From the NCBI GenBank assembly GCA_038198775.1, contig JBBPZV010000043.1, positions 54,405-118,404 on the forward strand: 64,000 bases of DNA, in the 5' to 3' direction. The stretch is from Propionibacteriales bacterium (GTDB lineage Bacteria; Actinomycetota; Actinomycetes; Propionibacteriales; Nocardioidaceae). Positions 1-64,000 of this stretch are shown piece after piece (position 1 is the stretch's first letter; each line of letters opens with the position of its first letter). The notes beneath the pieces are model-generated. The model searched no databases. It worked only from the letters and a program-made list of their open reading frames with translations, and had not been told where the DNA came from. The translations under genes were made by a program, and so were the position numbers.

Positions 1-112
1 GCTGAGCCGCGCTGATCAGCATCAGCGCGAGGCCGAGGTTGTGCTGCTGGCCTTGCGGGGATTCGTCGGCGGGCGGAGGGGAAGCGCCGGCGGCGGCGGA
101 TTCCACGGACAT
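1..112 (-). CDS. MFS transporter, first ~37 codons only (mirror copy of 19255..19366). Cut by the window or arm edge.
   Basis: Mirror of the start of the 19255..20811 MFS gene. It runs off position 1. Confidence 0.5.
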   Translation of the reverse strand, partial: MSVESAAAGASPPPADESPQGQQHNLGLALMLISAAQ

Positions 113-134
113 GCGGGGCGTTCCTTTCGGTCGT

Positions 135-749
135 TCAGGGAGCTTCGTTCTCGGCGGTGTGGCATGCCGCGGGCACGACGACGTGCTCGATGGCGCGGCG
201 GACGAAGTCGTCGTCGATCTCGCCACCGAGTACGAACTCGTGGTAGCTGCACAGGGCCGGCAGGACGGTAGCGACCAGGTCGAGGTCGGCGTCTTCGGAT
301 ATCTCGCCCCTGGCCTGGGCGCGGGCGAACAGCTCGCGGGTGATCGCCATCCGTGGCAGCAAGAACCGCTGTCGGAAGGCGTGCGAGAGCTCGTCGTCGG
401 TGTGCAACGCCGTCATCACAGCACCGAGTACCGACATCGGCAGCTCGGCCGCCCAGCCGTGCTTGCCGCACGCCGTCGCCAGCAGGTCACCGCGCAACGT
501 GCCGGTGTTGGGCGAGGCGGCGTCAGGCATGCCCTTGGCGCGGGAGACCGCATCGACGACCAGGTCGGCCTTGCTCGACCAGCGGCGGTACAGCGTCGCC
601 TTGCTCGCCCTGGCTTCGGCGGCGACCTGGTCCATGGTGAGACGGTCGTAGCCGACCTCGGCCAGGGCCCTCAGTGTGGCGTTGAGCAGCTCGGTCTCGC
701 GGTCGCCGGTGACACGCGGGCGGCGCGGCCCGGTCGGAGTGGCCGGCAT
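135..749 (-). CDS. TetR/AcrR family transcriptional regulator (mirror copy of 18618..19232)
   Basis: 204 aa. The N-terminal HTH region reads TELLNATLRALAEVGYDRLTMDQVAAEARASKATLYRRWSSKADLV, which is typical of TetR_N. Confidence 0.85.
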   Translation of the reverse strand: MPATPTGPRRPRVTGDRETELLNATLRALAEVGYDRLTMDQVAAEARASKATLYRRWSSKADLVVDAVSRAKGMPDAASPNTGTLRGDLLATACGKHGWAAELPMSVLGAVMTALHTDDELSHAFRQRFLLPRMAITRELFARAQARGEISEDADLDLVATVLPALCSYHEFVLGGEIDDDFVRRAIEHVVVPAACHTAENEAP

Positions 750-765
750 GGGGGGTCCTCCAGTT

Positions 766-786
766 GGTACGAAACCGTTCTGTACC
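766..786. promoter_or_regulatory. Imperfect 21-bp palindrome, candidate TetR operator (mirror of 18581..18601)
   Basis: GGTACAGAAC-G-GTTTCGTACC, with 8/10 arm matches, lies 17 nt upstream of the tetR ATG and just 5' of a GGAGG RBS. Confidence 0.3.
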
Positions 787-855
787 GTGACAGCAAGGTA
801 GTGTCGGCTCGTGGCCGACGCAAGCTCAGCTGAACCAGACTCCAGGGACCGGCTG

Positions 856-957
856 ATGCCGCTGGTGGCGGGGGATGAGACCGCGGCGGCCTGGGGTGAC
901 CCGGAGGACGACCGGGACGAGGAGCTGCTGCGCGAGGTGCCGCCGCATCACGGTTGA
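856..957 (+). CDS. Small acidic hypothetical protein, 33 aa (MPLVAGDETAAAWGDPEDDRDEELLREVPPHHG)
   Basis: ATG..TGA ORF read by hand. It is below the ORF-track length cutoff and convergent with mscL. There is no other support. Confidence 0.2.
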   Translation: MPLVAGDETAAAWGDPEDDRDEELLREVPPHHG

Positions 958-960
958 CGC

Positions 961-1344
961 TCAGGCGTCGGATGCCTGCCGGCGCGCCAGGTGGTCCCGG
1001 ATTTCGCGCAGCAGCACGATCTCCTCCGAAGCCGCCTCGGCGGTCACCTCGCCGGGCTTCTTGAAGCGTTCCATGAGCTTGTTGTACGGAACGACGACGA
1101 GGAAATAGACCGCCGCGGCGATGACGAAAAAGGCCACGAGGTCGTTGATGAAGGCGCCGAGCGGGATGCCGTCGACCGTGACGGCGCCGAAGTCCGGACG
1201 GCCTCCGATACTGCCGATGAGCGGCATCATCAGGTTGGTGACGAAGGACGAAACGACGGTGGCGAACGCGGCCCCGACCACGAACGCGACCGCCAGCTCG
1301 ATGAGGTTGCCGCGCACGATGAAGTCCCGAAATCCCTTGAGCAT
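961..1344 (-). CDS. mscL: Large-conductance mechanosensitive channel (mirror copy)
   Basis: 127 aa. The sequence MLKGFRDFIVRGNLIELAVAFVVGAAF...MPLIG... is the hallmark MscL N-terminus and TM1. Confidence 0.9.
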   Translation of the reverse strand: MLKGFRDFIVRGNLIELAVAFVVGAAFATVVSSFVTNLMMPLIGSIGGRPDFGAVTVDGIPLGAFINDLVAFFVIAAAVYFLVVVPYNKLMERFKKPGEVTAEAASEEIVLLREIRDHLARRQASDA

Positions 1345-1388
1345 TGAGCGCCTCCTGACCGCCGGGACTCATCTTGCCAGTGAGCGGT

Positions 1389-2021
1389 TCAGGTCAACAG
1401 CAGGCTGAGCTGCTCGCGTACGGCCGCGTCTGCGAGCTCGAGTGCTGTCGGCTCGTCGACGGCGACCACGACCGCGGTGCCCTCGCTTCCCGCGGTCGCG
1501 GTGGCGGCTGGCGGCATGGCCACGACTCGGACGCCGCTGGCCACCACGTGGGCCGTGCCGCGGGCCTGCGGGTCTGCACCGACCACGTCGACGACGTCCC
1601 CGACGTGGACGAGGCTCTCCGCTGCGGGGTCCGCCACCCGGATCGTGGTGAGAACCGAGCCCTCCGGATAACCGGCGAGCAGGTCCGGCCGCAGCAGTCG
1701 GACGTCTGTCAGCGGCTCACCGGACCGCATCGGAGCGGCCACGACCGAGCCGAGCGTGGACTGGAATCCGGTGAGGGTGCCAGCGGGGACGCCGCCGGCC
1801 GGCCAGGCCACCCGCTCCACGTCTGCTGCCCGCAGGACCGCACCTGCTTGCAGGTCCCGCGCAGCCACCAGCACGGGCGTCGTCGCCGGTGGCGGGGGCC
1901 GGGCCGCCGAGATGGCGGTGACGACGGCCAGCGCGGCGCAGATCGCTGCCAGCGGTCGCCGCCGCACCACCACTGCGCGCCGAACCCCGGTTCCGAACGT
2001 CCGGAATCTGCTGGGGATCAC
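1389..2021 (-). CDS. SAF domain protein (CpaB/RcpC-like N-terminal domain), mirror copy
   Basis: 210 aa with an N-terminal TM segment, followed by VLVAARDLQAGAVLRAADVERVAWPAGGVP...PMRSGEPLTDVRLL, which is a SAF-domain pattern. Confidence 0.6.
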   Translation of the reverse strand: MIPSRFRTFGTGVRRAVVVRRRPLAAICAALAVVTAISAARPPPPATTPVLVAARDLQAGAVLRAADVERVAWPAGGVPAGTLTGFQSTLGSVVAAPMRSGEPLTDVRLLRPDLLAGYPEGSVLTTIRVADPAAESLVHVGDVVDVVGADPQARGTAHVVASGVRVVAMPPAATATAGSEGTAVVVAVDEPTALELADAAVREQLSLLLT

Positions 2022-2069
2022 ACCGCGACGCTAGCGCCGACAGGCCCTCTCGGCCCGCTGTCCACAGGC

Positions 2070-2399
2070 TCAGTCGGCCGAGTCCTTGGCAGGGGAGGAG
2101 GCAGCCTTTGTCGCGGCCGCGCCGGATTGCTTCGGCTTCCCGTCCTTGCCGCCGCCGGTCTCGTTCCCGGTCTTGGCCGGCTCCTGCGAGCCGGTGCCGT
2201 TCTCGGCCGCTGCCGACGCAGCGGCCCGGCTGTCGGTGCGATAGAAGCCGGAGCCCTTGAAGACCACTCCGACCGCACCGAACACCTTGCGAAGCCGACC
2301 CGCACATTCGGGGCACGTCGTCAGCGGGTCGTCGCGGAACGCCTGGCGGGCCTCCAGGGAGTGACCGCAGGATGTGCAGGCGTACTGGTAGGTGGGCAA
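2070..2399 (-). CDS. FmdB family zinc-ribbon protein (mirror copy)
   Basis: TTG start preceded by GAGGAGAG. The sequence (L)PTYQYACTSCGHSLEARQAFRDDPLTTCPECAGRLRKVFGAVGVVFKGSGFYRTD has a CxxC...CxxC ribbon and is followed by a Ser/Ala/Gly-rich tail. Confidence 0.8.
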   Translation of the reverse strand: MPTYQYACTSCGHSLEARQAFRDDPLTTCPECAGRLRKVFGAVGVVFKGSGFYRTDSRAAASAAAENGTGSQEPAKTGNETGGGKDGKPKQSGAAATKAASSPAKDSAD

Positions 2400-2559
2400 C
2401 GTCTCTCCTCGCTGGCACTGCGTCACTTCGACTGCCAATTGTGCCCGAGCGGTCAAGGCCAGGCCCGCCCATCGCCCAGATCTCGGACGGCCTCGCCGCG
2501 GCAGTGCGGCAAGGCTGGCGTTGTCGGCACCGCCGCCACCACCGAGACGCAGCATTCGG

Positions 2560-3219
2560 ATGCTGGGCACGGTCCACAATGGCGCTGTGACCGGGATCGT
2601 CGACCACATCGCCGGCCTGCCGGACCCGGTCGTCTACCTCGTCATCGCCGCGCTCGTCTTCGGTGAGGCGGCGATCTTCTTGGGGTTCGTGCTCCCAGGG
2701 GAGACGGCGGTGCTGCTGGGCGGGGTGCTCGCCGCCGGCGGCCGGCTCACGCTGTCGACGCTGCTGGTGCTGGTGGTCGTGGCGGCGATCGTCGGGGACT
2801 CCGTGGGATACGAGGTGGGCCGGCGGTTCGGACCCCGCGTGCTGGCCTGGCGACCGTTGCGCCGCCACGAGGCCAGACTCGGGGAGGCCCGCACGTACCT
2901 GCGCACCCGCGGCGGATGGGCGGTGATGCTCGGCCGGTGGACCGCGTTCCTACGAGCGGTCATGCCCGGTCTCGCTGGTGCCAGCCGGATGCCGTACCCA
3001 CGGTTCTTGTTCTTCAACGCCGTTGGCGGGGCGGTCTGGGCGGTGGCGATCGCGCTGCTCGGCTACTTCGCGGCGGCCTCCTACGGGCGGGTCCACGCCG
3101 CTCTCGGCCAGATCGGCGCCCTGGTGCTTGTGGCGGTGGTCGTGGTCGTGGTGATCGTCGCTCGCCGCCGACGGCGCGCCGGGCAAACTGGCCGTCCCGG
3201 TAGTCGGCCGGGTCCCTGA
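2560..3219 (+). CDS. DedA family membrane protein (mirror copy)
   Basis: ATG at 2560. The sequence VYLVIAALVFGEAAIFLGFVLPGETAVLLGGVLAA...GR.TAFLRAVMPGLAG is the SNARE-associated/DedA signature. The ORF-track N-terminal extension was rejected. Confidence 0.8.
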   Translation: MLGTVHNGAVTGIVDHIAGLPDPVVYLVIAALVFGEAAIFLGFVLPGETAVLLGGVLAAGGRLTLSTLLVLVVVAAIVGDSVGYEVGRRFGPRVLAWRPLRRHEARLGEARTYLRTRGGWAVMLGRWTAFLRAVMPGLAGASRMPYPRFLFFNAVGGAVWAVAIALLGYFAAASYGRVHAALGQIGALVLVAVVVVVVIVARRRRRAGQTGRPGSRPGP

Positions 3220-4059
3220 TGGGTCCAGCGCCTCGAAGGTGGCGAAGATGTCACCGGCCAGCGGCCGACTTGGCGGGCGGCCCTGCTCGACGAACCACTC
3301 GCGTCGCATCACCTGCCGATAGACCGGCCCTGGCAACCTCAGCAGCAGCCCGAGCGTACGCATACCGACGTCGGCGCTGGCCTGGCTGGCATGCGCCGCC
3401 ATCGCCGCGCGCTTGTTCGACAGGTACTCGCTGACGTCGATGCAGTGCGTCAGCCTCTGGTGCGCGGTGTACGCCGAGGACAGGTCTGGGATGTCGAGCC
3501 GTCGACCCGGCGGCAACCCGATGCGCAGCAGCCGGGCCGCTGCCTGCAGGGGGCGCCGATCCACGGTGGCGGCAAGCACGACCGGCGTCCGGGCGCGCGC
3601 AGCGGCGAGGATGCCGGCCCGGTGCACCATGACATGGTCGGGATGCCCATAACCTCCGGCCGGGTCGTAGCAGGTGAGCACGTCCGCGTTCTCCTCTCGC
3701 AGGATCGCGGCGAGTCGCTCCGCCACCTCCTCGACGTCGGCGCCGGCGAAGCCGTCGGCGGCGGGCGCTGTGCCCGGGTCCACGGACCAGCCCGAGTCGG
3801 CGTAGCCCCAGACGTCCACCCGGGCGCAGCCGATGGCTGCCGCCGAGCGCTGGAGCTCGACGCCGCGGTGCCGGCCGAGGTCCCCGGCGGCGGCTCCGGT
3901 GGCTGCCAGGCCTGCCTCGCCGGCGGTCGCGACCACGAGGACGACGCGGTGCCCCTCGGCGGCCGCCTTCGCCAGCGTGCCGGCGGTGAGCAAGGCTTCG
4001 TCGTCGGGGTGGGCGTGAAACGACACCACGGTCCGGCGGGGGGAGCACCCGGCGCTCAT
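2950..4059 (-). CDS. PIG-L/LmbE family N-acetylglucosaminyl deacetylase (mirror copy). The last ~90 codons are doubtful.
   Basis: VVSFHAHPDDEALLTAGT ... GGYGHPDHVMVH motifs. The C-terminal tail overlaps the convergent dedA gene by 270 nt. Confidence 0.7.
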   Translation of the reverse strand: MSAGCSPRRTVVSFHAHPDDEALLTAGTLAKAAAEGHRVVLVVATAGEAGLAATGAAAGDLGRHRGVELQRSAAAIGCARVDVWGYADSGWSVDPGTAPAADGFAGADVEEVAERLAAILREENADVLTCYDPAGGYGHPDHVMVHRAGILAAARARTPVVLAATVDRRPLQAAARLLRIGLPPGRRLDIPDLSSAYTAHQRLTHCIDVSEYLSNKRAAMAAHASQASADVGMRTLGLLLRLPGPVYRQVMRREWFVEQGRPPSRPLAGDIFATFEALDPSGTRPTTGTASLPGAPSAASDDHHDHDHRHKHQGADLAESGVDPPVGGRREVAEQRDRHRPDRPANGVEEQEPWVRHPAGTSETGHDRS

Positions 4060-5240
4060 GCCGAGGTGGGCAGGACGTCCTCTTCCGGCTCCTCCTCGGC
4101 CGTGACCGCGTCGACCGAGTGGCCGACCACACCCAGCGCCTGGTGGTACAGCTCCTCCGTCCGCTGCCAGGTCTCCTCCCAGGTGTAGCGGGTGGGGATC
4201 CGCCGGTTGTGCGCAGCGAGCGAACAGCGCAGCTCCCGGTCGCGCACCAGCCTGGTCAGCTGGTCGACCATGTCGTCGTCGGAGCCGGCCAGCAGGCCCT
4301 CCTCCCCGTGGGCGATGATCTCCGCGACCCCGCCACGGGTGCTCGCCAGCACCGGGACTCCCGCGCTCCTTGCCTCCAGGGCCGCTATTCCGAACGACTC
4401 CAGCGAGGCCGGAGCAACGTAGACACCCGTGCGGGAGAACAGTGCCGCGATGTCGGCGCGCGGCAGCACACCGGTCAGCCGCACCCAGCCGGCCATGTCG
4501 TGGCGACGCAGGTAGGCCGCAACCTTGGCGTGCTGTGGGCCGTCGCCTACGATGACCGCCTCCATTGCGACGTCGCCGGGCACCGCGGCGCGCACTCGGG
4601 CGAGCATGCGGACCAGCGGCAGCGGCCTTTTGCGACCCGCCAGCCGCATCACGCTGGCGATCACCACCGGATCCCCCGGCTCAGGGACGGCTGCCGGCAG
4701 CTGCCACTGGCTCAGGTCGATCGCGTTGGGCAGCACCGCCACCTCGCGACGCCCCCCCAGCATCCGCGCCAACGGCTGCGCTGCGGTCTCGCTCACCGCC
4801 GACCAGATGATCGGCAGCGATCCGATCCGGATCAGGCTCGCGATGGAGCCGACGAGCGCCCCGTACCCGGTGATCACCGAGTGCATCGTCACGACCACGG
4901 GGATCTCGTTGCGCCCGGCCGCGTGCGCGGCGGCAACTGCCACCGGTGAGGCGATCGAGGCATGGACGTGGACGACGTCGTAGCCGCCTGCGTTCACCGC
5001 CGCCGCGACTCCGGCAGCGGCACGCAGCGTCCGCAGCGTCGGCGAGGCGACATCGGGGCACAGCCTGCGCACCGCCGGCAGGCCGATGCCGACGGGCGCC
5101 TTCCCTGGTATCGGTGGGGTGGCCGTGATCACCTCGACCTCGTGGCCGGCCGCCAGCTGCCGGCAGGCGAGGTCGCGGACGTGCATCTCGATGCCGCCCA
5201 CCCGGGGCAGGTAGCAGTCGCTGACATGGGCGATGCGCAT
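4056..5240 (-). CDS. Glycosyltransferase family 4 (GT-B), mirror copy
   Basis: Start MRIAHVSDCYLPRVGGIEMHV, and a C-terminal ESFGIAALEARSAGVPVLASTRGGVAEII (EX7E). TGATG overlap with the upstream gene. Confidence 0.8.
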   Translation of the reverse strand: MRIAHVSDCYLPRVGGIEMHVRDLACRQLAAGHEVEVITATPPIPGKAPVGIGLPAVRRLCPDVASPTLRTLRAAAGVAAAVNAGGYDVVHVHASIASPVAVAAAHAAGRNEIPVVVTMHSVITGYGALVGSIASLIRIGSLPIIWSAVSETAAQPLARMLGGRREVAVLPNAIDLSQWQLPAAVPEPGDPVVIASVMRLAGRKRPLPLVRMLARVRAAVPGDVAMEAVIVGDGPQHAKVAAYLRRHDMAGWVRLTGVLPRADIAALFSRTGVYVAPASLESFGIAALEARSAGVPVLASTRGGVAEIIAHGEEGLLAGSDDDMVDQLTRLVRDRELRCSLAAHNRRIPTRYTWEETWQRTEELYHQALGVVGHSVDAVTAEEEPEEDVLPTSA

Positions 5241-6316
5241 CAAGCGCCTTCCGCCGTGGCCCAACGTCGAGCGATCAGCGCATGGCGGTGGCTCCAGGCC
5301 CAACCGAGCAGCACGGCGGAGCCGACCGGAATCTCCAGGCCGAAGGTGAAGGCGCGATAGAGCAGCACCCCTGCGGTGCTGAGCACCGGGTCGCCGTGCA
5401 GGGCGATGAGCAGCGAGGTCATGCCGATCTCGGCAAAACCCGTGCCTCCGGGGGTGACGAACGCCAGCGTTAGCACGCGCTCGAGGGCGTACGCGGCGAC
5501 CAGAGGAACCAGCCCGAGGTCGACACCGAGCACATGGAAGGTCAGCCAGAGCAGCTCGAGCTGGAGCAGGCAGTAGCCGATCATGCCGAACGAAAGCGCC
5601 GGCCAGGCCGTTTTGATCCGGCCGACGGCGACCGTACGGAATTCCGCCAGCGCCGCCTGGAATCGGTGCTCCGGCACCCCCGAGCCACCCGGAAGCTGGC
5701 ACCTGACCCGGTCGGCGAACGACCCGAGCCGAGCGGCGGCGTCGGCGTGCACCAGCACCACCGCGGCCAGCAGTACGAGAAGGCCGACCGCCACCATTGC
5801 CGCTGCGGCCGCGACCATCAGGTGCGCCGCCAGGTTGCCGGCCAGCAGCACGAGGAGCAGCCCGGCGATGGCGAGGGCGAACTTGGCGGCGATGTCGCAC
5901 AGGTTCGTGATCGCCGTGTACACGGCGAACGACTGGGCGCTGAACCCCCAGACCCGCGCCATCAGGTAGTTCAGTCCGACGCCCGCGGCGCCGCCGAGGG
6001 GTACGAGTCCGGCCACGGCGCTGCCGGTGAGGTTCAGCGTCAGTGCCCGCCGGTGCGTCAACCTCGGCTGCGCCGCCGTCAAGACGATGGTGTGCACGCA
6101 CAACCCGGCCAGCCAGACGGTGGCCAGCAGTGCCAGGCGACCGGGGGTCAGCGCGGCCAGCGGACTCAGGACGGCACTCCACGGCACCGAGGTCACCCGC
6201 GGGAGTACGGTGACCAGCAGGGCGGCTGCCAGGGCCGCGCCGGCAACGGCGCCGACCACCCGACGGACCCGTCGGGTGGCGGCGCGGGGTTCGCCCTCGA
6301 CCAGCGACGATCTCAC
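5240..6316 (-). CDS. UPF0104 / lysylphosphatidylglycerol-synthase TM-region family membrane protein (mirror copy)
   Basis: 358 aa polytopic membrane protein translationally coupled to the GT4. The family call rests on overall pattern only. Confidence 0.55.
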   Translation of the reverse strand: MRSSLVEGEPRAATRRVRRVVGAVAGAALAAALLVTVLPRVTSVPWSAVLSPLAALTPGRLALLATVWLAGLCVHTIVLTAAQPRLTHRRALTLNLTGSAVAGLVPLGGAAGVGLNYLMARVWGFSAQSFAVYTAITNLCDIAAKFALAIAGLLLVLLAGNLAAHLMVAAAAAMVAVGLLVLLAAVVLVHADAAARLGSFADRVRCQLPGGSGVPEHRFQAALAEFRTVAVGRIKTAWPALSFGMIGYCLLQLELLWLTFHVLGVDLGLVPLVAAYALERVLTLAFVTPGGTGFAEIGMTSLLIALHGDPVLSTAGVLLYRAFTFGLEIPVGSAVLLGWAWSHRHALIARRWATAEGA

Positions 6317-6438
6317 GGGCTCTCCCTCGGGGCCGCCGTCCAGCCGGTGGTCTCCAGCCGGGTACTACATGGTCGATAGTAGCGCCGCGCCGCCGGGACC
6401 GCTCTCCCGCACGGAGGCTACGCAGGGAGAATAGCGGG

Positions 6439-8970
6439 ATGCGCCGGTCCTGGAGAGTCGCCGCGGCCGTCCTGGCGGTCGTGGCGCTCGCATTGGCCGC
6501 GGCCGTGGGCTACGTGGTCGCCTCGGTGCGCCAGTCGTACCCGCTGACGTCGGGGGAGCTCTCGGTCCCTGGTCTGCAGCAGCCGGTGGAGGTGCTGCGC
6601 GACCGAGCCGGCGTCCCGCAGGTCTACGCCGACACCGCACACGACCTGTTCTTCGCGCAGGGGTACGTCAGCGCTCAGGATCGCTTCTTCGAGATGGACT
6701 TCCGCCGGCACGTCACCTCGGGTCGCCTGAGCGAGCTGTTCGGCCCGAGCGCGCTCCAGACCGACATGGTGGTGCGCACCCTGGGGTGGCGCCGGGTCGC
6801 CGAGCGAGAGCTGGCCATCCTCGACCCCATGACGCGCCGCTACCTGCAGGCGTACTCGGACGGCGTCAACGCCTATCTGCGGGGCAAGTCGGGTCCGGAC
6901 CTCTCGTTCGAGTACGCAGTGCTGTCGCTGACCGGGCCCGACTACGCGCCAGAGGGGTGGTCGCCGGCGGACTCCGTGGCCTGGCTCAAGGCGATGGCGT
7001 GGGACCTGCGCAGCAACGTCTCCGACGAGATCGACCGGGCCCTCGCGAATCAGACGCTGTCGCCGACCCAGGTCGAGCAGCTATACCCGCGCTACCCGTA
7101 CACCCGGCACTACCCGATCGTGACCGCGGGACAGGTCGGACAGGCCGGGTTACGTTCCGCCCAGGTCCGCCGGCTGCACCGGTCGGCGGCACGGCTGCCG
7201 CTGCGGGCGGGCCGTGTGATGTCAGCCATCCCCGGCCTGCTCGACGCGGTGCCCGCACTGCTGGGCACCGGGGGCGGGCTCGGGTCGAACTCGTGGGCGG
7301 TGTCCGGGCGGCGCTCGGCGACCGGCGGCCCGATCCTCGCCAACGACCCCCACCTGGCCCCCTCGATGCCCGCCGTGTGGTACCAGATGGGGCTGCACTG
7401 TCGTCACGTCGGCGCCGGCTGCCCCTTCGACGTGTCCGGGTTCACGTTCGCCGGCATGCCCGGGGTCGTCATCGGCCACAACCAGCGCATCGCGTGGGGC
7501 TTGACCACGATGTACGCAGACGTCAGCGACCTCTACCTCGAGCGCGTCGACGACCAGGCCGGGACGTACCTGTTCGACGGCCGGCAACGGCGACTGAGGA
7601 CGCGGCCGGAGTCGATCCGGGTCGAGGGTCGCGACCAGCCGGTAACCATCACCGTACGATCCACCCGGGACGGCCCACTGCTCTCCGACGTCGTCGACGA
7701 GTTCGCCGCCGCCGGCCGAGCGTCGGCGACGGGCCGCAGCACCGGGGCCAACGCGGTGGCGCTGCGGTGGACGGCACTCACCCCCGGCCACACCATGGAC
7801 GCGGTCTTCGGCATCGACAAGGCGACGTCGTGGTCGCGGTTCCGGCAGGCGGCGAAGTCGTTCGACGTGCCGTCTCAGAACCTCGTCTACGCCGACGTCG
7901 ACGGTCACATCGGCTACCAGGCTCCCGGGCAGATCCCGGTCCGATCCGGCTACGACGGCCGCTGGCCGGTGCCCGGCTGGAACCCCCGCTACGACTGGAC
8001 CGGCTACGTCCCCTTCGCGGCGCTGCCGTCGGTCCTCGACCCGGCGTCGGGGTACGTCGTCACCGCCAACCAGGCCGTCGTCGCACCCGGCTACCCCTAC
8101 CGGCTCGGAGGTGACACCTCGTACGGCTACCGCAGTCAGCGGATTATCGAGCTGCTCAACGCCAAGGCCACCCACGACGTCGCCGACATGGCGGCCCTGC
8201 AGCGTGACAGCTACAACGCCAACGCCGCCGAGCTGGTGCCGTACCTGCGACGGATCGAGGTTTCGACGACCTACTACCGGCAGGGCCAGCGGGTGTTGCG
8301 CGGCTGGGACTTCACTCAGCCGGCGGACTCGGGCGCCGCGGCGTACTTCAACGTGGTCTGGCGGGACCTGCTGGCGCGCACGTTCCACGACCAGCTGCCG
8401 CCGGCGGTGTGGCCGGACGGCGACGAGCGGTGGTTCGAGGTGGTGCGCCGGCTGCTGCACGACCCGACCAGCCCCTGGTGGGACGACGTCAACACCGACG
8501 CCGTCGTGGAGACGCGGAACGACATCCTGCTGGCGGCGCTGGAGGAGGGTCGCGACGACATGACGCGGTTGCAGGCCCGGGATCCCACCCAGTGGAGCTG
8601 GGGACACCTGCACCGGCTCGAGCTGGTCAACCCGACCCTCGGGACCTCCGGTACCGGGCTCGTCGAGTCGCTGTTCAACCGCGGGCCCTACCAGCTCGGT
8701 GGCGGGAGCGGCACCGTCGACGCCACAGCGTGGGACGCGGCGCAGGGGTTCGCCGTGACCGCCGTGCCGTCTATGCGGATGGTGGTGTCGCTGGCCGACC
8801 TCGACAGCTCGCGCTGGGCGATGATCGCAGGTGAGTCGGGGCACGCGTACTCCGCCCACTACAGCGACCAGATGCCGCTGTGGGTCGACGGCGAGACCCG
8901 GCCGTGGGCCTTCAGCCGGGGCGCCGTCGAAGCGTCGACCCAGGACCGGCTGGTGTTGCAGCCGTCCTGA
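6439..8970 (+). CDS. Penicillin acylase family Ntn-hydrolase (mirror copy)
   Basis: 843 aa with an N-terminal TM anchor. It contains RFFEMDFRR and the GLGSNSWAVSGRRSATGGPILANDPHL nucleophile region. Confidence 0.85.
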   Translation: MRRSWRVAAAVLAVVALALAAAVGYVVASVRQSYPLTSGELSVPGLQQPVEVLRDRAGVPQVYADTAHDLFFAQGYVSAQDRFFEMDFRRHVTSGRLSELFGPSALQTDMVVRTLGWRRVAERELAILDPMTRRYLQAYSDGVNAYLRGKSGPDLSFEYAVLSLTGPDYAPEGWSPADSVAWLKAMAWDLRSNVSDEIDRALANQTLSPTQVEQLYPRYPYTRHYPIVTAGQVGQAGLRSAQVRRLHRSAARLPLRAGRVMSAIPGLLDAVPALLGTGGGLGSNSWAVSGRRSATGGPILANDPHLAPSMPAVWYQMGLHCRHVGAGCPFDVSGFTFAGMPGVVIGHNQRIAWGLTTMYADVSDLYLERVDDQAGTYLFDGRQRRLRTRPESIRVEGRDQPVTITVRSTRDGPLLSDVVDEFAAAGRASATGRSTGANAVALRWTALTPGHTMDAVFGIDKATSWSRFRQAAKSFDVPSQNLVYADVDGHIGYQAPGQIPVRSGYDGRWPVPGWNPRYDWTGYVPFAALPSVLDPASGYVVTANQAVVAPGYPYRLGGDTSYGYRSQRIIELLNAKATHDVADMAALQRDSYNANAAELVPYLRRIEVSTTYYRQGQRVLRGWDFTQPADSGAAAYFNVVWRDLLARTFHDQLPPAVWPDGDERWFEVVRRLLHDPTSPWWDDVNTDAVVETRNDILLAALEEGRDDMTRLQARDPTQWSWGHLHRLELVNPTLGTSGTGLVESLFNRGPYQLGGGSGTVDATAWDAAQGFAVTAVPSMRMVVSLADLDSSRWAMIAGESGHAYSAHYSDQMPLWVDGETRPWAFSRGAVEASTQDRLVLQPS

Positions 8971-8997
8971 GCCCCGACCTGCTGCCGTGCTTGCGCT

Positions 8998-9597
8998 CTA
9001 GGGTTGGCGTTCCTGCCCGGAAGCCAACCGGTCGGGCGCGACGTCGTCGGCCGCTGGAGCGGGTACGGCAAGCGTCCGGGTCGGGGTCACAATCACATGC
9101 ACGCGCTGGTCGTGGGCGCTGGCAGGGACGGCCTCGAGCAGCTCGCCGTCGTGGAGGAGCAGTACCCGCAGCGTCGCGCGCCCGCAGCGGGCAAGAGCCC
9201 GGTCGTACGAGCCGCCGCCTCGACCCAGCCGGCCGCCGGCCACGTCGCCCGCCAGGCCGGGGCAGACGACGACGCGGGCCCGGGCGACCGTCCCGACGCC
9301 GAGGCGCTCGTCCGGGGCATCGGCCGGCACCCAGTCCAGGTCGCGGTCGGGAAGCAGCACGGGCAGCAGCACCCGGTGACCGAGCGCTGCGAGGCCCGCC
9401 AACAGCGGCCCGGTGCCCGGCTCGGTGCCGAGGGACGAGAACGCAGCGACCGTCGCCGGCTCGCGCAGCTCGGGGAGCCCCAGCACCCGGTGGGCGATCG
9501 CCTCGCTGACGGCGCAGCGATCCTTCGGCGACATGGCGAGACGGGTCGCCTGGACGTACAGGCGCAACTGCGCCTTGGCGTCGACAACGTCGGGCAC
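8998..9597 (-). CDS. 5-formyltetrahydrofolate cyclo-ligase (mirror copy)
   Basis: GTG start chosen so that the CDS does not cross the palindrome axis. GRLGRGGGSYDR motif. Confidence 0.7.
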   Translation of the reverse strand: MPDVVDAKAQLRLYVQATRLAMSPKDRCAVSEAIAHRVLGLPELREPATVAAFSSLGTEPGTGPLLAGLAALGHRVLLPVLLPDRDLDWVPADAPDERLGVGTVARARVVVCPGLAGDVAGGRLGRGGGSYDRALARCGRATLRVLLLHDGELLEAVPASAHDQRVHVIVTPTRTLAVPAPAADDVAPDRLASGQERQP

Positions 9598-9649
9598 GCG
9601 GTCACGGTAGTGCGAGGTTGGATGTCTTGCCGCTTCCGATCGGCCGGTG

Positions 9650-9717
9650 CTTCCAATGGCGCAGCGGCACTTCCAACGGGTTGCAACCCGTTGGAAGTGC
9701 CGCTGCGCCATTGGAAG
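9650..9717. repeat. Copy A of the three-box element, made perfectly symmetric by the palindrome (box3'-box2' | box2-box3)
   Basis: CTTCCAATGG(9650-9659) ... CTTCCAACGG(9670-9679) GGTTGCAA CCGTTGGAAG(9688-9697) ... CCATTGGAAG(9708-9717). Confidence 0.9.
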
Positions 9718-9769
9718 CACCGGCCGATCGGAAGCGGCAAGACATCCAACCTCGCACTACCGTGACCGC

Positions 9770-10369
9770 GTGCCCGACGTTGTCGACGCCAAGGCGCAGT
9801 TGCGCCTGTACGTCCAGGCGACCCGTCTCGCCATGTCGCCGAAGGATCGCTGCGCCGTCAGCGAGGCGATCGCCCACCGGGTGCTGGGGCTCCCCGAGCT
9901 GCGCGAGCCGGCGACGGTCGCTGCGTTCTCGTCCCTCGGCACCGAGCCGGGCACCGGGCCGCTGTTGGCGGGCCTCGCAGCGCTCGGTCACCGGGTGCTG
10001 CTGCCCGTGCTGCTTCCCGACCGCGACCTGGACTGGGTGCCGGCCGATGCCCCGGACGAGCGCCTCGGCGTCGGGACGGTCGCCCGGGCCCGCGTCGTCG
10101 TCTGCCCCGGCCTGGCGGGCGACGTGGCCGGCGGCCGGCTGGGTCGAGGCGGCGGCTCGTACGACCGGGCTCTTGCCCGCTGCGGGCGCGCGACGCTGCG
10201 GGTACTGCTCCTCCACGACGGCGAGCTGCTCGAGGCCGTCCCTGCCAGCGCCCACGACCAGCGCGTGCATGTGATTGTGACCCCGACCCGGACGCTTGCC
10301 GTACCCGCTCCAGCGGCCGACGACGTCGCGCCCGACCGGTTGGCTTCCGGGCAGGAACGCCAACCCTAG
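9770..10369 (+). CDS. 5-formyltetrahydrofolate cyclo-ligase
   Basis: GTG at 9770 (VPDVVDAKAQLR...), with GRLGRGGGSYDR and about 199 aa. The ORF-track start at 9647 lies across the artefactual axis. Confidence 0.7.
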   Translation: MPDVVDAKAQLRLYVQATRLAMSPKDRCAVSEAIAHRVLGLPELREPATVAAFSSLGTEPGTGPLLAGLAALGHRVLLPVLLPDRDLDWVPADAPDERLGVGTVARARVVVCPGLAGDVAGGRLGRGGGSYDRALARCGRATLRVLLLHDGELLEAVPASAHDQRVHVIVTPTRTLAVPAPAADDVAPDRLASGQERQP

Positions 10370-10396
10370 AGCGCAAGCACGGCAGCAGGTCGGGGC

Positions 10397-12928
10397 TCAG
10401 GACGGCTGCAACACCAGCCGGTCCTGGGTCGACGCTTCGACGGCGCCCCGGCTGAAGGCCCACGGCCGGGTCTCGCCGTCGACCCACAGCGGCATCTGGT
10501 CGCTGTAGTGGGCGGAGTACGCGTGCCCCGACTCACCTGCGATCATCGCCCAGCGCGAGCTGTCGAGGTCGGCCAGCGACACCACCATCCGCATAGACGG
10601 CACGGCGGTCACGGCGAACCCCTGCGCCGCGTCCCACGCTGTGGCGTCGACGGTGCCGCTCCCGCCACCGAGCTGGTAGGGCCCGCGGTTGAACAGCGAC
10701 TCGACGAGCCCGGTACCGGAGGTCCCGAGGGTCGGGTTGACCAGCTCGAGCCGGTGCAGGTGTCCCCAGCTCCACTGGGTGGGATCCCGGGCCTGCAACC
10801 GCGTCATGTCGTCGCGACCCTCCTCCAGCGCCGCCAGCAGGATGTCGTTCCGCGTCTCCACGACGGCGTCGGTGTTGACGTCGTCCCACCAGGGGCTGGT
10901 CGGGTCGTGCAGCAGCCGGCGCACCACCTCGAACCACCGCTCGTCGCCGTCCGGCCACACCGCCGGCGGCAGCTGGTCGTGGAACGTGCGCGCCAGCAGG
11001 TCCCGCCAGACCACGTTGAAGTACGCCGCGGCGCCCGAGTCCGCCGGCTGAGTGAAGTCCCAGCCGCGCAACACCCGCTGGCCCTGCCGGTAGTAGGTCG
11101 TCGAAACCTCGATCCGTCGCAGGTACGGCACCAGCTCGGCGGCGTTGGCGTTGTAGCTGTCACGCTGCAGGGCCGCCATGTCGGCGACGTCGTGGGTGGC
11201 CTTGGCGTTGAGCAGCTCGATAATCCGCTGACTGCGGTAGCCGTACGAGGTGTCACCTCCGAGCCGGTAGGGGTAGCCGGGTGCGACGACGGCCTGGTTG
11301 GCGGTGACGACGTACCCCGACGCCGGGTCGAGGACCGACGGCAGCGCCGCGAAGGGGACGTAGCCGGTCCAGTCGTAGCGGGGGTTCCAGCCGGGCACCG
11401 GCCAGCGGCCGTCGTAGCCGGATCGGACCGGGATCTGCCCGGGAGCCTGGTAGCCGATGTGACCGTCGACGTCGGCGTAGACGAGGTTCTGAGACGGCAC
11501 GTCGAACGACTTCGCCGCCTGCCGGAACCGCGACCACGACGTCGCCTTGTCGATGCCGAAGACCGCGTCCATGGTGTGGCCGGGGGTGAGTGCCGTCCAC
11601 CGCAGCGCCACCGCGTTGGCCCCGGTGCTGCGGCCCGTCGCCGACGCTCGGCCGGCGGCGGCGAACTCGTCGACGACGTCGGAGAGCAGTGGGCCGTCCC
11701 GGGTGGATCGTACGGTGATGGTTACCGGCTGGTCGCGACCCTCGACCCGGATCGACTCCGGCCGCGTCCTCAGTCGCCGTTGCCGGCCGTCGAACAGGTA
11801 CGTCCCGGCCTGGTCGTCGACGCGCTCGAGGTAGAGGTCGCTGACGTCTGCGTACATCGTGGTCAAGCCCCACGCGATGCGCTGGTTGTGGCCGATGACG
11901 ACCCCGGGCATGCCGGCGAACGTGAACCCGGACACGTCGAAGGGGCAGCCGGCGCCGACGTGACGACAGTGCAGCCCCATCTGGTACCACACGGCGGGCA
12001 TCGAGGGGGCCAGGTGGGGGTCGTTGGCGAGGATCGGGCCGCCGGTCGCCGAGCGCCGCCCGGACACCGCCCACGAGTTCGACCCGAGCCCGCCCCCGGT
12101 GCCCAGCAGTGCGGGCACCGCGTCGAGCAGGCCGGGGATGGCTGACATCACACGGCCCGCCCGCAGCGGCAGCCGTGCCGCCGACCGGTGCAGCCGGCGG
12201 ACCTGGGCGGAACGTAACCCGGCCTGTCCGACCTGTCCCGCGGTCACGATCGGGTAGTGCCGGGTGTACGGGTAGCGCGGGTATAGCTGCTCGACCTGGG
12301 TCGGCGACAGCGTCTGATTCGCGAGGGCCCGGTCGATCTCGTCGGAGACGTTGCTGCGCAGGTCCCACGCCATCGCCTTGAGCCAGGCCACGGAGTCCGC
12401 CGGCGACCACCCCTCTGGCGCGTAGTCGGGCCCGGTCAGCGACAGCACTGCGTACTCGAACGAGAGGTCCGGACCCGACTTGCCCCGCAGATAGGCGTTG
12501 ACGCCGTCCGAGTACGCCTGCAGGTAGCGGCGCGTCATGGGGTCGAGGATGGCCAGCTCTCGCTCGGCGACCCGGCGCCACCCCAGGGTGCGCACCACCA
12601 TGTCGGTCTGGAGCGCGCTCGGGCCGAACAGCTCGCTCAGGCGACCCGAGGTGACGTGCCGGCGGAAGTCCATCTCGAAGAAGCGATCCTGAGCGCTGAC
12701 GTACCCCTGCGCGAAGAACAGGTCGTGTGCGGTGTCGGCGTAGACCTGCGGGACGCCGGCTCGGTCGCGCAGCACCTCCACCGGCTGCTGCAGACCAGGG
12801 ACCGAGAGCTCCCCCGACGTCAGCGGGTACGACTGGCGCACCGAGGCGACCACGTAGCCCACGGCCGCGGCCAATGCGAGCGCCACGACCGCCAGGACGG
12901 CCGCGGCGACTCTCCAGGACCGGCGCAT
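10397..12928 (-). CDS. Penicillin acylase family Ntn-hydrolase
   Basis: As for 6439..8970 (identical sequence). Confidence 0.85.
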   Translation of the reverse strand: MRRSWRVAAAVLAVVALALAAAVGYVVASVRQSYPLTSGELSVPGLQQPVEVLRDRAGVPQVYADTAHDLFFAQGYVSAQDRFFEMDFRRHVTSGRLSELFGPSALQTDMVVRTLGWRRVAERELAILDPMTRRYLQAYSDGVNAYLRGKSGPDLSFEYAVLSLTGPDYAPEGWSPADSVAWLKAMAWDLRSNVSDEIDRALANQTLSPTQVEQLYPRYPYTRHYPIVTAGQVGQAGLRSAQVRRLHRSAARLPLRAGRVMSAIPGLLDAVPALLGTGGGLGSNSWAVSGRRSATGGPILANDPHLAPSMPAVWYQMGLHCRHVGAGCPFDVSGFTFAGMPGVVIGHNQRIAWGLTTMYADVSDLYLERVDDQAGTYLFDGRQRRLRTRPESIRVEGRDQPVTITVRSTRDGPLLSDVVDEFAAAGRASATGRSTGANAVALRWTALTPGHTMDAVFGIDKATSWSRFRQAAKSFDVPSQNLVYADVDGHIGYQAPGQIPVRSGYDGRWPVPGWNPRYDWTGYVPFAALPSVLDPASGYVVTANQAVVAPGYPYRLGGDTSYGYRSQRIIELLNAKATHDVADMAALQRDSYNANAAELVPYLRRIEVSTTYYRQGQRVLRGWDFTQPADSGAAAYFNVVWRDLLARTFHDQLPPAVWPDGDERWFEVVRRLLHDPTSPWWDDVNTDAVVETRNDILLAALEEGRDDMTRLQARDPTQWSWGHLHRLELVNPTLGTSGTGLVESLFNRGPYQLGGGSGTVDATAWDAAQGFAVTAVPSMRMVVSLADLDSSRWAMIAGESGHAYSAHYSDQMPLWVDGETRPWAFSRGAVEASTQDRLVLQPS

Positions 12929-13050
12929 CCCGCTATTCTCCCTGCGTAGCCTCCGTGCGGGAGAGCGGTCCCGGCGGCGCGGCGCTACTATCGACCATGT
13001 AGTACCCGGCTGGAGACCACCGGCTGGACGGCGGCCCCGAGGGAGAGCCC

Positions 13051-14127
13051 GTGAGATCGTCGCTGGTCGAGGGCGAACCCCGCGCCGCCACCCGACGGGT
13101 CCGTCGGGTGGTCGGCGCCGTTGCCGGCGCGGCCCTGGCAGCCGCCCTGCTGGTCACCGTACTCCCGCGGGTGACCTCGGTGCCGTGGAGTGCCGTCCTG
13201 AGTCCGCTGGCCGCGCTGACCCCCGGTCGCCTGGCACTGCTGGCCACCGTCTGGCTGGCCGGGTTGTGCGTGCACACCATCGTCTTGACGGCGGCGCAGC
13301 CGAGGTTGACGCACCGGCGGGCACTGACGCTGAACCTCACCGGCAGCGCCGTGGCCGGACTCGTACCCCTCGGCGGCGCCGCGGGCGTCGGACTGAACTA
13401 CCTGATGGCGCGGGTCTGGGGGTTCAGCGCCCAGTCGTTCGCCGTGTACACGGCGATCACGAACCTGTGCGACATCGCCGCCAAGTTCGCCCTCGCCATC
13501 GCCGGGCTGCTCCTCGTGCTGCTGGCCGGCAACCTGGCGGCGCACCTGATGGTCGCGGCCGCAGCGGCAATGGTGGCGGTCGGCCTTCTCGTACTGCTGG
13601 CCGCGGTGGTGCTGGTGCACGCCGACGCCGCCGCTCGGCTCGGGTCGTTCGCCGACCGGGTCAGGTGCCAGCTTCCGGGTGGCTCGGGGGTGCCGGAGCA
13701 CCGATTCCAGGCGGCGCTGGCGGAATTCCGTACGGTCGCCGTCGGCCGGATCAAAACGGCCTGGCCGGCGCTTTCGTTCGGCATGATCGGCTACTGCCTG
13801 CTCCAGCTCGAGCTGCTCTGGCTGACCTTCCATGTGCTCGGTGTCGACCTCGGGCTGGTTCCTCTGGTCGCCGCGTACGCCCTCGAGCGCGTGCTAACGC
13901 TGGCGTTCGTCACCCCCGGAGGCACGGGTTTTGCCGAGATCGGCATGACCTCGCTGCTCATCGCCCTGCACGGCGACCCGGTGCTCAGCACCGCAGGGGT
14001 GCTGCTCTATCGCGCCTTCACCTTCGGCCTGGAGATTCCGGTCGGCTCCGCCGTGCTGCTCGGTTGGGCCTGGAGCCACCGCCATGCGCTGATCGCTCGA
14101 CGTTGGGCCACGGCGGAAGGCGCTTGA
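13051..14127 (+). CDS. UPF0104 / lysylphosphatidylglycerol-synthase TM-region family membrane protein
   Basis: As for 5240..6316 (identical sequence). Confidence 0.55.
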   Translation: MRSSLVEGEPRAATRRVRRVVGAVAGAALAAALLVTVLPRVTSVPWSAVLSPLAALTPGRLALLATVWLAGLCVHTIVLTAAQPRLTHRRALTLNLTGSAVAGLVPLGGAAGVGLNYLMARVWGFSAQSFAVYTAITNLCDIAAKFALAIAGLLLVLLAGNLAAHLMVAAAAAMVAVGLLVLLAAVVLVHADAAARLGSFADRVRCQLPGGSGVPEHRFQAALAEFRTVAVGRIKTAWPALSFGMIGYCLLQLELLWLTFHVLGVDLGLVPLVAAYALERVLTLAFVTPGGTGFAEIGMTSLLIALHGDPVLSTAGVLLYRAFTFGLEIPVGSAVLLGWAWSHRHALIARRWATAEGA

Positions 14128-15311
14128 TGCGCATCGCCCATGTCAGCGACTGCTACCTGCCCCGGGTGGGCGGCATCGAGATGCACGTCCGCGACCTCGC
14201 CTGCCGGCAGCTGGCGGCCGGCCACGAGGTCGAGGTGATCACGGCCACCCCACCGATACCAGGGAAGGCGCCCGTCGGCATCGGCCTGCCGGCGGTGCGC
14301 AGGCTGTGCCCCGATGTCGCCTCGCCGACGCTGCGGACGCTGCGTGCCGCTGCCGGAGTCGCGGCGGCGGTGAACGCAGGCGGCTACGACGTCGTCCACG
14401 TCCATGCCTCGATCGCCTCACCGGTGGCAGTTGCCGCCGCGCACGCGGCCGGGCGCAACGAGATCCCCGTGGTCGTGACGATGCACTCGGTGATCACCGG
14501 GTACGGGGCGCTCGTCGGCTCCATCGCGAGCCTGATCCGGATCGGATCGCTGCCGATCATCTGGTCGGCGGTGAGCGAGACCGCAGCGCAGCCGTTGGCG
14601 CGGATGCTGGGGGGGCGTCGCGAGGTGGCGGTGCTGCCCAACGCGATCGACCTGAGCCAGTGGCAGCTGCCGGCAGCCGTCCCTGAGCCGGGGGATCCGG
14701 TGGTGATCGCCAGCGTGATGCGGCTGGCGGGTCGCAAAAGGCCGCTGCCGCTGGTCCGCATGCTCGCCCGAGTGCGCGCCGCGGTGCCCGGCGACGTCGC
14801 AATGGAGGCGGTCATCGTAGGCGACGGCCCACAGCACGCCAAGGTTGCGGCCTACCTGCGTCGCCACGACATGGCCGGCTGGGTGCGGCTGACCGGTGTG
14901 CTGCCGCGCGCCGACATCGCGGCACTGTTCTCCCGCACGGGTGTCTACGTTGCTCCGGCCTCGCTGGAGTCGTTCGGAATAGCGGCCCTGGAGGCAAGGA
15001 GCGCGGGAGTCCCGGTGCTGGCGAGCACCCGTGGCGGGGTCGCGGAGATCATCGCCCACGGGGAGGAGGGCCTGCTGGCCGGCTCCGACGACGACATGGT
15101 CGACCAGCTGACCAGGCTGGTGCGCGACCGGGAGCTGCGCTGTTCGCTCGCTGCGCACAACCGGCGGATCCCCACCCGCTACACCTGGGAGGAGACCTGG
15201 CAGCGGACGGAGGAGCTGTACCACCAGGCGCTGGGTGTGGTCGGCCACTCGGTCGACGCGGTCACGGCCGAGGAGGAGCCGGAAGAGGACGTCCTGCCCA
15301 CCTCGGCATGA
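14127..15311 (+). CDS. Glycosyltransferase family 4
   Basis: As for 4056..5240. The 314-codon N-terminal extension in the ORF track (13185..) overlaps the upstream gene and was rejected. Confidence 0.8.
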   Translation: MRIAHVSDCYLPRVGGIEMHVRDLACRQLAAGHEVEVITATPPIPGKAPVGIGLPAVRRLCPDVASPTLRTLRAAAGVAAAVNAGGYDVVHVHASIASPVAVAAAHAAGRNEIPVVVTMHSVITGYGALVGSIASLIRIGSLPIIWSAVSETAAQPLARMLGGRREVAVLPNAIDLSQWQLPAAVPEPGDPVVIASVMRLAGRKRPLPLVRMLARVRAAVPGDVAMEAVIVGDGPQHAKVAAYLRRHDMAGWVRLTGVLPRADIAALFSRTGVYVAPASLESFGIAALEARSAGVPVLASTRGGVAEIIAHGEEGLLAGSDDDMVDQLTRLVRDRELRCSLAAHNRRIPTRYTWEETWQRTEELYHQALGVVGHSVDAVTAEEEPEEDVLPTSA

Positions 15312-16417
15312 GCGCCGGGTGCTCCCCCCGCCGGACCGTGGTGTCGTTTCACGCCCACCCCGACGACGAAGCCTTGCTCACCGCCGGCACGCTGGCGAAG
15401 GCGGCCGCCGAGGGGCACCGCGTCGTCCTCGTGGTCGCGACCGCCGGCGAGGCAGGCCTGGCAGCCACCGGAGCCGCCGCCGGGGACCTCGGCCGGCACC
15501 GCGGCGTCGAGCTCCAGCGCTCGGCGGCAGCCATCGGCTGCGCCCGGGTGGACGTCTGGGGCTACGCCGACTCGGGCTGGTCCGTGGACCCGGGCACAGC
15601 GCCCGCCGCCGACGGCTTCGCCGGCGCCGACGTCGAGGAGGTGGCGGAGCGACTCGCCGCGATCCTGCGAGAGGAGAACGCGGACGTGCTCACCTGCTAC
15701 GACCCGGCCGGAGGTTATGGGCATCCCGACCATGTCATGGTGCACCGGGCCGGCATCCTCGCCGCTGCGCGCGCCCGGACGCCGGTCGTGCTTGCCGCCA
15801 CCGTGGATCGGCGCCCCCTGCAGGCAGCGGCCCGGCTGCTGCGCATCGGGTTGCCGCCGGGTCGACGGCTCGACATCCCAGACCTGTCCTCGGCGTACAC
15901 CGCGCACCAGAGGCTGACGCACTGCATCGACGTCAGCGAGTACCTGTCGAACAAGCGCGCGGCGATGGCGGCGCATGCCAGCCAGGCCAGCGCCGACGTC
16001 GGTATGCGTACGCTCGGGCTGCTGCTGAGGTTGCCAGGGCCGGTCTATCGGCAGGTGATGCGACGCGAGTGGTTCGTCGAGCAGGGCCGCCCGCCAAGTC
16101 GGCCGCTGGCCGGTGACATCTTCGCCACCTTCGAGGCGCTGGACCCATCAGGGACCCGGCCGACTACCGGGACGGCCAGTTTGCCCGGCGCGCCGTCGGC
16201 GGCGAGCGACGATCACCACGACCACGACCACCGCCACAAGCACCAGGGCGCCGATCTGGCCGAGAGCGGCGTGGACCCGCCCGTAGGAGGCCGCCGCGAA
16301 GTAGCCGAGCAGCGCGATCGCCACCGCCCAGACCGCCCCGCCAACGGCGTTGAAGAACAAGAACCGTGGGTACGGCATCCGGCTGGCACCAGCGAGACCG
16401 GGCATGACCGCTCGTAG
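15308..16417 (+). CDS. PIG-L/LmbE family deacetylase (C-terminal ~90 codons doubtful)
   Basis: As for 2950..4059. ATGA-type 4-nt overlap with the GT4 stop. Confidence 0.7.
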   Translation: MSAGCSPRRTVVSFHAHPDDEALLTAGTLAKAAAEGHRVVLVVATAGEAGLAATGAAAGDLGRHRGVELQRSAAAIGCARVDVWGYADSGWSVDPGTAPAADGFAGADVEEVAERLAAILREENADVLTCYDPAGGYGHPDHVMVHRAGILAAARARTPVVLAATVDRRPLQAAARLLRIGLPPGRRLDIPDLSSAYTAHQRLTHCIDVSEYLSNKRAAMAAHASQASADVGMRTLGLLLRLPGPVYRQVMRREWFVEQGRPPSRPLAGDIFATFEALDPSGTRPTTGTASLPGAPSAASDDHHDHDHRHKHQGADLAESGVDPPVGGRREVAEQRDRHRPDRPANGVEEQEPWVRHPAGTSETGHDRS

Positions 16418-16807
16418 GAACGCGGTCCACCGGCCGAGCATCACCGCCCATCCGCCGCGGGTGCGCAGGTACGTGCGGGCCTCCCCGAGTCTGGCCTCGT
16501 GGCGGCGCAACGGTCGCCAGGCCAGCACGCGGGGTCCGAACCGCCGGCCCACCTCGTATCCCACGGAGTCCCCGACGATCGCCGCCACGACCACCAGCAC
16601 CAGCAGCGTCGACAGCGTGAGCCGGCCGCCGGCGGCGAGCACCCCGCCCAGCAGCACCGCCGTCTCCCCTGGGAGCACGAACCCCAAGAAGATCGCCGCC
16701 TCACCGAAGACGAGCGCGGCGATGACGAGGTAGACGACCGGGTCCGGCAGGCCGGCGATGTGGTCGACGATCCCGGTCACAGCGCCATTGTGGACCGTGC
16801 CCAGCAT
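16148..16807 (-). CDS. DedA family membrane protein
   Basis: As for 2560..3219. Confidence 0.8.
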   Translation of the reverse strand: MLGTVHNGAVTGIVDHIAGLPDPVVYLVIAALVFGEAAIFLGFVLPGETAVLLGGVLAAGGRLTLSTLLVLVVVAAIVGDSVGYEVGRRFGPRVLAWRPLRRHEARLGEARTYLRTRGGWAVMLGRWTAFLRAVMPGLAGASRMPYPRFLFFNAVGGAVWAVAIALLGYFAAASYGRVHAALGQIGALVLVAVVVVVVIVARRRRRAGQTGRPGSRPGP

Positions 16808-16967
16808 CCGAATGCTGCGTCTCGGTGGTGGCGGCGGTGCCGACAACGCCAGCCTTGCCGCACTGCCGCGGCGAGGCCGTCCGAGATCTGGGCGATGGGC
16901 GGGCCTGGCCTTGACCGCTCGGGCACAATTGGCAGTCGAAGTGACGCAGTGCCAGCGAGGAGAGACG

Positions 16968-17297
16968 TTGCCCACCTACCAGTACGCCTGCACATCCTGC
17001 GGTCACTCCCTGGAGGCCCGCCAGGCGTTCCGCGACGACCCGCTGACGACGTGCCCCGAATGTGCGGGTCGGCTTCGCAAGGTGTTCGGTGCGGTCGGAG
17101 TGGTCTTCAAGGGCTCCGGCTTCTATCGCACCGACAGCCGGGCCGCTGCGTCGGCAGCGGCCGAGAACGGCACCGGCTCGCAGGAGCCGGCCAAGACCGG
17201 GAACGAGACCGGCGGCGGCAAGGACGGGAAGCCGAAGCAATCCGGCGCGGCCGCGACAAAGGCTGCCTCCTCCCCTGCCAAGGACTCGGCCGACTGA
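16968..17297 (+). CDS. FmdB family zinc-ribbon protein
   Basis: As for 2070..2399. Confidence 0.8.
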   Translation: MPTYQYACTSCGHSLEARQAFRDDPLTTCPECAGRLRKVFGAVGVVFKGSGFYRTDSRAAASAAAENGTGSQEPAKTGNETGGGKDGKPKQSGAAATKAASSPAKDSAD

Positions 17298-17345
17298 GCC
17301 TGTGGACAGCGGGCCGAGAGGGCCTGTCGGCGCTAGCGTCGCGGT

Positions 17346-17978
17346 GTGATCCCCAGCAGATTCCGGACGTTCGGAACCGGGGTTCGGCGCGCAGTGGTGG
17401 TGCGGCGGCGACCGCTGGCAGCGATCTGCGCCGCGCTGGCCGTCGTCACCGCCATCTCGGCGGCCCGGCCCCCGCCACCGGCGACGACGCCCGTGCTGGT
17501 GGCTGCGCGGGACCTGCAAGCAGGTGCGGTCCTGCGGGCAGCAGACGTGGAGCGGGTGGCCTGGCCGGCCGGCGGCGTCCCCGCTGGCACCCTCACCGGA
17601 TTCCAGTCCACGCTCGGCTCGGTCGTGGCCGCTCCGATGCGGTCCGGTGAGCCGCTGACAGACGTCCGACTGCTGCGGCCGGACCTGCTCGCCGGTTATC
17701 CGGAGGGCTCGGTTCTCACCACGATCCGGGTGGCGGACCCCGCAGCGGAGAGCCTCGTCCACGTCGGGGACGTCGTCGACGTGGTCGGTGCAGACCCGCA
17801 GGCCCGCGGCACGGCCCACGTGGTGGCCAGCGGCGTCCGAGTCGTGGCCATGCCGCCAGCCGCCACCGCGACCGCGGGAAGCGAGGGCACCGCGGTCGTG
17901 GTCGCCGTCGACGAGCCGACAGCACTCGAGCTCGCAGACGCGGCCGTACGCGAGCAGCTCAGCCTGCTGTTGACCTGA
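17346..17978 (+). CDS. SAF domain protein (CpaB/RcpC-like)
   Basis: As for 1389..2021. Confidence 0.6.
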   Translation: MIPSRFRTFGTGVRRAVVVRRRPLAAICAALAVVTAISAARPPPPATTPVLVAARDLQAGAVLRAADVERVAWPAGGVPAGTLTGFQSTLGSVVAAPMRSGEPLTDVRLLRPDLLAGYPEGSVLTTIRVADPAAESLVHVGDVVDVVGADPQARGTAHVVASGVRVVAMPPAATATAGSEGTAVVVAVDEPTALELADAAVREQLSLLLT

Positions 17979-18022
17979 ACCGCTCACTGGCAAGATGAGT
18001 CCCGGCGGTCAGGAGGCGCTCA

Positions 18023-18406
18023 ATGCTCAAGGGATTTCGGGACTTCATCGTGCGCGGCAACCTCATCGAGCTGGCGGTCGCGTTCGTGGTCGGGGCCGCG
18101 TTCGCCACCGTCGTTTCGTCCTTCGTCACCAACCTGATGATGCCGCTCATCGGCAGTATCGGAGGCCGTCCGGACTTCGGCGCCGTCACGGTCGACGGCA
18201 TCCCGCTCGGCGCCTTCATCAACGACCTCGTGGCCTTTTTCGTCATCGCCGCGGCGGTCTATTTCCTCGTCGTCGTTCCGTACAACAAGCTCATGGAACG
18301 CTTCAAGAAGCCCGGCGAGGTGACCGCCGAGGCGGCTTCGGAGGAGATCGTGCTGCTGCGCGAAATCCGGGACCACCTGGCGCGCCGGCAGGCATCCGAC
18401 GCCTGA
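18023..18406 (+). CDS. mscL: Large-conductance mechanosensitive channel
   Basis: As for 961..1344. Confidence 0.9.
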   Translation: MLKGFRDFIVRGNLIELAVAFVVGAAFATVVSSFVTNLMMPLIGSIGGRPDFGAVTVDGIPLGAFINDLVAFFVIAAAVYFLVVVPYNKLMERFKKPGEVTAEAASEEIVLLREIRDHLARRQASDA

Positions 18407-18409
18407 GCG

Positions 18410-18511
18410 TCAACCGTGATGCGGCGGCACCTCGCGCAGCAGCTCCTCGTCCCGGTCGTCCTCCGGGTCACCCCAGGCCGCCGCGGTCTCATCCCCCGCC
18501 ACCAGCGGCAT
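18410..18511 (-). CDS. Small acidic hypothetical protein, 33 aa
   Basis: Mirror of 856..957. Confidence 0.2.
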   Translation of the reverse strand: MPLVAGDETAAAWGDPEDDRDEELLREVPPHHG

Positions 18512-18580
18512 CAGCCGGTCCCTGGAGTCTGGTTCAGCTGAGCTTGCGTCGGCCACGAGCCGACACTACCTTGCTGTCAC

Positions 18581-18601
18581 GGTACAGAACGGTTTCGTAC
18601 C
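18581..18601. promoter_or_regulatory. Imperfect palindrome GGTACAGAACGGTTTCGTACC, candidate TetR operator
   Basis: Lies immediately upstream of the RBS and ATG (18618) of tetR. The tetR-MFS genes are co-oriented with a 22-nt gap. Confidence 0.3.
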
Positions 18602-18617
18602 AACTGGAGGACCCCCC

Positions 18618-19232
18618 ATGCCGGCCACTCCGACCGGGCCGCGCCGCCCGCGTGTCACCGGCGACCGCGAGACCGAGCTGCTCAACGCCACACTGAGGGC
18701 CCTGGCCGAGGTCGGCTACGACCGTCTCACCATGGACCAGGTCGCCGCCGAAGCCAGGGCGAGCAAGGCGACGCTGTACCGCCGCTGGTCGAGCAAGGCC
18801 GACCTGGTCGTCGATGCGGTCTCCCGCGCCAAGGGCATGCCTGACGCCGCCTCGCCCAACACCGGCACGTTGCGCGGTGACCTGCTGGCGACGGCGTGCG
18901 GCAAGCACGGCTGGGCGGCCGAGCTGCCGATGTCGGTACTCGGTGCTGTGATGACGGCGTTGCACACCGACGACGAGCTCTCGCACGCCTTCCGACAGCG
19001 GTTCTTGCTGCCACGGATGGCGATCACCCGCGAGCTGTTCGCCCGCGCCCAGGCCAGGGGCGAGATATCCGAAGACGCCGACCTCGACCTGGTCGCTACC
19101 GTCCTGCCGGCCCTGTGCAGCTACCACGAGTTCGTACTCGGTGGCGAGATCGACGACGACTTCGTCCGCCGCGCCATCGAGCACGTCGTCGTGCCCGCGG
19201 CATGCCACACCGCCGAGAACGAAGCTCCCTGA
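18618..19232 (+). CDS. TetR/AcrR family transcriptional regulator
   Basis: As for 135..749. Confidence 0.85.
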   Translation: MPATPTGPRRPRVTGDRETELLNATLRALAEVGYDRLTMDQVAAEARASKATLYRRWSSKADLVVDAVSRAKGMPDAASPNTGTLRGDLLATACGKHGWAAELPMSVLGAVMTALHTDDELSHAFRQRFLLPRMAITRELFARAQARGEISEDADLDLVATVLPALCSYHEFVLGGEIDDDFVRRAIEHVVVPAACHTAENEAP

Positions 19233-19254
19233 ACGACCGAAAGGAACGCCCCGC

Positions 19255-20811
19255 ATGTCCGTGGAATCCGCCGCCGCCGGCGCTTCCCCTCCGCCCGCCG
19301 ACGAATCCCCGCAAGGCCAGCAGCACAACCTCGGCCTCGCGCTGATGCTGATCAGCGCGGCTCAGCTGATGGTGGTGCTCGACGCCACGGTGGTCAACAT
19401 CGCACTGCCCCACATCAAGGCAGAACTCGGCTTCAGTGCCTCTAACCTGACCTGGGTCGTCACCTCATACAGCATCGCCTTCGGCGGCCTGCTGCTGCTC
19501 GGTGGCCGGATGGGGGACATCCTCGGGCGCCGCAAGGTGTTCATGGCGGGTGTGCTGATCTTTGCGCTGGCCTCGCTTTTCGGCGGGCTCGCGCAGTCGG
19601 AGTGGCAGATCTTGTCCGCCCGGGCGCTGCAGGGGCTCGGAGCGGCCGCGGCCTCGCCCACGGCGCTGGCGCTTATCACGACCACCTTCCCGGCGGGACC
19701 TCCTCGTAACCGGGCCTTCGCCGTCTACGCCGCGATGTCTGGTGCCGGCGCGGCCGTCGGCCTTATCGTCGGCGGGGCGCTCACCGAGGCGTCCTGGCGT
19801 TGGACGATGCTCATCAACGTCCCGATCGGCGTGCTCGCCGCCGCCTTGGCACCGCGGTTGTTGAACGAGTCGGAGCCGCGGCCCGGAAGGTTCGACGTTG
19901 CCGGCGCCGTCACCGCCACCTTGGGCCTGGTCGGGATCGTGTACGGCTTCAACCACAAGGCGCAGACGATTCCGGGGACCACTCCGCCGCAGCCGTACGC
20001 CTGGACCGACTCTTGGACTGTGGGCCCCATCGTCGCCGGAGTCGTGCTGCTGACCTCCTTCTTCGTGATCGAGGCGCGCTCTCGCCACCCGCTGCTGCCG
20101 ATGAGGATCATCCGCGACCGCACCCGCGGCATCAGCTTCGTCTCGATGCTGCTGATCGGCACGGCGCTGTTCGCGATGTTCTTGTTCCTCTCGCTCTACA
20201 TCCAAGACGTGCTGGGCTACAGCCCGATCAGGGCCGGACTGGCGTTCTTGCCGTTCAGCTTCGCGATCGTGGCGTCGGCCCAGCTGGCGTCCGCGCTGGC
20301 CTCCCGGGTCGACCCACGCTGGATCGCCGGCGGTGGCGGTTCCCTCGCAGCCCTCGGGATGTGGGGCTTCAGCCGGCTCGAGTACGACTCGTCGTATTGG
20401 GTGCACCTGCTCCCGTGGATCTTGGTGATGGCGGCCGGCATGGGGTTGGTCTTCGTGCCGTTGACCCTCACCGCGCTCAGTCGCGTCGACGCGGCCGACT
20501 CCGGAGTCGGCTCCGCGGTGTTGAACACCGTCCAACAGATCGGCGGGGCGGTGGGGATCGCGCTGCTCGGCACCGTCTACGCCAACGGCATCAGCGACAA
20601 GTTCACCCAGCTGCGAGCTGCCGGGACCGGCGCGCCGCCGTCGCGCGAGCAGATGCAGACGAGCAGCCTGATCGCGCAGACCTACGGCTCCACCCAGGCC
20701 TTCACCGTCGCCATCCTCATCGTGGCCGCGTCAGCCGTTATCACACTGATACTGCTCGACATCAAGCACGAGCGGCTAGCCACCGACGGGGCGCCCGGCG
20801 CTCCTGGCTGA
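19255..20811 (+). CDS. MFS transporter, DHA2 (EmrB/QacA-like, 14-TMS type) drug:H+ antiporter
   Basis: ATG at 19255. The sequence LALMLISAAQLMVVLDATVVNIALPHI ... LLGGRMGDILGRRKVF is typical of DHA2, and the product is about 518 aa. The palindrome ends inside this gene at 19366. Confidence 0.85.
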   Translation: MSVESAAAGASPPPADESPQGQQHNLGLALMLISAAQLMVVLDATVVNIALPHIKAELGFSASNLTWVVTSYSIAFGGLLLLGGRMGDILGRRKVFMAGVLIFALASLFGGLAQSEWQILSARALQGLGAAAASPTALALITTTFPAGPPRNRAFAVYAAMSGAGAAVGLIVGGALTEASWRWTMLINVPIGVLAAALAPRLLNESEPRPGRFDVAGAVTATLGLVGIVYGFNHKAQTIPGTTPPQPYAWTDSWTVGPIVAGVVLLTSFFVIEARSRHPLLPMRIIRDRTRGISFVSMLLIGTALFAMFLFLSLYIQDVLGYSPIRAGLAFLPFSFAIVASAQLASALASRVDPRWIAGGGGSLAALGMWGFSRLEYDSSYWVHLLPWILVMAAGMGLVFVPLTLTALSRVDAADSGVGSAVLNTVQQIGGAVGIALLGTVYANGISDKFTQLRAAGTGAPPSREQMQTSSLIAQTYGSTQAFTVAILIVAASAVITLILLDIKHERLATDGAPGAPG

Positions 20812-21049
20812 ACGCCGTCCACATCGACCGGCGTACTCACCGGCGGAGCCGGCCGTTTGCCCCGCCCAGTCGGGGGTACGCCGGTGGCGCCAAGCCAGCC
20901 ACACCGTCGCGAGGAGCACCACCGTGAACAACCCGCTGCAGGGGCAGGACCAGGCGTTCAACCACCTCGACAACCGCTCGGCCTGACGCGCGTCCCGGCG
21001 CGTCAGGGCACCGCGCTCAAGGCATTGTGGGTGACCAGGGAGGTCAGGA

Positions 21050-21874
21050 GTGGCTGGTAGGACCGCGCGGCAGCAGGGCCGCAACGCCGGCCGGCAGGTG
21101 AAGAACAGCCGGGCCCTCGAGATCGGAGTCCGGGTCGGGCTGGTTTCTTATGGCCTCGTTCACCTGCTTATCGCCTGGATCGCGCTGCAGGTCGCCTGGA
21201 CCCACGAGAACCGCAAGGCCAACAGCTCGGGCGCCCTGCGCCAGCTCGCCAGCAATGCCCTCGGCGGCCTGCTGCTCTGGGTCGTCGCGTTCGGGCTGAT
21301 CGCGCTGGTGATCTGGCAGCTGAGCGAGGCGGCCTGGGGGCATACGGCCGAGGAGGGTGGCAAGCGCACCGCCAAACGTCTCGCTTCGGTCGGGCGCGCC
21401 GTCATCTACGGTGCGCTGGCGTACACCGCGTTCGGCATCGTGACCGGGTCCAAGAGCGGGTCGAGCACCGACTCCCTGACCGCGCAGGTGATGAAGCAGA
21501 CCGGCGGCCGGTTCCTTGTCGGTCTCATCGGCGTCGGCATCGTCGGGCTCGGGGTCGCGCTGGTCGTGCGAGGTGTCAAGGCGTCGTTCACCAACCATCT
21601 GCAGCCTGAGGCGACCTCCGGCCGCAGCGGCCACGTCATCGTCAGGCTCGGGCAGGCGGGGTACGCCGCCAAAGGCGTCTCGCTGGTCGTCGTGGGCGGG
21701 TTGTTCGGGTGGGCGGCCTGGACGTACGACCCGCACAAGGCCGGAGGGCTCGACGTCGCCTTGCAGACCCTGCTCGACCAGGCGTTCGGCGCGTGGCTGC
21801 TCACGCTCGTCGCGCTCGGGTTCGCAGCGTTCGCGGTGTACTGCTTCGCCTGGGCCCGCTATCCGCGGGAGTGA
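21050..21874 (+). CDS. DUF1206 domain membrane protein
   Basis: Repeated paired-TM modules (VRVGLVSYGLVHLLIAWIALQVA..., AVIYGALAYTAFGIV..., YAAKGVSLVVVGGLFGWAAW...). Confidence 0.6.
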   Translation: MAGRTARQQGRNAGRQVKNSRALEIGVRVGLVSYGLVHLLIAWIALQVAWTHENRKANSSGALRQLASNALGGLLLWVVAFGLIALVIWQLSEAAWGHTAEEGGKRTAKRLASVGRAVIYGALAYTAFGIVTGSKSGSSTDSLTAQVMKQTGGRFLVGLIGVGIVGLGVALVVRGVKASFTNHLQPEATSGRSGHVIVRLGQAGYAAKGVSLVVVGGLFGWAAWTYDPHKAGGLDVALQTLLDQAFGAWLLTLVALGFAAFAVYCFAWARYPRE

Positions 21875-24498
21875 GACTGGGCGTGCTCGAGCGCCTCGGC
21901 CGCCGACCAGCGGCGTCCGATCTCCTCCTCGACAGCCCACTCCTGCCGGCTCATGACATCGCGGGCGGGAGCCAGCATCCTGTCGAAGAAGGCAAGGTCG
22001 GGTTCGGGCAACGGGATGCCTGACTGCTTGCGGAGCGTCGCGGCGGCGCTGCTGAGCCGCGCGGCACGGTGTGGTTCGGCCATGGCCGCTGAGCATGCGG
22101 CGAACAGCTCGATGATGTTGACGGTCAGGTCGATGTCGCCCAGCGCCAGCGCTCGAGCCGCCATCGAGCACAGCAGCGCCTGCCCCTCCCCGGGCCGCCC
22201 GGCCACCAGCAGGGCACCCACCCGGTTGGTCTGGTCGGCAACAACGCCCCACTCGTCGCCGAGCTCGCGGTCGACGGCTTCGGCCTCGGTGAAGATCTCG
22301 ATGGCGCGGTCGGCTCGGCCGGCATCCACCTCGAGCACACCGAGGTTGGCCAGGGCCGTGGCCAACCGTCGCGGGTCCCCGACCGTCCGCGCCGTGGCGA
22401 TGCTCTCCTCGAACAGTTCTCGCGCTCGCGCCTCGTCCTGCAGCGCCCGGTACGCGACGCCGAGGCTGTTCAGCTCCATCGCGACCTTGTGCTGGTCACC
22501 GAGCCGGCGCCAGATCCTGAGGCACTTGGCGAGGATGTCGCGGCCGTCTTGGTTCTCACCCTGCTGCAGCAACAAGATCGCCAACGTGTGGAGCACCGAG
22601 GCAAGTTCGGGGCCTTGCTGGCCGGACGCGAGCGCGCTCGCACGCTGAGCCCAGCCACGGCCCTCGGCGACGTATCCCGAGGTGTACCAGAACCAGCTCA
22701 GCGCGGTGCAAAGGCGCAGGCCGGTCGACACCCGCTCGGCGTCGGTCTGCTCGGGGCCGGAGGTCGGCAACGTCCAGGCCAGCGCCTCGCGCAGGTTGGC
22801 GAGATCGGTTTCGATCGTCTCCCGGGCGGTCATCAACCGCGGCCCTCGCAGCTCCTCCGCGGCGGCCTCGGCACGGGCCAGGTAGTGACCGGCGTGGCGG
22901 CGCCGCAGCTGGTCGGTCTCCGAAGCGACTTCGAGCTGCTCCAGCGCGTAGCCGCGAATCGTCTCCAGCAGCCGTAGCCGCGGTGATCCCTGCGACCGCT
23001 CGTCGACGCGGACAAGGCTGGCGTCGACCAGCTCGGCCAACAGCTCGACCGGGTCCTGGACACCCGTCACCGCGGTGACCGCATCGAAGTCTGCACCCTC
23101 GGCAAGCACGCCGAGGGACCGGAACGCCGCCTGCAGCTGCGGCCGCAGCAGCTGGTAGCTCCAGGCCACCGTGGCTCGCACGGTCTGCTGGCGTTCGGGC
23201 AGCCGAGAACCCGCGACTGCGACTTCCATCACCGGATCGAGCCGCTCCAGCAGCGCCCGCGGGCCCAACAGCTTGCTCCGCGCCGCCGCCAGCTCCAACG
23301 CCAGCGGCAGCCCGTCCAGGCGGCGACACAGCGCGACGACGTCGGCGACGTTGCCAGTCTCCAGCTCGAAGTCCCGGCGCACCAAACGGGCCAGCGACAC
23401 GAACAACGCCACCGCCCCGGTCTGCTGCGCCCGCTCAACCGTGGCGCCGGCGGGGGGCAGCTCCAGGGTCTCGACCGCGTACTCCTGCTCTCCTCCCACG
23501 TGCAGCGGCCGGCGACTGGTCGCCAGCACGGCGACGTCGGGGCCGGCGGCCAGCAGGCCCGACACCACCTCCGCGCCGGCGTCCGGCAGTTGCTCGAGGT
23601 TGTCCAGGACCAGCAGCAGCCGGCGACCAGCCAGGTGGTCGAAGAACGTCGGCGGGGCCTTGCTCTCCCCGGTCAACCCCATGGCCTCGGCGATCGTCGT
23701 CCACATCACGTCGGGGTCCGTGACGGCGGCCAGCGAAACGAAGTAGACACCGTCGGGGAACTGCTCGGCGACCGCCGCGGCGACCGGCAGCGCCAGCCGG
23801 GTCTTGCCGGACCCGCCGGGTCCGGTCAGCGTGAGCAGCCGGGTATCGGGTGCACTCAGCAGTGCGGTCAGCTCGGCGACCTCGCGGTCGCGGCCGACCA
23901 GCGAGTGCGCGGGCCGGGGCAGGTTGGTCGCCGTGCCGAGGCTTCGCAGCGGGGGAAACCGCTGCGGCAGGCCGGGGGCCACCAGCTGGTGCAGGCGTTG
24001 AGCCTCCGCGATGTCCTTGAGCCGGTGCGCACCCAGCGGACGCAGCGAGACCGCTTCCGGCAGCTGCCCCGCCACCAGCCGCGCGGTCGAGTCCGACAGC
24101 ACGACCTGACCCCCGTGCGCGGTCGCCGCCACCCGGGCCGCCAGGTGCACGTCGAGGCCGACGTAGCCGTCCTCGTACGCCTCCGGCTCGCCGGTGTGCA
24201 GCCCCATCCTTACCCGGATCGCGGCCCCGGCCGGCCACGGGTGCTCGGCCAGTTCTCGCTGCGCCTGCGCGCAGGCGTTGACAGCGTCGCGGGCCGAGGA
24301 GAAGACCACGAAGAAGCTGTCGCCCTCGGTGCCGAGCTCATGGCCGTTCCAGCGGCCGTATGCCGACCGCTGCAGCCGCCGCTGCTCCCCGAGCACGGAG
24401 CCGTACTGCGCGGTCCCGAGCTGCCGCAGCAGCTGGGTCGACCCCTGCACATCGGCGAACAGCATCGTCACGGTGCCGGTCGGGACGGTGCCGCTCAC
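21859..24498 (-). CDS. Class III adenylate/guanylate cyclase domain fused to a STAND-type P-loop ATPase and C-terminal TPR repeats
   Basis: N-terminus TVTMLFADVQGSTQLL...GDSFFVVF...RVRMGLHTGE. Walker A LTGPGGSGKTRLA. The C-terminal third has TPR-like repeats (LNSLGVAYRALQDEARARELFEESI...). Confidence 0.8.
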   Translation of the reverse strand: MSGTVPTGTVTMLFADVQGSTQLLRQLGTAQYGSVLGEQRRLQRSAYGRWNGHELGTEGDSFFVVFSSARDAVNACAQAQRELAEHPWPAGAAIRVRMGLHTGEPEAYEDGYVGLDVHLAARVAATAHGGQVVLSDSTARLVAGQLPEAVSLRPLGAHRLKDIAEAQRLHQLVAPGLPQRFPPLRSLGTATNLPRPAHSLVGRDREVAELTALLSAPDTRLLTLTGPGGSGKTRLALPVAAAVAEQFPDGVYFVSLAAVTDPDVMWTTIAEAMGLTGESKAPPTFFDHLAGRRLLLVLDNLEQLPDAGAEVVSGLLAAGPDVAVLATSRRPLHVGGEQEYAVETLELPPAGATVERAQQTGAVALFVSLARLVRRDFELETGNVADVVALCRRLDGLPLALELAAARSKLLGPRALLERLDPVMEVAVAGSRLPERQQTVRATVAWSYQLLRPQLQAAFRSLGVLAEGADFDAVTAVTGVQDPVELLAELVDASLVRVDERSQGSPRLRLLETIRGYALEQLEVASETDQLRRRHAGHYLARAEAAAEELRGPRLMTARETIETDLANLREALAWTLPTSGPEQTDAERVSTGLRLCTALSWFWYTSGYVAEGRGWAQRASALASGQQGPELASVLHTLAILLLQQGENQDGRDILAKCLRIWRRLGDQHKVAMELNSLGVAYRALQDEARARELFEESIATARTVGDPRRLATALANLGVLEVDAGRADRAIEIFTEAEAVDRELGDEWGVVADQTNRVGALLVAGRPGEGQALLCSMAARALALGDIDLTVNIIELFAACSAAMAEPHRAARLSSAAATLRKQSGIPLPEPDLAFFDRMLAPARDVMSRQEWAVEEEIGRRWSAAEALEHAQSHSRG

Positions 24499-24550
24499 CC
24501 GCTCATTATCTGCCAGTCGAGCGGCCAGCGTACTTCGAAAGGCTGGGGGT

Positions 24551-24602
24551 CACTCCCCATGGGATGTGCACCGTTGGAAGCGCAGCTCAGCCATTGGAAG
24601 TG
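24551..24602 (+). repeat. Copy B of the three-box element
   Basis: CACTCCCCATGG gatgtgca CCGTTGGAAGCG cagctcag CCATTGGAAGTG. Intergenic, between the sulfatase stop (24644) and the cyclase start (24498). Confidence 0.85.
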
Positions 24603-24643
24603 CGGGGGAAGTGGCGCGCGGGTCGCCGGCACTCTGGGCCCGG

Positions 24644-26161
24644 CTAGGGACAGGGGTCGGCCGCAGTCGGTCCGACACCGGCACAGCCACGGGCGGCCTG
24701 CAACCGGGCGTGCAGCTGCCGGAGCCGGCCGGGCGGTGGGTCGTTGCCGGGATTGCCGTCGCCGAGCAGGTTGCGGTTTTGTCGCGGGTCCTGACGCAGG
24801 TCGTAGTACTCGGTGAAGACGTCACCGGAGGGAAGATCGTCTTCGATGTAGGCCCAGCTGTCGGGTTTCAGCAGCTGGAACCACTGAGGGATCCGGTCGG
24901 CGCCGTCCTTGGTGACGAACGACTCGCTGTACTGCACCCGGCGCCGGGACGAGACGAGCAGCGACGTTCCGTCCATGACATGGTTAGGAGTGGTCCCGGT
25001 CGCGTCCAGGATCGTGGGGGTGAGGTCCACGTTGGTAGCCAGCCGATGGTCGACGGCGGGTTGCAGGTGCCCCGGCCACGCCACGAACATCGGCACCTTG
25101 ACGCTCGGCAGGTAAGGCACGGTCTTTCCGATGCGGTTGTGCTGACCGGTGAGCACACCGTTGTCGCTCCAGAAGATGACGATGGTGTTGCGTTCGTCGT
25201 GGCGGCGCAGCCACTGCTCGGTCCTGGCGATCTCGTCGTCGAGGCTGATCAGGGCCCGTTCCGCGCTCTTGCAGAAGTGCCTGACGCGGTCGGGGTTCAG
25301 GTTGTGGTTGCGCAGGTACGGCAGCTTGTCGCCCATGAAGCGCTCCCCCGGCGCGACGCAGTCCGGCACCGGCGTGCCGCGGTACTTCGGCTCCGGCTCT
25401 GCCACGTTGCCGAACGCGGCGCTCTTGTGGGACACGTGCGGGGCCCAGTAGGCGTACCAGGGTCGTCGGTCCGCGGTCGACTCGAACTGGCGCAGGCAGC
25501 CGCGCAGTTGTTGCCCGGAGTACGTGGTGGAGTAGCGGTGCACCCGGCGTGTCACGCCGTCCACGTTGACCTTGTAGTCGAAGTAGTTGGTGCTGAGCCA
25601 GCTGCGGGCACAGTCGAAGTACGGCGGGCGGGCCGCGTTGGGGATGCCCTGCAGGTACTTGCCGACGATCGTGGTGAAGTAGCCGGCCCGCTGCAGGGCG
25701 TACTGCACGGTCGTGCGCGGATCGAGGTTTCCGCCGGTGGTCAGGTCGGTGACCCCGCTGTTGTGGGGATAGCGGCCGCTCATCGCGGTGGCCCGAGACG
25801 GGCAGCACAGCGGGTCGCTGACGATCGCCTCGGGAAAGCTGACGCCGCGGCGCATCAGCCGCGCGGTGTGCGGCATGTACTGCGCGAGGTCCTTCGGCTG
25901 GTCGACCGGCTGGTCGTCGGTGACCACCATCAACACGTTGGGCTTGCCGACCACCTGGGGGATCGCCGGCCGGTCCGACACGGTCTTGACCGGCGACGGT
26001 GTCGGGGCCTGCTCGCGGCGCGGGGCGGCGGCCGGGGAGCGGGGGGTTCCGGCGGCGGGCTGTGGGCCTGCCGTGCACCCGCTGGCGAGCACGAGCGCGA
26101 CCACCGCAATCGCAGCTCCCCACCATCGCGTGCACACGGAAGCGGACCTTACGGGACGCAC
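24644..26161 (-). CDS. Sulfatase (formylglycine-dependent arylsulfatase family), probable lipoprotein
   Basis: PNVLMVVTDDQ ... CCPSRATAMSGRYPHNSG (C-x-P-x-R). N-terminal lipobox-like ALVLASGC. Confidence 0.85.
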   Translation of the reverse strand: MRPVRSASVCTRWWGAAIAVVALVLASGCTAGPQPAAGTPRSPAAAPRREQAPTPSPVKTVSDRPAIPQVVGKPNVLMVVTDDQPVDQPKDLAQYMPHTARLMRRGVSFPEAIVSDPLCCPSRATAMSGRYPHNSGVTDLTTGGNLDPRTTVQYALQRAGYFTTIVGKYLQGIPNAARPPYFDCARSWLSTNYFDYKVNVDGVTRRVHRYSTTYSGQQLRGCLRQFESTADRRPWYAYWAPHVSHKSAAFGNVAEPEPKYRGTPVPDCVAPGERFMGDKLPYLRNHNLNPDRVRHFCKSAERALISLDDEIARTEQWLRRHDERNTIVIFWSDNGVLTGQHNRIGKTVPYLPSVKVPMFVAWPGHLQPAVDHRLATNVDLTPTILDATGTTPNHVMDGTSLLVSSRRRVQYSESFVTKDGADRIPQWFQLLKPDSWAYIEDDLPSGDVFTEYYDLRQDPRQNRNLLGDGNPGNDPPPGRLRQLHARLQAARGCAGVGPTAADPCP

Positions 26162-26190
26162 CGGCCCGCACAGCGCACTAACCTGATCCC

Positions 26191-27180
26191 ATGCGTGTCC
26201 AGAGCGCCGTCACCGCGGTCTCATGGATCCCGAGCGAGGCCGTGACCGGCATCGCCTTCAAGGTGCCGTTCCGCGTCGGAGTCGCCCACTACGACGAGCC
26301 GCCGCCGGCCCGGCTCGGCGACCTCGCGGAGCTCGTCGCCGCCGACCGGTGCCGGTTCGTGAACCGGTTGCAGGCCTGGATCGAGGTGGACGACGGCCGG
26401 ATCACCGCCCACGGACAGTCCGGCGGCGGCCAGATCGGAGCCACCACGATGAGGGTCGGGCGCTCGGCGATGACGTTCGCGGCCGTCTCGCTGCCGGATC
26501 GTCAGGACACCGAGCGGCGCGGCGACACCGAGGTCCGTTTCGTGCAGACCTCCGGCGGTCGTACCGGCGTCCCCGCCCCCCGGCGGGTCTCGCACCCGCC
26601 GTACGTGCAGCTGAGCGCGCCCGTCGCCTGGACGACGCTGTCGTTGACATTGCGAGCGAACGGCTCGTCGGCGGGACACCTGGAGGGGGCCAGCCCGTTC
26701 CCCCGGCACTGGGTCTACGACGCACAGGGCGAGTTGGTGTCCAAGTCGGCCGTGATCAGCTATGCGACGTGGAGCACCACCGCCTTCGGCCGCCGTACAC
26801 CGTGGGGTGAGGAGGACTCGCCCGCCATGGTCAGCGCCGTCGAGTCGGCGCTGGAGCGGGAGCTGTCCCGGCAGGTGATGGCGGGGGCCCGACCCCGGAT
26901 CCGCCGCCTGGCGGCCGGGGCGACGCTGACAGAGCAGGGCCAGCCGGGCGAGGAGCTGTACGTACTGCTCGACGGGGTGCTACGTGTCGAGGTCGACCAG
27001 GAGCCGGTCGCCGAGGTGGGTCCGGGCGCGGTGCTCGGCGAGCGGGCTCTGCTGGAGGGCGGCCGCCGCACCTCGACCCTGCGCGCGGTCACCAAGTGCG
27101 CGGTTGCGGTCGCCGGCCGCGAGGCGATCGACGTGGCCGCGCTGCGAACTCTCGCGGAGGGGCACCGCCGCGAGGAGTGA
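26191..27180 (+). CDS. Protein with a C-terminal cyclic-nucleotide-binding domain. The N-terminal ~220 aa are of unknown function.
   Basis: GEELYVLLDGVLRVEV...GPGAVLGERALLEGGRRTSTLRAV matches the cNMP-binding beta-barrel/phosphate-binding-cassette pattern. Confidence 0.65.
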   Translation: MRVQSAVTAVSWIPSEAVTGIAFKVPFRVGVAHYDEPPPARLGDLAELVAADRCRFVNRLQAWIEVDDGRITAHGQSGGGQIGATTMRVGRSAMTFAAVSLPDRQDTERRGDTEVRFVQTSGGRTGVPAPRRVSHPPYVQLSAPVAWTTLSLTLRANGSSAGHLEGASPFPRHWVYDAQGELVSKSAVISYATWSTTAFGRRTPWGEEDSPAMVSAVESALERELSRQVMAGARPRIRRLAAGATLTEQGQPGEELYVLLDGVLRVEVDQEPVAEVGPGAVLGERALLEGGRRTSTLRAVTKCAVAVAGREAIDVAALRTLAEGHRREE

Positions 27181-27192
27181 GAGGACGGCCTG

Positions 27193-27696
27193 TCAGCGGC
27201 GCGGCGGCAGCCGGTGCAGCTCGACGCTGTGCAGCATGGCGTTCTCGGCCACCGCGCTCAGGTAGGTGCAGTACGGCTGGCGCCGCCGGTCCGTCGGCGA
27301 CCCGGGATTGAGCAGGCGCAGCCCGGTGGCTGTGGTCGTGTCCCATGGGATGTGGCTGTGCCCGAACACCAGCAGGTCCACGTCCGGGTATGCCGCGGCA
27401 CAGCGGCGCTCGCGCCCGCGGGCGGGTCCGGTCTCGTGCACGACCGCGAGGCGCAGCCCGTCGACGTCGGCGCGGGCGACCTCGGGCAGCCTCGCCCGCA
27501 ACGCCGGTCCGTCGTTGTTGCCGAAGACCGCCACCAACCGAGACGACCGCTCCAGGAACTCATCGAGCAGGCACCCGTCCACCCAGTCGCCGGCGTGGAC
27601 GACCACGTCCGCCTCGCCCACCGCGTGCCACACCTGCGGCGGCAGCTCACGGGCCCGCTTGGGCACGTGGGTGTCGGCGAGCAGGAGCAGCCTCAT
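27193..27696 (-). CDS. YfcE/MJ0936 family metallophosphoesterase
   Basis: MRLLLLADTH...HAGD...VFGNND...VHE...FGHSH motif series. ATGA overlap with the upstream ORF. Confidence 0.8.
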   Translation of the reverse strand: MRLLLLADTHVPKRARELPPQVWHAVGEADVVVHAGDWVDGCLLDEFLERSSRLVAVFGNNDGPALRARLPEVARADVDGLRLAVVHETGPARGRERRCAAAYPDVDLLVFGHSHIPWDTTTATGLRLLNPGSPTDRRRQPYCTYLSAVAENAMLHSVELHRLPPRR

Positions 27697-28130
27697 CCCA
27701 GCGGGGTCGGTTCCCCGCCGCCGAGGTTGTCCCCGGAGGCCCCCGCCTCGGCGACCTCCGGCGGGCCCTGCGTCGCCAGCTCCGGCTGGCCCGGCTTGCC
27801 GTGGGTGGCGTGCGTACGCCCGAACGTGCGGTGGTGCACGATCACGTTTCCCGAGCTGTGCTCGAGGTCGTTGTCGGTACCGAAGCCGAAGTAGTTGTGC
27901 TCCAGCTTCGACGACGCATAGACCCACCGCCGCTGGTCACGGCTGAACGGGCGCTCCTCGTCGTGGCCGGCCACGATGTACTGCCGCAGCTCCGGACCGA
28001 CCGCCTCCAGCAGGTAGCGGCCGTGCCCGATGATCGGGAAGTTCCGCAAGATCGCGTGCCGGCGTTGGGCGACGTCGTGGGCGGCCACGGCGGCGAGCGC
28101 CGCTACCGGGGCACCCCACAGCTTCTTCAC
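27693..28130 (-). pseudogene. N-terminal remnant of an FMN-binding glutamate-synthase-family protein
   Basis: HAILRNFPIIGHGRYLLEAVGPELRQYIVAGHDEERPFSRDQRRWVYASSKLEHNYFGFGTDND matches the N-terminus of this family. Family members are usually about 500 aa (from memory), but this ORF stops at 145 aa with an unrelated tail. Confidence 0.45.
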
Positions 28131-28156
28131 CGCGTCAGTCTGCCCGGTCGGCCCGC

Positions 28157-29578
28157 TCAGCGCAGCAGCGGAGCGTCGACCATCGCCCAGACCAGCCCGG
28201 ACCCGAGGCCAACGAGCAAGGCCGCCGCGGCAGCGACCAGGGCGGCCGCCTCCGCGTACGGCCGCGAGGCCCCGCTCGTCGCGCCGGCCCCGGACGGCGA
28301 GGACATGCCGAACGCCGGCCCCAGCCAGCGCAGGTAGTAGAACAGGCTGGCCACGGTGTTCACCGCCGCGACCACCGTCAGCCAGGGCAGGCCGCCGTCC
28401 CAGGCAGCCGCGAACGTCGTCAGCTTGCCGACGAACACCCCGGCCGGCGGCGTCCCCACCAGTCCCAGCAGGCTGACCAGCAGTGCCCCGGCCAGCCAGG
28501 GTCGACAGCTGCTCAGCCGCTCGTACGAAGCGAGGCTGCGCCGCTCCGGCAGCGCCGCCACGACTGCAAAGGCCGCCAGGTTCGTGGCGGCGTAGGCGGC
28601 CAGGTACAGCAGCAGCGCCGGGAGGGCGAGGTCGCTGCGGCCGGCGACCGCAACCGGCAACAACAGGTAACCGACCTGGCTGACCGTGGACCAGCCGAGC
28701 AGCCGGCGCGCGTCGGTCTGGGCGAAGGCGGCCAGGTTGCCCAGCGTCATGCTGGCCGCGGCCAGCAGCGCCATCAGCAGCGGCCAGTCGACGCTGGGAG
28801 GCAGGGCGTCCAGCAACCGGTAGGCCGCCACCAGAGCACCGATCTTGGGCACGGTGGTGAGGAAGGCGGCAACGGTGGTGCTCGCCGCCTGCGCGGCGTC
28901 GGGGACCCAGAAGTGCGCGGGCACCCCGCCGGCCTTGAACATCAGCCCCGCCACGACCGCGACGCCGCCGGTCGCCAGCGCAGCCGGCGGCTGGGCGGCC
29001 AGCTGCGTCGCCAGCTGCGAGTAGGCGGTGGCGCCCGCCAGCCCGGAGAGCACGCTCACCCCAAGCAGCATCGTGATGCCGAACAGCGCCCCGAGCAGGT
29101 AGGTCTTGAGCGCCGCCTCGGCGGCCGCCGCCGAACGCTCCAGCCCGACCAGCGCATAGAGCGGGATGCTGCCGAGCAGGTAGCCGACCGCCAGGATCAG
29201 CAGGTCGTTCGCTCCGGCCATCACCACCGCCCCCAACCCCGACAGCAGCAGCAGCGCGTACGTCTCGCTCTCCCGCGCCCGCCCGGCCAGCTCGTCGCCG
29301 CCCAGCCAGATCACCAGCAGCGTGGAGCCGATGACCAGCAGCCGGGCCGCCGTGGTCGCGGTGTCGGCCGCGTAGGTGCCGTCGAAGCCCAGCCGGTCAC
29401 CCCCGCCCGCCGGAACGGCCGCGATGCCAGCCGCCACCGCCAGGGCTGCCACCGCGATCAGGCGCGCCACGTACTGCCTACGCCGCGGCAGGAACGACCC
29501 GCTCAACAGCGCCGCCACCGCGCCGAGGAGGATCGCCGCCTCCGGCAGCAGCACCGCCGGCGCCATCGCGGTCCGCAC
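28157..29578 (-). CDS. nuoN: NuoN-like antiporter-type subunit of the complex-I-like module
   Basis: 473 aa polytopic protein. FKAGGVPAHFWVPDA ... STVSQVGYLL. Confidence 0.8.
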   Translation of the reverse strand: MRTAMAPAVLLPEAAILLGAVAALLSGSFLPRRRQYVARLIAVAALAVAAGIAAVPAGGGDRLGFDGTYAADTATTAARLLVIGSTLLVIWLGGDELAGRARESETYALLLLSGLGAVVMAGANDLLILAVGYLLGSIPLYALVGLERSAAAAEAALKTYLLGALFGITMLLGVSVLSGLAGATAYSQLATQLAAQPPAALATGGVAVVAGLMFKAGGVPAHFWVPDAAQAASTTVAAFLTTVPKIGALVAAYRLLDALPPSVDWPLLMALLAAASMTLGNLAAFAQTDARRLLGWSTVSQVGYLLLPVAVAGRSDLALPALLLYLAAYAATNLAAFAVVAALPERRSLASYERLSSCRPWLAGALLVSLLGLVGTPPAGVFVGKLTTFAAAWDGGLPWLTVVAAVNTVASLFYYLRWLGPAFGMSSPSGAGATSGASRPYAEAAALVAAAAALLVGLGSGLVWAMVDAPLLR

Positions 29579-29584
29579 GCGCGG

Positions 29585-31075
29585 CTACCGCCCCACCTGG
29601 TGCACGAGCGTGGCCGCCGCTGGCTCGATGATCCCCAGCAGTGGCCGCGGCAGCACACCGATGAACACCACCAGGGCCAGCAGCAACCCGGTCGACCAGG
29701 TCTCGGCCGGCGAGATGTCGACGAAGCCGGCGGACTGCCGGCGCAACGGCCCGGTGAACACCCGCTGCAGCGCCCGCAAGAACAGCGCCGCCGTCACCAC
29801 GATGCCCGGAAGTGCCACGGCCACCACCGGGGCGGCACCGATCCCCCCGGTGAAGATCTGGAACTCGGCGATGAAGCCGCTGAACGCCGGCAGGCCCAGC
29901 GAGGCGAACGCGGCCACGCCGAAGAAGGTGGCGTAGCGGGGCGCCACCTGCGCCAACCCTCCGTACCCGTCGATCTGGTAGCTGCGGTGCCGCTCCTGCA
30001 TCACCCCGGCGAGCAGGAACAGTGCTCCGGTGATCAGCCCGTGGCTGACCATCTGGGTGACCGCCCCCGTCACGGCGAGCTGCCGCGCCGCGGTGGTGTC
30101 CGGGGCGACGACTCCGGCCGCGCCGACCGCGAGCACGACGTATCCCATGTGGTTGACCGAGGTGTAGGCGATCATCCGCTTCAGGTCGCGTTGCGCGAGC
30201 GCCACCAGCGCGCCGTACAGCACCGAGACGATGCCGACCGCTATCAGCACCCAGGCCCAGGCACGCCAGGAGTCCGGCAGCATGGGCATCGCGATCCGGA
30301 CGAAGCCGTAGGTCCCCATCTTCAGCAGCACCCCGGCCAGCACCGCCGACCCGACCGCCGGGGCGTCGGTGTGCGCCGGCGGGAGCCAGGTGTGGAACGG
30401 GACCGTCGGTGTCTTCACGGCGAGCCCGAGCAGCAGTGCCGCAAGCACCAGCCCGCCGACCAACGGGCTGTCTCGCAGCGGCGGGTTCCGGGTCAGCGTC
30501 ACCATGTCGAACGTGTGCGGTGCCGCGGCGAGGTAGAGGCCGATGAAGCCGAGCAGCAGCGCCAGCGAGCCGAGGAAGGTGTAGAGGAAGAACTTCAGCG
30601 CCGAGCGGGCCGCGTCGCCGTGGCCCCAACCGGCGATGACGAAGTACATGCCGACGATCGACAGGTCGAAGAACACGAAGAACACCAGCAGGTCCTGCGC
30701 CGCGAACAGCCCGAGGCAGGTGGTCTGCAAGAACAAGTTCAGGGCCGCCTGCTGGCGCGGTCGCCGCTGTTCCCGCAATGCGTACACCGCACAGGCGACG
30801 AACACCACCCCGGTGAGCGCAAGCAGCGGCAGCGACAGCCCGTCCACGCCGACGTGGTAGCTGCTGCCGACGCTCGGGATCCAGCGCAGCTGCTCCTCGT
30901 ACGCCAGGCCGGGCCGGTCCGCGGTCGCGTACCGCACCCACACGTAGCCCAGCAGGCCGAGGTCCGCGGCCGTGACGGCGACCCAGGTCCAGCGGGCGGT
31001 GGCGTCCCCGATCCGCGGCACGGCCACGAGCGGCAGCGCGGCCGCCAGCGGCAGGAACACCACCAGGCTGAGCAC
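29585..31075 (-). CDS. nuoM: NuoM-like antiporter-type subunit
   Basis: 496 aa. VDGLSLPLLALT..., VKTPTVPFHTWLPPAHTDAP, AYTSVNHMGYV. Confidence 0.85.
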   Translation of the reverse strand: MLSLVVFLPLAAALPLVAVPRIGDATARWTWVAVTAADLGLLGYVWVRYATADRPGLAYEEQLRWIPSVGSSYHVGVDGLSLPLLALTGVVFVACAVYALREQRRPRQQAALNLFLQTTCLGLFAAQDLLVFFVFFDLSIVGMYFVIAGWGHGDAARSALKFFLYTFLGSLALLLGFIGLYLAAAPHTFDMVTLTRNPPLRDSPLVGGLVLAALLLGLAVKTPTVPFHTWLPPAHTDAPAVGSAVLAGVLLKMGTYGFVRIAMPMLPDSWRAWAWVLIAVGIVSVLYGALVALAQRDLKRMIAYTSVNHMGYVVLAVGAAGVVAPDTTAARQLAVTGAVTQMVSHGLITGALFLLAGVMQERHRSYQIDGYGGLAQVAPRYATFFGVAAFASLGLPAFSGFIAEFQIFTGGIGAAPVVAVALPGIVVTAALFLRALQRVFTGPLRRQSAGFVDISPAETWSTGLLLALVVFIGVLPRPLLGIIEPAAATLVHQVGR

Positions 31076-31076
31076 C

Positions 31077-32855
31077 TCAGCTCACCAGCCACAAGACGGC
31101 GACGGCGACGACCAGCACCGCCACCGCTTGGGTGTAGTACTGGTGCAGCTGTCCGGTCTGGGGGCGGCGGGCCAGCGCCGCCAGCGCTCGGGTGCCGCGC
31201 CCGAGCGCCGAGACCGCGCCGTCGACGACCCGGTCGTCGGCCAAGGCTGCGGTGTCGGCGAAGCGCAGTGTGGAGCCGGAGATGGCGACGACCCCGCCGT
31301 CGACCCAGCGGTCGTCGAACCGCGCCAACGCCGCCGCCAGGCCGAGCACCGGGTTCACGACCACGGCGTTCGCCGCTCGCTCCAGCCCCAGCCAGTGCCG
31401 GGCCCAGTCGGGCTCGGGGACGCCCCAGCGGTGGACCGCGGCCAACGTGCCCAGCGCGATGACCGCGGCGACTGCCAGCCCGACCGGGTCGGCGGTGGCC
31501 AGCGGTGGCAGTGCCAGCACTCCCAGGGTCGCCGCCCCGGTTGCGAGCACGGCGATGGGCACCGTACGCCCGGCACCGACCCGGTCCGCGCCGGCTGGCC
31601 GGGCGTCGTCACCCCACAGTACGAACAGCGCCTTGCCCGCATAGGCCGCCGAGAGCAGCGACGCCACGAGCCCGGCGGCATAGAGCGGGGCGGAGAACTC
31701 CCGGGCCGCGGAGAGCACGCCCTCCTTGGTGGCCCACAGGGACAGCGGAGGGGCGCCGGCCAACGCCAGCGCGGCGACGCCGAAGGCGACCCCGACCAGC
31801 GGCCACCGCCGGGCGGCGCCGCGCAGCGCGACCAGCCGCTTGGTCCCCAGGGCGGAAAGCCAAGCACCGGCGGCCAGGAACAGCGCGGCCTTCGTGGCCG
31901 CGTGAGCGACCAGCTGGGCGGTGCCTCCGGTGACCGCACCCACCCCGGCGGCAAGCACGACGAACCCGAGCTGCGCCGACGTGGACGCCGCCAGCAGCTG
32001 CTTGAGGTCCCGCTGCCCGACCGCGACCGCACCCAGCGCCACGGCGGTGAGCGCACCGGCCCAGGCGACCGTCACGTCCGCCCATCGCGTGCTGGCCAGC
32101 AGCGGCTGCACGCGCAACAGCAGGTAGCCGCCCATCGCGACCATGGCGGCCGAGTGCAGCAACGCGCTGACCGCGCTCGGCCCCTCCATGGCCCGCGACA
32201 GCCAGTAGCTGAACGGCAGCTGGGCCGCCTTGCCGAGTGCCGCCACCACGACACCGGCGCAGACGACGTCCCGCCACCCCGGGCTCGCCGCTGCCAGGCC
32301 GCTCAGATCCAGGCCGCTACCGCCGGCCAGCGCCGCACCCGCGGCCAGATACAGCCCGAGGTCCGCGGTCCGGGTGGTGAGGAACGCGACCGCGCCCGCG
32401 CCGACGCGCTCCTCGGACTGCCACTCGAAGCCGATCAGCGCGTACGACGTCGCTCCCATGACCTCCCAGGCGACCAGCAGGGCCGGCAGCGTGGTAGCGG
32501 TGGCGGTGAGCGTCACCGCCGCGGCGAAGATCAGCATCAAACCGTGGAAACGTGCCGGTGACCTGGCTATGTCGGCCGCGGCGAAGACCAGAACCAGTAG
32601 CGTGACCGCGGCGATCGTCGGCAGCACGGCGGCCGAGAGTGCGTCGACGCCCAGCCCGAACCCTGCCTGCGGAAGGAACGGCATCGACACCGCCGGCCGG
32701 GTCAGCGCCGCGCCGACTGCCAGGCCCAGGCCGACGGCTGCCGTCGCGAGCGACAGCGACCGCGCGACCCGGTCGGCGGCCGCGCCGCAAAGTGCCAGCC
32801 CCGCGCCCACCAGGGCGGGGAGCAGCACCAACAGCCCCAGGACCGCCGCGCTCAT
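31077..32855 (-). CDS. nuoL: NuoL-like antiporter-type subunit
   Basis: ATGA overlap with the nuoK stop. GKAAQLPFSYWLSRAMEGPSAVSALLHSAAMVAMG. The ORF-track 51-codon extension was rejected. Confidence 0.85.
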   Translation of the reverse strand: MSAAVLGLLVLLPALVGAGLALCGAAADRVARSLSLATAAVGLGLAVGAALTRPAVSMPFLPQAGFGLGVDALSAAVLPTIAAVTLLVLVFAAADIARSPARFHGLMLIFAAAVTLTATATTLPALLVAWEVMGATSYALIGFEWQSEERVGAGAVAFLTTRTADLGLYLAAGAALAGGSGLDLSGLAAASPGWRDVVCAGVVVAALGKAAQLPFSYWLSRAMEGPSAVSALLHSAAMVAMGGYLLLRVQPLLASTRWADVTVAWAGALTAVALGAVAVGQRDLKQLLAASTSAQLGFVVLAAGVGAVTGGTAQLVAHAATKAALFLAAGAWLSALGTKRLVALRGAARRWPLVGVAFGVAALALAGAPPLSLWATKEGVLSAAREFSAPLYAAGLVASLLSAAYAGKALFVLWGDDARPAGADRVGAGRTVPIAVLATGAATLGVLALPPLATADPVGLAVAAVIALGTLAAVHRWGVPEPDWARHWLGLERAANAVVVNPVLGLAAALARFDDRWVDGGVVAISGSTLRFADTAALADDRVVDGAVSALGRGTRALAALARRPQTGQLHQYYTQAVAVLVVAVAVLWLVS

Positions 32856-33154
32856 CCGGCCAGGTCCGCGGCCATGTCGGTCATGTCGGCGCCGCGGGAT
32901 CGATGCAGCAGCGTCGCCACCGCGAAGCCCATCGCCATCTCCACGGTCATCGCCGAGATCACTACCAGCAGCAGCACCTGACCGTCCGGGGACGGCGCCA
33001 GGAACCACCAGAAACCACCGGCGGCGAGGATCACGCCGTTGAGCATCAGCTCCAGACCCATCATCACCATCACGACGACCTGCTGGGACAGCGCGCCGTA
33101 GATGCCGACGGCGAACAGCGCCGCGGCCACGAGTAGGACCGTCTGCAACGTCAC
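32852..33154 (-). CDS. nuoK: NuoK-like subunit
   Basis: 100 aa with 3 TMS. GLELMLNGVIL...VVISAMTVEMAMGFA. GTGA overlap with the nuoJ stop. Confidence 0.8.
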   Translation of the reverse strand: MTLQTVLLVAAALFAVGIYGALSQQVVVMVMMGLELMLNGVILAAGGFWWFLAPSPDGQVLLLVVISAMTVEMAMGFAVATLLHRSRGADMTDMAADLAG

Positions 33155-33723
33155 CGGTTCACCCCTCCCGGCGCTGGGTCGTCCGCCGGCCGGCGACTCA
33201 GGTCGTCACCGAAGCGGTCGTAGCGGCCGCGAGCCGACGCCAGCACCACGGCCGCCACCAAGGTGGCGAACAGCACCGGGCTGACCGTGAGCATCACCAG
33301 CATCTTGGAGCCCATGATGGCGTTGCCGAGGGCTGTGGTGACGTCCACCGGGGGCGCTCCACGACGTGCCGGCCAGGGCACGAGCAGCGCCAATGCGGCG
33401 AGGCCGACGAACGTCGTGGCGGCGACGCCGGCCGCCCACCGGGGGGAGTGCACCATGTTCATCGGCATCAGGGCGGGGTTCATCCCCATGTACATGACCA
33501 TGAAGACGGCCATGATCGCCATCTCCATCACCATCATCAGGACGGTCACGATGCCGACGTACTCCAGGCCGAGCAGCAGCAACGCCAGCCCCACGGCGAC
33601 GAACGACACGGCCAGGGCGTACGTGGCCCGGGCCATCGAGTCGACCCGGAAGACCAGGGCACCGAAGCCGACAGCCGCCACCGACAGGACCCAGAACGCG
33701 ACGTCCACGAACACCGCGCTCAT
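33151..33723 (-). CDS. nuoJ: NuoJ-like subunit
   Basis: ATG at 33723 in an ATGA overlap with the nuoH stop. MSAVFVDVAFWVLSVAAVGFGALVF...YVGIVTVLMM. The first 239 codons of the ORF-track entry overlap nuoH and were rejected. Confidence 0.75.
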   Translation of the reverse strand: MSAVFVDVAFWVLSVAAVGFGALVFRVDSMARATYALAVSFVAVGLALLLLGLEYVGIVTVLMMVMEMAIMAVFMVMYMGMNPALMPMNMVHSPRWAAGVAATTFVGLAALALLVPWPARRGAPPVDVTTALGNAIMGSKMLVMLTVSPVLFATLVAAVVLASARGRYDRFGDDLSRRPADDPAPGGVNR

Positions 33724-34622
33724 CTGGCCACCGCGAGCACGGCAACCACCAGGACCTGCACCAGCACCAGCGGCAACAGCACCAGCCAGCCGACCTCCGC
33801 AAGGCGGTCCGCGCGCACCGACGGCGCGTGCCGGCGCGCTGCCACCAGGACCGCGAGCAGCGCCAGCGTCTTTGTCAGCGACCACGCCCACGCGGGCAGC
33901 AGCGGCCCGTTGCCGCCACCGAGGAACAGCGTGGCCCCGAACGCGGCACCGGCGGCGAGCAGCGCGTAACGCCCGGCCAGCACCAGCAGCCGGTCCACCC
34001 CGGAGAGCTCCTCCAGGACGCCGCCGGCCACGTCGCTCCCGGCCGGGTGCCCGAGCGGACCCCAGACGGAGAAGGCGACGACGCCGGTCAGGAACACCAG
34101 GAGGGCCACCGGCATCGAGACCACGAACCACAGCGGTTGCTGGGCGCGGACCACGTCGGCGATCCGCAGGCTGCCGGCCGCGACGGCCGGGGTGGTGATC
34201 GCGAACATCAGCGGCAGCTCGTACGACAGCGCCTGGGCGAGGAAGCGATAGCCGCCGACCAGCGAGTGCACGCTGTTCGGCCCCCAGCCGGCCAGCCAGA
34301 CCATCGCCCAGACCACGACGTCCATGGCGTTGAACCACACCACCCCCACGGAGAGGTCGGCCACCGTCCACCGCCCGAGCGGGACCACGACCACCATCAG
34401 CAGTGCGACCACCAGCAGGCCGGCCCCGCCGATGCGCCACAGCGGCCGGTCGGCGGCGACGGTGCGGCGCCGGCGCTGCCGCACCAACCGAGCCACCTCG
34501 ACCAGCGGTGAGCAGCGCGCCGCCAGCACGCCGTCCAACCCGGCGCCTGCCCCGGCGACCGCGAACAGCACCAGCGCGGCCACCACAACCCAGCCCACAC
34601 CCACCTGGCCGACCTCACCCAT
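33720..34622 (-). CDS. nuoH: NuoH-like subunit (divergent)
   Basis: GWGPNSVHSLVGGYRFLAQALSYELPLMF ... TLFLGG ... RRHAPSVRADRL resembles NuoH/ND1, but several normally acidic loop positions differ. Confidence 0.7.
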   Translation of the reverse strand: MGEVGQVGVGWVVVAALVLFAVAGAGAGLDGVLAARCSPLVEVARLVRQRRRRTVAADRPLWRIGGAGLLVVALLMVVVVPLGRWTVADLSVGVVWFNAMDVVVWAMVWLAGWGPNSVHSLVGGYRFLAQALSYELPLMFAITTPAVAAGSLRIADVVRAQQPLWFVVSMPVALLVFLTGVVAFSVWGPLGHPAGSDVAGGVLEELSGVDRLLVLAGRYALLAAGAAFGATLFLGGGNGPLLPAWAWSLTKTLALLAVLVAARRHAPSVRADRLAEVGWLVLLPLVLVQVLVVAVLAVAR

Positions 34623-35628
34623 GCGCGGACTCCCGAACCGAGACGACGGAGTCCGGCTCGTGCGCGGCCACGACCAGCCGGGCGGCGCCCAGGTCAAGAC
34701 CGGCCACCAGGTCGGGCAGTGTCTCGGTCACCGAACCGGGCGGCGCGACCCTGGGATCGGTCTCCCGCTCGCCGCGGGCAGCGGCCGCGGCTTCGGCCAA
34801 CCACCGCACCAGACGCCGGTGGACATCCCCCGGGGGCAGGTCCCGCAGCAGCCAGCGCAGCGAGACCGACCGCTCGACCCTGCGCCGCAGCCGGTCGAGG
34901 CGGGATGCGCAGTCCGACATCGGTGCACCGGTCAGCAGCTGGTCCCTGACGTGCCGCGCCGAGTCGGCGGCCGCGTCCCAACCTGCGACCGCCAGCAGCC
35001 GGTAGCTGGCGTCGCACCGCATCACCGCTCGGCGGCGGTCCCCGGCCGGTGCTCCCGTGGGGTCCTCCGGTTCCGCCGCCGGCAGCATCCGAGCCTGCGC
35101 CGCCACGACGACGTCGCCCTGGAGCCGGCAGTCGAGCCGAAGCCCCGCCGGCCAGTGCGGCAGCACCGGCCCCAGCGGGACGTGCAGCACGTCGAGGTCG
35201 ACGCCGTCACGGTCTGGCCCCTCGCCGGCCAGCTGGATACCGGCCGGGGTCATCTCGTCCTCGTCGGCCGCGTTCACCGCGTACGACGTGCGGCTGCGGG
35301 CGTCCCGGCGCTGCGACCCGGCGTCGAGCAGCTCCGCGGCCAGGGAGTCCAGCAACGCGTCCGCGTTCGCCGGCGTCGTGAGCACCCCGCGGGCACGCGG
35401 ACCCGGGAGCTGCGCCCACACCCGGTCGGCGGCGCCCCGCAGCTCCGCTCCCGGCCGCCCGCAGACGACGAGGGCGTCGGCGTCGGCCGCTGACCTCGCC
35501 AGCCGCCAGGAACGGGCGAAGACCGCTTGTTCCAGCGACATCCGCACCGTGGGCCACTCCGGGACCGCGACGACCAGCAGGTGGACGCCTCGTACCGCGA
35601 GCCGTCCGACTGCCTCGCTCAGGCCCAT
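34615..35628 (-). CDS. Hypothetical protein. By-eye resemblance to a Cys-less NuoB-like N-terminal half fused to a truncated NuoD-like segment.
   Basis: Occupies the nuoB/C/D slot between nuoA and nuoH, with overlaps on both sides. ADALVVCGRPGAELRGAADRVWAQLPGPRARGVLTTPANADA resembles the NuoB core. LGPVLPHWPAGLRLDCRLQGDVVVAA resembles the NuoD N-terminal motif. Confidence 0.4.
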   Translation of the reverse strand: MGLSEAVGRLAVRGVHLLVVAVPEWPTVRMSLEQAVFARSWRLARSAADADALVVCGRPGAELRGAADRVWAQLPGPRARGVLTTPANADALLDSLAAELLDAGSQRRDARSRTSYAVNAADEDEMTPAGIQLAGEGPDRDGVDLDVLHVPLGPVLPHWPAGLRLDCRLQGDVVVAAQARMLPAAEPEDPTGAPAGDRRRAVMRCDASYRLLAVAGWDAAADSARHVRDQLLTGAPMSDCASRLDRLRRRVERSVSLRWLLRDLPPGDVHRRLVRWLAEAAAAARGERETDPRVAPPGSVTETLPDLVAGLDLGAARLVVAAHEPDSVVSVRESAHG

Positions 35629-35969
35629 CGCAACGCGCCCTCGCGCCATGCCCACACCACCGCGAGCATCAGCAGACCGAGGAACCCGAACATCTCCACG
35701 ACGGCCTCGGCTCCCACGTCGGCGACCACGACCGCCCAGGGGTACATGAACAGCATCTCGACGTCGAAGGCCAAGAAGACCAGCGAAAGCAGATACCAAC
35801 GAGCGTGGTAGCGCGACAGGGCGTGTTCGGTGGGCTCGTTGCCGGACAGGAACGGGAGGACCTCCAGCGGCTCCCGGTGGACACCGAGCACGAGGCCGGT
35901 CGCGTAGACGCCTCCGACCGCCCCGACTCCGACGCCGAGCATCGACAACAGCCCGAGGTAGGCCTCCAT
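35619..35969 (-). CDS. nuoA: NuoA-like subunit
   Basis: 116 aa. FLSGNEPTEHALSRYHARWYLLSLVFLAFDVEMLFMYPWA. Its ATG shares one nucleotide with the copA TGA (TGATG). Confidence 0.85.
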   Translation of the reverse strand: MEAYLGLLSMLGVGVGAVGGVYATGLVLGVHREPLEVLPFLSGNEPTEHALSRYHARWYLLSLVFLAFDVEMLFMYPWAVVVADVGAEAVVEMFGFLGLLMLAVVWAWREGALRWA

Positions 35970-38215
35970 CAGCGGCTCCCCCCGACGTCGGCCGGGTCCG
36001 AGCGCAGCGACACCGGCCGGAACCGGCGCAGCCGCAGACTGTTGGAGACCACGAAGACCGACGAGAACGCCATCGCGGCGCCGGCGATCAACGGGTTCAG
36101 CAGCCCGGAGACCGCCAGCGGCAGCGCGGCCACGTTGTAGCCGAAGGCCCAGACCAGGTTTCCCTTGATCGTTCGCAACGTCCGTCGGGACAGCGCGATG
36201 GCGTCCGCCGCCGTCCGCAGGTCTCCCCGGACCAGGGTCAGGTCGCTGGCTTCGATCGCGACCTGGGTGCCGGTTCCCATCGCGATACCGAGATCGGCCT
36301 GGGCCAGAGCCGGTGCGTCGTTGATGCCATCCCCCACCATGGCGACGACACAGCCACTGCGCTGAAGGCTGCGTACGGCTTCGACCTTCGCCGCCGGCAG
36401 CACCTCCGCGATCACCTCGGCGATGCCGACCTCGCCCGCAACGCTCGCGGCGGCACGCCGGTTGTCACCGGTCAGCAGCACGGGACGCAGGCCCAGTGAC
36501 CTCAGCTCGGAGACGGCCTGCGCGCTGGTCGGCTTCACGGTGTCGGCGACCACGAGCAGACCGCGCGCGACCCCGTCCCAGCCGACGACGACTACGGTGT
36601 GGCCGGCCGACTCCGCCGCCTCCCGGTGCGGCTCCAGGTCCGCCGGGAGCGTGGCGGCACCAGCCCGCCATTGCGCCCGCCCGACGCTGACCCGATGCCC
36701 AGCGACGACTCCGTCGACCCCCAGCCCCGAGGTGGCCAGGAACTGCCCGGCGGGAGGAAGGTCGCCGAACCTGTCGTGGGCGGCGGCCGCGACGGCGGCC
36801 GCGATCGGGTGCTCGGAGGCGACCTCGACCGCGCCGGCGAGCCGCAGCACCTCCGCGGCGCTCTCGCCCGCCGCCGGAACCACGTCGACCAGCCGCATCC
36901 GGCCCTCGGTGACGGTGCCGGTCTTGTCGAGGACGATCGTGTCGACCCGCCGGGTCGACTCGAGGACCTGGGGGCCCTTGATGAGCACGCCTATCTGGGC
37001 GCCTCGTCCGGTGCCGACCAGCAGGGCGGTCGGGGTGGCCAGCCCGAGCGCGCAGGGGCAGGCGATGATCAGCACCGCCACCGCCGCACCGAACCCGACC
37101 TGCGGATCGGCACCGACGGCGAGCCAGCCCAGCAGCGTGAGCACGGCCAGAGCCATGACCACCGGCACGAAGATCGCCGAGACGCGGTCGGCGAGGCGCT
37201 GCACCGGCGCCTTCCCCGACTGCGCCTGCTCGACGAGCCGCGCCAGCTGCGCCAAGGAGGTCTCGGTCCCGACGCGGGTCGCGCGGACGACGAGCCGACC
37301 GCCGGCGTTCACCGCGGCCCCGACCACCGCGTCGCCCGGCGCGACCTCCACGGGCACGGGTTCACCGGTGAGCAGGCTGGTGTCGACCGCCGAGGAGCCC
37401 TCGACGACCTCCCCGTCCGTTGCGACCTTCTCCCCCGGTCGCACCACGAAGACGTCGCCCACAGCCAGCGCCTCGATCGGGATCCGCTGTTCGCGGCCGG
37501 ACCGGAGCACTGCGACGTCCTTCGCTCCCAGCTCGAGCAGGGCGCGCAGCGCCGCGCCGGAGCGGCGCTTGGCGCGTGCCTCGAAGTAGCGCCCGGAGAG
37601 GATGAAGACCGTGACCGCCGAGGCCACCTCCAGGTAGATGTGGTCGGAGGCACCGGTCGAGGGGACGAGGTCCAGGCGCATGCGCATCCCGGCGGCCCCG
37701 GCATCCCCGAGGAACAGCGCGTACAGCGACCAGCCGTACGCCGCCAGCACACCGAGGCTGATCAGGCTGTCCATGGTGGCGCTCAGGTGCCGGGCGTTGG
37801 CCCAGGCGGCCCGGTGGAAGGGCAGGGCGCCCCAGGTCACCACTGGGGTGGCGAGGGCCAGCGAGAGCCACTGCCAGAAGTCGAACTGCAGGAAGGGGAG
37901 CATAGCCAGCAGCACCACCGGCACCGCGAGCACGACCGAGACCAGCAGTCGGCGACGGAGCTCGCGCGCCTCACCACCCGGGTCGGGCTCCCCCGGCGCG
38001 GTGACCGGCTGGGGGAGCCTCGCGGTATAGCCGGTGGCCTCGACAGTGGCGATGGCGTCCGCGACGCTGACGCCCGCAGGCAGCGTGAGGGTGGCCTTCT
38101 CGGTGGCGTAGTTGACGCTGGCGTCGACGCCGGGCAGGCGCTTCAGCTTCTTCTCTATCCGGGCGGCGCACGAGGCGCAGGTCATGCCGCCGATCTGCAG
38201 GTCGACGGTGCTCAT
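35969..38215 (-). CDS. copA: Copper-translocating P1B-type ATPase
   Basis: [24 protein letters not shown] (HMA domain), CPC ([13 protein letters not shown]), [17 protein letters not shown] overlap with the copZ stop. The 192-codon ORF-track extension was rejected. Confidence 0.92.
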
Positions 38216-38427
38216 GCCAGCTGATAACCCGCCTCTTCGACGGCGTCGCCCACGACCTCTCGGTCCAAAGGCGCCTGGCTGCTCACGCGCACCGTGGACG
38301 CCGCGTCCACGACGAGATCCACGTGGACGGCGAGGACACCCTCGATCGCCGAAAGCTCCCCCACGACGGCGTTGACGCAGTGGCTGCAGGTCATGCCGTC
38401 GACGGCGTACGTCGTGGTGATGGACAC
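38212..38427 (-). CDS. copZ: Copper chaperone, heavy-metal-associated domain
   Basis: 71 aa, with [15 protein letters not shown] (MxCxxC). Confidence 0.88.
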
Positions 38428-38439
38428 GAAATGCTCCTC

Positions 38440-38721
38440 TCAGGACCGGACCAGGCGGGCAATGGCCTGCTGGGCCTCTCGTACCTTGACGTCGGCCTCC
38501 GCACCACCCTTGGCGGCTGCCGCCACCACGCAGTGCGCCAGGTGGGCGTCGAGCAGGCTGAGCGAGAAGGACTGCAGCGCTCGGGTGGCGGCGGAGACCT
38601 GCGTCAAGATGTCGATGCAGTAGTCGTCGGCCTCCACCATCCGCTGCAGGCCACGCACCTGTCCCTCGATGCGACGGAGCCGGGCCAGGTGTGCCTGGCG
38701 GTCTTCGCTGTAGCCCTGCAC
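38440..38721 (-). CDS. csoR: CsoR/RcnR family metal-sensing transcriptional repressor
   Basis: GTG at 38721 preceded by [22 protein letters not shown]...[11 protein letters not shown]...H..HC pattern (C-H-C ligand set). Confidence 0.85.
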
Positions 38722-38736
38722 GGCGCCTCCTACACT

Positions 38737-38756
38737 TACGGTACCCCTGTACGGTA
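38737..38756 (-). promoter_or_regulatory. CsoR-box-like operator TACCGTACAGGGGTACCGTA (minus strand)
   Basis: Lies 16 nt upstream of the csoR GTG. It contains the 13-bp perfect palindrome CTGTAC-G-GTACAG (38748..38760). It resembles the G/C-tract-centred TACC...GGTA CsoR operators recalled from B. subtilis copZA and Streptomyces. Confidence 0.55.
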
Positions 38757-38821
38757 CAGGCACACCCCCCCTGCCCAGCATCCGTTCCCATGAGCCCGCC
38801 CTACGGCAGTGTCCGCCCCCG

Positions 38822-39679
38822 TCAGGTCCGGGCTCTCACCTGGATGCGGTCCTCGACGGTGCGAACGTCGTAGCCGGGCTGCGGCGCGGTCGCGGGTCCC
38901 CTGGCGACGCTGCCGTCTCGGAGGCGGAACGTGCTGCCGTGCCACGGACAGACCACGCAACCCTCGCGGAGCTCCCCCTCGTCGAGTGGTCCTTCGTAGT
39001 GGCTGCACACGGCGTGCAGCGCGTAGAGCTCACCCTCGGTGTGCGCCAGCAGGATCGGCTCGCCGCCGACATCGGCGCGCAGCAGCTGCCCCTCCGACAG
39101 GTCTGTCGCCGCGGCGGCGTCCGTCCAGTCGAGTGGTGCCTTGTCCACACCGTAGTTGCGGTTCACCCCGACGGCCTCGCTGTAGCTCAGGTGGCCACCC
39201 AGGTAGCCGCCCAACGAGACCGTGGTGGCGCCGAGCAGCGCCAGCCGCCTCCCCCGCCGGTGGTCACCGCGGGCGCGCGCGAGCCAGCTGGCGCTGTACA
39301 GCAGCGTGCTGGCGACGTTGAACGCGGCGTGCGCCAGACCGACCCGTTTGGGCTGGCGGTCCAGACCCAGCTCCGACCAGTCCGCCAGCCCCGCAGCTGC
39401 GGTTGCCGGGACGCTGAGAATCCCCGCCCCCACGAGTCGCTGCGCCGCCTCGCGAGCTCCCGGGCCGCCCAGGTAGTCCAGCAGCGAGGCCCCCGACCAG
39501 AGCCCGATCGGCATCGTGACCAGCAGCGGGTGGACCGGATGGCCGAGCCAGCGCCCGTGAAGGGCATCCTTGACCGGTCCCCGCGGCACCACGGCCGTCA
39601 CGACCCCCGCGACCGCGTCGACTGCCGGGTCAAGGGCTTGCGCCTGCTCCAGCCTGCCGGTCAGCTTCGACCACAACAT
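38822..39679 (-). CDS. DUF2231-type membrane domain fused to a Rieske [2Fe-2S] domain
   Basis: N-terminus LHGRWLGHPVHPLLVTMPIGLW. C-terminus CSHYEGPL...CVVCPWHGSTF (CxH...CxxH). Confidence 0.75.
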   Translation of the reverse strand: MLWSKLTGRLEQAQALDPAVDAVAGVVTAVVPRGPVKDALHGRWLGHPVHPLLVTMPIGLWSGASLLDYLGGPGAREAAQRLVGAGILSVPATAAAGLADWSELGLDRQPKRVGLAHAAFNVASTLLYSASWLARARGDHRRGRRLALLGATTVSLGGYLGGHLSYSEAVGVNRNYGVDKAPLDWTDAAAATDLSEGQLLRADVGGEPILLAHTEGELYALHAVCSHYEGPLDEGELREGCVVCPWHGSTFRLRDGSVARGPATAPQPGYDVRTVEDRIQVRART

Positions 39680-39755
39680 CGGTGCTCCTCGACGCTCGTT
39701 GGGATTGGGCCGTCGTACCCTGCGGTCACCGGTCTAACCCACGTCAGGCCGGGTC

Positions 39756-41450
39756 TTAGTGCGGGCGGAAGGTCGCCGCGGCGGTCTGGAACACGGGCCG
39801 GCTGGCGCTCTCCCAGGTGGCGTCCGGGCCGGACATGTACAGCGCGAAGCCTCGCGGGTCGGTGACGATTCCTCGGTTGAGCACGTGGATGGTGCCACCC
39901 GGGGCCTGCCAGGTGAACTCCCAGTCGGCCGCCGGATACCGGTAGTCGACCGGTGCGATGCTGATGCGCTGGTAGCCGGGCAGCCGCGCGGCGACCGCCG
40001 GTTCCGCGTCGAGCCAGGCCTGCTCGGCACTGGGTTCGGCCTGCGGCTGCTGGTCGACCCGCAGGAACTGGGTGCCGTCCGGTGACACGTAGTCCACCCG
40101 GGTGGGTGCCGCCAGTCGGCGGGTCCATCCGTCGGGTACGGCGACGGTGAAGCCGAGCGGGTCGTGCACTCGCTGGTAGCCCGCCGGGACCCCGCGACCG
40201 GGACGGGCCTCCGGCGCTGCCGGTGAGGTGCTGGCTGGCGGAGACGGTGAGGCAGAGGCAGAGGGGTTGCTGGCCGACGGGCGGCGGGTAGGGGCCCGAC
40301 CCGGGTTGCCCTGCCCCGTCGCGCCGGTGCCGGACGTCGAACCGCTGCGCTGGGTGGCCGTCGTCGAGCCCGGGTCACCTCCGCCGAGCTGGCCGGCGAG
40401 GACGAGACCCCCTCCTAGCAGCACCACCACGGCTGCCAGCAGCAGCAGCGGTCGTCCCAGCTGGCGCTCGGGCGTCTCGGGCGCCGCCACGAAGAAGTCC
40501 TCGAGCTGCGACGGCGGCGCCACCGGCGCCATCACCGGGGCGACCGGGAGGTGGATCGTCGTGGTGTCCCCGTCGGGCGCCGGGACGACCAACGGAGGCG
40601 GCGGTGCGGTCACCGCCTGCATCAGCAACTGCCGGGCCGGGCGGCTGCGAAGTCGGCGGTCGGGCTCCTTGTCCAGCAGTCCGAGCAGCACGCTGCGCAG
40701 CGGCCCTTCGACGTGTGGAGGCGGGACCTCGTCGGCGAGGACGGCGGTGATGGTTCCCATCGTCGTCTCGGCGCGAAACGGCGGTCTCGCCTCCAGTGCC
40801 GCGTACAGCGTCGCCCCCAGCGACCACAGGTCCGCCGGTGGCCCGATGTGCTTGGCGCGCAACCGCTCCGGCGACATGTAGGTGGGCGACCCGACCAGGA
40901 GCCCGGTACTCGTCAACGTGACGTCGCTCTCGCTGGTGGCGATCCCGAAGTCGGTGAGCACCACCCGGTCCCCGTCGAGCAGCACGTTGCTGGGTTTGAC
41001 ATCACGGTGCAGCACGCCGGCTGCATGCGCGGCCTCGAGCGCGTCGATCAGGGCCACCCCGATCGCCGCCGCCCGTCCCGGCTCGACGGGGCCGTCCGCA
41101 TCGATGACCTGCGCGAGGCTGGGCGCCGCTACCAGCTCCATCACGATGCACGGCTGTCCGTCGGCCGACACCACGTCGTAGACGGTGACGATCGCGGGAT
41201 GGCTGAGGCGGGCGGTCAGACGCGCCTCCCGCATGGTGCGTTCGCAGCGGATGTCACGCTCCTCCGGTGAGATGCCGGGCGGGAACCGCACCTGCTTGAC
41301 CGCGACTGGACGGCCGAGCGTCTCGTCGCGAGCCTGCCAGACCTCACCCATTCCGCCACGCCCGAGCAGCCGCTCGAGCCGGTAGCGGCCGGCGAGCAGC
41401 CGAGCCTCCTCCGCCACCCCGTCGTCGTACCCGTTTCCCGGGGTGGTCAC
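39756..41450 (-). CDS. Ser/Thr protein kinase with one TM segment and an extracytoplasmic C-terminal domain of unknown family
   Basis: GTGA overlap with the upstream esterase stop. GRGGMGEVW..AVK..HRDVKPSNVLL..DFG..SPE. Then a Pro/Ser-rich linker, a TM segment (LLLLAAVVVLLGGGLVLA) and a ~170-aa C-terminal domain. Confidence 0.88.
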   Translation of the reverse strand: MTTPGNGYDDGVAEEARLLAGRYRLERLLGRGGMGEVWQARDETLGRPVAVKQVRFPPGISPEERDIRCERTMREARLTARLSHPAIVTVYDVVSADGQPCIVMELVAAPSLAQVIDADGPVEPGRAAAIGVALIDALEAAHAAGVLHRDVKPSNVLLDGDRVVLTDFGIATSESDVTLTSTGLLVGSPTYMSPERLRAKHIGPPADLWSLGATLYAALEARPPFRAETTMGTITAVLADEVPPPHVEGPLRSVLLGLLDKEPDRRLRSRPARQLLMQAVTAPPPPLVVPAPDGDTTTIHLPVAPVMAPVAPPSQLEDFFVAAPETPERQLGRPLLLLAAVVVLLGGGLVLAGQLGGGDPGSTTATQRSGSTSGTGATGQGNPGRAPTRRPSASNPSASASPSPPASTSPAAPEARPGRGVPAGYQRVHDPLGFTVAVPDGWTRRLAAPTRVDYVSPDGTQFLRVDQQPQAEPSAEQAWLDAEPAVAARLPGYQRISIAPVDYRYPAADWEFTWQAPGGTIHVLNRGIVTDPRGFALYMSGPDATWESASRPVFQTAAATFRPH

Positions 41451-42616
41451 TCGTAGACGAGCTTGTGCGGGCCGGGGTAGACGTACGACAGCGCATCGCG
41501 GAGCCGGTCGCGCCAGTTCTCCCAGCTGTGACCGTCGCGAGCCTCCACGAACGCGACGTCCATGCCGGCTGCGCGCAGCGTCAACACCATGGACCTGTTG
41601 GGGACGATCAGGGGCTCGTAGACGCCGCACGACACGAACACCCGGTCGGCCACCCGGCGCGGGCGGGCTCGGTAGCGGTTGACGAACCTCACCACCGGGT
41701 CGAACGCCGGCCCGCCGCCGTGGTCGGTGGGAATGTCGGTGAACACGAACGACCCCGACATCAACACCATCGACCCGTACGTCTGCGGCGACCGGTTGGC
41801 GGTGGCCAGCGACGCGACCGCGCCGAAGCTGGAACCCAGCAGGCAGCGCCCCGAGCGTTGCCCGGCCAGCGGCAGACTTGCCTCCAGGCTGGGGACCAGC
41901 TCGGTGGTCACGAAGCGCGAGTGGGCGGTGGAGTTGGCGTACTCCACGAGCCGGTCCCCCGGGTGCACGAAGGCGACGATCGTCTCCGCGACGTCGAACC
42001 GGTGGATCAGGTTGTCGAGGACGACCTTGAACGCCGCATACTGCAGGAAGTCCCCGCCGTCATGGACGATCAGCAGCGGGTACGTCGTCGTGCGCCGGAA
42101 CCGGGCCGGGAGATACAGGGTCACCGGGCAGTCGCGGCCGAGGAAGCGGCTGGCCAAGCTGATCTCGGTGAGCTCCCCGGCCCGGGCGTCCGGGTCCGGC
42201 TCGGTCCACTCGGGGGTCAGATAGCCGTGGCCGAAGCACACCGACGAGCTGCCCACAGGGCTGTGCGAACGGTGCGGGTTCAGCGGGTCGTTGACCTGCA
42301 CGACCTGCTCGCCGCGACGGATCTGGAGCTGGTACTCGATCCTGGACCCCTCAGGGAGCTCGAGCACGAGGTGCCACAGGTCGGTGCCGCGGAGCTGGCG
42401 CAGCGGCATCCGGCTCGGCAGCCCCACGATCCGATGCAGGAGGTGCACCTCGTCGGCTTCCCCCCGGAACACGAAGGTGCACCGGGTGCCTTCGATGATC
42501 GGCACCTCGTGCCCGGTGATGAAGTCGTCGACCGCGTCGGGGCCCACCGGCAGCCGCTCCTTGAGCCGGTTGATGGCCAGCCGACCGGCGGAGGGGGGAA
42601 GCGAGCGGGTCGTCAC
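41447..42616 (-). CDS. Esterase family protein (enterochelin-esterase/esterase-D-like, PF00756 type) with an N-terminal beta-sandwich-like domain
   Basis: GTGA overlap with the upstream stop. YPLLIVHDGGDFL...LLGSSFGAVASL (G-x-S-x-G). Confidence 0.65.
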   Translation of the reverse strand: MTTRSLPPSAGRLAINRLKERLPVGPDAVDDFITGHEVPIIEGTRCTFVFRGEADEVHLLHRIVGLPSRMPLRQLRGTDLWHLVLELPEGSRIEYQLQIRRGEQVVQVNDPLNPHRSHSPVGSSSVCFGHGYLTPEWTEPDPDARAGELTEISLASRFLGRDCPVTLYLPARFRRTTTYPLLIVHDGGDFLQYAAFKVVLDNLIHRFDVAETIVAFVHPGDRLVEYANSTAHSRFVTTELVPSLEASLPLAGQRSGRCLLGSSFGAVASLATANRSPQTYGSMVLMSGSFVFTDIPTDHGGGPAFDPVVRFVNRYRARPRRVADRVFVSCGVYEPLIVPNRSMVLTLRAAGMDVAFVEARDGHSWENWRDRLRDALSYVYPGPHKLVYE

Positions 42617-43548
42617 AGCTCCTCCAGGGCGACGATGCGCCCGTCGGGGGAGATCACGCGAGCCGAGGGCGGGAGCCGTCCCCGCCCGGTCAGCCGGACG
42701 CACATCCCGTCGTCGAGCACGACACAGCGGGCGGGCGCGAACCGGCTCGCCAGCACCGCCATCCCGGTCCGGTCGTCGGTACGCAGCCGGCGGCGCGCAT
42801 GCGGAAGCGCCACGACACCGGGCAGCAGTCCGAGCCCGTCGTCGTGTACCTCGGCGGCCCCCGCACCCTGGGGAGCCCGGTCGTGGAACAACACGACGCG
42901 TTCGGTCAAGGTCATCGCCCCCGCCGACCACGCGAGCACGACCGGTGGCACCCGCGCTGCCACGTCGAACAGCCGCAACACCACCAGCAGGTCGCCCACG
43001 TGACCTCCGGCGACCACCAGCCCGGCCGAGCGGGCCAGGTGTTCACCCACCTCGGCGCGGTGCTCGGCGACTGCTGACCTGTGCGCCGGGACCCAGGCGG
43101 CGGCGAACTCGCCGTTCGCGTTCCGCACCCGGTCCAGGTGCGAGCTGTCCACCAGCCGCACCACCGCCTCCGCGTCGGCGACCGCCGCGGCGTACGCCCG
43201 GGGCTGCTGCGTGGTCCTGCGGAGCAGGGCGTAGAGCACCTCGAGCGCCGACTCCAGCTGCACCAGGTGGGTGTGCCGAAGCTCCGCAAGGACCGCACGG
43301 TGGTCGAGCTCGGCGGCGGCGTACGAAGGGTCTCGCTCCTGCACGTCCTGCCAGCGCCCGTAGAGACCGAGGTTGGTGCAGGGCCTGGCGAGCAGCCCGT
43401 GCAACTCGCCTACGTCGGGCTCCCGCTCCTGCCAGCCGGCCGTCACCGTGACCAAGGGGGCCGACGGGGGGAGGTCGCGCACGACCTGGTCGAGCGTCGG
43501 GCGCCGCTGCGGCCCCAGCAGCGTCACCTGGGCCCGGTCACCCGGCAT
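42613..43548 (-). CDS. Hypothetical protein. The C-terminal half looks like peptidase S51 (cyanophycinase/dipeptidase E).
   Basis: LVVAGGHVGDLLVVLRL...VVLAWSAGAMTL resembles the GGN...G-x-SAGA nucleophile elbow of S51. The N-terminal half is of unknown family. Confidence 0.35.
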   Translation of the reverse strand: MPGDRAQVTLLGPQRRPTLDQVVRDLPPSAPLVTVTAGWQEREPDVGELHGLLARPCTNLGLYGRWQDVQERDPSYAAAELDHRAVLAELRHTHLVQLESALEVLYALLRRTTQQPRAYAAAVADAEAVVRLVDSSHLDRVRNANGEFAAAWVPAHRSAVAEHRAEVGEHLARSAGLVVAGGHVGDLLVVLRLFDVAARVPPVVLAWSAGAMTLTERVVLFHDRAPQGAGAAEVHDDGLGLLPGVVALPHARRRLRTDDRTGMAVLASRFAPARCVVLDDGMCVRLTGRGRLPPSARVISPDGRIVALEEL

Positions 43549-43682
43549 GGACGTGGATGGTGCGACCGACGTCGTCGAGCCTGCCGCGGATGCCCAGCTC
43601 GACGACGCGCACCGACCGCAGACTAGCCGCCCCCACCCCCCAGCGCCGGCGGCCGCTTTCCCATGTTCACCTGGGAAGGCAG

Positions 43683-43734
43683 CACTCCCAGTGGCGCAAA
43701 TCCCGTTTGAAGTGCCACCAAGCCATTGGAAGTA
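43683..43734 (+). repeat. Copy C of the three-box element
   Basis: CACTCCCAGTGG cgcaaatc CCGTTTGAAGTG ccaccaag CCATTGGAAGTA. Intergenic, between the stop at 43817 and the start at 43548. Confidence 0.85.
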
Positions 43735-43816
43735 CGCCGCCGGCGCCGCTGCTCAGCGGTCGGCCCGCGAGCCGGGGCCTTGTCGGGCGAACGCCCCCGG
43801 CGTCCCCAGAGCGCAG

Positions 43817-44542
43817 TCAGCAGAGCTCGTCGAGGTAGCGCGGCAGCATCGCCCGCCAGGTGTGCCACTCGTGCGGCCACTCGGGCCCCCACGAGTCGAC
43901 CCGGTTGGGGATGCCCTTGCTGCCCAGGACGTGGCCGGCATGCCAGGACTCGTCGACGTTCTCCCAGGCGCCCTCCCCCGAGGCCAGGATCGCGAACCGC
44001 TCACGCAGCGCCCCCAACTGGGAACCGTCCAGTCCCGGCAGGAACTGCAGCGGCGAGGAGAAGTAGAGCGCATCACCGGAGTGCCCGTCGTAGAGGCGCT
44101 CGATGCGATACGTGCCACTCATCGCGATCGCGACGCGGAACCACTGGGGGTAGCGGCAGAGCACCGCGAGCGCGTTGAAGGCACCGATGGACGCCCCGGT
44201 CGTGACCAGCGGCAGCGCCCGTCCACCGAGGTCGGCGTGGACCGCGGGCACGACCTCAGCCGCGATGCAGGCGTGGAACTGGTTGAGCAGCCACATCCGG
44301 TACGCCGAGGAGCCCGTCCCCGACACCATCGCCCGGCCCGCGACGCTGTCGCAGGAGTAGAGCTTGACCCGCCCCGCGTCCAGGAGCTCACCGCAGGCGG
44401 CGACGAGATGGTTCCGCTCCACCTCCTCGGCGTCCCCCCCGGCGGTCGGGAACACGAGCACGGGGGCGCCGACATGGCCCCAGCGGACCAGCGTGATGTG
44501 CTGCTGCATGCGCGACGAGAACCATCGCTCGGCCACCTTCAT
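43817..44542 (-). CDS. Esterase family protein (PF00756-like)
   Basis: ATG at 44542 (MKVAERWFSS...). VLVFPTAGGDAEE ... TTGASIGAFNAL (G-x-S-x-G). Confidence 0.6.
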   Translation of the reverse strand: MKVAERWFSSRMQQHITLVRWGHVGAPVLVFPTAGGDAEEVERNHLVAACGELLDAGRVKLYSCDSVAGRAMVSGTGSSAYRMWLLNQFHACIAAEVVPAVHADLGGRALPLVTTGASIGAFNALAVLCRYPQWFRVAIAMSGTYRIERLYDGHSGDALYFSSPLQFLPGLDGSQLGALRERFAILASGEGAWENVDESWHAGHVLGSKGIPNRVDSWGPEWPHEWHTWRAMLPRYLDELC

Positions 44543-44609
44543 GCCGTGGCAGGCTACCGACGTGCGGCGGTAGCCTGCGCCGGCCCGCCGTGACCGCGAC
44601 AATGTACGC

Positions 44610-45659
44610 ATGCCGCGACTGCGGACGGTCTCGCCGAACGGCCCGGGGTGGCGGCGGCGTCGAGCCGGACGGGGATGGACCTATCTCGACGACCGAGGGG
44701 GCAGGCTGGCGCCGTACGACGCCGACCGCTGCCGTCGCCTGGTCATCCCGCCGGCCTGGCAGGAGGTGTGGATCTGCCCGGCGGCCAACGGTCACATCCA
44801 GGCGGTCGGGACTGACGCCGCCGGGCGGCGGCAGTACCTCTACCACGCACAATGGCGCCGGCTGCGCGACGCCGACAAGTTCGACCGCGTCCTGACCGTC
44901 GCCCGCCGGCTGCCGCCAGCGCGAGAGCAGGTCATGCATGACGTCTCCCTCGCCGGCGTACCGCGGGAGCGGGCGCTCGCCACCGCCTTCCGGCTGCTCG
45001 ACCTCGGCTTCTTCCGTGTCGGCGGGGAGACGTACGCCGAGGAGAACGGCAGCTACGGGCTGGCGACCTTGCGGAAGGAGCACGTCCACCTCGAACACGG
45101 GCAGCTGCGGTTCCGCTTCGTGGCGAAGTCGGGCAAGGAGCAGGACGTAGTGCTGGACGACGAGCCGCTGCGGGCGTCGATCACGGCAATGCGCCGGCGC
45201 CGCAGCGGAGGCGAGGAGCTGTTGGCCTACCGCGACCGCGGGCGCTGGCGCGACATCACGTCCGACGACATCAACGCCTACCTCAAAGACGTCATCGGCG
45301 CCGAGGTGTCCGCCAAGGACTTCCGCACCTGGCACGCCACCGTGCTGGCGACGGTGGCGCTCGCGGTCAGCACCCACGTGGCGGACACTCCGGCGGCGCG
45401 CAAGCGGGCGGTCTCCCGGGCCATGAGCGAGGTGGCGAGCTATCTCGGAAACACACCGGCGGTGGCGCGGGCCTCATACGTCGACCCCCGGGTGATCGAC
45501 CTCTTCGAGGACGGGCTCACGATCGAAGGTGCGCTGCGCCGCCTGGGCGAGGACACCGACTACGGCAGCCCCGCAACTCACGGGGTAGCCGAACGCGCCG
45601 TGCTCACCATGCTCAGCAAGGCGCCCGAGTCGGCCGGCAGGGCACGCCGCAGGAGGTGA
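44610..45659 (+). CDS. DNA topoisomerase IB (bacterial poxvirus-like type)
   Basis: GWTYLDDRG...IPPAWQEVWICPAANGHIQAVGTDAAGRRQYLYH..W, KDFRTWHATV, and a C-terminal ARASYVDPRV (active-site Tyr context). Confidence 0.8.
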   Translation: MPRLRTVSPNGPGWRRRRAGRGWTYLDDRGGRLAPYDADRCRRLVIPPAWQEVWICPAANGHIQAVGTDAAGRRQYLYHAQWRRLRDADKFDRVLTVARRLPPAREQVMHDVSLAGVPRERALATAFRLLDLGFFRVGGETYAEENGSYGLATLRKEHVHLEHGQLRFRFVAKSGKEQDVVLDDEPLRASITAMRRRRSGGEELLAYRDRGRWRDITSDDINAYLKDVIGAEVSAKDFRTWHATVLATVALAVSTHVADTPAARKRAVSRAMSEVASYLGNTPAVARASYVDPRVIDLFEDGLTIEGALRRLGEDTDYGSPATHGVAERAVLTMLSKAPESAGRARRRR

Positions 45660-45720
45660 GCATGCCGGCACGGCCGGGTGCGATCGTGTCAGCTCGCCGC
45701 GCAGTCACCGCGGTGCTCGC

Positions 45721-46155
45721 TCAGCTCGGCGCCATCCCGTAGACCCGTTCCACGTGCAGCCGCAGCACCAGCCGCTTGTCGCGCACCATCGCGGCGCGGT
45801 AGTCGTCCCAGTCGGGGTGCTCGCCCTGCACGGCGCGGAACAGCTCGACGAGCTCGTCGACCGCGGGGTCGTCCGGCGCCTGGGCCACCGCGCTCAGCTC
45901 GGCGGTCGCGTCGGCCACGACGTAGGACCACCCACCCGAGCCACTGACGTGGAAGGCCGCGCGCGGGTCGCGCCGCAGGTTGCGCGTCTTTGCCCGATCG
46001 TCGGTGATCGACACCGAGACGACCTCCGCATCCTCGTCGTAGGAGTAGCTGATGTTGGACAGCTGCGGCCTGCCGTCGCGGCGGATCGTCGCCAGCGTCC
46101 CGAGGTGGTGCGAGGCGAGCAGCGAGACCAAGGTCGGGTCCATCGAATCCGTCAT
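45721..46155 (-). CDS. Pyridoxamine 5'-phosphate oxidase family (PPOX class, likely F420-dependent) protein
   Basis: LGTLATIRRDGRPQLSNISY...K.RNLRRDPRAAFHV pattern. Confidence 0.65.
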   Translation of the reverse strand: MTDSMDPTLVSLLASHHLGTLATIRRDGRPQLSNISYSYDEDAEVVSVSITDDRAKTRNLRRDPRAAFHVSGSGGWSYVVADATAELSAVAQAPDDPAVDELVELFRAVQGEHPDWDDYRAAMVRDKRLVLRLHVERVYGMAPS

Positions 46156-46172
46156 GGGTGCATCATGGACCC

Positions 46173-46577
46173 ATGCCAGGTCGGGACGAGATGCCGTCGA
46201 CGCTCGAGCGCTCACCCGAGCATGCCCAGGATGTCTGGGCCGCCACCCACGACTCGGCCGCGGAGACGTACGGCGAGGGTGCCCGGGCCCACCAGACCGC
46301 GTTCGCGGCGGTGAAGCACCAGTTCGAGAAGGTCGGTGACCACTGGGAGCCGAAGCAGGCTCCGGGCCCGTCCGACCCGCAGGCGGAACGGACCGTCAGC
46401 GACCCGGGCGGACCCCGAGAGACCGCCGGCGGTGTCGACGCCAACGCCTCCAAGCGGCACCTGTACGAGCTCGCTCAGCGGTTGGGCGTACGCGGGCGCT
46501 CCCGGATGACCAAGGCGGAGCTGATCGAGGCGCTGCAGCGGGCCAACGAGCGGGAGACCCGTCGGGCGCGCGAGTAG
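46173..46577 (+). CDS. ChaB family protein with a C-terminal Rho_N-like helix
   Basis: MPGRDEMPSTLERSPEHAQDVWAATHDSAAETYGEGARAHQTAFAAVKHQFEKVGDHW, then RSRMTKAELIEALQRA. Confidence 0.7.
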   Translation: MPGRDEMPSTLERSPEHAQDVWAATHDSAAETYGEGARAHQTAFAAVKHQFEKVGDHWEPKQAPGPSDPQAERTVSDPGGPRETAGGVDANASKRHLYELAQRLGVRGRSRMTKAELIEALQRANERETRRARE

Positions 46578-46675
46578 GCATTCTTCGGGCTGCACCGGGT
46601 ACTGGGCCGCAATCATCGCCGGGGAGGGCGGGCCGAAAGGCGGCGCCGTCCGCCGCGCTGAATCGCGCCGCTTTG

Positions 46676-47353
46676 TCAGCCGCTGGTCAGGGCGAGGTCG
46701 GTCATCTTGCCGGAGAAGAAGTCGTCGCCACCGCTCGGCGTCTTCGCGCCGATCACCAAGGCGGCAGAGTTGGAGATCGATCCGAGCCGGGTCACCCGCT
46801 TGGTCCGGACGGCGCCCGACCCGCTGTTCAGCGTCACGCCGGTCGACGTCTTGGTGCAGGTGAGGGTGTGCGCTTTGCCGTCGTCGAGGCTCGTCGTTCC
46901 GCGGATGGACGCGACCACCTTGTTGGAGTCCTTGACCAGGCACAAGGCCCGGGCCTGGCCGTTGACGTTGATGATCTCGAGCTTGTACTCGCCACCATTG
47001 GTCCCGGAAAGTCCCTTCCGGACCAGGTCGTAGTCCTTGCCGCCGGCCGGGGTATCGGTGATGACCGTCACCGTCATCGTGAAGTCCGCCGAGCCCGGGT
47101 CGAGGGACGCATCATCCGGCGCCACGACCCACGAGTTGTTGCCGTTGAACTCGTACCCCTCCCCAGTGCCCTTGATGTTGTGGTTCGTGCCGGTGTTGCC
47201 GTTCCCGGAGGAATCGGCAGCGGTCTTCGGGGTGCCGGATTCGTCGAATTTCCAGTGCGCGCCGAAGCCCGCGGCGCCGGCGGCCGTGGAGGTGAGGACG
47301 ACGGTGGCCAGGCCGGCGGTCAGTGACCCAAATGCGGCGGATGAGAGTTTCAC
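46676..47353 (-). CDS. Secreted LamG / concanavalin-A-like lectin domain protein
   Basis: Signal peptide MKLSSAAFGSLTAGLATVVLTSTAAGAA. HWKFDESG...SSGNGNTGT...FNGNNSWVV...DFTMTV...GKMTDL is a Laminin_G_3 pattern. Confidence 0.65.
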   Translation of the reverse strand: MKLSSAAFGSLTAGLATVVLTSTAAGAAGFGAHWKFDESGTPKTAADSSGNGNTGTNHNIKGTGEGYEFNGNNSWVVAPDDASLDPGSADFTMTVTVITDTPAGGKDYDLVRKGLSGTNGGEYKLEIINVNGQARALCLVKDSNKVVASIRGTTSLDDGKAHTLTCTKTSTGVTLNSGSGAVRTKRVTRLGSISNSAALVIGAKTPSGGDDFFSGKMTDLALTSG

Positions 47354-47453
47354 GGCGAGCTCCCGAGCTGACGTGGTTGTGTTTCCCCTGGTTCGGTCCC
47401 GGCAACAGTACCGTGCGAGCCATTGCCCGGTCTACCCCGCAAACAATGCAAAG

Positions 47454-47492
47454 GCCGCCGCGTCCCCCCGGGGGGGGGATAACGCGGCGGCC
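47454..47492 (-). terminator. GC-rich hairpin, probable intrinsic terminator downstream of the Ca-binding-repeat gene
   Basis: GGCCGCCGCGT / ACGCGGCGGCC 11-bp stem enclosing C6/G8 tracts. On the minus strand it is followed by TTTGCATTGTTTG. Confidence 0.5.
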
Positions 47493-47529
47493 CATTTCCG
47501 TCAGCCGGTCGTGACCGACCGATCGGTTA

Positions 47530-48397
47530 TCACAGCTCGCAGGTGGTCGCCGTGTCGCCTGGGTCGATCTCGCAGACGTCGGTTCCCCCCACCGGTGAGG
47601 ACGTCGTTCGGCGCGCCATCGAGGCCATGGAGCTGGTCGTCGCCGAACCCGCCGTACATGTGGTCGGCGCCCGGTCCGCCGTAGATGACGTCGTCGTAGG
47701 CGCTGCCGTAGACGTAGTCGTCGCCCCGACCGCCCCACAAGTGGTCGGCCATGGCGCCGCCGGCAACGATGCCGATGCCACCGGCCACCCGATCGAGACC
47801 GCTGCCGCCGGAGACCCGATCGGCACCCTTGCCACCGTTGCTGCCGTCGTTGCCGCCTCCGCCGCGGATGACGTCGATCTTGGGACCACCCCGGAGCTTG
47901 TCGTTCCCGTTGTCGCAGTTGATGAGGCCCTTGCCGAGGCCGCCCTTGATGGGGTCGTCCCCGTCGCGCCCGCAGATGATGTCGCGGCCCCGACCACCGG
48001 TGATGGTGTCGTTGCCACCGAGCCGGCTGATCACGTCTCGCCGCTTGGTGCCGGCGAGGACGTCGTCGCCCGACGTGCCCTGGATCGTGACCGCGTGGGT
48101 CGTCGACGAGAGTACGGGACGCTGGTGCACGGTTGTCCGGAGACGCACAAATTCGCCGCTGGTGGCAGCGGTCAATCGCCAACCGACACCCCGGCGCGCC
48201 GTGGCCCCAAACGGCCCGTCACCGCCTTCCCCCCGTCTACCGTTGATGTGTGCTGACCGGCCTGCTCGTAGCGGGTATCTGGATATGCGTCGCCGGCGCG
48301 ATACTGCTGAGCTGGGTGCTGATCCGCTGCATGCCCTCCGACTACCGCCGAGACTCCGCCGAACCGCCGGATGTTGTAGATCCGCGGGGCACGTCAT
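47530..48397 (-). pseudogene. Hemolysin-type Ca-binding-repeat protein, frameshifted at a homopolymer near 47585-47590. The N-terminus is unclear.
   Basis: GGNDTITGGRGRDIICG...GGxGxD repeats. The expected C-terminus GGTDVCEIDPGDTATTCEL (compare paralog GAGTDLCSADPGDTLKNCP) lies in a different frame, ending at 47530. No signal peptide is found upstream. Confidence 0.55.
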
Positions 48398-48454
48398 GGC
48401 CGGCGAGGGCCACGCCGGGGACCGGCAACTACCCTGCCGCGGGACGGCGCGCGA

Positions 48455-48674
48455 TCACGGCGCGGCGAGACCGTTAACACCGGATATACCACAATGAGTA
48501 GCCGTTAATATGCAGTCAGTAGTAGACCACTGCTGACTGCATGTAATTGATCCGCAACGATCCGTAATACCTCGCGGAACGGTAGTCGAACCGTCGCAGA
48601 GTCGGTATATATTCATCCCCTGGCGCCGCGGATTTACCTGCCGGCACCGCTGTGCCTGCTCGGGAGGAAAAGAA
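48455..48674. promoter_or_regulatory. AT-rich island upstream of the priming glycosyltransferase, containing a 10-bp perfect inverted repeat (48510..48519 / 48533..48542)
   Basis: Composition visibly drops in gttaacaccggatataccacaatgagtagccgttaatatgcagtcag.... The repeat is ATGCAGTCAG-N13-CTGACTGCAT. Confidence 0.5.
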
Positions 48675-50123
48675 ATGTCGGTAAGCAATATTACTCAGCG
48701 CGATCAATTGGTCACGGCCGCTCCTAAGGTGCGGCACGGCTCAACCATAGCTGCCAGCGACCGCCCGTGGCAGCGACCGGGCCGGCGCATTGGGCGTCTC
48801 GGCATCGACGTCGTTCCGCTCGTCCTCTTCATCGACATCGCGGCGCTCCTCACCGCCGGCACGATCATCCCGTTGGGAAGGACCGCCGCGGGAGGACTCG
48901 CGTTGTGCGTCCTCGCGCTCAACGCCGGCGGCGGCCACTACCGTGCCCGGATAGCCCCCTCCCTCCTCGATGAGCTGCCCGGGCTCGCCGCCCGGGCCTT
49001 GATTGGCGGGGCGTTGCTGTTGGCGTTCCGGCTCGTCGTTTGGGGCCAGGAAGTGCACAACCTGCCGGTGCTCGCGGCGTTGCTGTTCATCCCCCTGGCC
49101 GCATTGGGCCGGGCCGTCGGGTACGCGGTTATCCGGCGCAACCGCGTCAGTGGTCGGCTGAGCGAGCCCACGCTCATCGTCGGCTGCGGTCACATCGGCA
49201 TGCAGCTCGCGACTGCGCTTCGGGAGCACCCGGAGTACGGCCTTAACCCGATCGGGTTCGTCGACGACGAACCGTTGATCCCGATCGAGGACCGGCATGT
49301 CCCGCTGGTCGGCCCGACATCGGAGCTGACGAACCTTCTCGTCGACCACCGGGTCCGCAACGTGATCTTCGCGTTCACGAACAGCCGCGAGTCGGTCCTG
49401 GTGGACCTGGTCCGGGCGTGTGACCGCATGGCCTGCGAGGTCTTCTTCGTGCCGCGGCTCTTCGAGCTTTGCGCGACCGGGCGGGACACCGAGCTCATCT
49501 GGGGCCTCCCGATGACCCGGCTCCGGCGGGCGTCCTACCGGACCATCAGCTGGCACGCGAAGCGGGTCTTCGACACCGTCGCTGCCACCGCGGGACTTCT
49601 GTTGGCGAGCCCGATAATGCTCGCCTGCGCCGTGGCTGTTCGGATGGAGGGTGGTCCCCACGTCATCTTCCGACAGGAGCGGGTCGGCCTCGACGGCCGC
49701 AGCTTCGAGATCTTCAAGTTCCGCTCTCTCCAGCCCTCCAGCGCGGACGAGTCGGCGCAGCGCTGGAACATCAGCCACGACGAGCGGCTGGGCCCGGTCG
49801 GGAGGCTCATGCGGCGCCTCTCGCTCGACGAGCTCCCGCAGCTGTGGAACGTTGTCCGCGGAGACATGAGCCTGGTGGGCCCACGCCCGGAGCGCCCGCT
49901 GTTCGTCGACCAGTTCCGCCAGCAGTTCCCCCGCTACATGGCTCGGCACCGGGTGCCGGCGGGCCTGACGGGTTGGGCCCAGGTAAACGGTCTGCGCGGC
50001 GACACAGACATCGCCGATCGCGCCAGCTTCGACAACTACTACATCGAGAACTGGTCGCTGTGGGCGGACATCAAGATCCTTGTCCGCACTGCCGGCCAGG
50101 TATTCGGCGGCCGCGGCGGCTGA
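48675..50123 (+). CDS. Exopolysaccharide polyprenyl glycosylphosphotransferase (bacterial sugar transferase, WbaP/EpsB-like initiating enzyme)
   Basis: KRVFDTVAATAGLLLASPIML...IFRQERVGLDGRSFEIFKFRS...LDELPQLWNVVRGDMSLVGPRPERP...GLTGWAQVNG. Confidence 0.88.
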   Translation: MSVSNITQRDQLVTAAPKVRHGSTIAASDRPWQRPGRRIGRLGIDVVPLVLFIDIAALLTAGTIIPLGRTAAGGLALCVLALNAGGGHYRARIAPSLLDELPGLAARALIGGALLLAFRLVVWGQEVHNLPVLAALLFIPLAALGRAVGYAVIRRNRVSGRLSEPTLIVGCGHIGMQLATALREHPEYGLNPIGFVDDEPLIPIEDRHVPLVGPTSELTNLLVDHRVRNVIFAFTNSRESVLVDLVRACDRMACEVFFVPRLFELCATGRDTELIWGLPMTRLRRASYRTISWHAKRVFDTVAATAGLLLASPIMLACAVAVRMEGGPHVIFRQERVGLDGRSFEIFKFRSLQPSSADESAQRWNISHDERLGPVGRLMRRLSLDELPQLWNVVRGDMSLVGPRPERPLFVDQFRQQFPRYMARHRVPAGLTGWAQVNGLRGDTDIADRASFDNYYIENWSLWADIKILVRTAGQVFGGRGG

Positions 50124-50130
50124 ACCCGGG

Positions 50131-51375
50131 TCACCGCTGGGCGATGTGGGCGAACGCCTGAGCAGCGACCACAGCCGCAGGTTGGGTGGCATCGAGGCGG
50201 TGCACCGGGCGCAACCGCGGGAGTGACCGCTCGTAGGCTGCGATCTGGCTGGCGATCGCCGCGCCACCGATGAGGTCGTCGGGCTTGCGGGCGGTGGCCT
50301 CGGCGGCGGAGATCTCGAGGTAGAAGGCGGCATCGGCGGCCGGCAGCAGCCTGGTGACCATCCATCGTTGCAGCCGCAAGCCGCTGCCGGCGTACGCGAA
50401 GTCCAGCGTGGCGAGCGCGTCGGCTACGTGGCGGTCGAACAGCACCACCCCCCGGCTCTGCGCGTACTGGCGCCGTACGCCAGCGACGAAACTGAGCGTA
50501 ACCAGCGCCGACCATGCCCAGCCCAGCGCCCCGCTTCGGGATCGCAGCTGCGCGTCTGGCTGGGCCGCGATGACCCCGACTCCCGGCCGCGGGTCGAGCC
50601 GCAACAGGCGCTTCACCCGCTCCGCCAGCGCGGCGAGCCAGCCCAGCCCCATGCCGGGGCGCAGCCACACCCGGCTGACCGGCACGCCGGCGTTCGCGAG
50701 ATCTCTGGCGAGGTTGTCCAGCAGCGTGGTCTTGCCCGCACCGTCGACCCCGCTACAGGCGATCACCAGCCGGGAGCGCCGGTGGGGAGCCCTCGCCCCG
50801 AGCGGCACGGGGGCCGGTCGTCGGCGTCCGGTCGTCCACCGGACGAGGTCGCGGCCGCCCAGTGCGGCTTCGGCGTCTGCGGCGGCCTGCACCACCGGCG
50901 ACGCCGCCGGCGGCCGGGCACCTTGTCGTACCAGGACCCGCAGCTCGAGCACCTCGCGCAGCCGGACCTCGCCGCGATTGTTCGCCCGGTCGAGCACGTC
51001 ACGAACGGGGTCTGGCGATGCCCCGACACCGATGCGCACGCCGGCGAGGACGCGCCCCGAAGACGTCACGGCCCAGTGCCGCCAGCGGGGCTGCCCGAGC
51101 GCTGCCATCAGGCCGGTGAGGTCGAGCCAGCCCAGCCCAGTGAGGGCTCGTGGGTCCGGCTCGGCGGAGACAGGGGCGGCGAAGACGTCGGTCCAGCCCG
51201 TTCCCAAGGGTGAGACACGCAGACCCTCGCTGCCCAGCAGGTCCCCGAGCGCCGCGCGGATCAGGTCCAGCGCCGCCTCCCGGTCAGAGATCTCCACGGC
51301 GCTCGGGACGGCGTTGCGAGCGAGGTGGTCCTGGGCCGTCGCCGCCACCAGCTCCTCATCGTCGGTGGCGCTCAT
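50131..51375 (-). CDS. Two-domain protein. The N-terminal ~200 aa are unknown, and the C-terminal part is a dTMP-kinase-like P-loop domain.
   Basis: LVIACSGVDGAGKTTLLDNLARDL (G-x-D-G-x-GKTT P-loop as in thymidylate kinase family). ATGA overlap with the upstream ATP-grasp gene. Confidence 0.5.
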   Translation of the reverse strand: MSATDDEELVAATAQDHLARNAVPSAVEISDREAALDLIRAALGDLLGSEGLRVSPLGTGWTDVFAAPVSAEPDPRALTGLGWLDLTGLMAALGQPRWRHWAVTSSGRVLAGVRIGVGASPDPVRDVLDRANNRGEVRLREVLELRVLVRQGARPPAASPVVQAAADAEAALGGRDLVRWTTGRRRPAPVPLGARAPHRRSRLVIACSGVDGAGKTTLLDNLARDLANAGVPVSRVWLRPGMGLGWLAALAERVKRLLRLDPRPGVGVIAAQPDAQLRSRSGALGWAWSALVTLSFVAGVRRQYAQSRGVVLFDRHVADALATLDFAYAGSGLRLQRWMVTRLLPAADAAFYLEISAAEATARKPDDLIGGAAIASQIAAYERSLPRLRPVHRLDATQPAAVVAAQAFAHIAQR

Positions 51376-52454
51376 CCGGCTCCCCGGCGCAGGGCGTAGG
51401 ACAACCGGAGGATGCCGGGGACGGGGTCGGTGAGGCTCTCGATGCTGTGCGCGGTGCCGGGTCGCGGGAGCAGCTGGCGCAGGACCTCACGGGTCCCTAC
51501 CTGACGGTTGCGGCGCTGGTCCATCAGATTGCGCAGGTCCCCCTCCAGCCACCGGTATCGCACGCCCACCCGGGCTCGCACGATCGCCCCGACCCACCCC
51601 CGTGCGGCGTCGGCGGCGATCGCCGGCAGGTTGGCTCCTGCGGCCACCGCCAGGGACAGGGAGCCGTAGACCCGCGGGTTGACGTCGACGAGGTAGGGGC
51701 CGACGAACTGGGCCTGGAAGATGCCGTCGTGCCCGGACAGGAGCGCGCGCAGCGGCTCCTCGAGGGCGAGGTCGGGTTCCACGGTCATCGCGACCGCCCC
51801 CACCCCGGCCTGCGGCGGCCAGAGCCGTTCATAGCGCTGGTGGGCGAGCGCCAGGAACGCGCCCCCCCACGTCACCCCCGCGACGGCCCGCAGCGGCTGC
51901 GCAACGAAGGGCTGCACGATCACCGAGCCGGCATCCGGGAGCTCCCCCACCTGCTCGGGGAGGTCGACGCGCAGTGCCTGGACGTCGCCCTGCCCGCTCT
52001 TGACGGCGGACTTGACCAGGAGCGGGTACGCCTGCTGGTCGGCTTTCGCGCGCAGGTCGGCGACCGAGTCGAAGACGCGACCGGGCAGGGTGACCAGCCC
52101 GGCCGCCTGTGCGCGCTCGGCCAGCACCCCCTTGTGCGCCAGGTCCCCGCCAGGGCCACCGACGGCGAGCAGCGCCACGTCGCTGGCCGGCAGCACGGTC
52201 AGGTATCTCCCGCCCTGCAGCTCGCGATGCAGGGCGGCGGCGTACCCCGGCCCCCCGGCGGCGGGAAGCCGGATCCGACCCGTGCAGAAGCGCGAGGCAG
52301 CAGCGACCGAGTAGCGCCCGCACGTGCTGACCACCGGCCGGAAGCCCGCCTGAGCGAGCGCGCGTACCGCGGAGACCGCCGAGCGGTTCTGACCGTTGAC
52401 GTCGTCGGTGACGAGGACCTGCGGACCGACCTCGGTTCTGGGAAGCGACCTCAT
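51372..52454 (-). CDS. ATP-grasp domain protein
   Basis: VLVTDD...RSAVSAVRALAQAGF ... YPLLVKSAVKSG ... VIVQPFV ... FQAQFVGPYLVDVNPRVYGS fits the pre-ATP-grasp plus ATP-grasp layout. Confidence 0.5.
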   Translation of the reverse strand: MRSLPRTEVGPQVLVTDDVNGQNRSAVSAVRALAQAGFRPVVSTCGRYSVAAASRFCTGRIRLPAAGGPGYAAALHRELQGGRYLTVLPASDVALLAVGGPGGDLAHKGVLAERAQAAGLVTLPGRVFDSVADLRAKADQQAYPLLVKSAVKSGQGDVQALRVDLPEQVGELPDAGSVIVQPFVAQPLRAVAGVTWGGAFLALAHQRYERLWPPQAGVGAVAMTVEPDLALEEPLRALLSGHDGIFQAQFVGPYLVDVNPRVYGSLSLAVAAGANLPAIAADAARGWVGAIVRARVGVRYRWLEGDLRNLMDQRRNRQVGTREVLRQLLPRPGTAHSIESLTDPVPGILRLSYALRRGAG

Positions 52455-53681
52455 CTAGACCTGGGAGGTCCGCAGCGAGTCGAGGGCGGCGGAGCTGACC
52501 GCGCGTCCGAGCTCGTGGATGTCGCACGGGTACGGGTGGAGCACCTTGGATCCGGGCCGGGCGTTCAGCATCGAGCCGAGCAGCTCGCGCTCGACCGCTT
52601 CGGCGGCGGAGATGACGGCGCTGGTTCGGTCGGGAAACGCGAAGCAGAACTGGTGGTAGTGGGAGAGAAATGCGGTGCGCTCCTCGACCAGCGATCCCGC
52701 CATCCGCCCCGCGATCTCCGCCGTCTCGACGTCTCGAGCCACGATCTGCGGGCTGTCGTGGTTGACGACCAGCACGATGGCGTCACAGTGGCCGCGCAGG
52801 TCCATGGCGGCTGGCCCGAAGAGCTCTGCGGGGGGCACCTGCAGGTAGGCCTGGCGGGCGACCAGCGGGGCGCCCCGGCGCACCAGGCCCGCCCCTGGCC
52901 ACGTGGTGGCGGCCGCCTTGTCCACCGTGGCGGCAGCGACCTGCCACGCCGACAGCACCATCCGGTCCCGGCGCGGCCGCGCCGCCAGCAACGACGACAT
53001 CTGCCGCAGGTGCCACGCCCACAGCCGGATGGGTTCGGGCAGACCCACCATGTAGCCGTCCGAGGCCAGATAGATCCACTCGTCTCCGACGTAATGCGCT
53101 CCGGCGGTCATGTTTCCCAACAGGCTCTCGGTCTTGCCGCCCTTGGCCCAGCCCACCACCAGTACGCCGGTGCCCTCAGCCGTAGTGAAGGCGGACGCGT
53201 GCAGCGGCAGCACCCCCTTGCTGAGCGCGGTCTGGTTGATCACGGCCAGCAGGTGCGGCACGGCGGGCAGGCGCCGCTCGCACACGAGCTCGGGGCGCCG
53301 ACCGATGCGGTCGAACGGGATCTTGGCCTTCCCCGGGGCGCCGCCCTTGCCGCGCAGGACGAAGAAGCCGTCCGCGTTGAAGCCCCCGTCCCCCAGGCCG
53401 GCGTACGTCAGCGGCGCTTCGGTCGCCGAGTCCACGAACCGAACGGTGATGTCCGGGTCACGTTCCAGCGTGCCCCGCAGCGGCCCGAGCTGCCGCTCGA
53501 CCTTGGCCGCATCTTCTGGTGACGCGTCCAGCAGCCGCACCCCGACCAGGCCGTGCAGGTCGAAGTCGTACGACGCCCCCGGCGTATTAGCCGCGGCAGG
53601 TCGCGAGGCCGGCTCGGTCACTGCCTTCTCCCATCGAGACGGGCTCGCCACGGTGGGCGATGGACGGTCGGCAGCACACAT
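52455..53681 (-). CDS. HPr-kinase-like (HprK-related) P-loop protein
   Basis: LPLHASAFTTAEGTGVLVVGWAKGGKTESLL resembles the HprK C-terminal catalytic core (LHG..V.G.GVLI.G.SG.GKSE). Its stop directly abuts the ATP-grasp ATG. Confidence 0.5.
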   Translation of the reverse strand: MCAADRPSPTVASPSRWEKAVTEPASRPAAANTPGASYDFDLHGLVGVRLLDASPEDAAKVERQLGPLRGTLERDPDITVRFVDSATEAPLTYAGLGDGGFNADGFFVLRGKGGAPGKAKIPFDRIGRRPELVCERRLPAVPHLLAVINQTALSKGVLPLHASAFTTAEGTGVLVVGWAKGGKTESLLGNMTAGAHYVGDEWIYLASDGYMVGLPEPIRLWAWHLRQMSSLLAARPRRDRMVLSAWQVAAATVDKAAATTWPGAGLVRRGAPLVARQAYLQVPPAELFGPAAMDLRGHCDAIVLVVNHDSPQIVARDVETAEIAGRMAGSLVEERTAFLSHYHQFCFAFPDRTSAVISAAEAVERELLGSMLNARPGSKVLHPYPCDIHELGRAVSSAALDSLRTSQV

Positions 53682-53903
53682 TAGCCGCTGCGGTTCGGGA
53701 TCGGCCGGGGAATGCGCCGGTCTTGCCTTCGGCGCGGCGGCTGGCCGGGTAGCCTGCTCGCGCCGAGAGTCTTGGGGACGAAGGGTGTGCGCCAGCCGAT
53801 GTCAGGACGTGGGGGGTTTCCCGCGCCGCCCGGCGCAGGCCCGTCCGGCGACGCCGGTATGAGCGGGGACGCCGTACCCGGCCAGCCGCAGGACAGCACC
53901 GTG

Positions 53904-55403
53904 ATGGGGCGGCGCCAGGTGCGCGGGTCGGCCCTGCTGCTCGTCGGCCGGGGCCTCTCCATGGTCCTCGGGCTGGCGACGCAGGTGCTCATCGTCCGCT
54001 CGCTGTCGAAGGGGGACTACGGCGCGTTCGCGTACGCCCTGGCGCTGTCGAGTGCGGGCTCGACGATCCTCAGCCTGGGACAGGGAAAGCTGCTCAGCCG
54101 CTTCATGGCGATGTACGACGAGCAGAAGGACTACGCCCGGATGTTCGGGGCGATGTTCCTCGCGATCGGGACGATCCTGATCACCAGTGTCCTCGGCATC
54201 GGCGCGATGTTCCTATTCCGGGGCGCTCTGATCGGGTCGGCGGTGGACAGCTCGACGGCGATGACCATGGTGCTGATCTTGGTGTTCTTGTCACCGCTCG
54301 AGGCGCTGGACCTGGTCTTCGTCGCGCTGTTCGCGGTCTTCAGCAAGCCCCGGGCGATCTTCTTCCGCAAGTTCCTGCTCGCGCCGGGCCTGCGACTGAC
54401 CGTCGTCCTGCTCCTGATAGCCACCGGCGCCAGCGTGACCTTCCTCGCGGTTGGCTACCTGGTGGCGTCGGTGCTCGGGGTATCGCTGTACATCGGCCTG
54501 CTCATCAAGATGCTGCGGGACCGGGACCTGCTCCAGCACTTCTCGCTGCGCCGTGTCATCCTCCCGTACCGGGCGGTGTTCGCCTTCTCCTTCCCGCTGA
54601 TCACCGGCGAGCTGGCGCTGCTCTCGCTCAACGTGGGTGGCGTGCTCGTGCTCGGCGCATCCCACTCGGTGGTGGAGGTCGCGAACTACCGAGCGGTCTT
54701 CAACTCCGCCCGGCTCAACACCGCCGTCACCGGTTCCTTCGCCACTTTGTTCCTCCCGGTGATCGCCCGCTTGTACGAGCGGTCCGACATCGACGGGCTG
54801 CGCCGCACGTACTGGCACACGGCGCTGTTCGCCGCCGTGCTCACCTTCCCGATCTTCGCCCTCACCGCTCCGATGGCTCCGGAGACGACAGTCCTGCTGT
54901 TCGGTGCCCGCTACTCGGAGTCGGCGACGGTGCTGGGCCTGCTGGCGCTCGGGTACTACCTCAACGTGATCGTCGGCTTCAACGCGTACACGCTGCAGGT
55001 CTGCGGTCGCATCCGATACCTGGTCTGGGTCAACATGTCGGTCATCGCGCTCAACATCGCGCTGAGCATCCTGCTGGCCCCTCGGTTCGCCGCCGCCGGC
55101 GTCGCCGGAGCCAACTGCATTGCGCTGGTCACGCAGAACCTGCTCAACCAGTGGGCGCTTCGCTCCAGCATGCAGACCGCGCTGATCGACCGGGCGTACT
55201 GGCGCCCGTACCTGCTCATCCTCGGGCTCGCGCTGGCGCTGTGGGGGTTCCAGCTGGTGGTCCACCCCGGTCTCGTCGTGACCCTGGTTGTGGTGGCGGC
55301 GGCGTCGGCGTACCTGCTGCTCGCGACCCGGCGCAACCTGGAGCTCGCGGAGACCTTCCCCGAGCTCCGGCGCCTGCCGCTGCTGGGACGGCTCGTCGGC
55401 TAG
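53904..55403 (+). CDS. Polysaccharide/oligosaccharide flippase (MOP superfamily, Wzx-like)
   Basis: About 12-14 TMS. SALLLVGRGLSMVLGLATQVLIVRSLSKGDYGAFAYAL. The start is uncertain (in-frame candidates at 53712, 53799, 53859 and 53904). Confidence 0.75.
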   Translation: MGRRQVRGSALLLVGRGLSMVLGLATQVLIVRSLSKGDYGAFAYALALSSAGSTILSLGQGKLLSRFMAMYDEQKDYARMFGAMFLAIGTILITSVLGIGAMFLFRGALIGSAVDSSTAMTMVLILVFLSPLEALDLVFVALFAVFSKPRAIFFRKFLLAPGLRLTVVLLLIATGASVTFLAVGYLVASVLGVSLYIGLLIKMLRDRDLLQHFSLRRVILPYRAVFAFSFPLITGELALLSLNVGGVLVLGASHSVVEVANYRAVFNSARLNTAVTGSFATLFLPVIARLYERSDIDGLRRTYWHTALFAAVLTFPIFALTAPMAPETTVLLFGARYSESATVLGLLALGYYLNVIVGFNAYTLQVCGRIRYLVWVNMSVIALNIALSILLAPRFAAAGVAGANCIALVTQNLLNQWALRSSMQTALIDRAYWRPYLLILGLALALWGFQLVVHPGLVVTLVVVAAASAYLLLATRRNLELAETFPELRRLPLLGRLVG

Positions 55404-56359
55404 CCGACGACCCCTAGCCAGGCGGGCAGGTCCCGGTAGCCGTGCGCGAGCAGGGCATCTCGGGTTTCGCGGTTCGAGGGTCGGTAGACGTCCTCCAGGT
55501 GGCGGCGGACCTCCGGCTCGAGGCGTTCGGACATCCGGCCCGAGTTCACGCGTTGGTACACGCGGCGCAGCCGGTCGCGTACGGCGGGGGGGAGCAGGTT
55601 CCTTCGGTCCGCTGACCGCTTCACCGCGTAAGCCACGCCGGCGATCCTGGTGCTGCGCGCGTAGTTCGTCTTGTTGCGGCGCGCCAGGTCGAGCTGCGGG
55701 AGGACGTCGGTGTCTATCCCCAGCCACCCGAATACCGCGGCCATCACCGGCGCCGGGTCCGCCGCCAGCTGCTCGGTGAAGACGATCCTGAGGTCCGCGC
55801 CGAACGCGTCGAGCCAGTGCCCCACATAGTTGGAGTAGAAGCCGATGTAGAGCCCGTGCAGATGGTCCCTCGGCACCAGGTCCGCGGCCTCCCGCCTGGT
55901 CCGTTCGCACACCGCGACGTACTCCTCGAACGTCTTCAGGTGGGTGAGGTTTCCCAGCTCCCGCTGGAACGTGTACGCCGACCAGAGGCGGTCCACCGGG
56001 TCGCGCAGCGCGAGGATGACCTTTGGTTGCGGCAGCACGCGCTGGATCGCCTGGATCACCGGCGTGCCACCGTAGGAGTAAGTCGGCGTCGCCTCGAACC
56101 GGTAGCGCTGCGGCCCGCAATGGGCGAAGTGCTCCGCGTACGTCTCGATCGGCGGGGGTTCTCCGCTGTGACGCAGCGGGTTGAAGTAGTTGAAGTATCC
56201 CACTTCCTTCTCGTCCGAACCGCAGATCTCGGGGTGCTGGGTGAGGTACGCGAACAACGACCCCGTCCCGGCCTTCGGGACGCCCACCACCAGCAGGTTC
56301 GGCAGTCGACCGGCGGCCACTCGGCCCTCCTCCAGGTGCTCGGCGCGGGCATCGGCCAA
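55400..56359 (-). CDS. Sulfotransferase (PAPS-dependent, Sulfotransfer_1-like)
   Basis: LPNLLVVGVPKAGTGSLFAYL (5'-PSB loop PKxGT), with RDPVDRLWSAY (3'-PB) downstream. Its stop shares a CTAG with the flippase stop. Confidence 0.75.
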   Translation of the reverse strand: MADARAEHLEEGRVAAGRLPNLLVVGVPKAGTGSLFAYLTQHPEICGSDEKEVGYFNYFNPLRHSGEPPPIETYAEHFAHCGPQRYRFEATPTYSYGGTPVIQAIQRVLPQPKVILALRDPVDRLWSAYTFQRELGNLTHLKTFEEYVAVCERTRREAADLVPRDHLHGLYIGFYSNYVGHWLDAFGADLRIVFTEQLAADPAPVMAAVFGWLGIDTDVLPQLDLARRNKTNYARSTRIAGVAYAVKRSADRRNLLPPAVRDRLRRVYQRVNSGRMSERLEPEVRRHLEDVYRPSNRETRDALLAHGYRDLPAWLGVVG

Positions 56360-56660
56360 AGCTGTCCGACCCTATCCTGCGGGGACCGGTCCGGGACCGG
56401 ATTCGCCACCCGAGGTAGGCCCTCGTCGACGTCGCCTCGGCACCGGCTTCCAGACCGGTCTGAGTGCGCAGTGTGACCTGGTATGTACCCAAAGTTGTAA
56501 CACTGGTAACACCCCCGGTTCGTGTGTCATTCTGCCGGAGTGACCACTTGTCTCGGGGAGTGGGCCGACATGGCAAGCCCCGCTCGCCAGGTTCCGCGTT
56601 GAACGTCCGCTGGCAACACACCGAGACACCTCGAAAGCCGAGATCTCTTGGAGGATCCAA

Positions 56661-57338
56661 ATGATGCTTACCAGCCTGGGCACCATCGCAGCGGCAGCGC
56701 TCGTGGTGGCGACGCCGGCCGCGCCCACCACTGCGTACGCCCTGCAACAGCCCACCTGCCGCGGGCAACAGGTGACCATCATGGGCACCGATGGGCCTGA
56801 CGTGATCCTCGGCACCCGGGGCAAGGACGTGATCGCCGGCCTGGGCGGCAGCGACGTGATCAAGGGCAGGCGCGGGCCCGACGTCATCTGCGGCGACGGC
56901 GGGAACGACCGGATCCGCGGCGGGCAGGGCCGTGACCTCATCAACGGGTCACGGGGGAACGACCGGATCCGCGGCGGACGAAACGGAGACATCGTTCGCG
57001 GGGGGCTCGGCAACGACACCATTCGCGGCGGCCAACGAGGTGACCGGATCTCCGGAGGGCCCGGCCGCGACACGCTTCTCGGCGGCAGGGGCGGCGACCG
57101 GGTGGCGGGCGGGATCCGGACCGACAACCTGTCCGGTGGCAGGGGCAACGACTTCATCTACGGCAGCGGGGGCAAGGACATCCTGCGCGGTGGGCCGGGC
57201 GCGGACCACATGCTCGGCGGCAACGGCGACGACAACCTCGACGGCCTGGACGGGGCGAGCACCGATGTGCTCAACGGTGGGGCGGGGACCGACCTGTGCA
57301 GCGCCGACCCCGGCGACACGCTGAAGAACTGCCCCTAG
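56661..57338 (+). CDS. Secreted hemolysin-type Ca-binding-repeat protein
   Basis: Signal peptide MMLTSLGTIAAAALVVATPAAPTTAYA. Contiguous GGxGxDxIx repeats. C-terminus GAGTDLCSADPGDTLKNCP. GGAGGA RBS. Confidence 0.75.
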   Translation: MMLTSLGTIAAAALVVATPAAPTTAYALQQPTCRGQQVTIMGTDGPDVILGTRGKDVIAGLGGSDVIKGRRGPDVICGDGGNDRIRGGQGRDLINGSRGNDRIRGGRNGDIVRGGLGNDTIRGGQRGDRISGGPGRDTLLGGRGGDRVAGGIRTDNLSGGRGNDFIYGSGGKDILRGGPGADHMLGGNGDDNLDGLDGASTDVLNGGAGTDLCSADPGDTLKNCP

Positions 57339-57410
57339 CAGACCGGGAGGATCGAACGTGCGGCCCACCGCGACCGCGATGCTGAGCGGTTCCTCTGAAG
57401 GGGAGCGCCC

Positions 57411-58172
57411 ATGACCCGAGCCGGATCGTCTCGTCGTCTCGCGTTTGTGGGTCTGGTCAGCGTGTCTCTGGCGGCCGTTTTCGTCGGTGGCCCGGCCGAT
57501 GCGGGGCTCAGGACCCACACCTGCTTCGGTCAGGCGCTCACGCAGCCGGCCGGGACGTCGGCCGATGACACCTTCTTGACCACGGACGGCCAGCAGGACG
57601 TGATCTACGGGGGCGGCGGAAACGACACGATCGTCAGCCTCGGCGAAGATGGCGTCGCCGACCAGGTGCCGGACTACCTGTGTGGCGGCCCCGGCGCGGA
57701 CTACATCCGCGGCCACGACGGCCCGGACCTGATCCGGGGAGGCGCCGGCGCAGATGTCGTCGAAGGGTGGCGCGGTACGGACCTCGTCCAAGGAAACCGG
57801 GGCGCCGACAAGGTGTCCGACGACTCCATCTACTCCAACGACGCGGCGAACGACACGCTGCGCGGGGGCGCCGGTCACGACACCGTCCTCGGCGGCTGGG
57901 GCGCCGATGTCCTGTACGGCGGCCGGGGGCCGGACCGCCTCTTCGACCAGGAGTGCGACGGGCCCACTGTGGTGCATGGCGGCCTCGGCGCCGACTACAT
58001 GGACTCGTACCGATCGAGCTACGAGGGGTGGACGACGTCGTACTGCGACGACCGGTCCGGCGCGACTCCCGACCACCTGACCGGCGGCAAGGGCAGGGAC
58101 CGGGCCCGGGCCAGTCTCGCCGACGTGGTGCACAAGGTGGAGTCCCTGCACCGGATTCGCGGCGTCAACTAG
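57411..58172 (+). CDS. Secreted hemolysin-type Ca-binding-repeat protein (paralog)
   Basis: Signal peptide, then GGGGNDTIV..GGPGADYIRGHDGPDLIRGGAGADVV... repeats. The C-terminus differs from the other two paralogs. Confidence 0.7.
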   Translation: MTRAGSSRRLAFVGLVSVSLAAVFVGGPADAGLRTHTCFGQALTQPAGTSADDTFLTTDGQQDVIYGGGGNDTIVSLGEDGVADQVPDYLCGGPGADYIRGHDGPDLIRGGAGADVVEGWRGTDLVQGNRGADKVSDDSIYSNDAANDTLRGGAGHDTVLGGWGADVLYGGRGPDRLFDQECDGPTVVHGGLGADYMDSYRSSYEGWTTSYCDDRSGATPDHLTGGKGRDRARASLADVVHKVESLHRIRGVN

Positions 58173-59211
58173 CCCGACCGCTCGGAGGGCTCCCGGGTCG
58201 CTTGTTGGCGGCAGGGTGGGCGCGGCGGCCGGCAGCGCTGAGCGCACCCGACCAGAACCCCAGTCCCCAGCCGCAGTGCATCGCGGCGAACGCCGGAGCC
58301 GTGAGCAGCCGTTCGCGTCGGCTGTCCAGCCGGCGGCCCACCTGGGCCGAGGCTGCCCCGACCGCCGCCAGGTAGACCCCGAATAGGCCCGCCGCAAACC
58401 CCGGTGAGCGTCGTGCCGTGAGCGCCGCCCCCGCCAGGTAGGCGATCAATGTCGGCGGCGCGAGATGGCGTGGGCTCAGCGACTCCGGGTGCAACAATGC
58501 CACGTCGAGCTTCCCCCGGCCGTAGCGCAGGTACTGCCGGAAGAGGTCCGGGATCGATTGCCGGCAGTACCACTCGATGCACATGTTGGGGTCGAACAGC
58601 AGCCGGGCACCGCCTCGGCGCAAGCGGTAGTCCAGCTCGTAGTCCTCGTTGGCCACCAGGCGCTCGTCCCACCCGCCGAAGCGCCGCAGCAGCTCCACCG
58701 GATAGGCACCGAAGGGGATGTGGTCGACCTCGGACGGCCGGGTGCCGTGGTGGTAGGTGGAGTTCCCGACGCCGAATCGGCTGCCCATCGCGACCGCGAT
58801 GGCTCGGCCGGCGGGCGTCACGCCCACTCCGTCCTTGCGCCCCCCGACACCACCCCACCGCTCCTCCTGCAACCGCTCCAGCGCGACGCTCACGTACGAC
58901 CGCGGCACGACCGAGTGGGCGTCCACCCGAACCAACCACCGGCCTACGGCCCGGGCCAGACCCAGGTTCATCGACACCGGGATGGACCGCCGGGGGTTGT
59001 GTAGCAGCTCCACCCGGCCGTCGTCGGCGCGGTGCTTGGCGACGATCTCGGCGGTGGCGTCGGTCGAGTTCCCGTCGACCACGATGATCTGCAGGTCGGC
59101 ATGGGACTGCGCCCGCAAGGAGTCCAGGCACCTGCCTATGAACTGCTCCTCGTTGAGGGCCGGCACCACCACGCTGACGAGCTCGCCGCTGGCGGGGCGC
59201 GGCACGGCCAT
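58165..59211 (-). CDS. Glycosyltransferase family 2 with a C-terminal membrane segment
   Basis: ATG at 59211 after GGAAAGGAAGGGG. VSVVVPALNEEQFIGRCLDSLRAQ...IIVVDGNSTD...VRVDAH...NEDYEL. Confidence 0.85.
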   Translation of the reverse strand: MAVPRPASGELVSVVVPALNEEQFIGRCLDSLRAQSHADLQIIVVDGNSTDATAEIVAKHRADDGRVELLHNPRRSIPVSMNLGLARAVGRWLVRVDAHSVVPRSYVSVALERLQEERWGGVGGRKDGVGVTPAGRAIAVAMGSRFGVGNSTYHHGTRPSEVDHIPFGAYPVELLRRFGGWDERLVANEDYELDYRLRRGGARLLFDPNMCIEWYCRQSIPDLFRQYLRYGRGKLDVALLHPESLSPRHLAPPTLIAYLAGAALTARRSPGFAAGLFGVYLAAVGAASAQVGRRLDSRRERLLTAPAFAAMHCGWGLGFWSGALSAAGRRAHPAANKRPGSPPSGRAS

Positions 59212-59423
59212 GGCCCCTTCCTTTCCGTCCTCGAGAGGCCCCGATCCTAGCGGGACTAGGGAGGCAGGCCGAAGGCGCGCGCATCCCCCCTTCGGCGGGC
59301 AGGCGCATCCCCCGTTCGCGCGACGACCCCCGCCGTGCGGTCGAATACCCCCGGAATCGCTTGCATGTCCCACCCGTCACGTGGGCAGACTCAGCCACTG
59401 TCATCTACGGAGAGTGGCTTAAT

Positions 59424-60791
59424 ATGTACACACCGTCACATCGTGCATCTCGGGAACGAGTGCGGGGTCGCCACGTTGCAGAGCCAATCACAGCCGAGGC
59501 GGACGCCGGACGGCGCTGCTTCCTCAAGTCGGGTCTCACGGTCGCCACGATCGGAGCTACCGGACTCTGGCTGGCCGAGCCGGCCGCCGCTGCAGGCAAC
59601 GGTTTCCGGATCAGCCTGGACAAGCGCAGCTATCAAGCCGGTGAAGTCGCCCGGGTCGTCATCCACGAGGGCGTCGACTTCAAACGGCGCATGCTGGTCT
59701 CCGGTCCCAATGGGCTCGCCTGGCACAAGGTCGGCGGCGGCCGGAACCAATCGGTGTTCGCCGCCCGGGTCCAGGACAGCGGAACGATCACCGTTCAGCT
59801 GCAGGACCGAATCACCGGCGTCATCCAGGACACCGCAACCCTCAGCCTCGACGTCCAGGCCGGCTCAGGCCGAAACCCGAGCGGCGCTGCGCCGTTCGTG
59901 GCGTACGAGGCCGGGTCGTTCTTCAAGTCCCAGGTGCTCGGAGCCCCGGTGGACAACGCCGCGACCACCGCCTTCCGCAGCTTCATGAAGTCGCATCCCG
60001 ACCAGCGCGCGGTCCCGTTCCCCACCATCCGCGGCACGAACGGAAACGCCTGGGGCATGCCTTTCGCGATGTCGGGAACCGCAGACCCGCAATGGCGGCT
60101 CACCGGCAGCGTGCCGTCGCCGGTCTCGAAGCTGGCCAGCGAGGGCTTCGCCGCGCCGGACTGGTTCGATCAGGTGCTCACCGGGACCAGCGACTCGCCC
60201 ATGGTCATCCTCGATCGCAAGTCCGGGCGGAGCATCTGGGCGGCGAACGCGAAGAAGGCCGGGACAAGGGTAATCTCGGTCAGTGCGGCCGGCTACTTCG
60301 ACCATGCGTCCAACGGGCTGGACCAGCGCAACCCGCGCTCGGACAACTCGGCCAACTTCCGCTCCCGTGGCGCGATCCCAGATGCCATGGTCATCCGCAA
60401 GGACCTGGTCGACTACGCCATCCAGACCGGCGGCGACCTCGGGCACGTGCTGCACATGATGTTCGTCGAGACGAACAGTGCCGCCGGCTTCTGCCACCCC
60501 ATGGTGGGCGCCGAGCACGGCAAGTCCGGATTCGGCGCCGAGGGCCTGCGGATCGCGATCGCCCCGGACGTGGACGTTACGGCCCGGGGGATGACCCCGG
60601 AGGGCGTCGTTCTCGCCCGCACCCTGCAGCGCCACGGCTGCTACCTCGGCGACAACTCGGGCTCCGGCTCGGGGCTGAAGGCCGAGCAGGAGAGCCCCGG
60701 GCGCAACGTCTGGGGCGGTCGGATGCCAACCACGGTGCTGAGCGGCATCCGGTGGGACGACTTCGTCGTGCTGCCTAAGGGCTGGCAGTAG
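59424..60791 (+). CDS. Tat-signal secreted protein of unknown function
   Basis: RRCFLKSGLTVATIGATGLWLAEPAAAAG is a twin-arginine-type leader. No family was recognised for the ~420-aa mature part. Confidence 0.6.
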   Translation: MYTPSHRASRERVRGRHVAEPITAEADAGRRCFLKSGLTVATIGATGLWLAEPAAAAGNGFRISLDKRSYQAGEVARVVIHEGVDFKRRMLVSGPNGLAWHKVGGGRNQSVFAARVQDSGTITVQLQDRITGVIQDTATLSLDVQAGSGRNPSGAAPFVAYEAGSFFKSQVLGAPVDNAATTAFRSFMKSHPDQRAVPFPTIRGTNGNAWGMPFAMSGTADPQWRLTGSVPSPVSKLASEGFAAPDWFDQVLTGTSDSPMVILDRKSGRSIWAANAKKAGTRVISVSAAGYFDHASNGLDQRNPRSDNSANFRSRGAIPDAMVIRKDLVDYAIQTGGDLGHVLHMMFVETNSAAGFCHPMVGAEHGKSGFGAEGLRIAIAPDVDVTARGMTPEGVVLARTLQRHGCYLGDNSGSGSGLKAEQESPGRNVWGGRMPTTVLSGIRWDDFVVLPKGWQ

Positions 60792-60849
60792 GAGCCGAAA
60801 CCTGACCGGTTGGCCCGTGCGAGCGGCCGACGGCCGGTAGCGTGACGCC

Positions 60850-61587
60850 ATGGGCTGGCAGCGTGCGGCGGACCGGGTCCGCCACCACGCTCGCCGGCCC
60901 GTGGCGCGCACGCCCTACCTGTGGGACGCGGCGATGTACGTCCGGCCGGGCAAGCGCGCCACGCTGGCCGGGCCGGGGACCGCGATCGTCATCGACGGCT
61001 TCCTGCGGTCTGGTAACACCTTCAGCGTGGCCGCGTTCGCGGTCGCCAACGGCGCAGACGTCCCGGTCGGCCGCCACCTGCACGGGGCTCCGCACATCCT
61101 GCGGGCGGTGCGTCTCGGCCTGCCGACGGTGGTGCTCATCCGCCACCCGGGGGAGGCGGTCCCGTCGTACCTGGTGCGGAGGCCGACGCTGACCCCGAGC
61201 GACGCCCTCACCGAGTACGAGGACTTCTACCGCACGGCGTGGCGGGTCCGCGACGACTTCGTCGTCGGGCTGTTCGAGGACGTCGTGAGCAACTTCGGCA
61301 ACGTCATCGAACGTGTCAACGACCGCTTCTCCACCGCGTTCGTCCCCTACCAGCCCACCCCGGCGAACGAGGCGGCCGCGTTCGCGCTGGTCGAGGAGAT
61401 GAACCGCAAGGAGTGCCGCGGGGAGGTCGTCGAGACCCACGTCGGCCGGCCCTCGCAGGCCCGCGCCGAGCGCACCGCCGAGATCAAGCAGGCGCTGAGC
61501 CAACCGCGCACGGCTGAGCGGGTGCGGCGGGCCGAGGAGCTGTACTCCGACTACGCCCGGCTCTCGCAGCGAGCGGCGCAGCCATGA
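60850..61587 (+). CDS. Hypothetical protein, possibly a sulfotransferase-like P-loop fold
   Basis: AIVIDGFLRSGNTF resembles the RSGST 5'-PSB loop of Sulfotransfer_3-type enzymes. It is the first gene of a four-gene string with 4-nt overlaps. Confidence 0.35.
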   Translation: MGWQRAADRVRHHARRPVARTPYLWDAAMYVRPGKRATLAGPGTAIVIDGFLRSGNTFSVAAFAVANGADVPVGRHLHGAPHILRAVRLGLPTVVLIRHPGEAVPSYLVRRPTLTPSDALTEYEDFYRTAWRVRDDFVVGLFEDVVSNFGNVIERVNDRFSTAFVPYQPTPANEAAAFALVEEMNRKECRGEVVETHVGRPSQARAERTAEIKQALSQPRTAERVRRAEELYSDYARLSQRAAQP

Positions 61588-62666
61588 GCCGGGTCCTTCT
61601 GGTCGGCAAGGGCGCGCCGGACCGCGGCGGGATCCCGACGTTCCTGCACATCCTGCAGCGCAGCGAGCTCGCCCGCCGCCACCAGCTCGAGTTCCTCAAC
61701 GTGGCGCACACCAGCACCCCGGAGGGCGGGAAGGCCTCCGCGTCCAACGTTGGGCGCACTCTCCACGACGCGGCCAGGGTGTGGCGGCACGCGAAGAGCC
61801 ACGACATCGTCCACATCCACACCGCGCTCGCGCCGACCGTCACCGTGCTGCGCGCCGCCCTGCTGGCCTTCGCGGCACGGCTGCGCGGCTGCGCGGTCAT
61901 CGTGCACGCCCATGGCAGCGAGCTGGAGTCCTGGCTGAGCGGCGGATTTCGCAGGCGGGTGCTGCGGCTGGCCATGGCCCCCGCGCACCGGATTGCCGCC
62001 TGCTGGAGCAACGGGGAGCAGCTCCTCGGTGAGGCGCTGGGCCACGACCGGGTGCAGCTGGTCGACAACGGCGTCGAGGTGCCCGACCAGCCCCCGGCCC
62101 GCGAGGAGCACCAGCCGCCACGCATCCTGTACGTCGGGCTGCTGACCGCCCGGAAGGGGGTGCTGGACCTGCTGGAGGCGTCCCGGCTGCTTCGAGCCAA
62201 CGGCGTCGACCACGAGCTCTGGCTCGTCGGCGGCACGCCGGACGAGGGACCGGAGGCGGAGCTACCGGTGCGCGAGGCCGCGGCAGGTACGGCGACCCTG
62301 CTCGGCCGGCGGCCACCTGAGGAGATGGCCGCCGCGTACGCCGCCGTCGACGTGTTCTGCCTGCCTTCGTGGTACGAGGCGATGCCGCTGTCGGTGCTGG
62401 AAGCGATGGCGTACGGCTTGCCGGTGGTCGCCAGCGATGTCGGCGACGTCTGTCGCGCGGTTGAGGACGGGGCCACGGGGTTCGTCACCCCGGCCCGGTG
62501 CCCCCACCCGATGGCGGTGGCCTTCGAAAAACTGCTAGGCGACGCCGAGCGGCGCCGGCGGATGGGAGCGGCAGGGCGCGAACGCGTACAGGAGCACTTC
62601 TCGAGCACCGCCACCGCGCGCGCCGTCGCCGACCTCTACGACTCCGTCCTGCAGGACTCGCGGTGA
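61584..62666 (+). CDS. Glycosyltransferase family 4
   Basis: VLLVGKGAPDRGGIPTFL... and a C-terminal PSWYEAMPLSVLEAMAYGLPVVASDVGDV. Confidence 0.85.
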   Translation: MSRVLLVGKGAPDRGGIPTFLHILQRSELARRHQLEFLNVAHTSTPEGGKASASNVGRTLHDAARVWRHAKSHDIVHIHTALAPTVTVLRAALLAFAARLRGCAVIVHAHGSELESWLSGGFRRRVLRLAMAPAHRIAACWSNGEQLLGEALGHDRVQLVDNGVEVPDQPPAREEHQPPRILYVGLLTARKGVLDLLEASRLLRANGVDHELWLVGGTPDEGPEAELPVREAAAGTATLLGRRPPEEMAAAYAAVDVFCLPSWYEAMPLSVLEAMAYGLPVVASDVGDVCRAVEDGATGFVTPARCPHPMAVAFEKLLGDAERRRRMGAAGRERVQEHFSSTATARAVADLYDSVLQDSR

Positions 62667-63439
62667 CGATCTTGTGCTACCACTCGGTCGAGCCCGAGTG
62701 GGAGTCCCCGCTCGCCGTCCGACCCGGTGACTTCGCGGCCCACTGCGCCTGGCTCGCCCGGCACCGAGACGTCCTGCCGCTGGGAGCGGCGATCGAGCGG
62801 CTCGACCGGTCGGGTCACCTTCCTCGTGGTGAGGCTGCACTGACCCTCGATGACGGGTTCGCGGCGCTCCACGAGCACGCGCTGCCGGTCCTCACCCGTC
62901 ACCGCCTCCCGGCCACGGTCTTCCTGGTGGCGCAGACGCTGGCGCCGCAGGGCCAGCCGGTCGACTGGGTCCGGACGGCGCCACCGTGGCCGTTGCGGAC
63001 CCTCACGGTGGACCAGGTGCGCGAGATGCAGTCGGCCGGGGTGGACTTCCAGTCCCACAGCTGGGCCCACCGCGACCTGCCCGACCTGGACCCGGACGCC
63101 TGTGTCGAGGACCTGCGGAGCAGCCGGGAGCTGCTGGAGGACCTGCTCGGCGGGCCGGTCCGCCTCCTCGCCTATCCCCGCGGGCTTCACGACGACCGGG
63201 TGCGCAGTGCCGCGTCCCGGGCCGGCTACACCCATGCCCTGGCGCTGCCGGAAGGGCCGGAACCGGCCGGTCGCTATGCGATCCCGCGGGTGGGCGTCTA
63301 CCGCGGAAACGGTCTGGTGAGCCTGCGGGCCAAGGCTTCCCGACGGTACCTGGCGGTGCGCACCGGGCGGGCCCACGCGCTGGCCAGGCGTGGTCGACTG
63401 GCGATGCGCGGCGCTCACCCGCGACAATCGGCACCATGA
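62663..63439 (+). CDS. Polysaccharide deacetylase (NodB/CE4 type)
   Basis: GTGA overlap start. ILCYHSV...ALTLDDGFAALHEHALPVL..LPATVFLV...HSWAH. Confidence 0.8.
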   Translation: MTILCYHSVEPEWESPLAVRPGDFAAHCAWLARHRDVLPLGAAIERLDRSGHLPRGEAALTLDDGFAALHEHALPVLTRHRLPATVFLVAQTLAPQGQPVDWVRTAPPWPLRTLTVDQVREMQSAGVDFQSHSWAHRDLPDLDPDACVEDLRSSRELLEDLLGGPVRLLAYPRGLHDDRVRSAASRAGYTHALALPEGPEPAGRYAIPRVGVYRGNGLVSLRAKASRRYLAVRTGRAHALARRGRLAMRGAHPRQSAP

Positions 63440-64000
63440 CCGACGCCGCGGCGGGCTCCCCTCCGGGGCGAGGGCCGATCTTCGTGGTGGGTTCGATGCG
63501 ATCCGGCTCGACCATGCTCCGGCTGATCCTCGACAGCCACCCGAACATCGCCATCGGAGCCGAGACCGGCTTCGTCGGGGCCCTGGAGGCGACCAAGGTC
63601 ATCCCGAACTGGCGCTACGGGGCCGAGTGGTACACCCGGATCGGCTGGACCGAGCCGGAGCTGGACCAGCGGCTGCGCGGCTTCTACGCGGGGATGTTCG
63701 AACGCTACGCCGCCTCCCAGGGCAAGCCGCGGTGGGGGGAGAAGACCCCCTTCCACACCTCACACATCCCGACGATGGCCAGGGTCTTCCCCGACGCCGT
63801 CTTCGTCGGGATCGTCCGCCACCCCGGTGGGGTGGCTGCGTCGCTGCGCAAGAACTTCAACTACACGTTCTCCGACGGGCTGTCCTACTGGGAGGCGACC
63901 AACCTCGAGATGGTGCGAGCGGCGAGCGAGCTGGGCTGCCGATTCACCCTCTGCCGCTACGAGGAGCTCGTCCAGGTAGGGCAGCCGGTGCTGCGCGAGC
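63436..64000 (+). CDS. Sulfotransferase (Sulfotransfer_3/Stf0-like), 5' part only because it runs off the window
   Basis: Translated by hand: MTDAAAGSPPGRGPIFVVGSMRSGSTMLRLILDSHPNIAIGAETGF...VRHPGGVAASL. ATGA overlap with the deacetylase stop. Not in the ORF track because there is no stop inside the window. Confidence 0.75.
   Translation, partial: MTDAAAGSPPGRGPIFVVGSMRSGSTMLRLILDSHPNIAIGAETGFVGALEATKVIPNWRYGAEWYTRIGWTEPELDQRLRGFYAGMFERYAASQGKPRWGEKTPFHTSHIPTMARVFPDAVFVGIVRHPGGVAASLRKNFNYTFSDGLSYWEATNLEMVRAASELGCRFTLCRYEELVQVGQPVLRE

Follow-up and report, generated by a model that had tools for sequence, protein, structure and literature searches.

The window, by which we mean the whole 64-kb stretch of DNA that was analysed, opens with two mirror-image arms, which raises the question of whether this organism carries a giant palindrome or whether one stretch of its chromosome was written twice during sequencing and assembly. 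A whole-window comparison demonstrated that positions 1..9683 are the exact reverse complement of positions 9684..19366, with 0 mismatches over 9683 positions. The arms abut directly, with no adapter or spacer between them, giving a palindrome of 19.4 kb in total, and the centre at 9683/9684 is the sole long palindrome centre in the window. These results agree with the original prediction, which had described a perfect, spacer-less 19.4-kb palindrome with mirrored ORFs whose coordinates sum to 19367; the ORF pairs that it quoted were verified, and the axis that it quoted was drawn one base too far to the right, the true centre being ...AACGGGTTG/CAACCCGTT... Chance does not explain a perfect match of 9,683 nt when single bases match with a probability of about 0.30. 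The chromosome belongs to an uncultured actinobacterium; its closest relatives are Nocardioidaceae/Kribbella-like and share about 55-72% amino-acid identity with it. The elements at the palindrome and its axis, next to the gene for 5-formyltetrahydrofolate cyclo-ligase (FTHFCL), are as follows.

1..9683, no strand: left arm, mismatch-free reverse complement of 9684..19366; probably an artefactual copy appended at the contig end
9684..19366, no strand: right arm, taken as the genuine chromosomal segment, spanning FTHFCL through the MFS gene start; continuous with unique sequence from 19367
9675..9692, no strand: 18-nt perfect palindrome AACGGGTTG/CAACCCGTT, centred on the axis; apparently natural and the putative snap-back seed
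9693..9769, plus strand: remainder of the FTHFCL upstream region, between the 18-nt palindrome and the start codon, with three TYGGAAG motifs

The gene content was assigned by Pfam scan and gene calls. The comparison set consisted of the Logan contigs of SRA runs SRR24807094/95 (k=31); Logan assembles at k=31, drops singleton k-mers, keeps each 31-mer once and discards contigs shorter than 150 bp (PMC12424806). Listed for the right arm, the genes are the following.

9770..10369, plus strand: FTHFCL (PF01812, E=6e-27), the first gene to the right of the axis
10397..12928, minus strand: penicillin amidase family gene (PF01804, E=1e-244)
13051..14127, plus strand: LPG_synthase_TM
14127..15311, plus strand: GT4 glycosyltransferase
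15308..16417, plus strand: PIG-L
Between the PIG-L and Zn-ribbon genes: either a 109-aa ORF or, on the opposite strand, a VTT/DedA ORF
16968..17297, plus strand: Zn-ribbon
17394..17978, plus strand: 194-aa protein, whose position matches that of a SAF-domain gene in relatives
18023..18406, plus strand: MscL
18618..19232, plus strand: TetR
19255..20811, plus strand: MFS transporter (PF07690, E=2e-54; gene call on Logan contig L001)

The 199-aa FTHFCL product was called identically on Logan contig SRR24807094_314812. The outer edge of the palindrome (19366) lies 112 nt into the MFS gene, of which the arm holds just the first ~112 nt, and the left-arm copy of this gene is a truncated fragment at 1..112 on the minus strand. 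One arm therefore comprises about ten complete genes plus the MFS start, as expected from the ten duplicated genes proposed before. The advice to count only one arm as gene content also stands.

We then considered the gene order around the axis; the FTHFCL gene starts 86 nt downstream of it. The amidase gene is convergent with FTHFCL, and the same arrangement is found in relatives (80 related loci). In these relatives (L004, L084, L086/L087, L090, L091), amidase and FTHFCL are followed at once by a divergent UDPGP-type galU and then by moeA and moaC; a UDPGP gene lies within 5 kb beyond FTHFCL at 26 loci, and the FTHFCL-galU intergenic span in relatives is 24-154 nt. The core block from MscL through FTHFCL to galU-moeA-moaC was contiguous in every relative examined, and the axis splits it between FTHFCL and galU. 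A search for UDPGP galU and moeA across the 64-kb window returned neither. The window thus lacks the genuine neighbour of the cyclo-ligase gene, as had been proposed, and the gene order of relatives points to a UDPGP-type galU in its place. A candidate for this neighbour is P0131, a UDPGP protein found only in NCBI; its contig measures 24,928 nt, and the protein shares 77% identity with the galU product of the closest relative (L084). None of the FTHFCL matches lay on a contig of 24,928 nt, and the contig index lacked both P0131 and the window's own NCBI contig, whereas three other NCBI proteins are recorded in it. This galU is likely the true neighbour of FTHFCL, and the evidence linking P0131 to the same assembly as the window is circumstantial. 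The natural FTHFCL-galU junction sequence of this organism was looked for and not recovered.

The Logan contigs provided a second view of both ends of the arm. Agreement between the NCBI contig and the k-mer contigs was 100% everywhere tested (~27 kb in total), and the Logan contigs match either palindrome arm equally. At the outer edge, contigs L001 and L002, which derive from the two runs, correspond to window positions 12359..19502 and 17968..19429, respectively, both at 100% identity; both cross 19366/19367 unbroken, indicating that a second unique flank is absent from those reads. At the axis, contig L003 begins at 9675, 9 nt past the centre. In simulations, a k=31 contig of a pure palindrome ended 15 nt past the axis, and one with a second continuation sharing h nt ended exactly h nt past it. 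The observed stop at 9 nt thus indicates a graph branch together with a natural 9+9 palindrome. The SRR24807094 graph therefore seems to hold the fold-back junction plus another continuation, and we infer that this second continuation is the natural one and that the 18-mer at the axis is natural sequence. Fold prediction showed that the 18-mer can form a hairpin with a 7-bp stem and a 4-nt loop. A 54-kb portion of window sequence contains four further 9+9 palindromes, so that a seed like the one at the axis is commonplace here (about 4 per 54 kb). By our reasoning, a single fold-back read would be enough to yield the junction k-mers, because it contributes each of them twice. If SRR24807094/95 are short reads independent of the contig's library, the junction k-mers would imply fold-back molecules in more than one library, which would speak for a structure truly present in the DNA. 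For the breaks of both the NCBI and the Logan assemblies at this intergenic site, the sole explanation that we offer is the fold-back itself.

Conserved synteny does stop at the axis, and this would also be expected if 9683/9684 were the true molecular end of a linear replicon with hairpin telomeres of the Borrelia, phage N15 or Agrobacterium type, since a long read running through such an end would show precisely this pattern, a perfect palindrome without spacer at the end of a contig. Known hairpin telomeres (Borrelia, the Agrobacterium linear chromosome, phage N15) produce this same inverted duplication, but the present locus differs from them in several respects. The axis lies among core chromosomal genes, inside a block that is contiguous in relatives, so that a telomere at this site would cut off galU and moeA, the continuation that is missing. 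A hairpin end predicts a k=31 contig end at axis+15, whereas the observed end is at axis+9. No telomere resolvase of the ResT/TelN/TelK/TelA family was detected by Pfam among the ~46 ORFs of the 64-kb window; the only resolvase-related match was an ordinary bacterial type IB topoisomerase (PF01028 + PF21338) at 44574..45659, 35 kb from the axis. Linear replicons of Actinomycetota carry terminal proteins, and hairpin telomeres are not known in this phylum. The hairpin end listed among the original options is accordingly disfavoured, and we regard it as highly improbable.

We next examined where the window lies in its contig. The NCBI contig from which the window comes has a length of 128,174 nt, and at least 1,637 nt of it follow window position 64000. 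The window can therefore not be the final 64-kb tile, in keeping with a contig start at position 1, and position 1 is probably a contig end. If it were internal to the contig, the arms would exceed 9.7 kb and a single chimeric read would be a poorer explanation. The only boundary of the left arm is the window start, which is compatible with two related scenarios: the assembler may have walked a unitig out and back over a hairpin edge made by a few chimeric junction reads, or the window may be internal and the palindrome much longer than 19.4 kb. The junction k-mers apparently present in SRR24807094 and the 100% identity of the NCBI contig to Logan contigs over ~27 kb are consistent with such a traversal. 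A walk-back should, however, end at a branch, and the k=31 contigs are unbranched at 19366, ending at 19429 and 19502; the extension of the contig to the right, fitting a first tile, argues against an internal window. These scenarios appear improbable, and graph traversal is in any case a variant of the artefact explanation and not a biological alternative.

Taken together, the broken FTHFCL/galU-moeA order, the lack of a second flank, the stop at axis+9 and the continuation of the contig to the right favour the reading that the original prediction had listed first, a fold-back chimera at a contig end. We conclude that the palindrome is most likely a contig-end fold-back artefact of sequencing and assembly, with one chromosomal stretch written twice through a fold-back chimeric molecule or read at the end of a metagenome contig, and that the genome itself has no such structure. 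The true order along the chromosome would then be galU (leftward), an intergenic region with the natural 18-nt palindrome AACGGGTTGCAACCCGTT, and FTHFCL (rightward), followed by amidase through MscL, TetR and MFS. A DNA fragment may have ended at or beside the short palindrome, and its single-stranded 3' end may have snapped back as the hairpin with a 7-bp stem and 4-nt loop, to be filled in or ligated during library preparation; a template-then-complement fold-back read would have an equivalent outcome. The resulting molecule or read would follow one strand to its end and return at once along the other, without any spacer in between. With the assembly broken at the intergenic site and the competing path absent, the assembler could have extended the contig end by 9,683 nt of fold-back, and consensus or polishing with the same reads would have made the arms identical. 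The snap-back step itself is suggested by the short palindrome at the axis.

Artefacts of this kind are well documented. Among ONT reads of genomic DNA, ~0.55-0.6% are spacer-less fold-backs, and these arise repeatedly at the same sites (PMC12870357); inverted-repeat chimeras account for 0.18-7.33% of ligation-library nanopore reads, microbial standards included (PMC13141652). In PacBio HiFi data, fold-back reads were virtually nil in one survey (PMC12870357), which counts against the artefact reading. The halves of fold-back chimeric long reads map to the same place on opposite strands, often with no bases between them, as described in PMC12870357 and PMC13141652; the present palindrome is likewise perfect and spacer-less, with a probable contig end and a single unique flank. 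In phi29 or end-repair snap-back artefacts, a 3' end primes its own strand at a short inverted repeat and yields a perfect palindrome centred there; the centre here is an 18-nt palindrome that appears natural, and the mechanism is deduced from the position of the axis only. Whole-genome amplification yields artificial palindromes in long reads, for whose correction the tool Pacasus exists (PMC6218980).

The short palindrome at the axis is equally the signature of snap-back in living cells. A double-strand break beside the 18-nt palindrome, followed by resection and 3' fold-back priming, could give a hairpin-capped arm, and replication of this arm would yield a large palindrome carried by some members of the natural population; the product might be an extrachromosomal element, linear or amplified, that coexists with the normal FTHFCL-galU chromosome. 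Such a mixed population would give the Logan fold-back junction together with another continuation, and the zero divergence of the arms fits a very recent event. Palindromes formed after double-strand breaks are known from Tetrahymena rDNA, yeast and tumour gene amplification and E. coli sbcCD mutants; these likewise have a central short inverted repeat, identical arms and no spacer beyond the seed. Those cases, however, are backed by copy number, Southern blots or high-depth junction reads. Fold-back in vitro leaves the same signature, and such artefacts are frequent, so that the short inverted repeat at the centre does not discriminate in vivo from in vitro formation; one chimeric read would suffice for the junction k-mers, and the arm stops at the window or contig end and not at a second junction. 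Long, perfect, spacer-less palindromes are moreover cut by SbcCD-type nucleases and are unstable in bacteria. We therefore consider in vivo snap-back at a short inverted repeat in part of the population unlikely. The fuller claim is that a giant palindrome formed in vivo, very recently, at the FTHFCL-galU 18-nt palindrome and is present in part of a natural population of this uncultured Nocardioidaceae-like actinobacterium, as a snap-back product that is either hairpin-capped or replicated. We regard this as quite unlikely; if true, it would be a direct environmental snapshot of short-inverted-repeat-mediated palindrome formation in bacteria.

Finally, we assessed the homopolymer frameshift that had been offered in support of an artefact. 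A C6/G6 run does occupy positions 47585-47590, and a frame change there is plausible, so that this part of the claim was borne out. The run has the same length in the independent k-mer assembly of SRR24807094, and the notion of an assembly-specific indel was not upheld. Being shared with the SRR24807094 Logan contig, the run is either real or a systematic read error and not an assembler error, which weakens this supporting argument for the artefact.

Direct comparison of positions 1..9683 with the reverse complement of 9684..19366 gave 0 mismatches in 9,683 positions. The palindrome had one long centre only, at 9683/9684, with no spacer, and its left arm was bounded solely by the window start. 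The G+C content was ~72% throughout the window, with no change of composition at the axis or at 19366, and a repeat scan of the 64 kb found no other long repeats. These results bore out the original observation of an exact, spacer-less palindrome, and the mirrored ORF pairs it listed are present in the window; the axis in its quoted string was drawn one base off, the true centre being AACGGGTTG followed directly by CAACCCGTT. The genes of one arm were assigned by Pfam and by gene calls on independent (Logan) contigs, and the resulting list agrees with the description of ten ordinary genes duplicated.

Genes of the right arm, from Pfam and gene calls.
9770..10369, + strand, 5-formyl-THF cyclo-ligase gene (FTHFCL)
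10397..12928, - strand, penicillin-amidase family
13051..14127, + strand, LPG_synthase_TM
14127..15311, + strand, GT4 glycosyltransferase
15308..16417, + strand, PIG-L
Between PIG-L and Zn-ribbon, a small ORF, or an opposite-strand VTT/DedA ORF
16968..17297, + strand, Zn-ribbon
17394..17978, + strand, 194-aa protein
18023..18406, + strand, MscL
18618..19232, + strand, TetR
19255..20811, MFS transporter gene, of which the arm holds only the first ~112 nt

The LPG_synthase_TM, GT4 glycosyltransferase and PIG-L deacetylase genes, with the VTT/DedA-domain ORF, form a cassette at 13051-16975 between the amidase and Zn-ribbon genes. This cassette is missing at that position in the closest relatives' loci, L084 and L086, and looks like a lineage-specific insertion within a conserved block. 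Its annotation is in conflict at one point, where a minus-strand ORF (16148-16975) that matches a VTT/DedA domain (E=3.5e-18) overlaps both the 3' third of the plus-strand PIG-L ORF (15308-16417) and a plus-strand 109-aa ORF (16404-16733) that has no Pfam hit and was called on the Logan contig.

Six proteins of the arm, and three encoded at the right window end or past it, were present residue for residue in both the NCBI record (a 128,174-nt contig) and Logan assemblies. The 843-aa amidase ORF itself had no entry in the contig index, probably because of a different called start codon. The Logan assemblies matching the window came from SRA runs SRR24807094 and SRR24807095, and a literature search on these run numbers found no paper. 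The matching contigs were short (1.4-12 kb) and identical to the window at every overlap.

Logan contigs matching the window.
12359..19502, L001, 100% identity
17968..19429, L002, 100% identity
9675..12385, L003, 100% identity
46326..50055, L085, 100% identity
~53.1-66.6 kb in window coordinates, L088 and L089, 100% identity

L001 and L003, from the same run, overlap by 27 nt and not 30 (window 12359-12385), within the conserved amidase motif WLKAMAWD. An overlap of this length implies that a 33-nt unitig is shared and that the run contains further amidase homologues, so that the sample looks like a community (metagenome). Among the matches listed from 185,579 species genomes, the nearest belonged to Mumia, Nocardioides, Kribbella and uncultured Actinomycetota, with amidase identities of 52-62%. 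The closest locus found was L084, a JGI metagenome contig, with 72% identity for the amidase and 67% for FTHFCL, and apart from the query's own entry all FTHFCL homologues had identities of 67% or less. Given these low identities, the source organism appears to be an uncultured actinobacterium whose lineage has been sampled sparsely.

In relatives, the gene order is MscL, SAF-domain protein, Zn-ribbon, amidase and FTHFCL, followed by a divergent galU (a UDPGP-type UTP-glucose-1-phosphate uridylyltransferase gene) and then by moeA, moaC, a MoCF gene and an acetyltransferase gene. The FTHFCL/galU order was present in the loci L004, L084, L086, L087, L090 and L091. Of the related loci, 72 had enough sequence past the amidase to show what follows; FTHFCL came next in 56 of them, and a UDPGP gene lay within 5 kb in 26 of these 56, mostly in the nearest, non-Streptomyces relatives. 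The distance between FTHFCL and galU in relatives was 24-154 nt, and the axis lies 86 nt upstream of the FTHFCL start codon. UDPGP and moeA were both missing from the entire 64-kb window, indicating that the palindrome starts where the conserved core-gene block should go on. The claim that the true neighbour of the cyclo-ligase gene is missing thus held, and by conservation in relatives this neighbour is expected to be a UDPGP-type galU. Streptomyces-type terminal inverted repeats were rejected as an explanation, since such repeats lie at opposite replicon ends and do not form a fold-back, and since this is a stretch of core genes.

The remaining window genes were ordinary chromosomal ones, including NADH-dehydrogenase/Mrp-like subunits, a P-type ATPase, esterases, a polysaccharide-synthesis cluster and a bacterial type IB topoisomerase, and Pfam found neither a telomere resolvase nor any plasmid or phage character among the window genes. 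The topoisomerase gene (44574-45659, + strand) carries PF01028 and PF21338, a domain content that marks its predicted product as an ordinary TopIB and not a telomere resolvase. A minus-strand gene at 21859-24549 encodes a large signalling protein of ~880 aa that combines an adenylate/guanylate cyclase domain with a STAND/AAA NTPase domain and TPR repeats, and a cNMP-binding-domain protein is encoded nearby (26182..27180). Between the axis and the FTHFCL start, the motif TYGGAAG occurs three times, at 9691, 9711 and 9728 (spacing 20 and 17 nt), with 4 occurrences on both strands of the other 44.6 kb; the triplet may be a regulatory direct repeat of the divergent FTHFCL/galU promoter region.

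In Logan, every run has its own k=31 de Bruijn graph, from which once-seen k-mers are discarded and in which each 31-mer is kept once, and contigs under 150 bp are not reported (PMC12424806). This allowed a palindrome test without reads, based on how far past the axis an independent k-mer contig runs ((k-1)/2 nt for a true palindrome, less for a branch) and on whether the outer edge branches. At the outer edge, L001 and L002 both cross 19366/19367 unbroken, and a graph with no branch at 19366 means that the reads hold no second flank for the left arm. The left arm either ends there, at a contig end, or goes on as the mirror image; a palindrome between two unique flanks was rejected for lack of this branch. 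At the axis, L003 ends at 9675, 9 nt past the centre. With breaks every few kb, one would fall within ±15 nt of the axis by chance with a probability of ~1%, which suggests that the SRR24807094 read set "knows" the axis. A SNP bubble behind this contig end was rejected, as L003 is unbroken rightward of 9705.

Graph simulations showed that a pure palindrome or hairpin end makes the unitig stop 15 nt past the axis, at a self-reverse-complement loop, that a fold-back together with a second continuation sharing h nt makes it stop exactly h nt past the axis, and that the natural sequence alone gives no unitig end at all. The stop at 9 nt therefore indicates a branch in SRR24807094, at which two sequences would lie left of 9675 with AACGGGTTG common to both; this would make AACGGGTTG plus CAACCCGTT a natural 18-nt perfect palindrome. 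This 18-mer folds into a 7-bp stem with a 4-nt loop; the other 54 kb contain four further perfect 9+9 palindromes, so such sites are common here. The 36-nt hairpin unitig would be too short for Logan to report. By our own reasoning, one fold-back read gives each junction k-mer twice, once per strand, so a single chimeric read passes the abundance filter. A coverage dead end at 9675 would also give the value of 9, but only if the DNA physically ended at one exact position within a core-gene block, or by a coincidence of ~1%. A hairpin telomere is highly improbable, because L003 stops 9 and not 15 nt past the axis, the context is one of core genes with galU-moeA missing, and no resolvase was found in the 64-kb window.

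We conclude that the palindrome is probably a fold-back artefact at a contig end, a chimeric molecule or read that writes one chromosomal stretch twice, and not a biological feature; among the interpretations originally proposed, this first one is best supported. A DNA fragment would have broken beside the putatively natural 18-nt palindrome. In library preparation, its 3' end may then have snapped back and undergone fill-in or ligation; alternatively, the template strand may have been read directly followed by its complement. Either route would produce a fold-back molecule or read that lacks a spacer. A break in the assembly is evident at the FTHFCL intergenic site: the contig lacks the galU side, and the k-mer contig stops there too. 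The assembler could then have followed the fold-back and lengthened the free contig end by 9,683 nt, the length of the read's second half, and consensus with the same reads would have made the arms identical. According to PMC12870357, fold-back reads account for ~0.55-0.6% of genomic DNA reads from ONT; in many of them the two halves abut directly, and particular sites give rise to them repeatedly. PMC13141652 gives inverted-repeat chimeras as 0.18-7.33% of ligation-library nanopore reads, microbial standards included, and PMC6218980 describes artificial palindromes arising from whole-genome amplification.

One variant of the same explanation is an assembler graph-walk artefact, or arms that extend past the window. 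The lack of a k=31 branch at 19366 points to a read-length limit rather than a unitig limit. With the graph-walk variant included, an artefactual origin is very likely. A real snap-back duplication in vivo, carried by part of the population, would show an identical signature at the centre and an equally mixed graph. Its prior frequency is low, long perfect palindromes are unstable in bacteria (SbcCD) and the arm stops at the sequence end, so we regard it as unlikely.

A 331-aa protein encoded on L089, 642-1,637 nt past window position 64000, is also encoded on the 128,174-nt NCBI contig. The contig therefore goes on rightward and the window is not its last 64-kb tile, which would leave only 174 nt of contig to its right. 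The window may thus be the first tile, in which case the contig would start at position 1. For the missing neighbour, the candidate galU protein P0131 (UDPGP/galU, 462 aa) was found in NCBI only, on a 24,928-nt contig. It shares 77% identity with the galU of L084, the relationship expected for the window's organism. None of the top FTHFCL matches lay on a contig of 24,928 nt, an absence that would follow if this contig stops just upstream of galU. The contig index contained neither P0131 nor the window's NCBI contig, and three other tested NCBI proteins were present in it. This circumstantial evidence suggests that P0131 is the missing neighbour, on a separate contig of the same assembly. At the natural junction, the neighbour unitig at the 9675 end would start with N plus AACGGGTTGCAACCCGTTGGAAGTGCCGCT and encode the galU N-terminus, which would be MRSVSGDGLTRAQRRM... 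if P0131 is correct. A comparison of the N-terminal 174 aa of P0131 with Logan proteins returned only proteins of 160-305 aa and nothing above 71% identity, and an exact-pattern scan of JGI metagenomes with a 29-mer spanning the palindrome gave 0 hits. Another protein, P0159, was rejected as the organism's own galU side, as it belongs to a different MAG, GCA_973374265.1.

The main weight of the finding lies in data hygiene. The left arm (1..9683, presumably the contig's first 9,683 nt) should be trimmed, and the earlier advice to count one arm only holds. Otherwise ~10 genes are counted twice, which inflates duplication and contamination estimates of the MAG; the truncated MFS fragment of the left arm is spurious, and the cyclo-ligase gene seems parted from its conserved neighbour galU, which probably lies at the end of a different contig from the same assembly. 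Were the structure a real environmental snap-back palindrome, for which we see little chance, it would be a rare natural case of a short inverted repeat giving rise to a palindrome in bacteria.

A homopolymer frameshift at 47585-47590 had also been proposed as support for an artefact. This C6 run (G6 on the coding strand) lies in a HemolysinCabind-type repeat gene (47501..48130/48397, minus strand), and with one G fewer the gene would end in ...LTGGGTDVCEIDPGDTATTCEL and a stop, read in a frame whose third-position G+C is as high as usual. The run is equally long in L085 and in the window, which argues for a genuine mutation or a systematic read error and not an assembler-specific indel, so the run lends no independent support. 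A further, unusual C6 run with a G9 run directly after it (47463-47480) lies inside a G+C-rich inverted repeat, GCCGCCGCGTCCCCCCGGGGGGGGGATAACGCGGCGGC, between a Laminin_G_3-domain gene and the HemolysinCabind gene; this repeat may be a terminator and could be another site for homopolymer length errors.

Follow-up and report, generated by a model that had tools for sequence, protein, structure and literature searches.

A palindrome of at least 19 kb in a Nocardioidaceae contig as a probable fold-back artefact nucleated at a dispersed palindromic repeat

The 64,000-nt stretch of DNA analysed here (the window), which comes from a bacterium of the Nocardioidaceae, opens with a large perfect palindrome. 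This palindrome, the one notable inverted repeat of the window, has a length of 19 kb or more. Very probably it does not exist in the chromosome and is instead a fold-back artefact, for which one copy (copy A) of a dispersed repeat, with its natural and perfect ~42-bp palindrome, served as the nucleus. Among the observations that lead to this reading are that natural copies of the repeat are never symmetric beyond ~21-27 nt and that two relatives have galU directly upstream of the folate gene that lies next to the axis. The two arms of the palindrome (Table 1) are 100% complementary and are separated by a loop of 0 nt, and exactly complementary arms without a spacer are what would be expected of a fold-back artefact. 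Because the left arm meets the start of the window, the total of ~19 kb is a minimum.

The axis of the palindrome and the repeat copies in the window

The axis lies within gttg/caac, between positions 9683 and 9684, in the context CACTTCCAACGG GTTG/CAAC CCGTTGGAAGTG (here and below, the slash marks an axis or dyad), and is separated by 4 nt from box 2 of copy A (CCGTTGGAAGTG). In the consensus of the repeat family described below, the dyad is located between GTTC and GAAC, likewise 4 nt 5' of box 2, and the axis in the window coincides with it to the base. Reading the DNA without database searches (hereafter, the sequence-only reading) had placed the axis on the dyad of a natural repeat, and comparison with the family consensus confirms this placement to the nucleotide. 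The turn-around is therefore situated at a pre-existing inverted repeat, as expected of a fold-back artefact, with the native left half of this repeat being a reconstruction (see below).

A random chimeric junction, such as one caused by a missed adapter or by read-through from template to complement at a fragment end, might have come to lie beside the boxes by chance, and inverted chimeras are common in long-read libraries (PMC13141652). However, simple arithmetic over the 54.3 kb of unique sequence gives a chance of only ~5e-5 that a random junction would fall exactly on any of the three dyads in the window; the fold-back axes of two other contigs (L063 and L057, see below) are also located on the same dyad; and a native locus without an inverted repeat predicts an end at 9684 for the read-derived contig L007, which ends at 9675. 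A random junction thus appears very unlikely, and the argument made against it in the sequence-only reading is strengthened by the exact coincidence with the dyad, the replicate fold-backs and the end of the read-derived contig.

Three copies of the repeat (A, B and C), all of them intergenic, are present in the window. The pattern CCRTTKGAAGYR, with at most one mismatch, had 10 matches in the window versus 1.7 expected, and none of 100 shuffled sequences (0/100) reached 10. When the window was searched with a profile (nhmmer) built only from independent JGI metagenome copies, copies A, B and C were detected with E-values of 1.3e-14, 5e-10 and 1.4e-16, respectively, and this metagenome-derived profile found no fourth copy in the window. 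The match to copy A takes in box 1 and what follows it (model positions 25-91), with hairpin 1 missing, and that to copy C covers positions 7-92. As assembled in the window, copy A is symmetric and has box 3 on both sides, whereas natural copies are asymmetric, box 3 on their right side being matched by hairpin 1 on their left. In copy B, CACTCCCCATGG (24551-24562) is followed after an 8-nt gap by CCGTTGGAAGCG (24571-24582) and then by CCATTGGAAGTG (24591-24602), and copy C contains CACTCCCAGTGG (43683-43694), again an 8-nt gap, CCGTTTGAAGTG (43703-43714) and CCATTGGAAGTA (43723-43734). The arrangement of an inverted box, 8 nt and a direct box that had been described for these two copies, and the coordinates given for all of the boxes, were found to be correct, and a further direct box follows after another 8 nt. 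Copies B and C, which have imperfect centres, were assembled through without fold-back and can be taken as internal controls. Neither of them shows a significant single-strand fold (z = 0.26 and -1.1, respectively), so that the earlier description of the repeat as hairpin-forming holds for the family consensus and for the reconstructed native copy A but not for copies B and C.

Table 1. Coordinates of the palindrome arms, repeat features and genes next to the axis in the window
Feature	Position	Strand	Remarks
Left arm of the palindrome	1..9683	.	Exact reverse complement of 9684-19366; read as an artefactual, non-native copy
Right arm of the palindrome	9684..19366	+	Read as genuine chromosomal sequence
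Mirror image of box 3	9648..9659	-	Non-native; natural copies have hairpin 1 (CCCTATCCCACG-TTCA-CGTGGGATAGGG) there
Putative native 42-bp perfect palindrome, AGCGGCACTTCCAACGGGTTG/CAACCCGTTGGAAGTGCCGCT	9663..9704	.	Hairpin 2 of copy A, dyad 9683/9684; left half reconstructed
Mirror image of box 2	9668..9679	-	Occupies the slot of box 1 (CACTTCCAAYGG) in natural copies
Copy A, box 2, CCGTTGGAAGTG	9688..9699	+	Box match
Copy A, box 3, CCATTGGAAGCA	9708..9719	+	Direct repeat of box 2, with an 8-nt spacer between them
5-Formyltetrahydrofolate cyclo-ligase gene	9770..10369	+	GTG start, PF01812, 199 aa; exact product P0121 (100% identity)
Penicillin acylase family gene	10397..12928	-	Served to identify relatives
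Copy B	24545..24604	+	Degenerate, intergenic; hairpin 1 lost, box 1 CACTCCCCATGG, spacer non-palindromic
Copy C	43651..43736	+	Full length, degenerate, intergenic; hairpin 1 present, box 1 CACTCCCAGTGG, spacer non-palindromic

A dispersed family of ~88-nt repeats in related Nocardioidaceae

JGI metagenome contigs were scanned for the box-N8-box arrangement (112 loci, L009-L120), and an unrelated low-GC group was removed. Contigs of related Nocardioidaceae contain 85 distinct, GC-rich copies of the repeat, whose consensus of ~88 nt is TG-tCCCtaTCCCAcG-TTCA-CgTGGgAtnGGG-n-CACTTCCAATGG-GTTC/GAAC-CCATTGGAAGTG-aCCCTcAG-CCATTGGAAGTa. Its architecture comprises hairpin 1, then hairpin 2 (formed by box 1 and box 2) and then box 3, which directly repeats box 2. 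In the consensus of hairpin 2, box 1 is an exact inverted repeat of box 2 over an 8-nt spacer that is itself palindromic, and the core of the element is a near-perfect palindrome of ~42 bp, A-GGGG-CACTTCCAATGG-GTTC/GAAC-CCATTGGAAGTG-CCCC-T. Since box 1 is able to pair with either box 2 or box 3, alternative structures are possible. Examples of family members are found at L044:5305-5392 and L068:12644-12731.

Of the 85 copies, 68-84 keep the pairing across the dyad at most positions up to 20 nt from it; positions 3, 7 and 17 are paired less often (50-69 copies), and the number drops to 37 copies at 21 nt, 12 at 22 nt and 4 at 23 nt. Compensatory changes are evident at position 15, with an A-T pair in 70 copies and a G-C pair in 7, and at position 17, where T-A, G-C and A-T pairs occur in 26, 16 and 7 copies, respectively. 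The longest perfect arm among natural copies is 27 nt (16, 20 and 21 nt being common values), compared with at least 9683 nt in the window. Folded as single-stranded DNA, the consensus gives -30.4 kcal/mol (z = -7.8). Thus, there are many dispersed and conserved copies (85 in JGI contigs and 3 in the window) that share a stem-loop with compensatory changes, and the element is a real family and, in kind, a REP/MITE-like dispersed palindromic repeat.

Similar to REP/BIME and MITE-like repeats, the element is short (~88 nt), occurs in many copies, appears on crude ORF calls to be mostly intergenic where its neighbourhood is resolved, and has conserved stem-loops with compensatory substitutions. 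It differs from them in having two adjacent hairpins plus a third, direct box, in the tandem expansion of a box into 14-15-nt units in some copies, and in the lack of a match in Rfam, where no family reached the gathering score and the only matches were at chance level (E = 0.24 or weaker). As far as could be checked, the family is undescribed, though of a known kind. On crude GC3-based ORF calls, 22 copies with resolved neighbours are intergenic (9 convergent, 10 tandem and 3 divergent), and overlap with an ORF was seen in 3 of the 25 neighbour-resolved copies, without strong orientation bias; 71 copies have no resolved neighbours. The main source samples of the copies (Ga0183260, Ga0136612, Ga0136617, Ga0136620 and Ga0136632) also contain the nearest relatives of the window genes, and the family appears, from the contigs surveyed, to be abundant in a lineage of soil Nocardioidaceae. 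In the organism of the window itself, the finding of three copies, two of which are degenerate, suggests decay of the family in this lineage.

Some copies have, in place of a single 3' box, a tandem array of 14-15-nt units (L014:528-600 and L070:7362-7431, as well as L086, L061 and L056); the array in L014 consists of 5.1 units of GCCCGCTTCCAATG, and that in L070 of ~4.9 units. Other identities of the boxes were also considered. A transcription-factor operator or an ECF/SigR-type promoter was discarded, given that the genes neighbouring copies A, B and C are functionally unrelated and that the boxes belong to a structured repeat with dispersed copies. The idea of a known RNA family was dropped in view of the Rfam result, and a tRNA-like T-arm, which had been prompted by GGTTCGAACC, was noted as a resemblance only.

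Native state of copy A

A Logan read-derived contig (L007, from run SRR24807094) is identical to positions 9675-12385 of the window; it ends 9 nt left of the axis, and those 9 nt match the mirror image. In a k=31 graph simulation, the predicted contig end was compared among scenarios that differed in the native arms and in the presence of fold-back reads. The predicted end was 9669 with fold-back reads only and 9684 with fold-back reads added to a native locus without an inverted repeat, and it was 9675 both for native perfect arms of 21 nt, with or without fold-back reads, and for a native arm of 9 nt together with fold-back reads. The simulation also showed that at k=31 fold-back reads add no new k-mers where the native arms are at least 16 nt long. 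The observed end at 9675, which is a single contig end that could in principle also result from coverage drop-out, thus indicates that there is a native inverted repeat at the axis and that the read graph contains a second, non-mirrored left flank.

As 21 nt is the limit of pairing in the family, the simplest reading is that copy A natively contains a perfect palindrome of 42 bp (Table 1), for which the predicted DNA hairpin has -25.7 kcal/mol (z = -10). We infer that the left half of copy A natively has box 1, with arms of 21 nt, followed outwards by hairpin 1, beyond which the native left neighbour is probably galU. The sequence-only reading had predicted a native box 1 in the slot now filled by the mirror image of box 2 (9668-9679), and this prediction is upheld indirectly by the symmetry of boxes 1 and 2 in the consensus, by the 9 mirrored nucleotides in L007 and by the position at which that contig ends. 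It had also described the native repeat as short and imperfect, whereas the repeat is most likely perfect and ~42 bp long; the basis of that description was copies B and C, which are degenerate and have no significant fold.

Several searches were directed at the native left flank. Look-ups of the exact products of the penicillin acylase gene and of a galU candidate (P0245, probably from the same MAG and recorded in NCBI only, on a 24,928-nt contig) returned no record. A strain contig (L005), 98.3% identical to the right arm over 3.8 kb, stops 87 nt beyond the acylase gene and short of the copy A locus, and a scan of genome contigs yielded relatives at 45% identity or less. Two relatives discussed below (L006 and L008) carry no copy of the element and thus inform on synteny but not on the native sequence. 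A literature search on run SRR24807094 found nothing.

Genes around the axis

Copy A is located in the intergenic region upstream of the cyclo-ligase gene, whose exact product (P0121) has records from two sources, a 128,174-nt NCBI contig and the Logan assembly of SRR24807094. Pfam domains of the right arm include 5-FTHF cyclo-ligase, penicillin acylase, LPG-synthase TM protein, GT4 glycosyltransferase, PIG-L, DedA/VTT, SAF, MscL and TetR, and an MFS gene is also present; all of these are ordinary chromosomal genes. In the two relatives (L006 and L008), the cyclo-ligase gene faces galU (UDPGP)-moeA-moaC divergently, and the gap between the cyclo-ligase gene and galU is 35 nt in both of them (compared at L006:12554-13179 and L008:6272-6307). 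Considering that the stretch upstream of this gene in the window, which contains the repeat, measures at least 86 nt, versus 35 nt in these relatives, the element looks like an insertion into a divergent promoter region.

This context bears on the possibility that the axis is the covalently closed hairpin telomere of a linear replicon, with reads running around the closed end. Reading around protelomerase-type hairpin telomeres, as found in Borrelia, the linear chromosome of Agrobacterium and phage N15, gives a loopless palindrome, and the perfect arms of the window are consistent with such an origin. However, the axis lies inside a dispersed repeat with 85 distinct copies at internal positions, and it is placed between two genes (cyclo-ligase and galU) that are adjacent in relatives, whose sequences continue into galU-moeA-moaC. 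In addition, the Logan graph points to a different left flank that branches off at 9675, the genes of the arm are chromosomal housekeeping genes, and no protelomerase-like match was found among the proteins scanned, which came from the arm region and from the vicinity of copies B and C. Linear replicons of actinobacteria are known to have ends capped by terminal proteins, not hairpins. A hairpin telomere is thus extremely unlikely.

Some other features of the window were noted in passing. A large regulator with an adenylate/guanylate cyclase domain, a STAND ATPase and TPR repeats is encoded at 21859-24498 (-), just downstream of copy B, and a nearby gene at 26182-27180 (+) codes for a protein that contains a cyclic-nucleotide-binding domain. 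A bacterial type IB topoisomerase gene (Pfam Topoisom_I and Top1B_N_bact) is located at 44610-45659 (+). Tandem repeats of 27 nt (GACGTGATC...GGC...) occur in coding sequence at 56797-56915 and 57595-57632 and probably encode 9-residue repeats of the calcium-binding type, and a stretch of 181 nt with 72% complementarity ties 47587-47767 to 57102-57282, which are two regions of the 27-nt-repeat type on opposite strands.

Fold-backs at the same repeat in other assemblies

Contigs that fold back at the same dyad were also detected in the metagenome assemblies. A JGI contig of 8992 nt (L063, Ga0136612_10002043) is its own reverse complement, and its axis is located on the dyad of the same family, flanked by boxes at 4461-4492 (-) and 4501-4532 (+). 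In the same assembly, another contig (L098) carries the native, non-mirrored left flank of this locus, in which unique sequence is followed by hairpin 1 and box 1. The overlap of L098 with the arm of L063 amounts to 87 nt at 100% identity, after which L098 stops. The same native locus is present in other samples (L119 and L091), so that for L063 a native, non-mirrored junction coexists with the fold-back in all three of these contigs, and a further contig (L104) extends the arm of L063 past its end. The native perfect arm at this locus is 16 nt (32 bp). A second copy of the repeat in L063, at 895, has the imperfect centre GTTG/GAAC and was traversed normally. L098 and L063 share 103 nt, and the end of L119 lies 99 nt from the left boundary of the palindrome; these figures suggest, though not conclusively, overlaps of k-mer size.

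A less clear case is L057 (Ga0136632_10003135, 5922-6191), in which the last 135 nt fold back at the same dyad with 6 mismatches, all within the element; here the contig has probably folded back onto a variant path. In 15 instances, versus 7.6 expected, a contig was found to end no more than 160 nt from the dyad. On the other hand, JGI contigs contain ~44 natural copies that have perfect arms of 16 nt or longer and were assembled correctly, which implies that the palindrome alone does not force a fold-back and that fold-back is occasional. Symmetric copies with box 3 on both sides are restricted to fold-back contigs. Taken together, these cases show that fold-back contigs have been nucleated more than once, and in assemblies independent of each other, by a single repeat family.

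The recurrence is also relevant to whether the inverted duplication could have arisen in vivo, in at least part of the population, through a double-strand break or replication stall next to the palindrome followed by resection and fold-back priming by the 3' strand, or through replication of a cruciform or hairpin-capped end. A turn-around located at the dyad of a short palindrome of natural origin fits this geometry, the predicted hairpin (-25.7 kcal/mol) is strong, and an in vivo inverted duplication at a 246-bp interrupted palindrome is known from E. coli sbcCD recA mutants (PMC3315005). The same geometry is part of models of fold-back priming in yeast and human cells. Like such duplications in E. 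coli, yeast, human cells and Streptomyces plasmids, the window shows a large inverted duplication on a short natural palindrome; unlike them, it is known from an assembled contig, and the read-derived graph points to a coexisting native flank, whereas the in vivo cases were shown on physical DNA, in mutants or after breaks. Palindromes of Streptomyces linear plasmids were reportedly described by Qin and Cohen in 2000.

Several findings speak against an in vivo origin of the palindrome in the window. Its arms have zero divergence and no spacer; the Logan contig ends at 9675 and not at 9669, implying a non-mirrored left flank in the reads; no natural copy among the 85 is symmetric past 27 nt; and the duplication would mirror housekeeping genes and break the conserved link between cyclo-ligase and galU. 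Moreover, the occurrence of the same fold-back at a different locus in an unrelated assembly, beside a native contig, points to a systematic technical cause and thus argues against an in vivo event. We regard in vivo duplication as improbable. The related proposal that real molecules exist in a subpopulation, in which the 42-bp palindrome extrudes at replication or at a break and primes a fold-back that leads to a large inverted duplication, is very unlikely; if it were true, palindromic rearrangements in wild actinobacteria would have a natural hotspot in this repeat family.

Discussion

A fold-back artefact nucleated at the natural palindrome of copy A could have been produced either in silico or in vitro. 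In the first of two possible routes (a), which concerns the assembler, a perfect palindrome would form a self-reverse-complementary path to which both the right flank R and its reverse complement, rc(R), attach, and the assembler might output rc(R)+R in place of L+R, where L is the left flank. Because such a path is its own reverse complement in the graph, the assembler can fold back without any chimeric molecule. In the second route (b), which concerns the reads, single-stranded or nicked DNA might snap into a hairpin of about -26 kcal/mol, whose 3' end would be extended, or the polymerase might switch template at the tip; chimeric fold-back reads would result, and the assembler would then follow them. 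Given that palindromes of 32-42 bp are shorter than the large k of common assemblers, some weight should be given to real chimeric reads or to carry-over from assembly stages with a small k. The sequence-only reading had proposed snap-back or template-switch priming, either in vitro or in vivo. Its central point, a non-random junction seeded by a hairpin, has been borne out, but it omitted the assembler route, and its in vivo option is made unlikely by the read graph and by natural copies whose symmetry ends at 27 nt or less.

Both routes have counterparts in the literature. Contigs from SPAdes that are palindromic over their whole length are known and have been regarded as errors of assembly (PMC9455707), and the SPAdes authors noted that chimeric connections of the 'double-strand hairpin' type can yield palindromic sequence (bioRxiv 10.1101/420208). 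The palindrome in the window resembles such palindromic contigs of de Bruijn or SPAdes assemblies in its perfect arms and in the duplication of all genes of the arm. Its left arm runs to the start of the window, and L063, in which the whole contig is its own reverse complement as in the SPAdes cases, stands in a JGI metagenome assembly beside a correct native contig. The palindrome in the window differs from the SPAdes reports in that its turn-around can be tied to a specific natural palindrome of a repeat family. With regard to the reads, chimeric reads with inverted repeats make up 0.18-7.33% of the reads in nanopore ligation libraries (PMC13141652), and during Illumina library preparation chimeric reads arise at natural inverted repeats and palindromes according to the PDSM model (PMC10908179). 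Fold-back chimeric reads share with the window a turn-around at a short natural inverted repeat and halves that are exactly complementary; they are typically a minority of molecules, so that native ones would coexist with them, and the likeness to the window case is drawn from assembled contigs. Inverted chimeras of phi29 multiple displacement amplification were reportedly described by Lasken and Stockwell in 2007.

A practical consequence is that a deposited metagenome-assembled contig appears to carry a mirrored duplicate of at least 9.7 kb, which inflates the genome size and duplicates genes, and the mirrored arm conceals which gene, probably galU, is the actual neighbour of the folate gene. 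Perfect arms, the lack of a loop and an axis that coincides with the dyad of a palindromic repeat of dispersed occurrence may serve as a diagnostic for fold-backs of this kind. The biological content is modest: the palindrome itself is very probably not a genomic feature, and the two-hairpin repeat of ~88 nt is real.

Follow-up and report, generated by a model that had tools for sequence, protein, structure and literature searches.

Small interspersed intergenic palindromic repeats are a known kind of bacterial element. The REP and REPIN elements of Proteobacteria are short, non-coding and strictly extragenic, are present in tens to hundreds of copies and are mobilised by the RAYT tyrosine transposases. 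The pneumococcal BOX and the enterobacterial ERIC/IRU elements are modular intergenic repeats of about 100 nt, in which one module is variable in number. Their predicted secondary structure is strong, and no enzyme is known to mobilise them. The CGTC repeats have a stem of 8-9 bp that starts with A-T pairs, a loop of 4-5 nt and, after the stem, a CCA tail; they are without a dedicated transposase (Di Nocera et al. 2013, PMC3733652). The phyla in which this survey found GTAG or CGTC repeats do not include Actinobacteria (PMC3733652).

This report addresses a repeat of this kind in an actinobacterium. The window, which is the whole stretch of 64,000 nt that was analysed from a Propionibacteriales bacterium, had been described in an original prediction as containing an uncharacterised intergenic element of 52 nt at three sites (A, B and C), composed of an inverted box followed by two direct boxes, and interpreted either as a protein operator or as an RNA with alternative pairing. 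The element is real, sequence-specific and present at several loci, and re-reading of all three sites found the boxes where they had been placed. B and C, together with the native half of A, are very likely lineage-specific small non-coding interspersed palindromic repeats, REP/REPIN-like or BOX/ERIC-like in kind, and the family is a new one within this known kind.

In the window the box CCRTTKGAAG has nine exact matches, with 0.14 expected; 100 shuffles all gave fewer than nine. When two mismatches are allowed, there are 25 matches against 22.9 expected and the enrichment is gone, so the box signal rests on the exact, clustered copies. Plus-strand boxes lie at 9688, 9708, 24571, 24591, 43703 and 43723, and weaker inverted boxes lie at 24553 and 43685. 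The exact step of 20 nt between box starts was confirmed, as were the 8 nt that separate the inverted box from box 2. A covariance model built from the family copies has A, B and C as its sole matches in the window. A fourth CCGTTTGAAG, at 59678, sits in coding sequence and is not a copy.

The length of 52 nt did not hold in an alignment with 50 related copies. When 51 copies are aligned without gaps, conservation extends from -52 to +33 relative to box 2 and the sequence beyond is random, which gives a unit of about 86 nt with sharp ends and a further hairpin on the left. The consensus reads TGTCCCTATCCCACG-TTCA-CGTGGGATAGGGT, then CACTTCCAATGGG-TTCGAA-CCCATTGGAAGTG, then ACCCTCAG-CCATTGGAAG-TACG. 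Hairpin 1 is TCCCTATCCCACG / TTCA / CGTGGGATAGGGT. Hairpin 2, CACTTCCAATGGG / TTCGAA / CCCATTGGAAGTG, is the inverted box plus box 2 of the original prediction, and it is followed by an 8-nt linker, the third box in direct orientation and TACG. The three-box pattern is nothing more than the way in which this unit is repeated internally. As the search pattern demanded boxes 2 and 3, their conservation in family 1 is inflated. The CCCT of the linker can pair with the end of hairpin 1 and extend hairpin 2, so that the two hairpins compete for about 5 nt.

Both hairpins are maintained by compensatory changes. In the two hairpin models 89% of cells are paired, against 28-46% when the partners are slid, and this value lies above all 500 shuffles. 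The pair 31-64 is Watson-Crick in 71 of 112 distinct copies, with about 39 expected from column frequencies, and the pair 33-62 has switched from A-T to G-C in 7 of them. For either strand, the folding energy of the consensus is about -49 kcal/mol, with a z-score of about -8. Wobble-type mismatches (G-U and C-A) are found on both strands, so neither strand is marked as the functional RNA. Each arm of hairpin 1 exists in two forms that differ by inversion of a central tetramer, CCC-TATC-CC and CCC-GATA-CC (alignment columns 11-14 and 29-32), and many copies mix the forms on the left and right, which results in two stem mismatches. A tRNA T-arm ancestry was considered, as GGGTTCGAACCC fits a 5-bp stem with a 7-nt TTCGAAC loop, but any palindrome so centred would fit.

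Compared with the described families, the unit shares with REP/REPIN its small size, non-coding nature, strictly extragenic position and copy number in the tens to hundreds. Both are palindromic. Hairpin 2 resembles a REPIN in that a box of about 12 nt is doubled in inverted orientation with a spacer of 6-8 nt, although the unit has an unrelated hairpin 1 and a direct third box in addition. Both are found at gene 3' ends, are restricted to lineages, persist for long at orthologous sites and form subfamilies, and neither possesses terminal inverted repeats or target duplications. However, the unit lacks the GTAG tag: in the column profile of 51 copies GTAG is absent at either hairpin foot, and the ends are YGYC (5') and TACG (3'). 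It also differs in that its 86 nt combine two unrelated hairpins with a direct third box and in being hosted by an actinobacterium, and searches of 1.04 Mb of element-bearing DNA found no RAYT. The CGTC-tagged repeats (PMC3733652) are likewise small palindromic repeats without a dedicated transposase; TGTC is a variant of their tag, and the unit begins (5') with YGYC, mostly TGTC or CGTC. The 4-nt loop TTCA is within their loop size. In contrast, hairpin 1 has a 13-bp stem that starts with C-G pairs, and it is followed by 55 more conserved bases, with hairpin 2 next, rather than by a CCA tail. The resemblance of the tag may be chance.

The unit resembles MITEs in being small, non-autonomous, multicopy and intergenic, and in being present or absent between relatives. 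It differs in that no parent IS was found and in the structure of its ends. Its 5' end, TGTCCCTATCC, and the reverse complement of its 3' end, CGTACTTCCAATGG, do not form terminal inverted repeats, and the aligned flanks contain no direct repeat that would be a target-site duplication. The absence of both features means that the unit is not a MITE. Miniature elements derived from IS200/IS605 (PATE-like) have subterminal hairpins, no terminal inverted repeats or target duplications, a conserved short target next to which they insert, and a Y1 TnpA in the genome. In the unit, hairpins are present and terminal inverted repeats and target duplications are absent. No clear target motif is seen at the insertion sites, the left flank having only a weak preference for G at -54 and -51, and no TnpA was found in the 1.04 Mb of element-bearing DNA.

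Of the three sites in the window, C has the full length (43651..43736, plus strand; 73.3 bits, E = 4.8e-21, model positions 1-96), and it is decayed. Its hairpin 1 lies at about 43653..43682 and its hairpin 2 at 43683..43714, with boxes at 43685..43694 (minus) and 43703..43712 (plus); after the linker come box 3 (43723..43732, plus) and TACG. Copy B (24529..24604, plus strand) is a degenerate symmetric variant, which scores 52.7 bits (plus strand) and 31.7 bits (minus strand). Hairpin 1 is replaced by an inverted tail that contains a fourth box (24533..24542, minus), after which come hairpin 2 (24551..24582, its boxes being 24553..24562, minus, and 24571..24580, plus), the linker, box 3 (24591..24600, plus) and TGCG. 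In copy A, hairpin 2 (9668..9699, plus strand; 62.1 bits by the covariance model) contains the inverted box and box 2, and is a perfect 32-nt palindrome, CACTTCCAACGGGTTG joined to CAACCCGTTGGAAGTG. Its centre, GGGTTGCAACCC, is also found in two MAG copies (L023 and L026). The tail of copy A (9700..9721, plus) comprises the 8-nt linker CCGCTGCG, box 3 CCATTGGAAG (9708..9717) and the end CACC, and an extra degenerate box, CGATCGGAAG, lies beyond it at 9725..9734. Copy A is certainly native only from 9684 on. The window copies are probably old, and the hairpins of B and C are decayed. No close relatives of the organism are on record, and the best homologue of its sulfatase is 58-62% identical.

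The genes on both sides of B, and likewise of C, are on the minus strand, as had been predicted, and the boxed elements are 52 and 134 nt from the next starts, at 24498 and 43548. Copy B is flanked by a sulfatase-family gene (24644..26161, minus; PF00884), whose stop codon is 39 nt from its right end, and by the gene of an 879-aa adenylate/guanylate cyclase, AAA and TPR protein (21859..24498, minus), which starts 30 nt from its left end. The GTG start of the latter gene is preceded, at a distance of 6 nt, by a GATAAT (24496..24512, minus strand). This suggests a leaderless transcript, in which case the left end of copy B would overlap the -35 region. Copy C is flanked by an esterase-like gene (43817..44611, minus) and an ORF without a Pfam match (42613..43548, minus); a bacterial type IB topoisomerase gene (44610..45659; PF01028 and PF21338) adjoins the esterase-like gene. 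The 5-formyltetrahydrofolate cyclo-ligase gene (9770..10369, plus) is about 49 nt downstream of copy A. Elsewhere in the window, a hairpin CCACTCGG-TCGAGC-CCGAGTGG at 62676..62705, about 10 nt past the stop of the gene 61584..62666, has a shape like that of hairpin 2. The covariance model gives it 9.8 bits (E = 0.33), and it is probably an ordinary 3' hairpin.

A second subfamily has the same layout and spacing, with CCAGGTGAAG in all three boxes: CTTCACCTGG-N8-CCAGGTGAAG-N10-CCAGGTGAAG. Four distinct loci are known (L021, 3190..3275; L065, about 8175..8253; L179, about 7052..7133; L051, about 1318..1413), of which L051 is orthologous to L106 (about 9839) and L021 to the family-1 copy L008. 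Hairpin 1 of this subfamily (ACCAGGTTCACCTGGT) itself contains the inverted box 9-mer TTCACCTGG. The claim that the boxes are conserved and the spacers drift is reinforced by this equal spacing around a changed box. The three boxes change in concert between subfamilies, and since three substitutions are common to all three, the boxes are held alike. This concerted change is the best evidence that the boxes are recognised or must pair.

The tail box also forms tandem arrays with a period of 14-15 nt, (CCATTGGAAGCGGG)n and (CCGATGGAAGCGGGG)n, in L070 (about 520..600, minus strand) and L144 (about 7360..7430). The repeat number differs in the orthologous copies (L132 and L054 for L070; L007 for L144), as in a VNTR. 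The unit is like BOX and ERIC in its modular build, its intergenic position and its strong predicted structure, and in having one module of variable number. The differences are that no sequence relationship is known, that BOX and ERIC belong to Firmicutes and Enterobacteria, and that they are not known to have the three-box geometry.

The family has a narrow distribution and a high copy number. The strict two-box pattern CCRTTKGAAG-N10-CCATTGGAAG, scanned against 185,579 species-representative genomes, matched 63 loci. Of these, 53 are in two Nocardioidaceae MAGs and one co-sampled MAG, with about 38 copies in MGR_bin201, about 16 in MGR_bin226 and one in the co-sampled Sporichthyaceae MAG; the other matches, about ten, are scattered in low-GC or tandem-repeat DNA at chance level. 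In metagenomes the pattern occurs in at least 120 stretches, and among the matches listed about 95 copies belong to the family, in DNA of 65-72% GC from a few JGI sample series. An nhmmer search found 175 copies in 1.04 Mb of related element-bearing DNA. The copies number dozens per MAG and lie beside unrelated genes. A many-copy REP/MITE-like repeat had been named in the original prediction as the outcome that would speak against the functional readings, and these numbers largely amount to it.

The prediction had matched the element to no known family, and this stands. The Rfam scan that it called for gave no match in the window at gathering thresholds, and for a canonical copy the best match by E-value was a generic miRNA hairpin with 20.5 bits against a cut-off of 90 bits. 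A literature search on the box sequence returned only an unrelated zebrafish paper, with nothing of relevance to the element, and a BLAST search of plasmids with the element gave no match. A single viral match to the pattern was rejected as chance, lying in DNA of 38% GC.

The copies are multicopy, strictly intergenic and next to gene 3' ends. None lies inside a coding frame, neither among 57 in the first set nor among 85 non-redundant loci. In the 36 resolved non-redundant contexts, 19 of the gene pairs are convergent, 14 are tandem and three are divergent. The nearest stop codon is at a median distance of about 10 nt and usually within about 10-40 nt. Orientation relative to tandem genes is unbiased (5 vs 9 in the non-redundant set; 11 vs 14 in the first set).

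The family persists at orthologous sites, yet at some sites it is present or absent between relatives. Across samples and species, most of the loci that are orthologous retain the unit, the gap being exactly 86 nt, and the copies diverge about as fast as their flanks (0.80 vs 0.78; 0.886 vs 0.88). Non-orthologous copies are about 78% identical, and these three observations together indicate that the family is old. The one clean filled/empty pair among 147 copies consists of L049 and L163, which are filled, and L027, which is empty; its flanks are too diverged to define a junction, a target or a duplication. At the site of copy A, the relative L187 has a gap of 34 nt without the element. Recent transposition is not demonstrated: most orthologous sites are filled, and the divergence is flank-like.

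This placement also bears on a role for the host. The units could be structural elements selected by the host, either bidirectional terminators or mRNA-stabilising hairpins at 3' ends, kept alike by selection or gene conversion. The position about 10-40 nt past stop codons, with enrichment between convergent genes, agrees with such a role, and so do the great stability of the hairpins on both strands, the compensatory changes in the stems and the persistence at orthologous sites across roughly 80% flank identity. As a full account it is possible but doubtful. Hairpins are present, but the T-run of an intrinsic terminator is absent on both strands, no U-tract being found on either, and a terminator scan at B and C was empty. 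The unit is wholly missing at some orthologous sites, and the stems of B and C are decayed. Furthermore, a terminator leaves the third box, the sharp ends, the subfamilies and the tail-box arrays unexplained. A sigma-70 promoter scan at B and C also returned nothing. Under the explanation as a mobile repeat, a structural role for the host is compatible as a secondary one.

Copy A requires separate treatment. The original prediction had regarded the mirror of A as a feature of the element. However, positions 1..9683 of the window are the perfect reverse complement of 9684..19366, with 9683 of 9683 bases complementary, no mismatch and no spacer (inverted-repeat scan and direct check). It follows that the left half of A merely duplicates the right half. 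The axis of the fold-back, between GTTG and CAAC, coincides with the dyad axis of the element. Most likely, 1..9683 is an assembly fold-back through the hairpin 2 palindrome of copy A and not biological sequence. Since 1..9683 is an exact reverse complement, each gene in it is the mirrored duplicate of one in 9684..19366. A penicillin amidase, for instance, is found at 6439..8970 (plus) and again at 10397..12928 (minus).

The large palindrome could instead be biological: an inverted duplication that truly exists, or a hairpin telomere that arose at the element. Its centre does lie exactly on the dyad axis of hairpin 2. Copy B, whose sequence is identical in a contig (L185) that was assembled independently from the same run, is a true symmetric variant of small size, which means that small-scale symmetrisation at hairpin 2 does occur in vivo. 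A biological origin is nevertheless highly improbable, as the two arms, of at least 9683 nt, are 100% identical and joined without a spacer, and the same type of fold-back recurs elsewhere. Over its whole length of 8,992 nt, contig L134 (Ga0136612_10002043) is a perfect palindrome, the centre of which is another element copy. It is contradicted by L181 from the same sample, whose right flank is identical at 87 of 87 positions, but which has a normal hairpin 1 and a different left flank; the MAG contig L014 breaks exactly at the hairpin centre where L134 folds back. At A itself, the Logan contig L186, an independent assembly from run SRR24807094 (the run that produced the window), matches 9675..12385 of the window without a difference and stops 9 nt past the centre. 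Hairpin 2 is a perfect palindrome of 32-54 nt in 64 of 154 family copies, a length that equals or exceeds the small k-mers of short-read assemblers. The record contig has 128,174 nt, an even number, which may be compatible with a palindrome of the whole contig. On the evidence from L134, L181 and L014, together with L186, a hairpin telomere or protelomerase site at A was rejected. One further contig, L128, ends (5990..6191) in a near-perfect fold-back at an element copy, with a few differences between the arms that possibly come from two strain variants.

In the relative L187, the 5-formyltetrahydrofolate cyclo-ligase gene has a divergent UDP-glucose pyrophosphorylase gene 34 nt in front of it, and the element is absent from the gap. 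To the left of A, the native neighbour is thus probably a UDP-glucose pyrophosphorylase-like gene, and A would then be an insertion that this relative lacks. In general, the hairpin 2 palindrome of 32-54 nt breaks short-read assemblies or folds their contigs back, and public assemblies are included. The fold-back accounts for at least 9.7 kb of the window and plausibly for half of the 128-kb database contig.

The two functional readings of the original prediction are contradicted by placement, copy number and orientation. A transcription factor bound to the dyad and to an in-phase third half-site, regulating the adjacent genes, would account for 10-nt boxes exactly 20 nt apart (two helical turns), for boxes that are kept as spacers vary, and for the change of all three boxes together in subfamily 2. 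Such an operator is extremely improbable here, given dozens of copies per genome beside unrelated genes and an unbiased orientation. Only three of the 36 resolved copies lie between divergent genes, and the copies cluster past stop codons (19 of 36 between convergent genes), so the placement is wrong for an operator. In addition, the perfect dyad at A is an artefact, and a further conserved hairpin and sharp ends are present, as in an inserted unit. A cis-acting RNA switch, in which box 1 would pair with box 2 or box 3 to control a downstream gene, is equally improbable: box 3 is able to replace box 2 as the partner of box 1 and follows boxes 1 and 2 between subfamilies, but the copies have no orientation preference with respect to the flanking genes in tandem pairs, which argues against a cis-regulatory leader RNA, most lie in 3' regions or between convergent genes, Rfam gives no match, G-U and C-A mismatches on both strands leave no strand signal, and the number of tail boxes varies. 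A false lead is thereby removed: the site is neither a regulator box nor a riboswitch, and the neighbouring genes are therefore not to be annotated as a regulon.

The explanation of B, C and the native half of A as interspersed repeats suggests a mechanism. The unit would be a mobile element of the non-autonomous type that has spread, probably by way of a single-stranded hairpin, with the boxes as putative recognition sites of a trans-acting enzyme or as alternative pairing partners for it. Where the unit has inserted past stop codons, its highly stable hairpins (about -49 kcal/mol for either strand) would be tolerated, and they may then serve as orientation-independent structures that end or stabilise transcripts.

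Searches for a mobilising enzyme returned no candidate. A regular expression for the HUH...Y motif of HUH/Y1 transposases found no ORF in the 1.04 Mb of element-bearing loci or in the window, and an all-against-all BLASTP found no multicopy protein near the copies. Pfam analysis of the genes enclosed by inverted element pairs gave housekeeping functions only (sucCD, RNase HII, signal peptidase). A stretch of 8 kb from a Prolixibacteraceae MAG of Bacteroidota (L063; 591..660 and about 6800, minus strand) has a chance match to the pattern, with several CCATTGGAAGCC repeats, and contains an ORF of a RAYT-like HUH/Y1 transposase about 6 kb away; this may be an unrelated REP-RAYT system. A phmmer search with its RAYT-like protein gave no match in the 1.04 Mb of element-bearing DNA or in the window. 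By analogy, the family might represent an undescribed actinobacterial counterpart of REPIN-RAYT, with a two-hairpin unit of about 86 nt, three co-evolving 10-nt boxes, a putative dedicated enzyme of which each subfamily (CCATTGGAAG and CCAGGTGAAG) would have its own variant, and long vertical upkeep. We consider this conceivable, if on the unlikely side.

A REP-like repeat family is thus documented in Actinobacteria, a group absent from the phyla listed in one survey of two large REP superfamilies (PMC3733652). The concerted change of the three boxes between its subfamilies provides a concrete handle for finding the protein that would recognise them.
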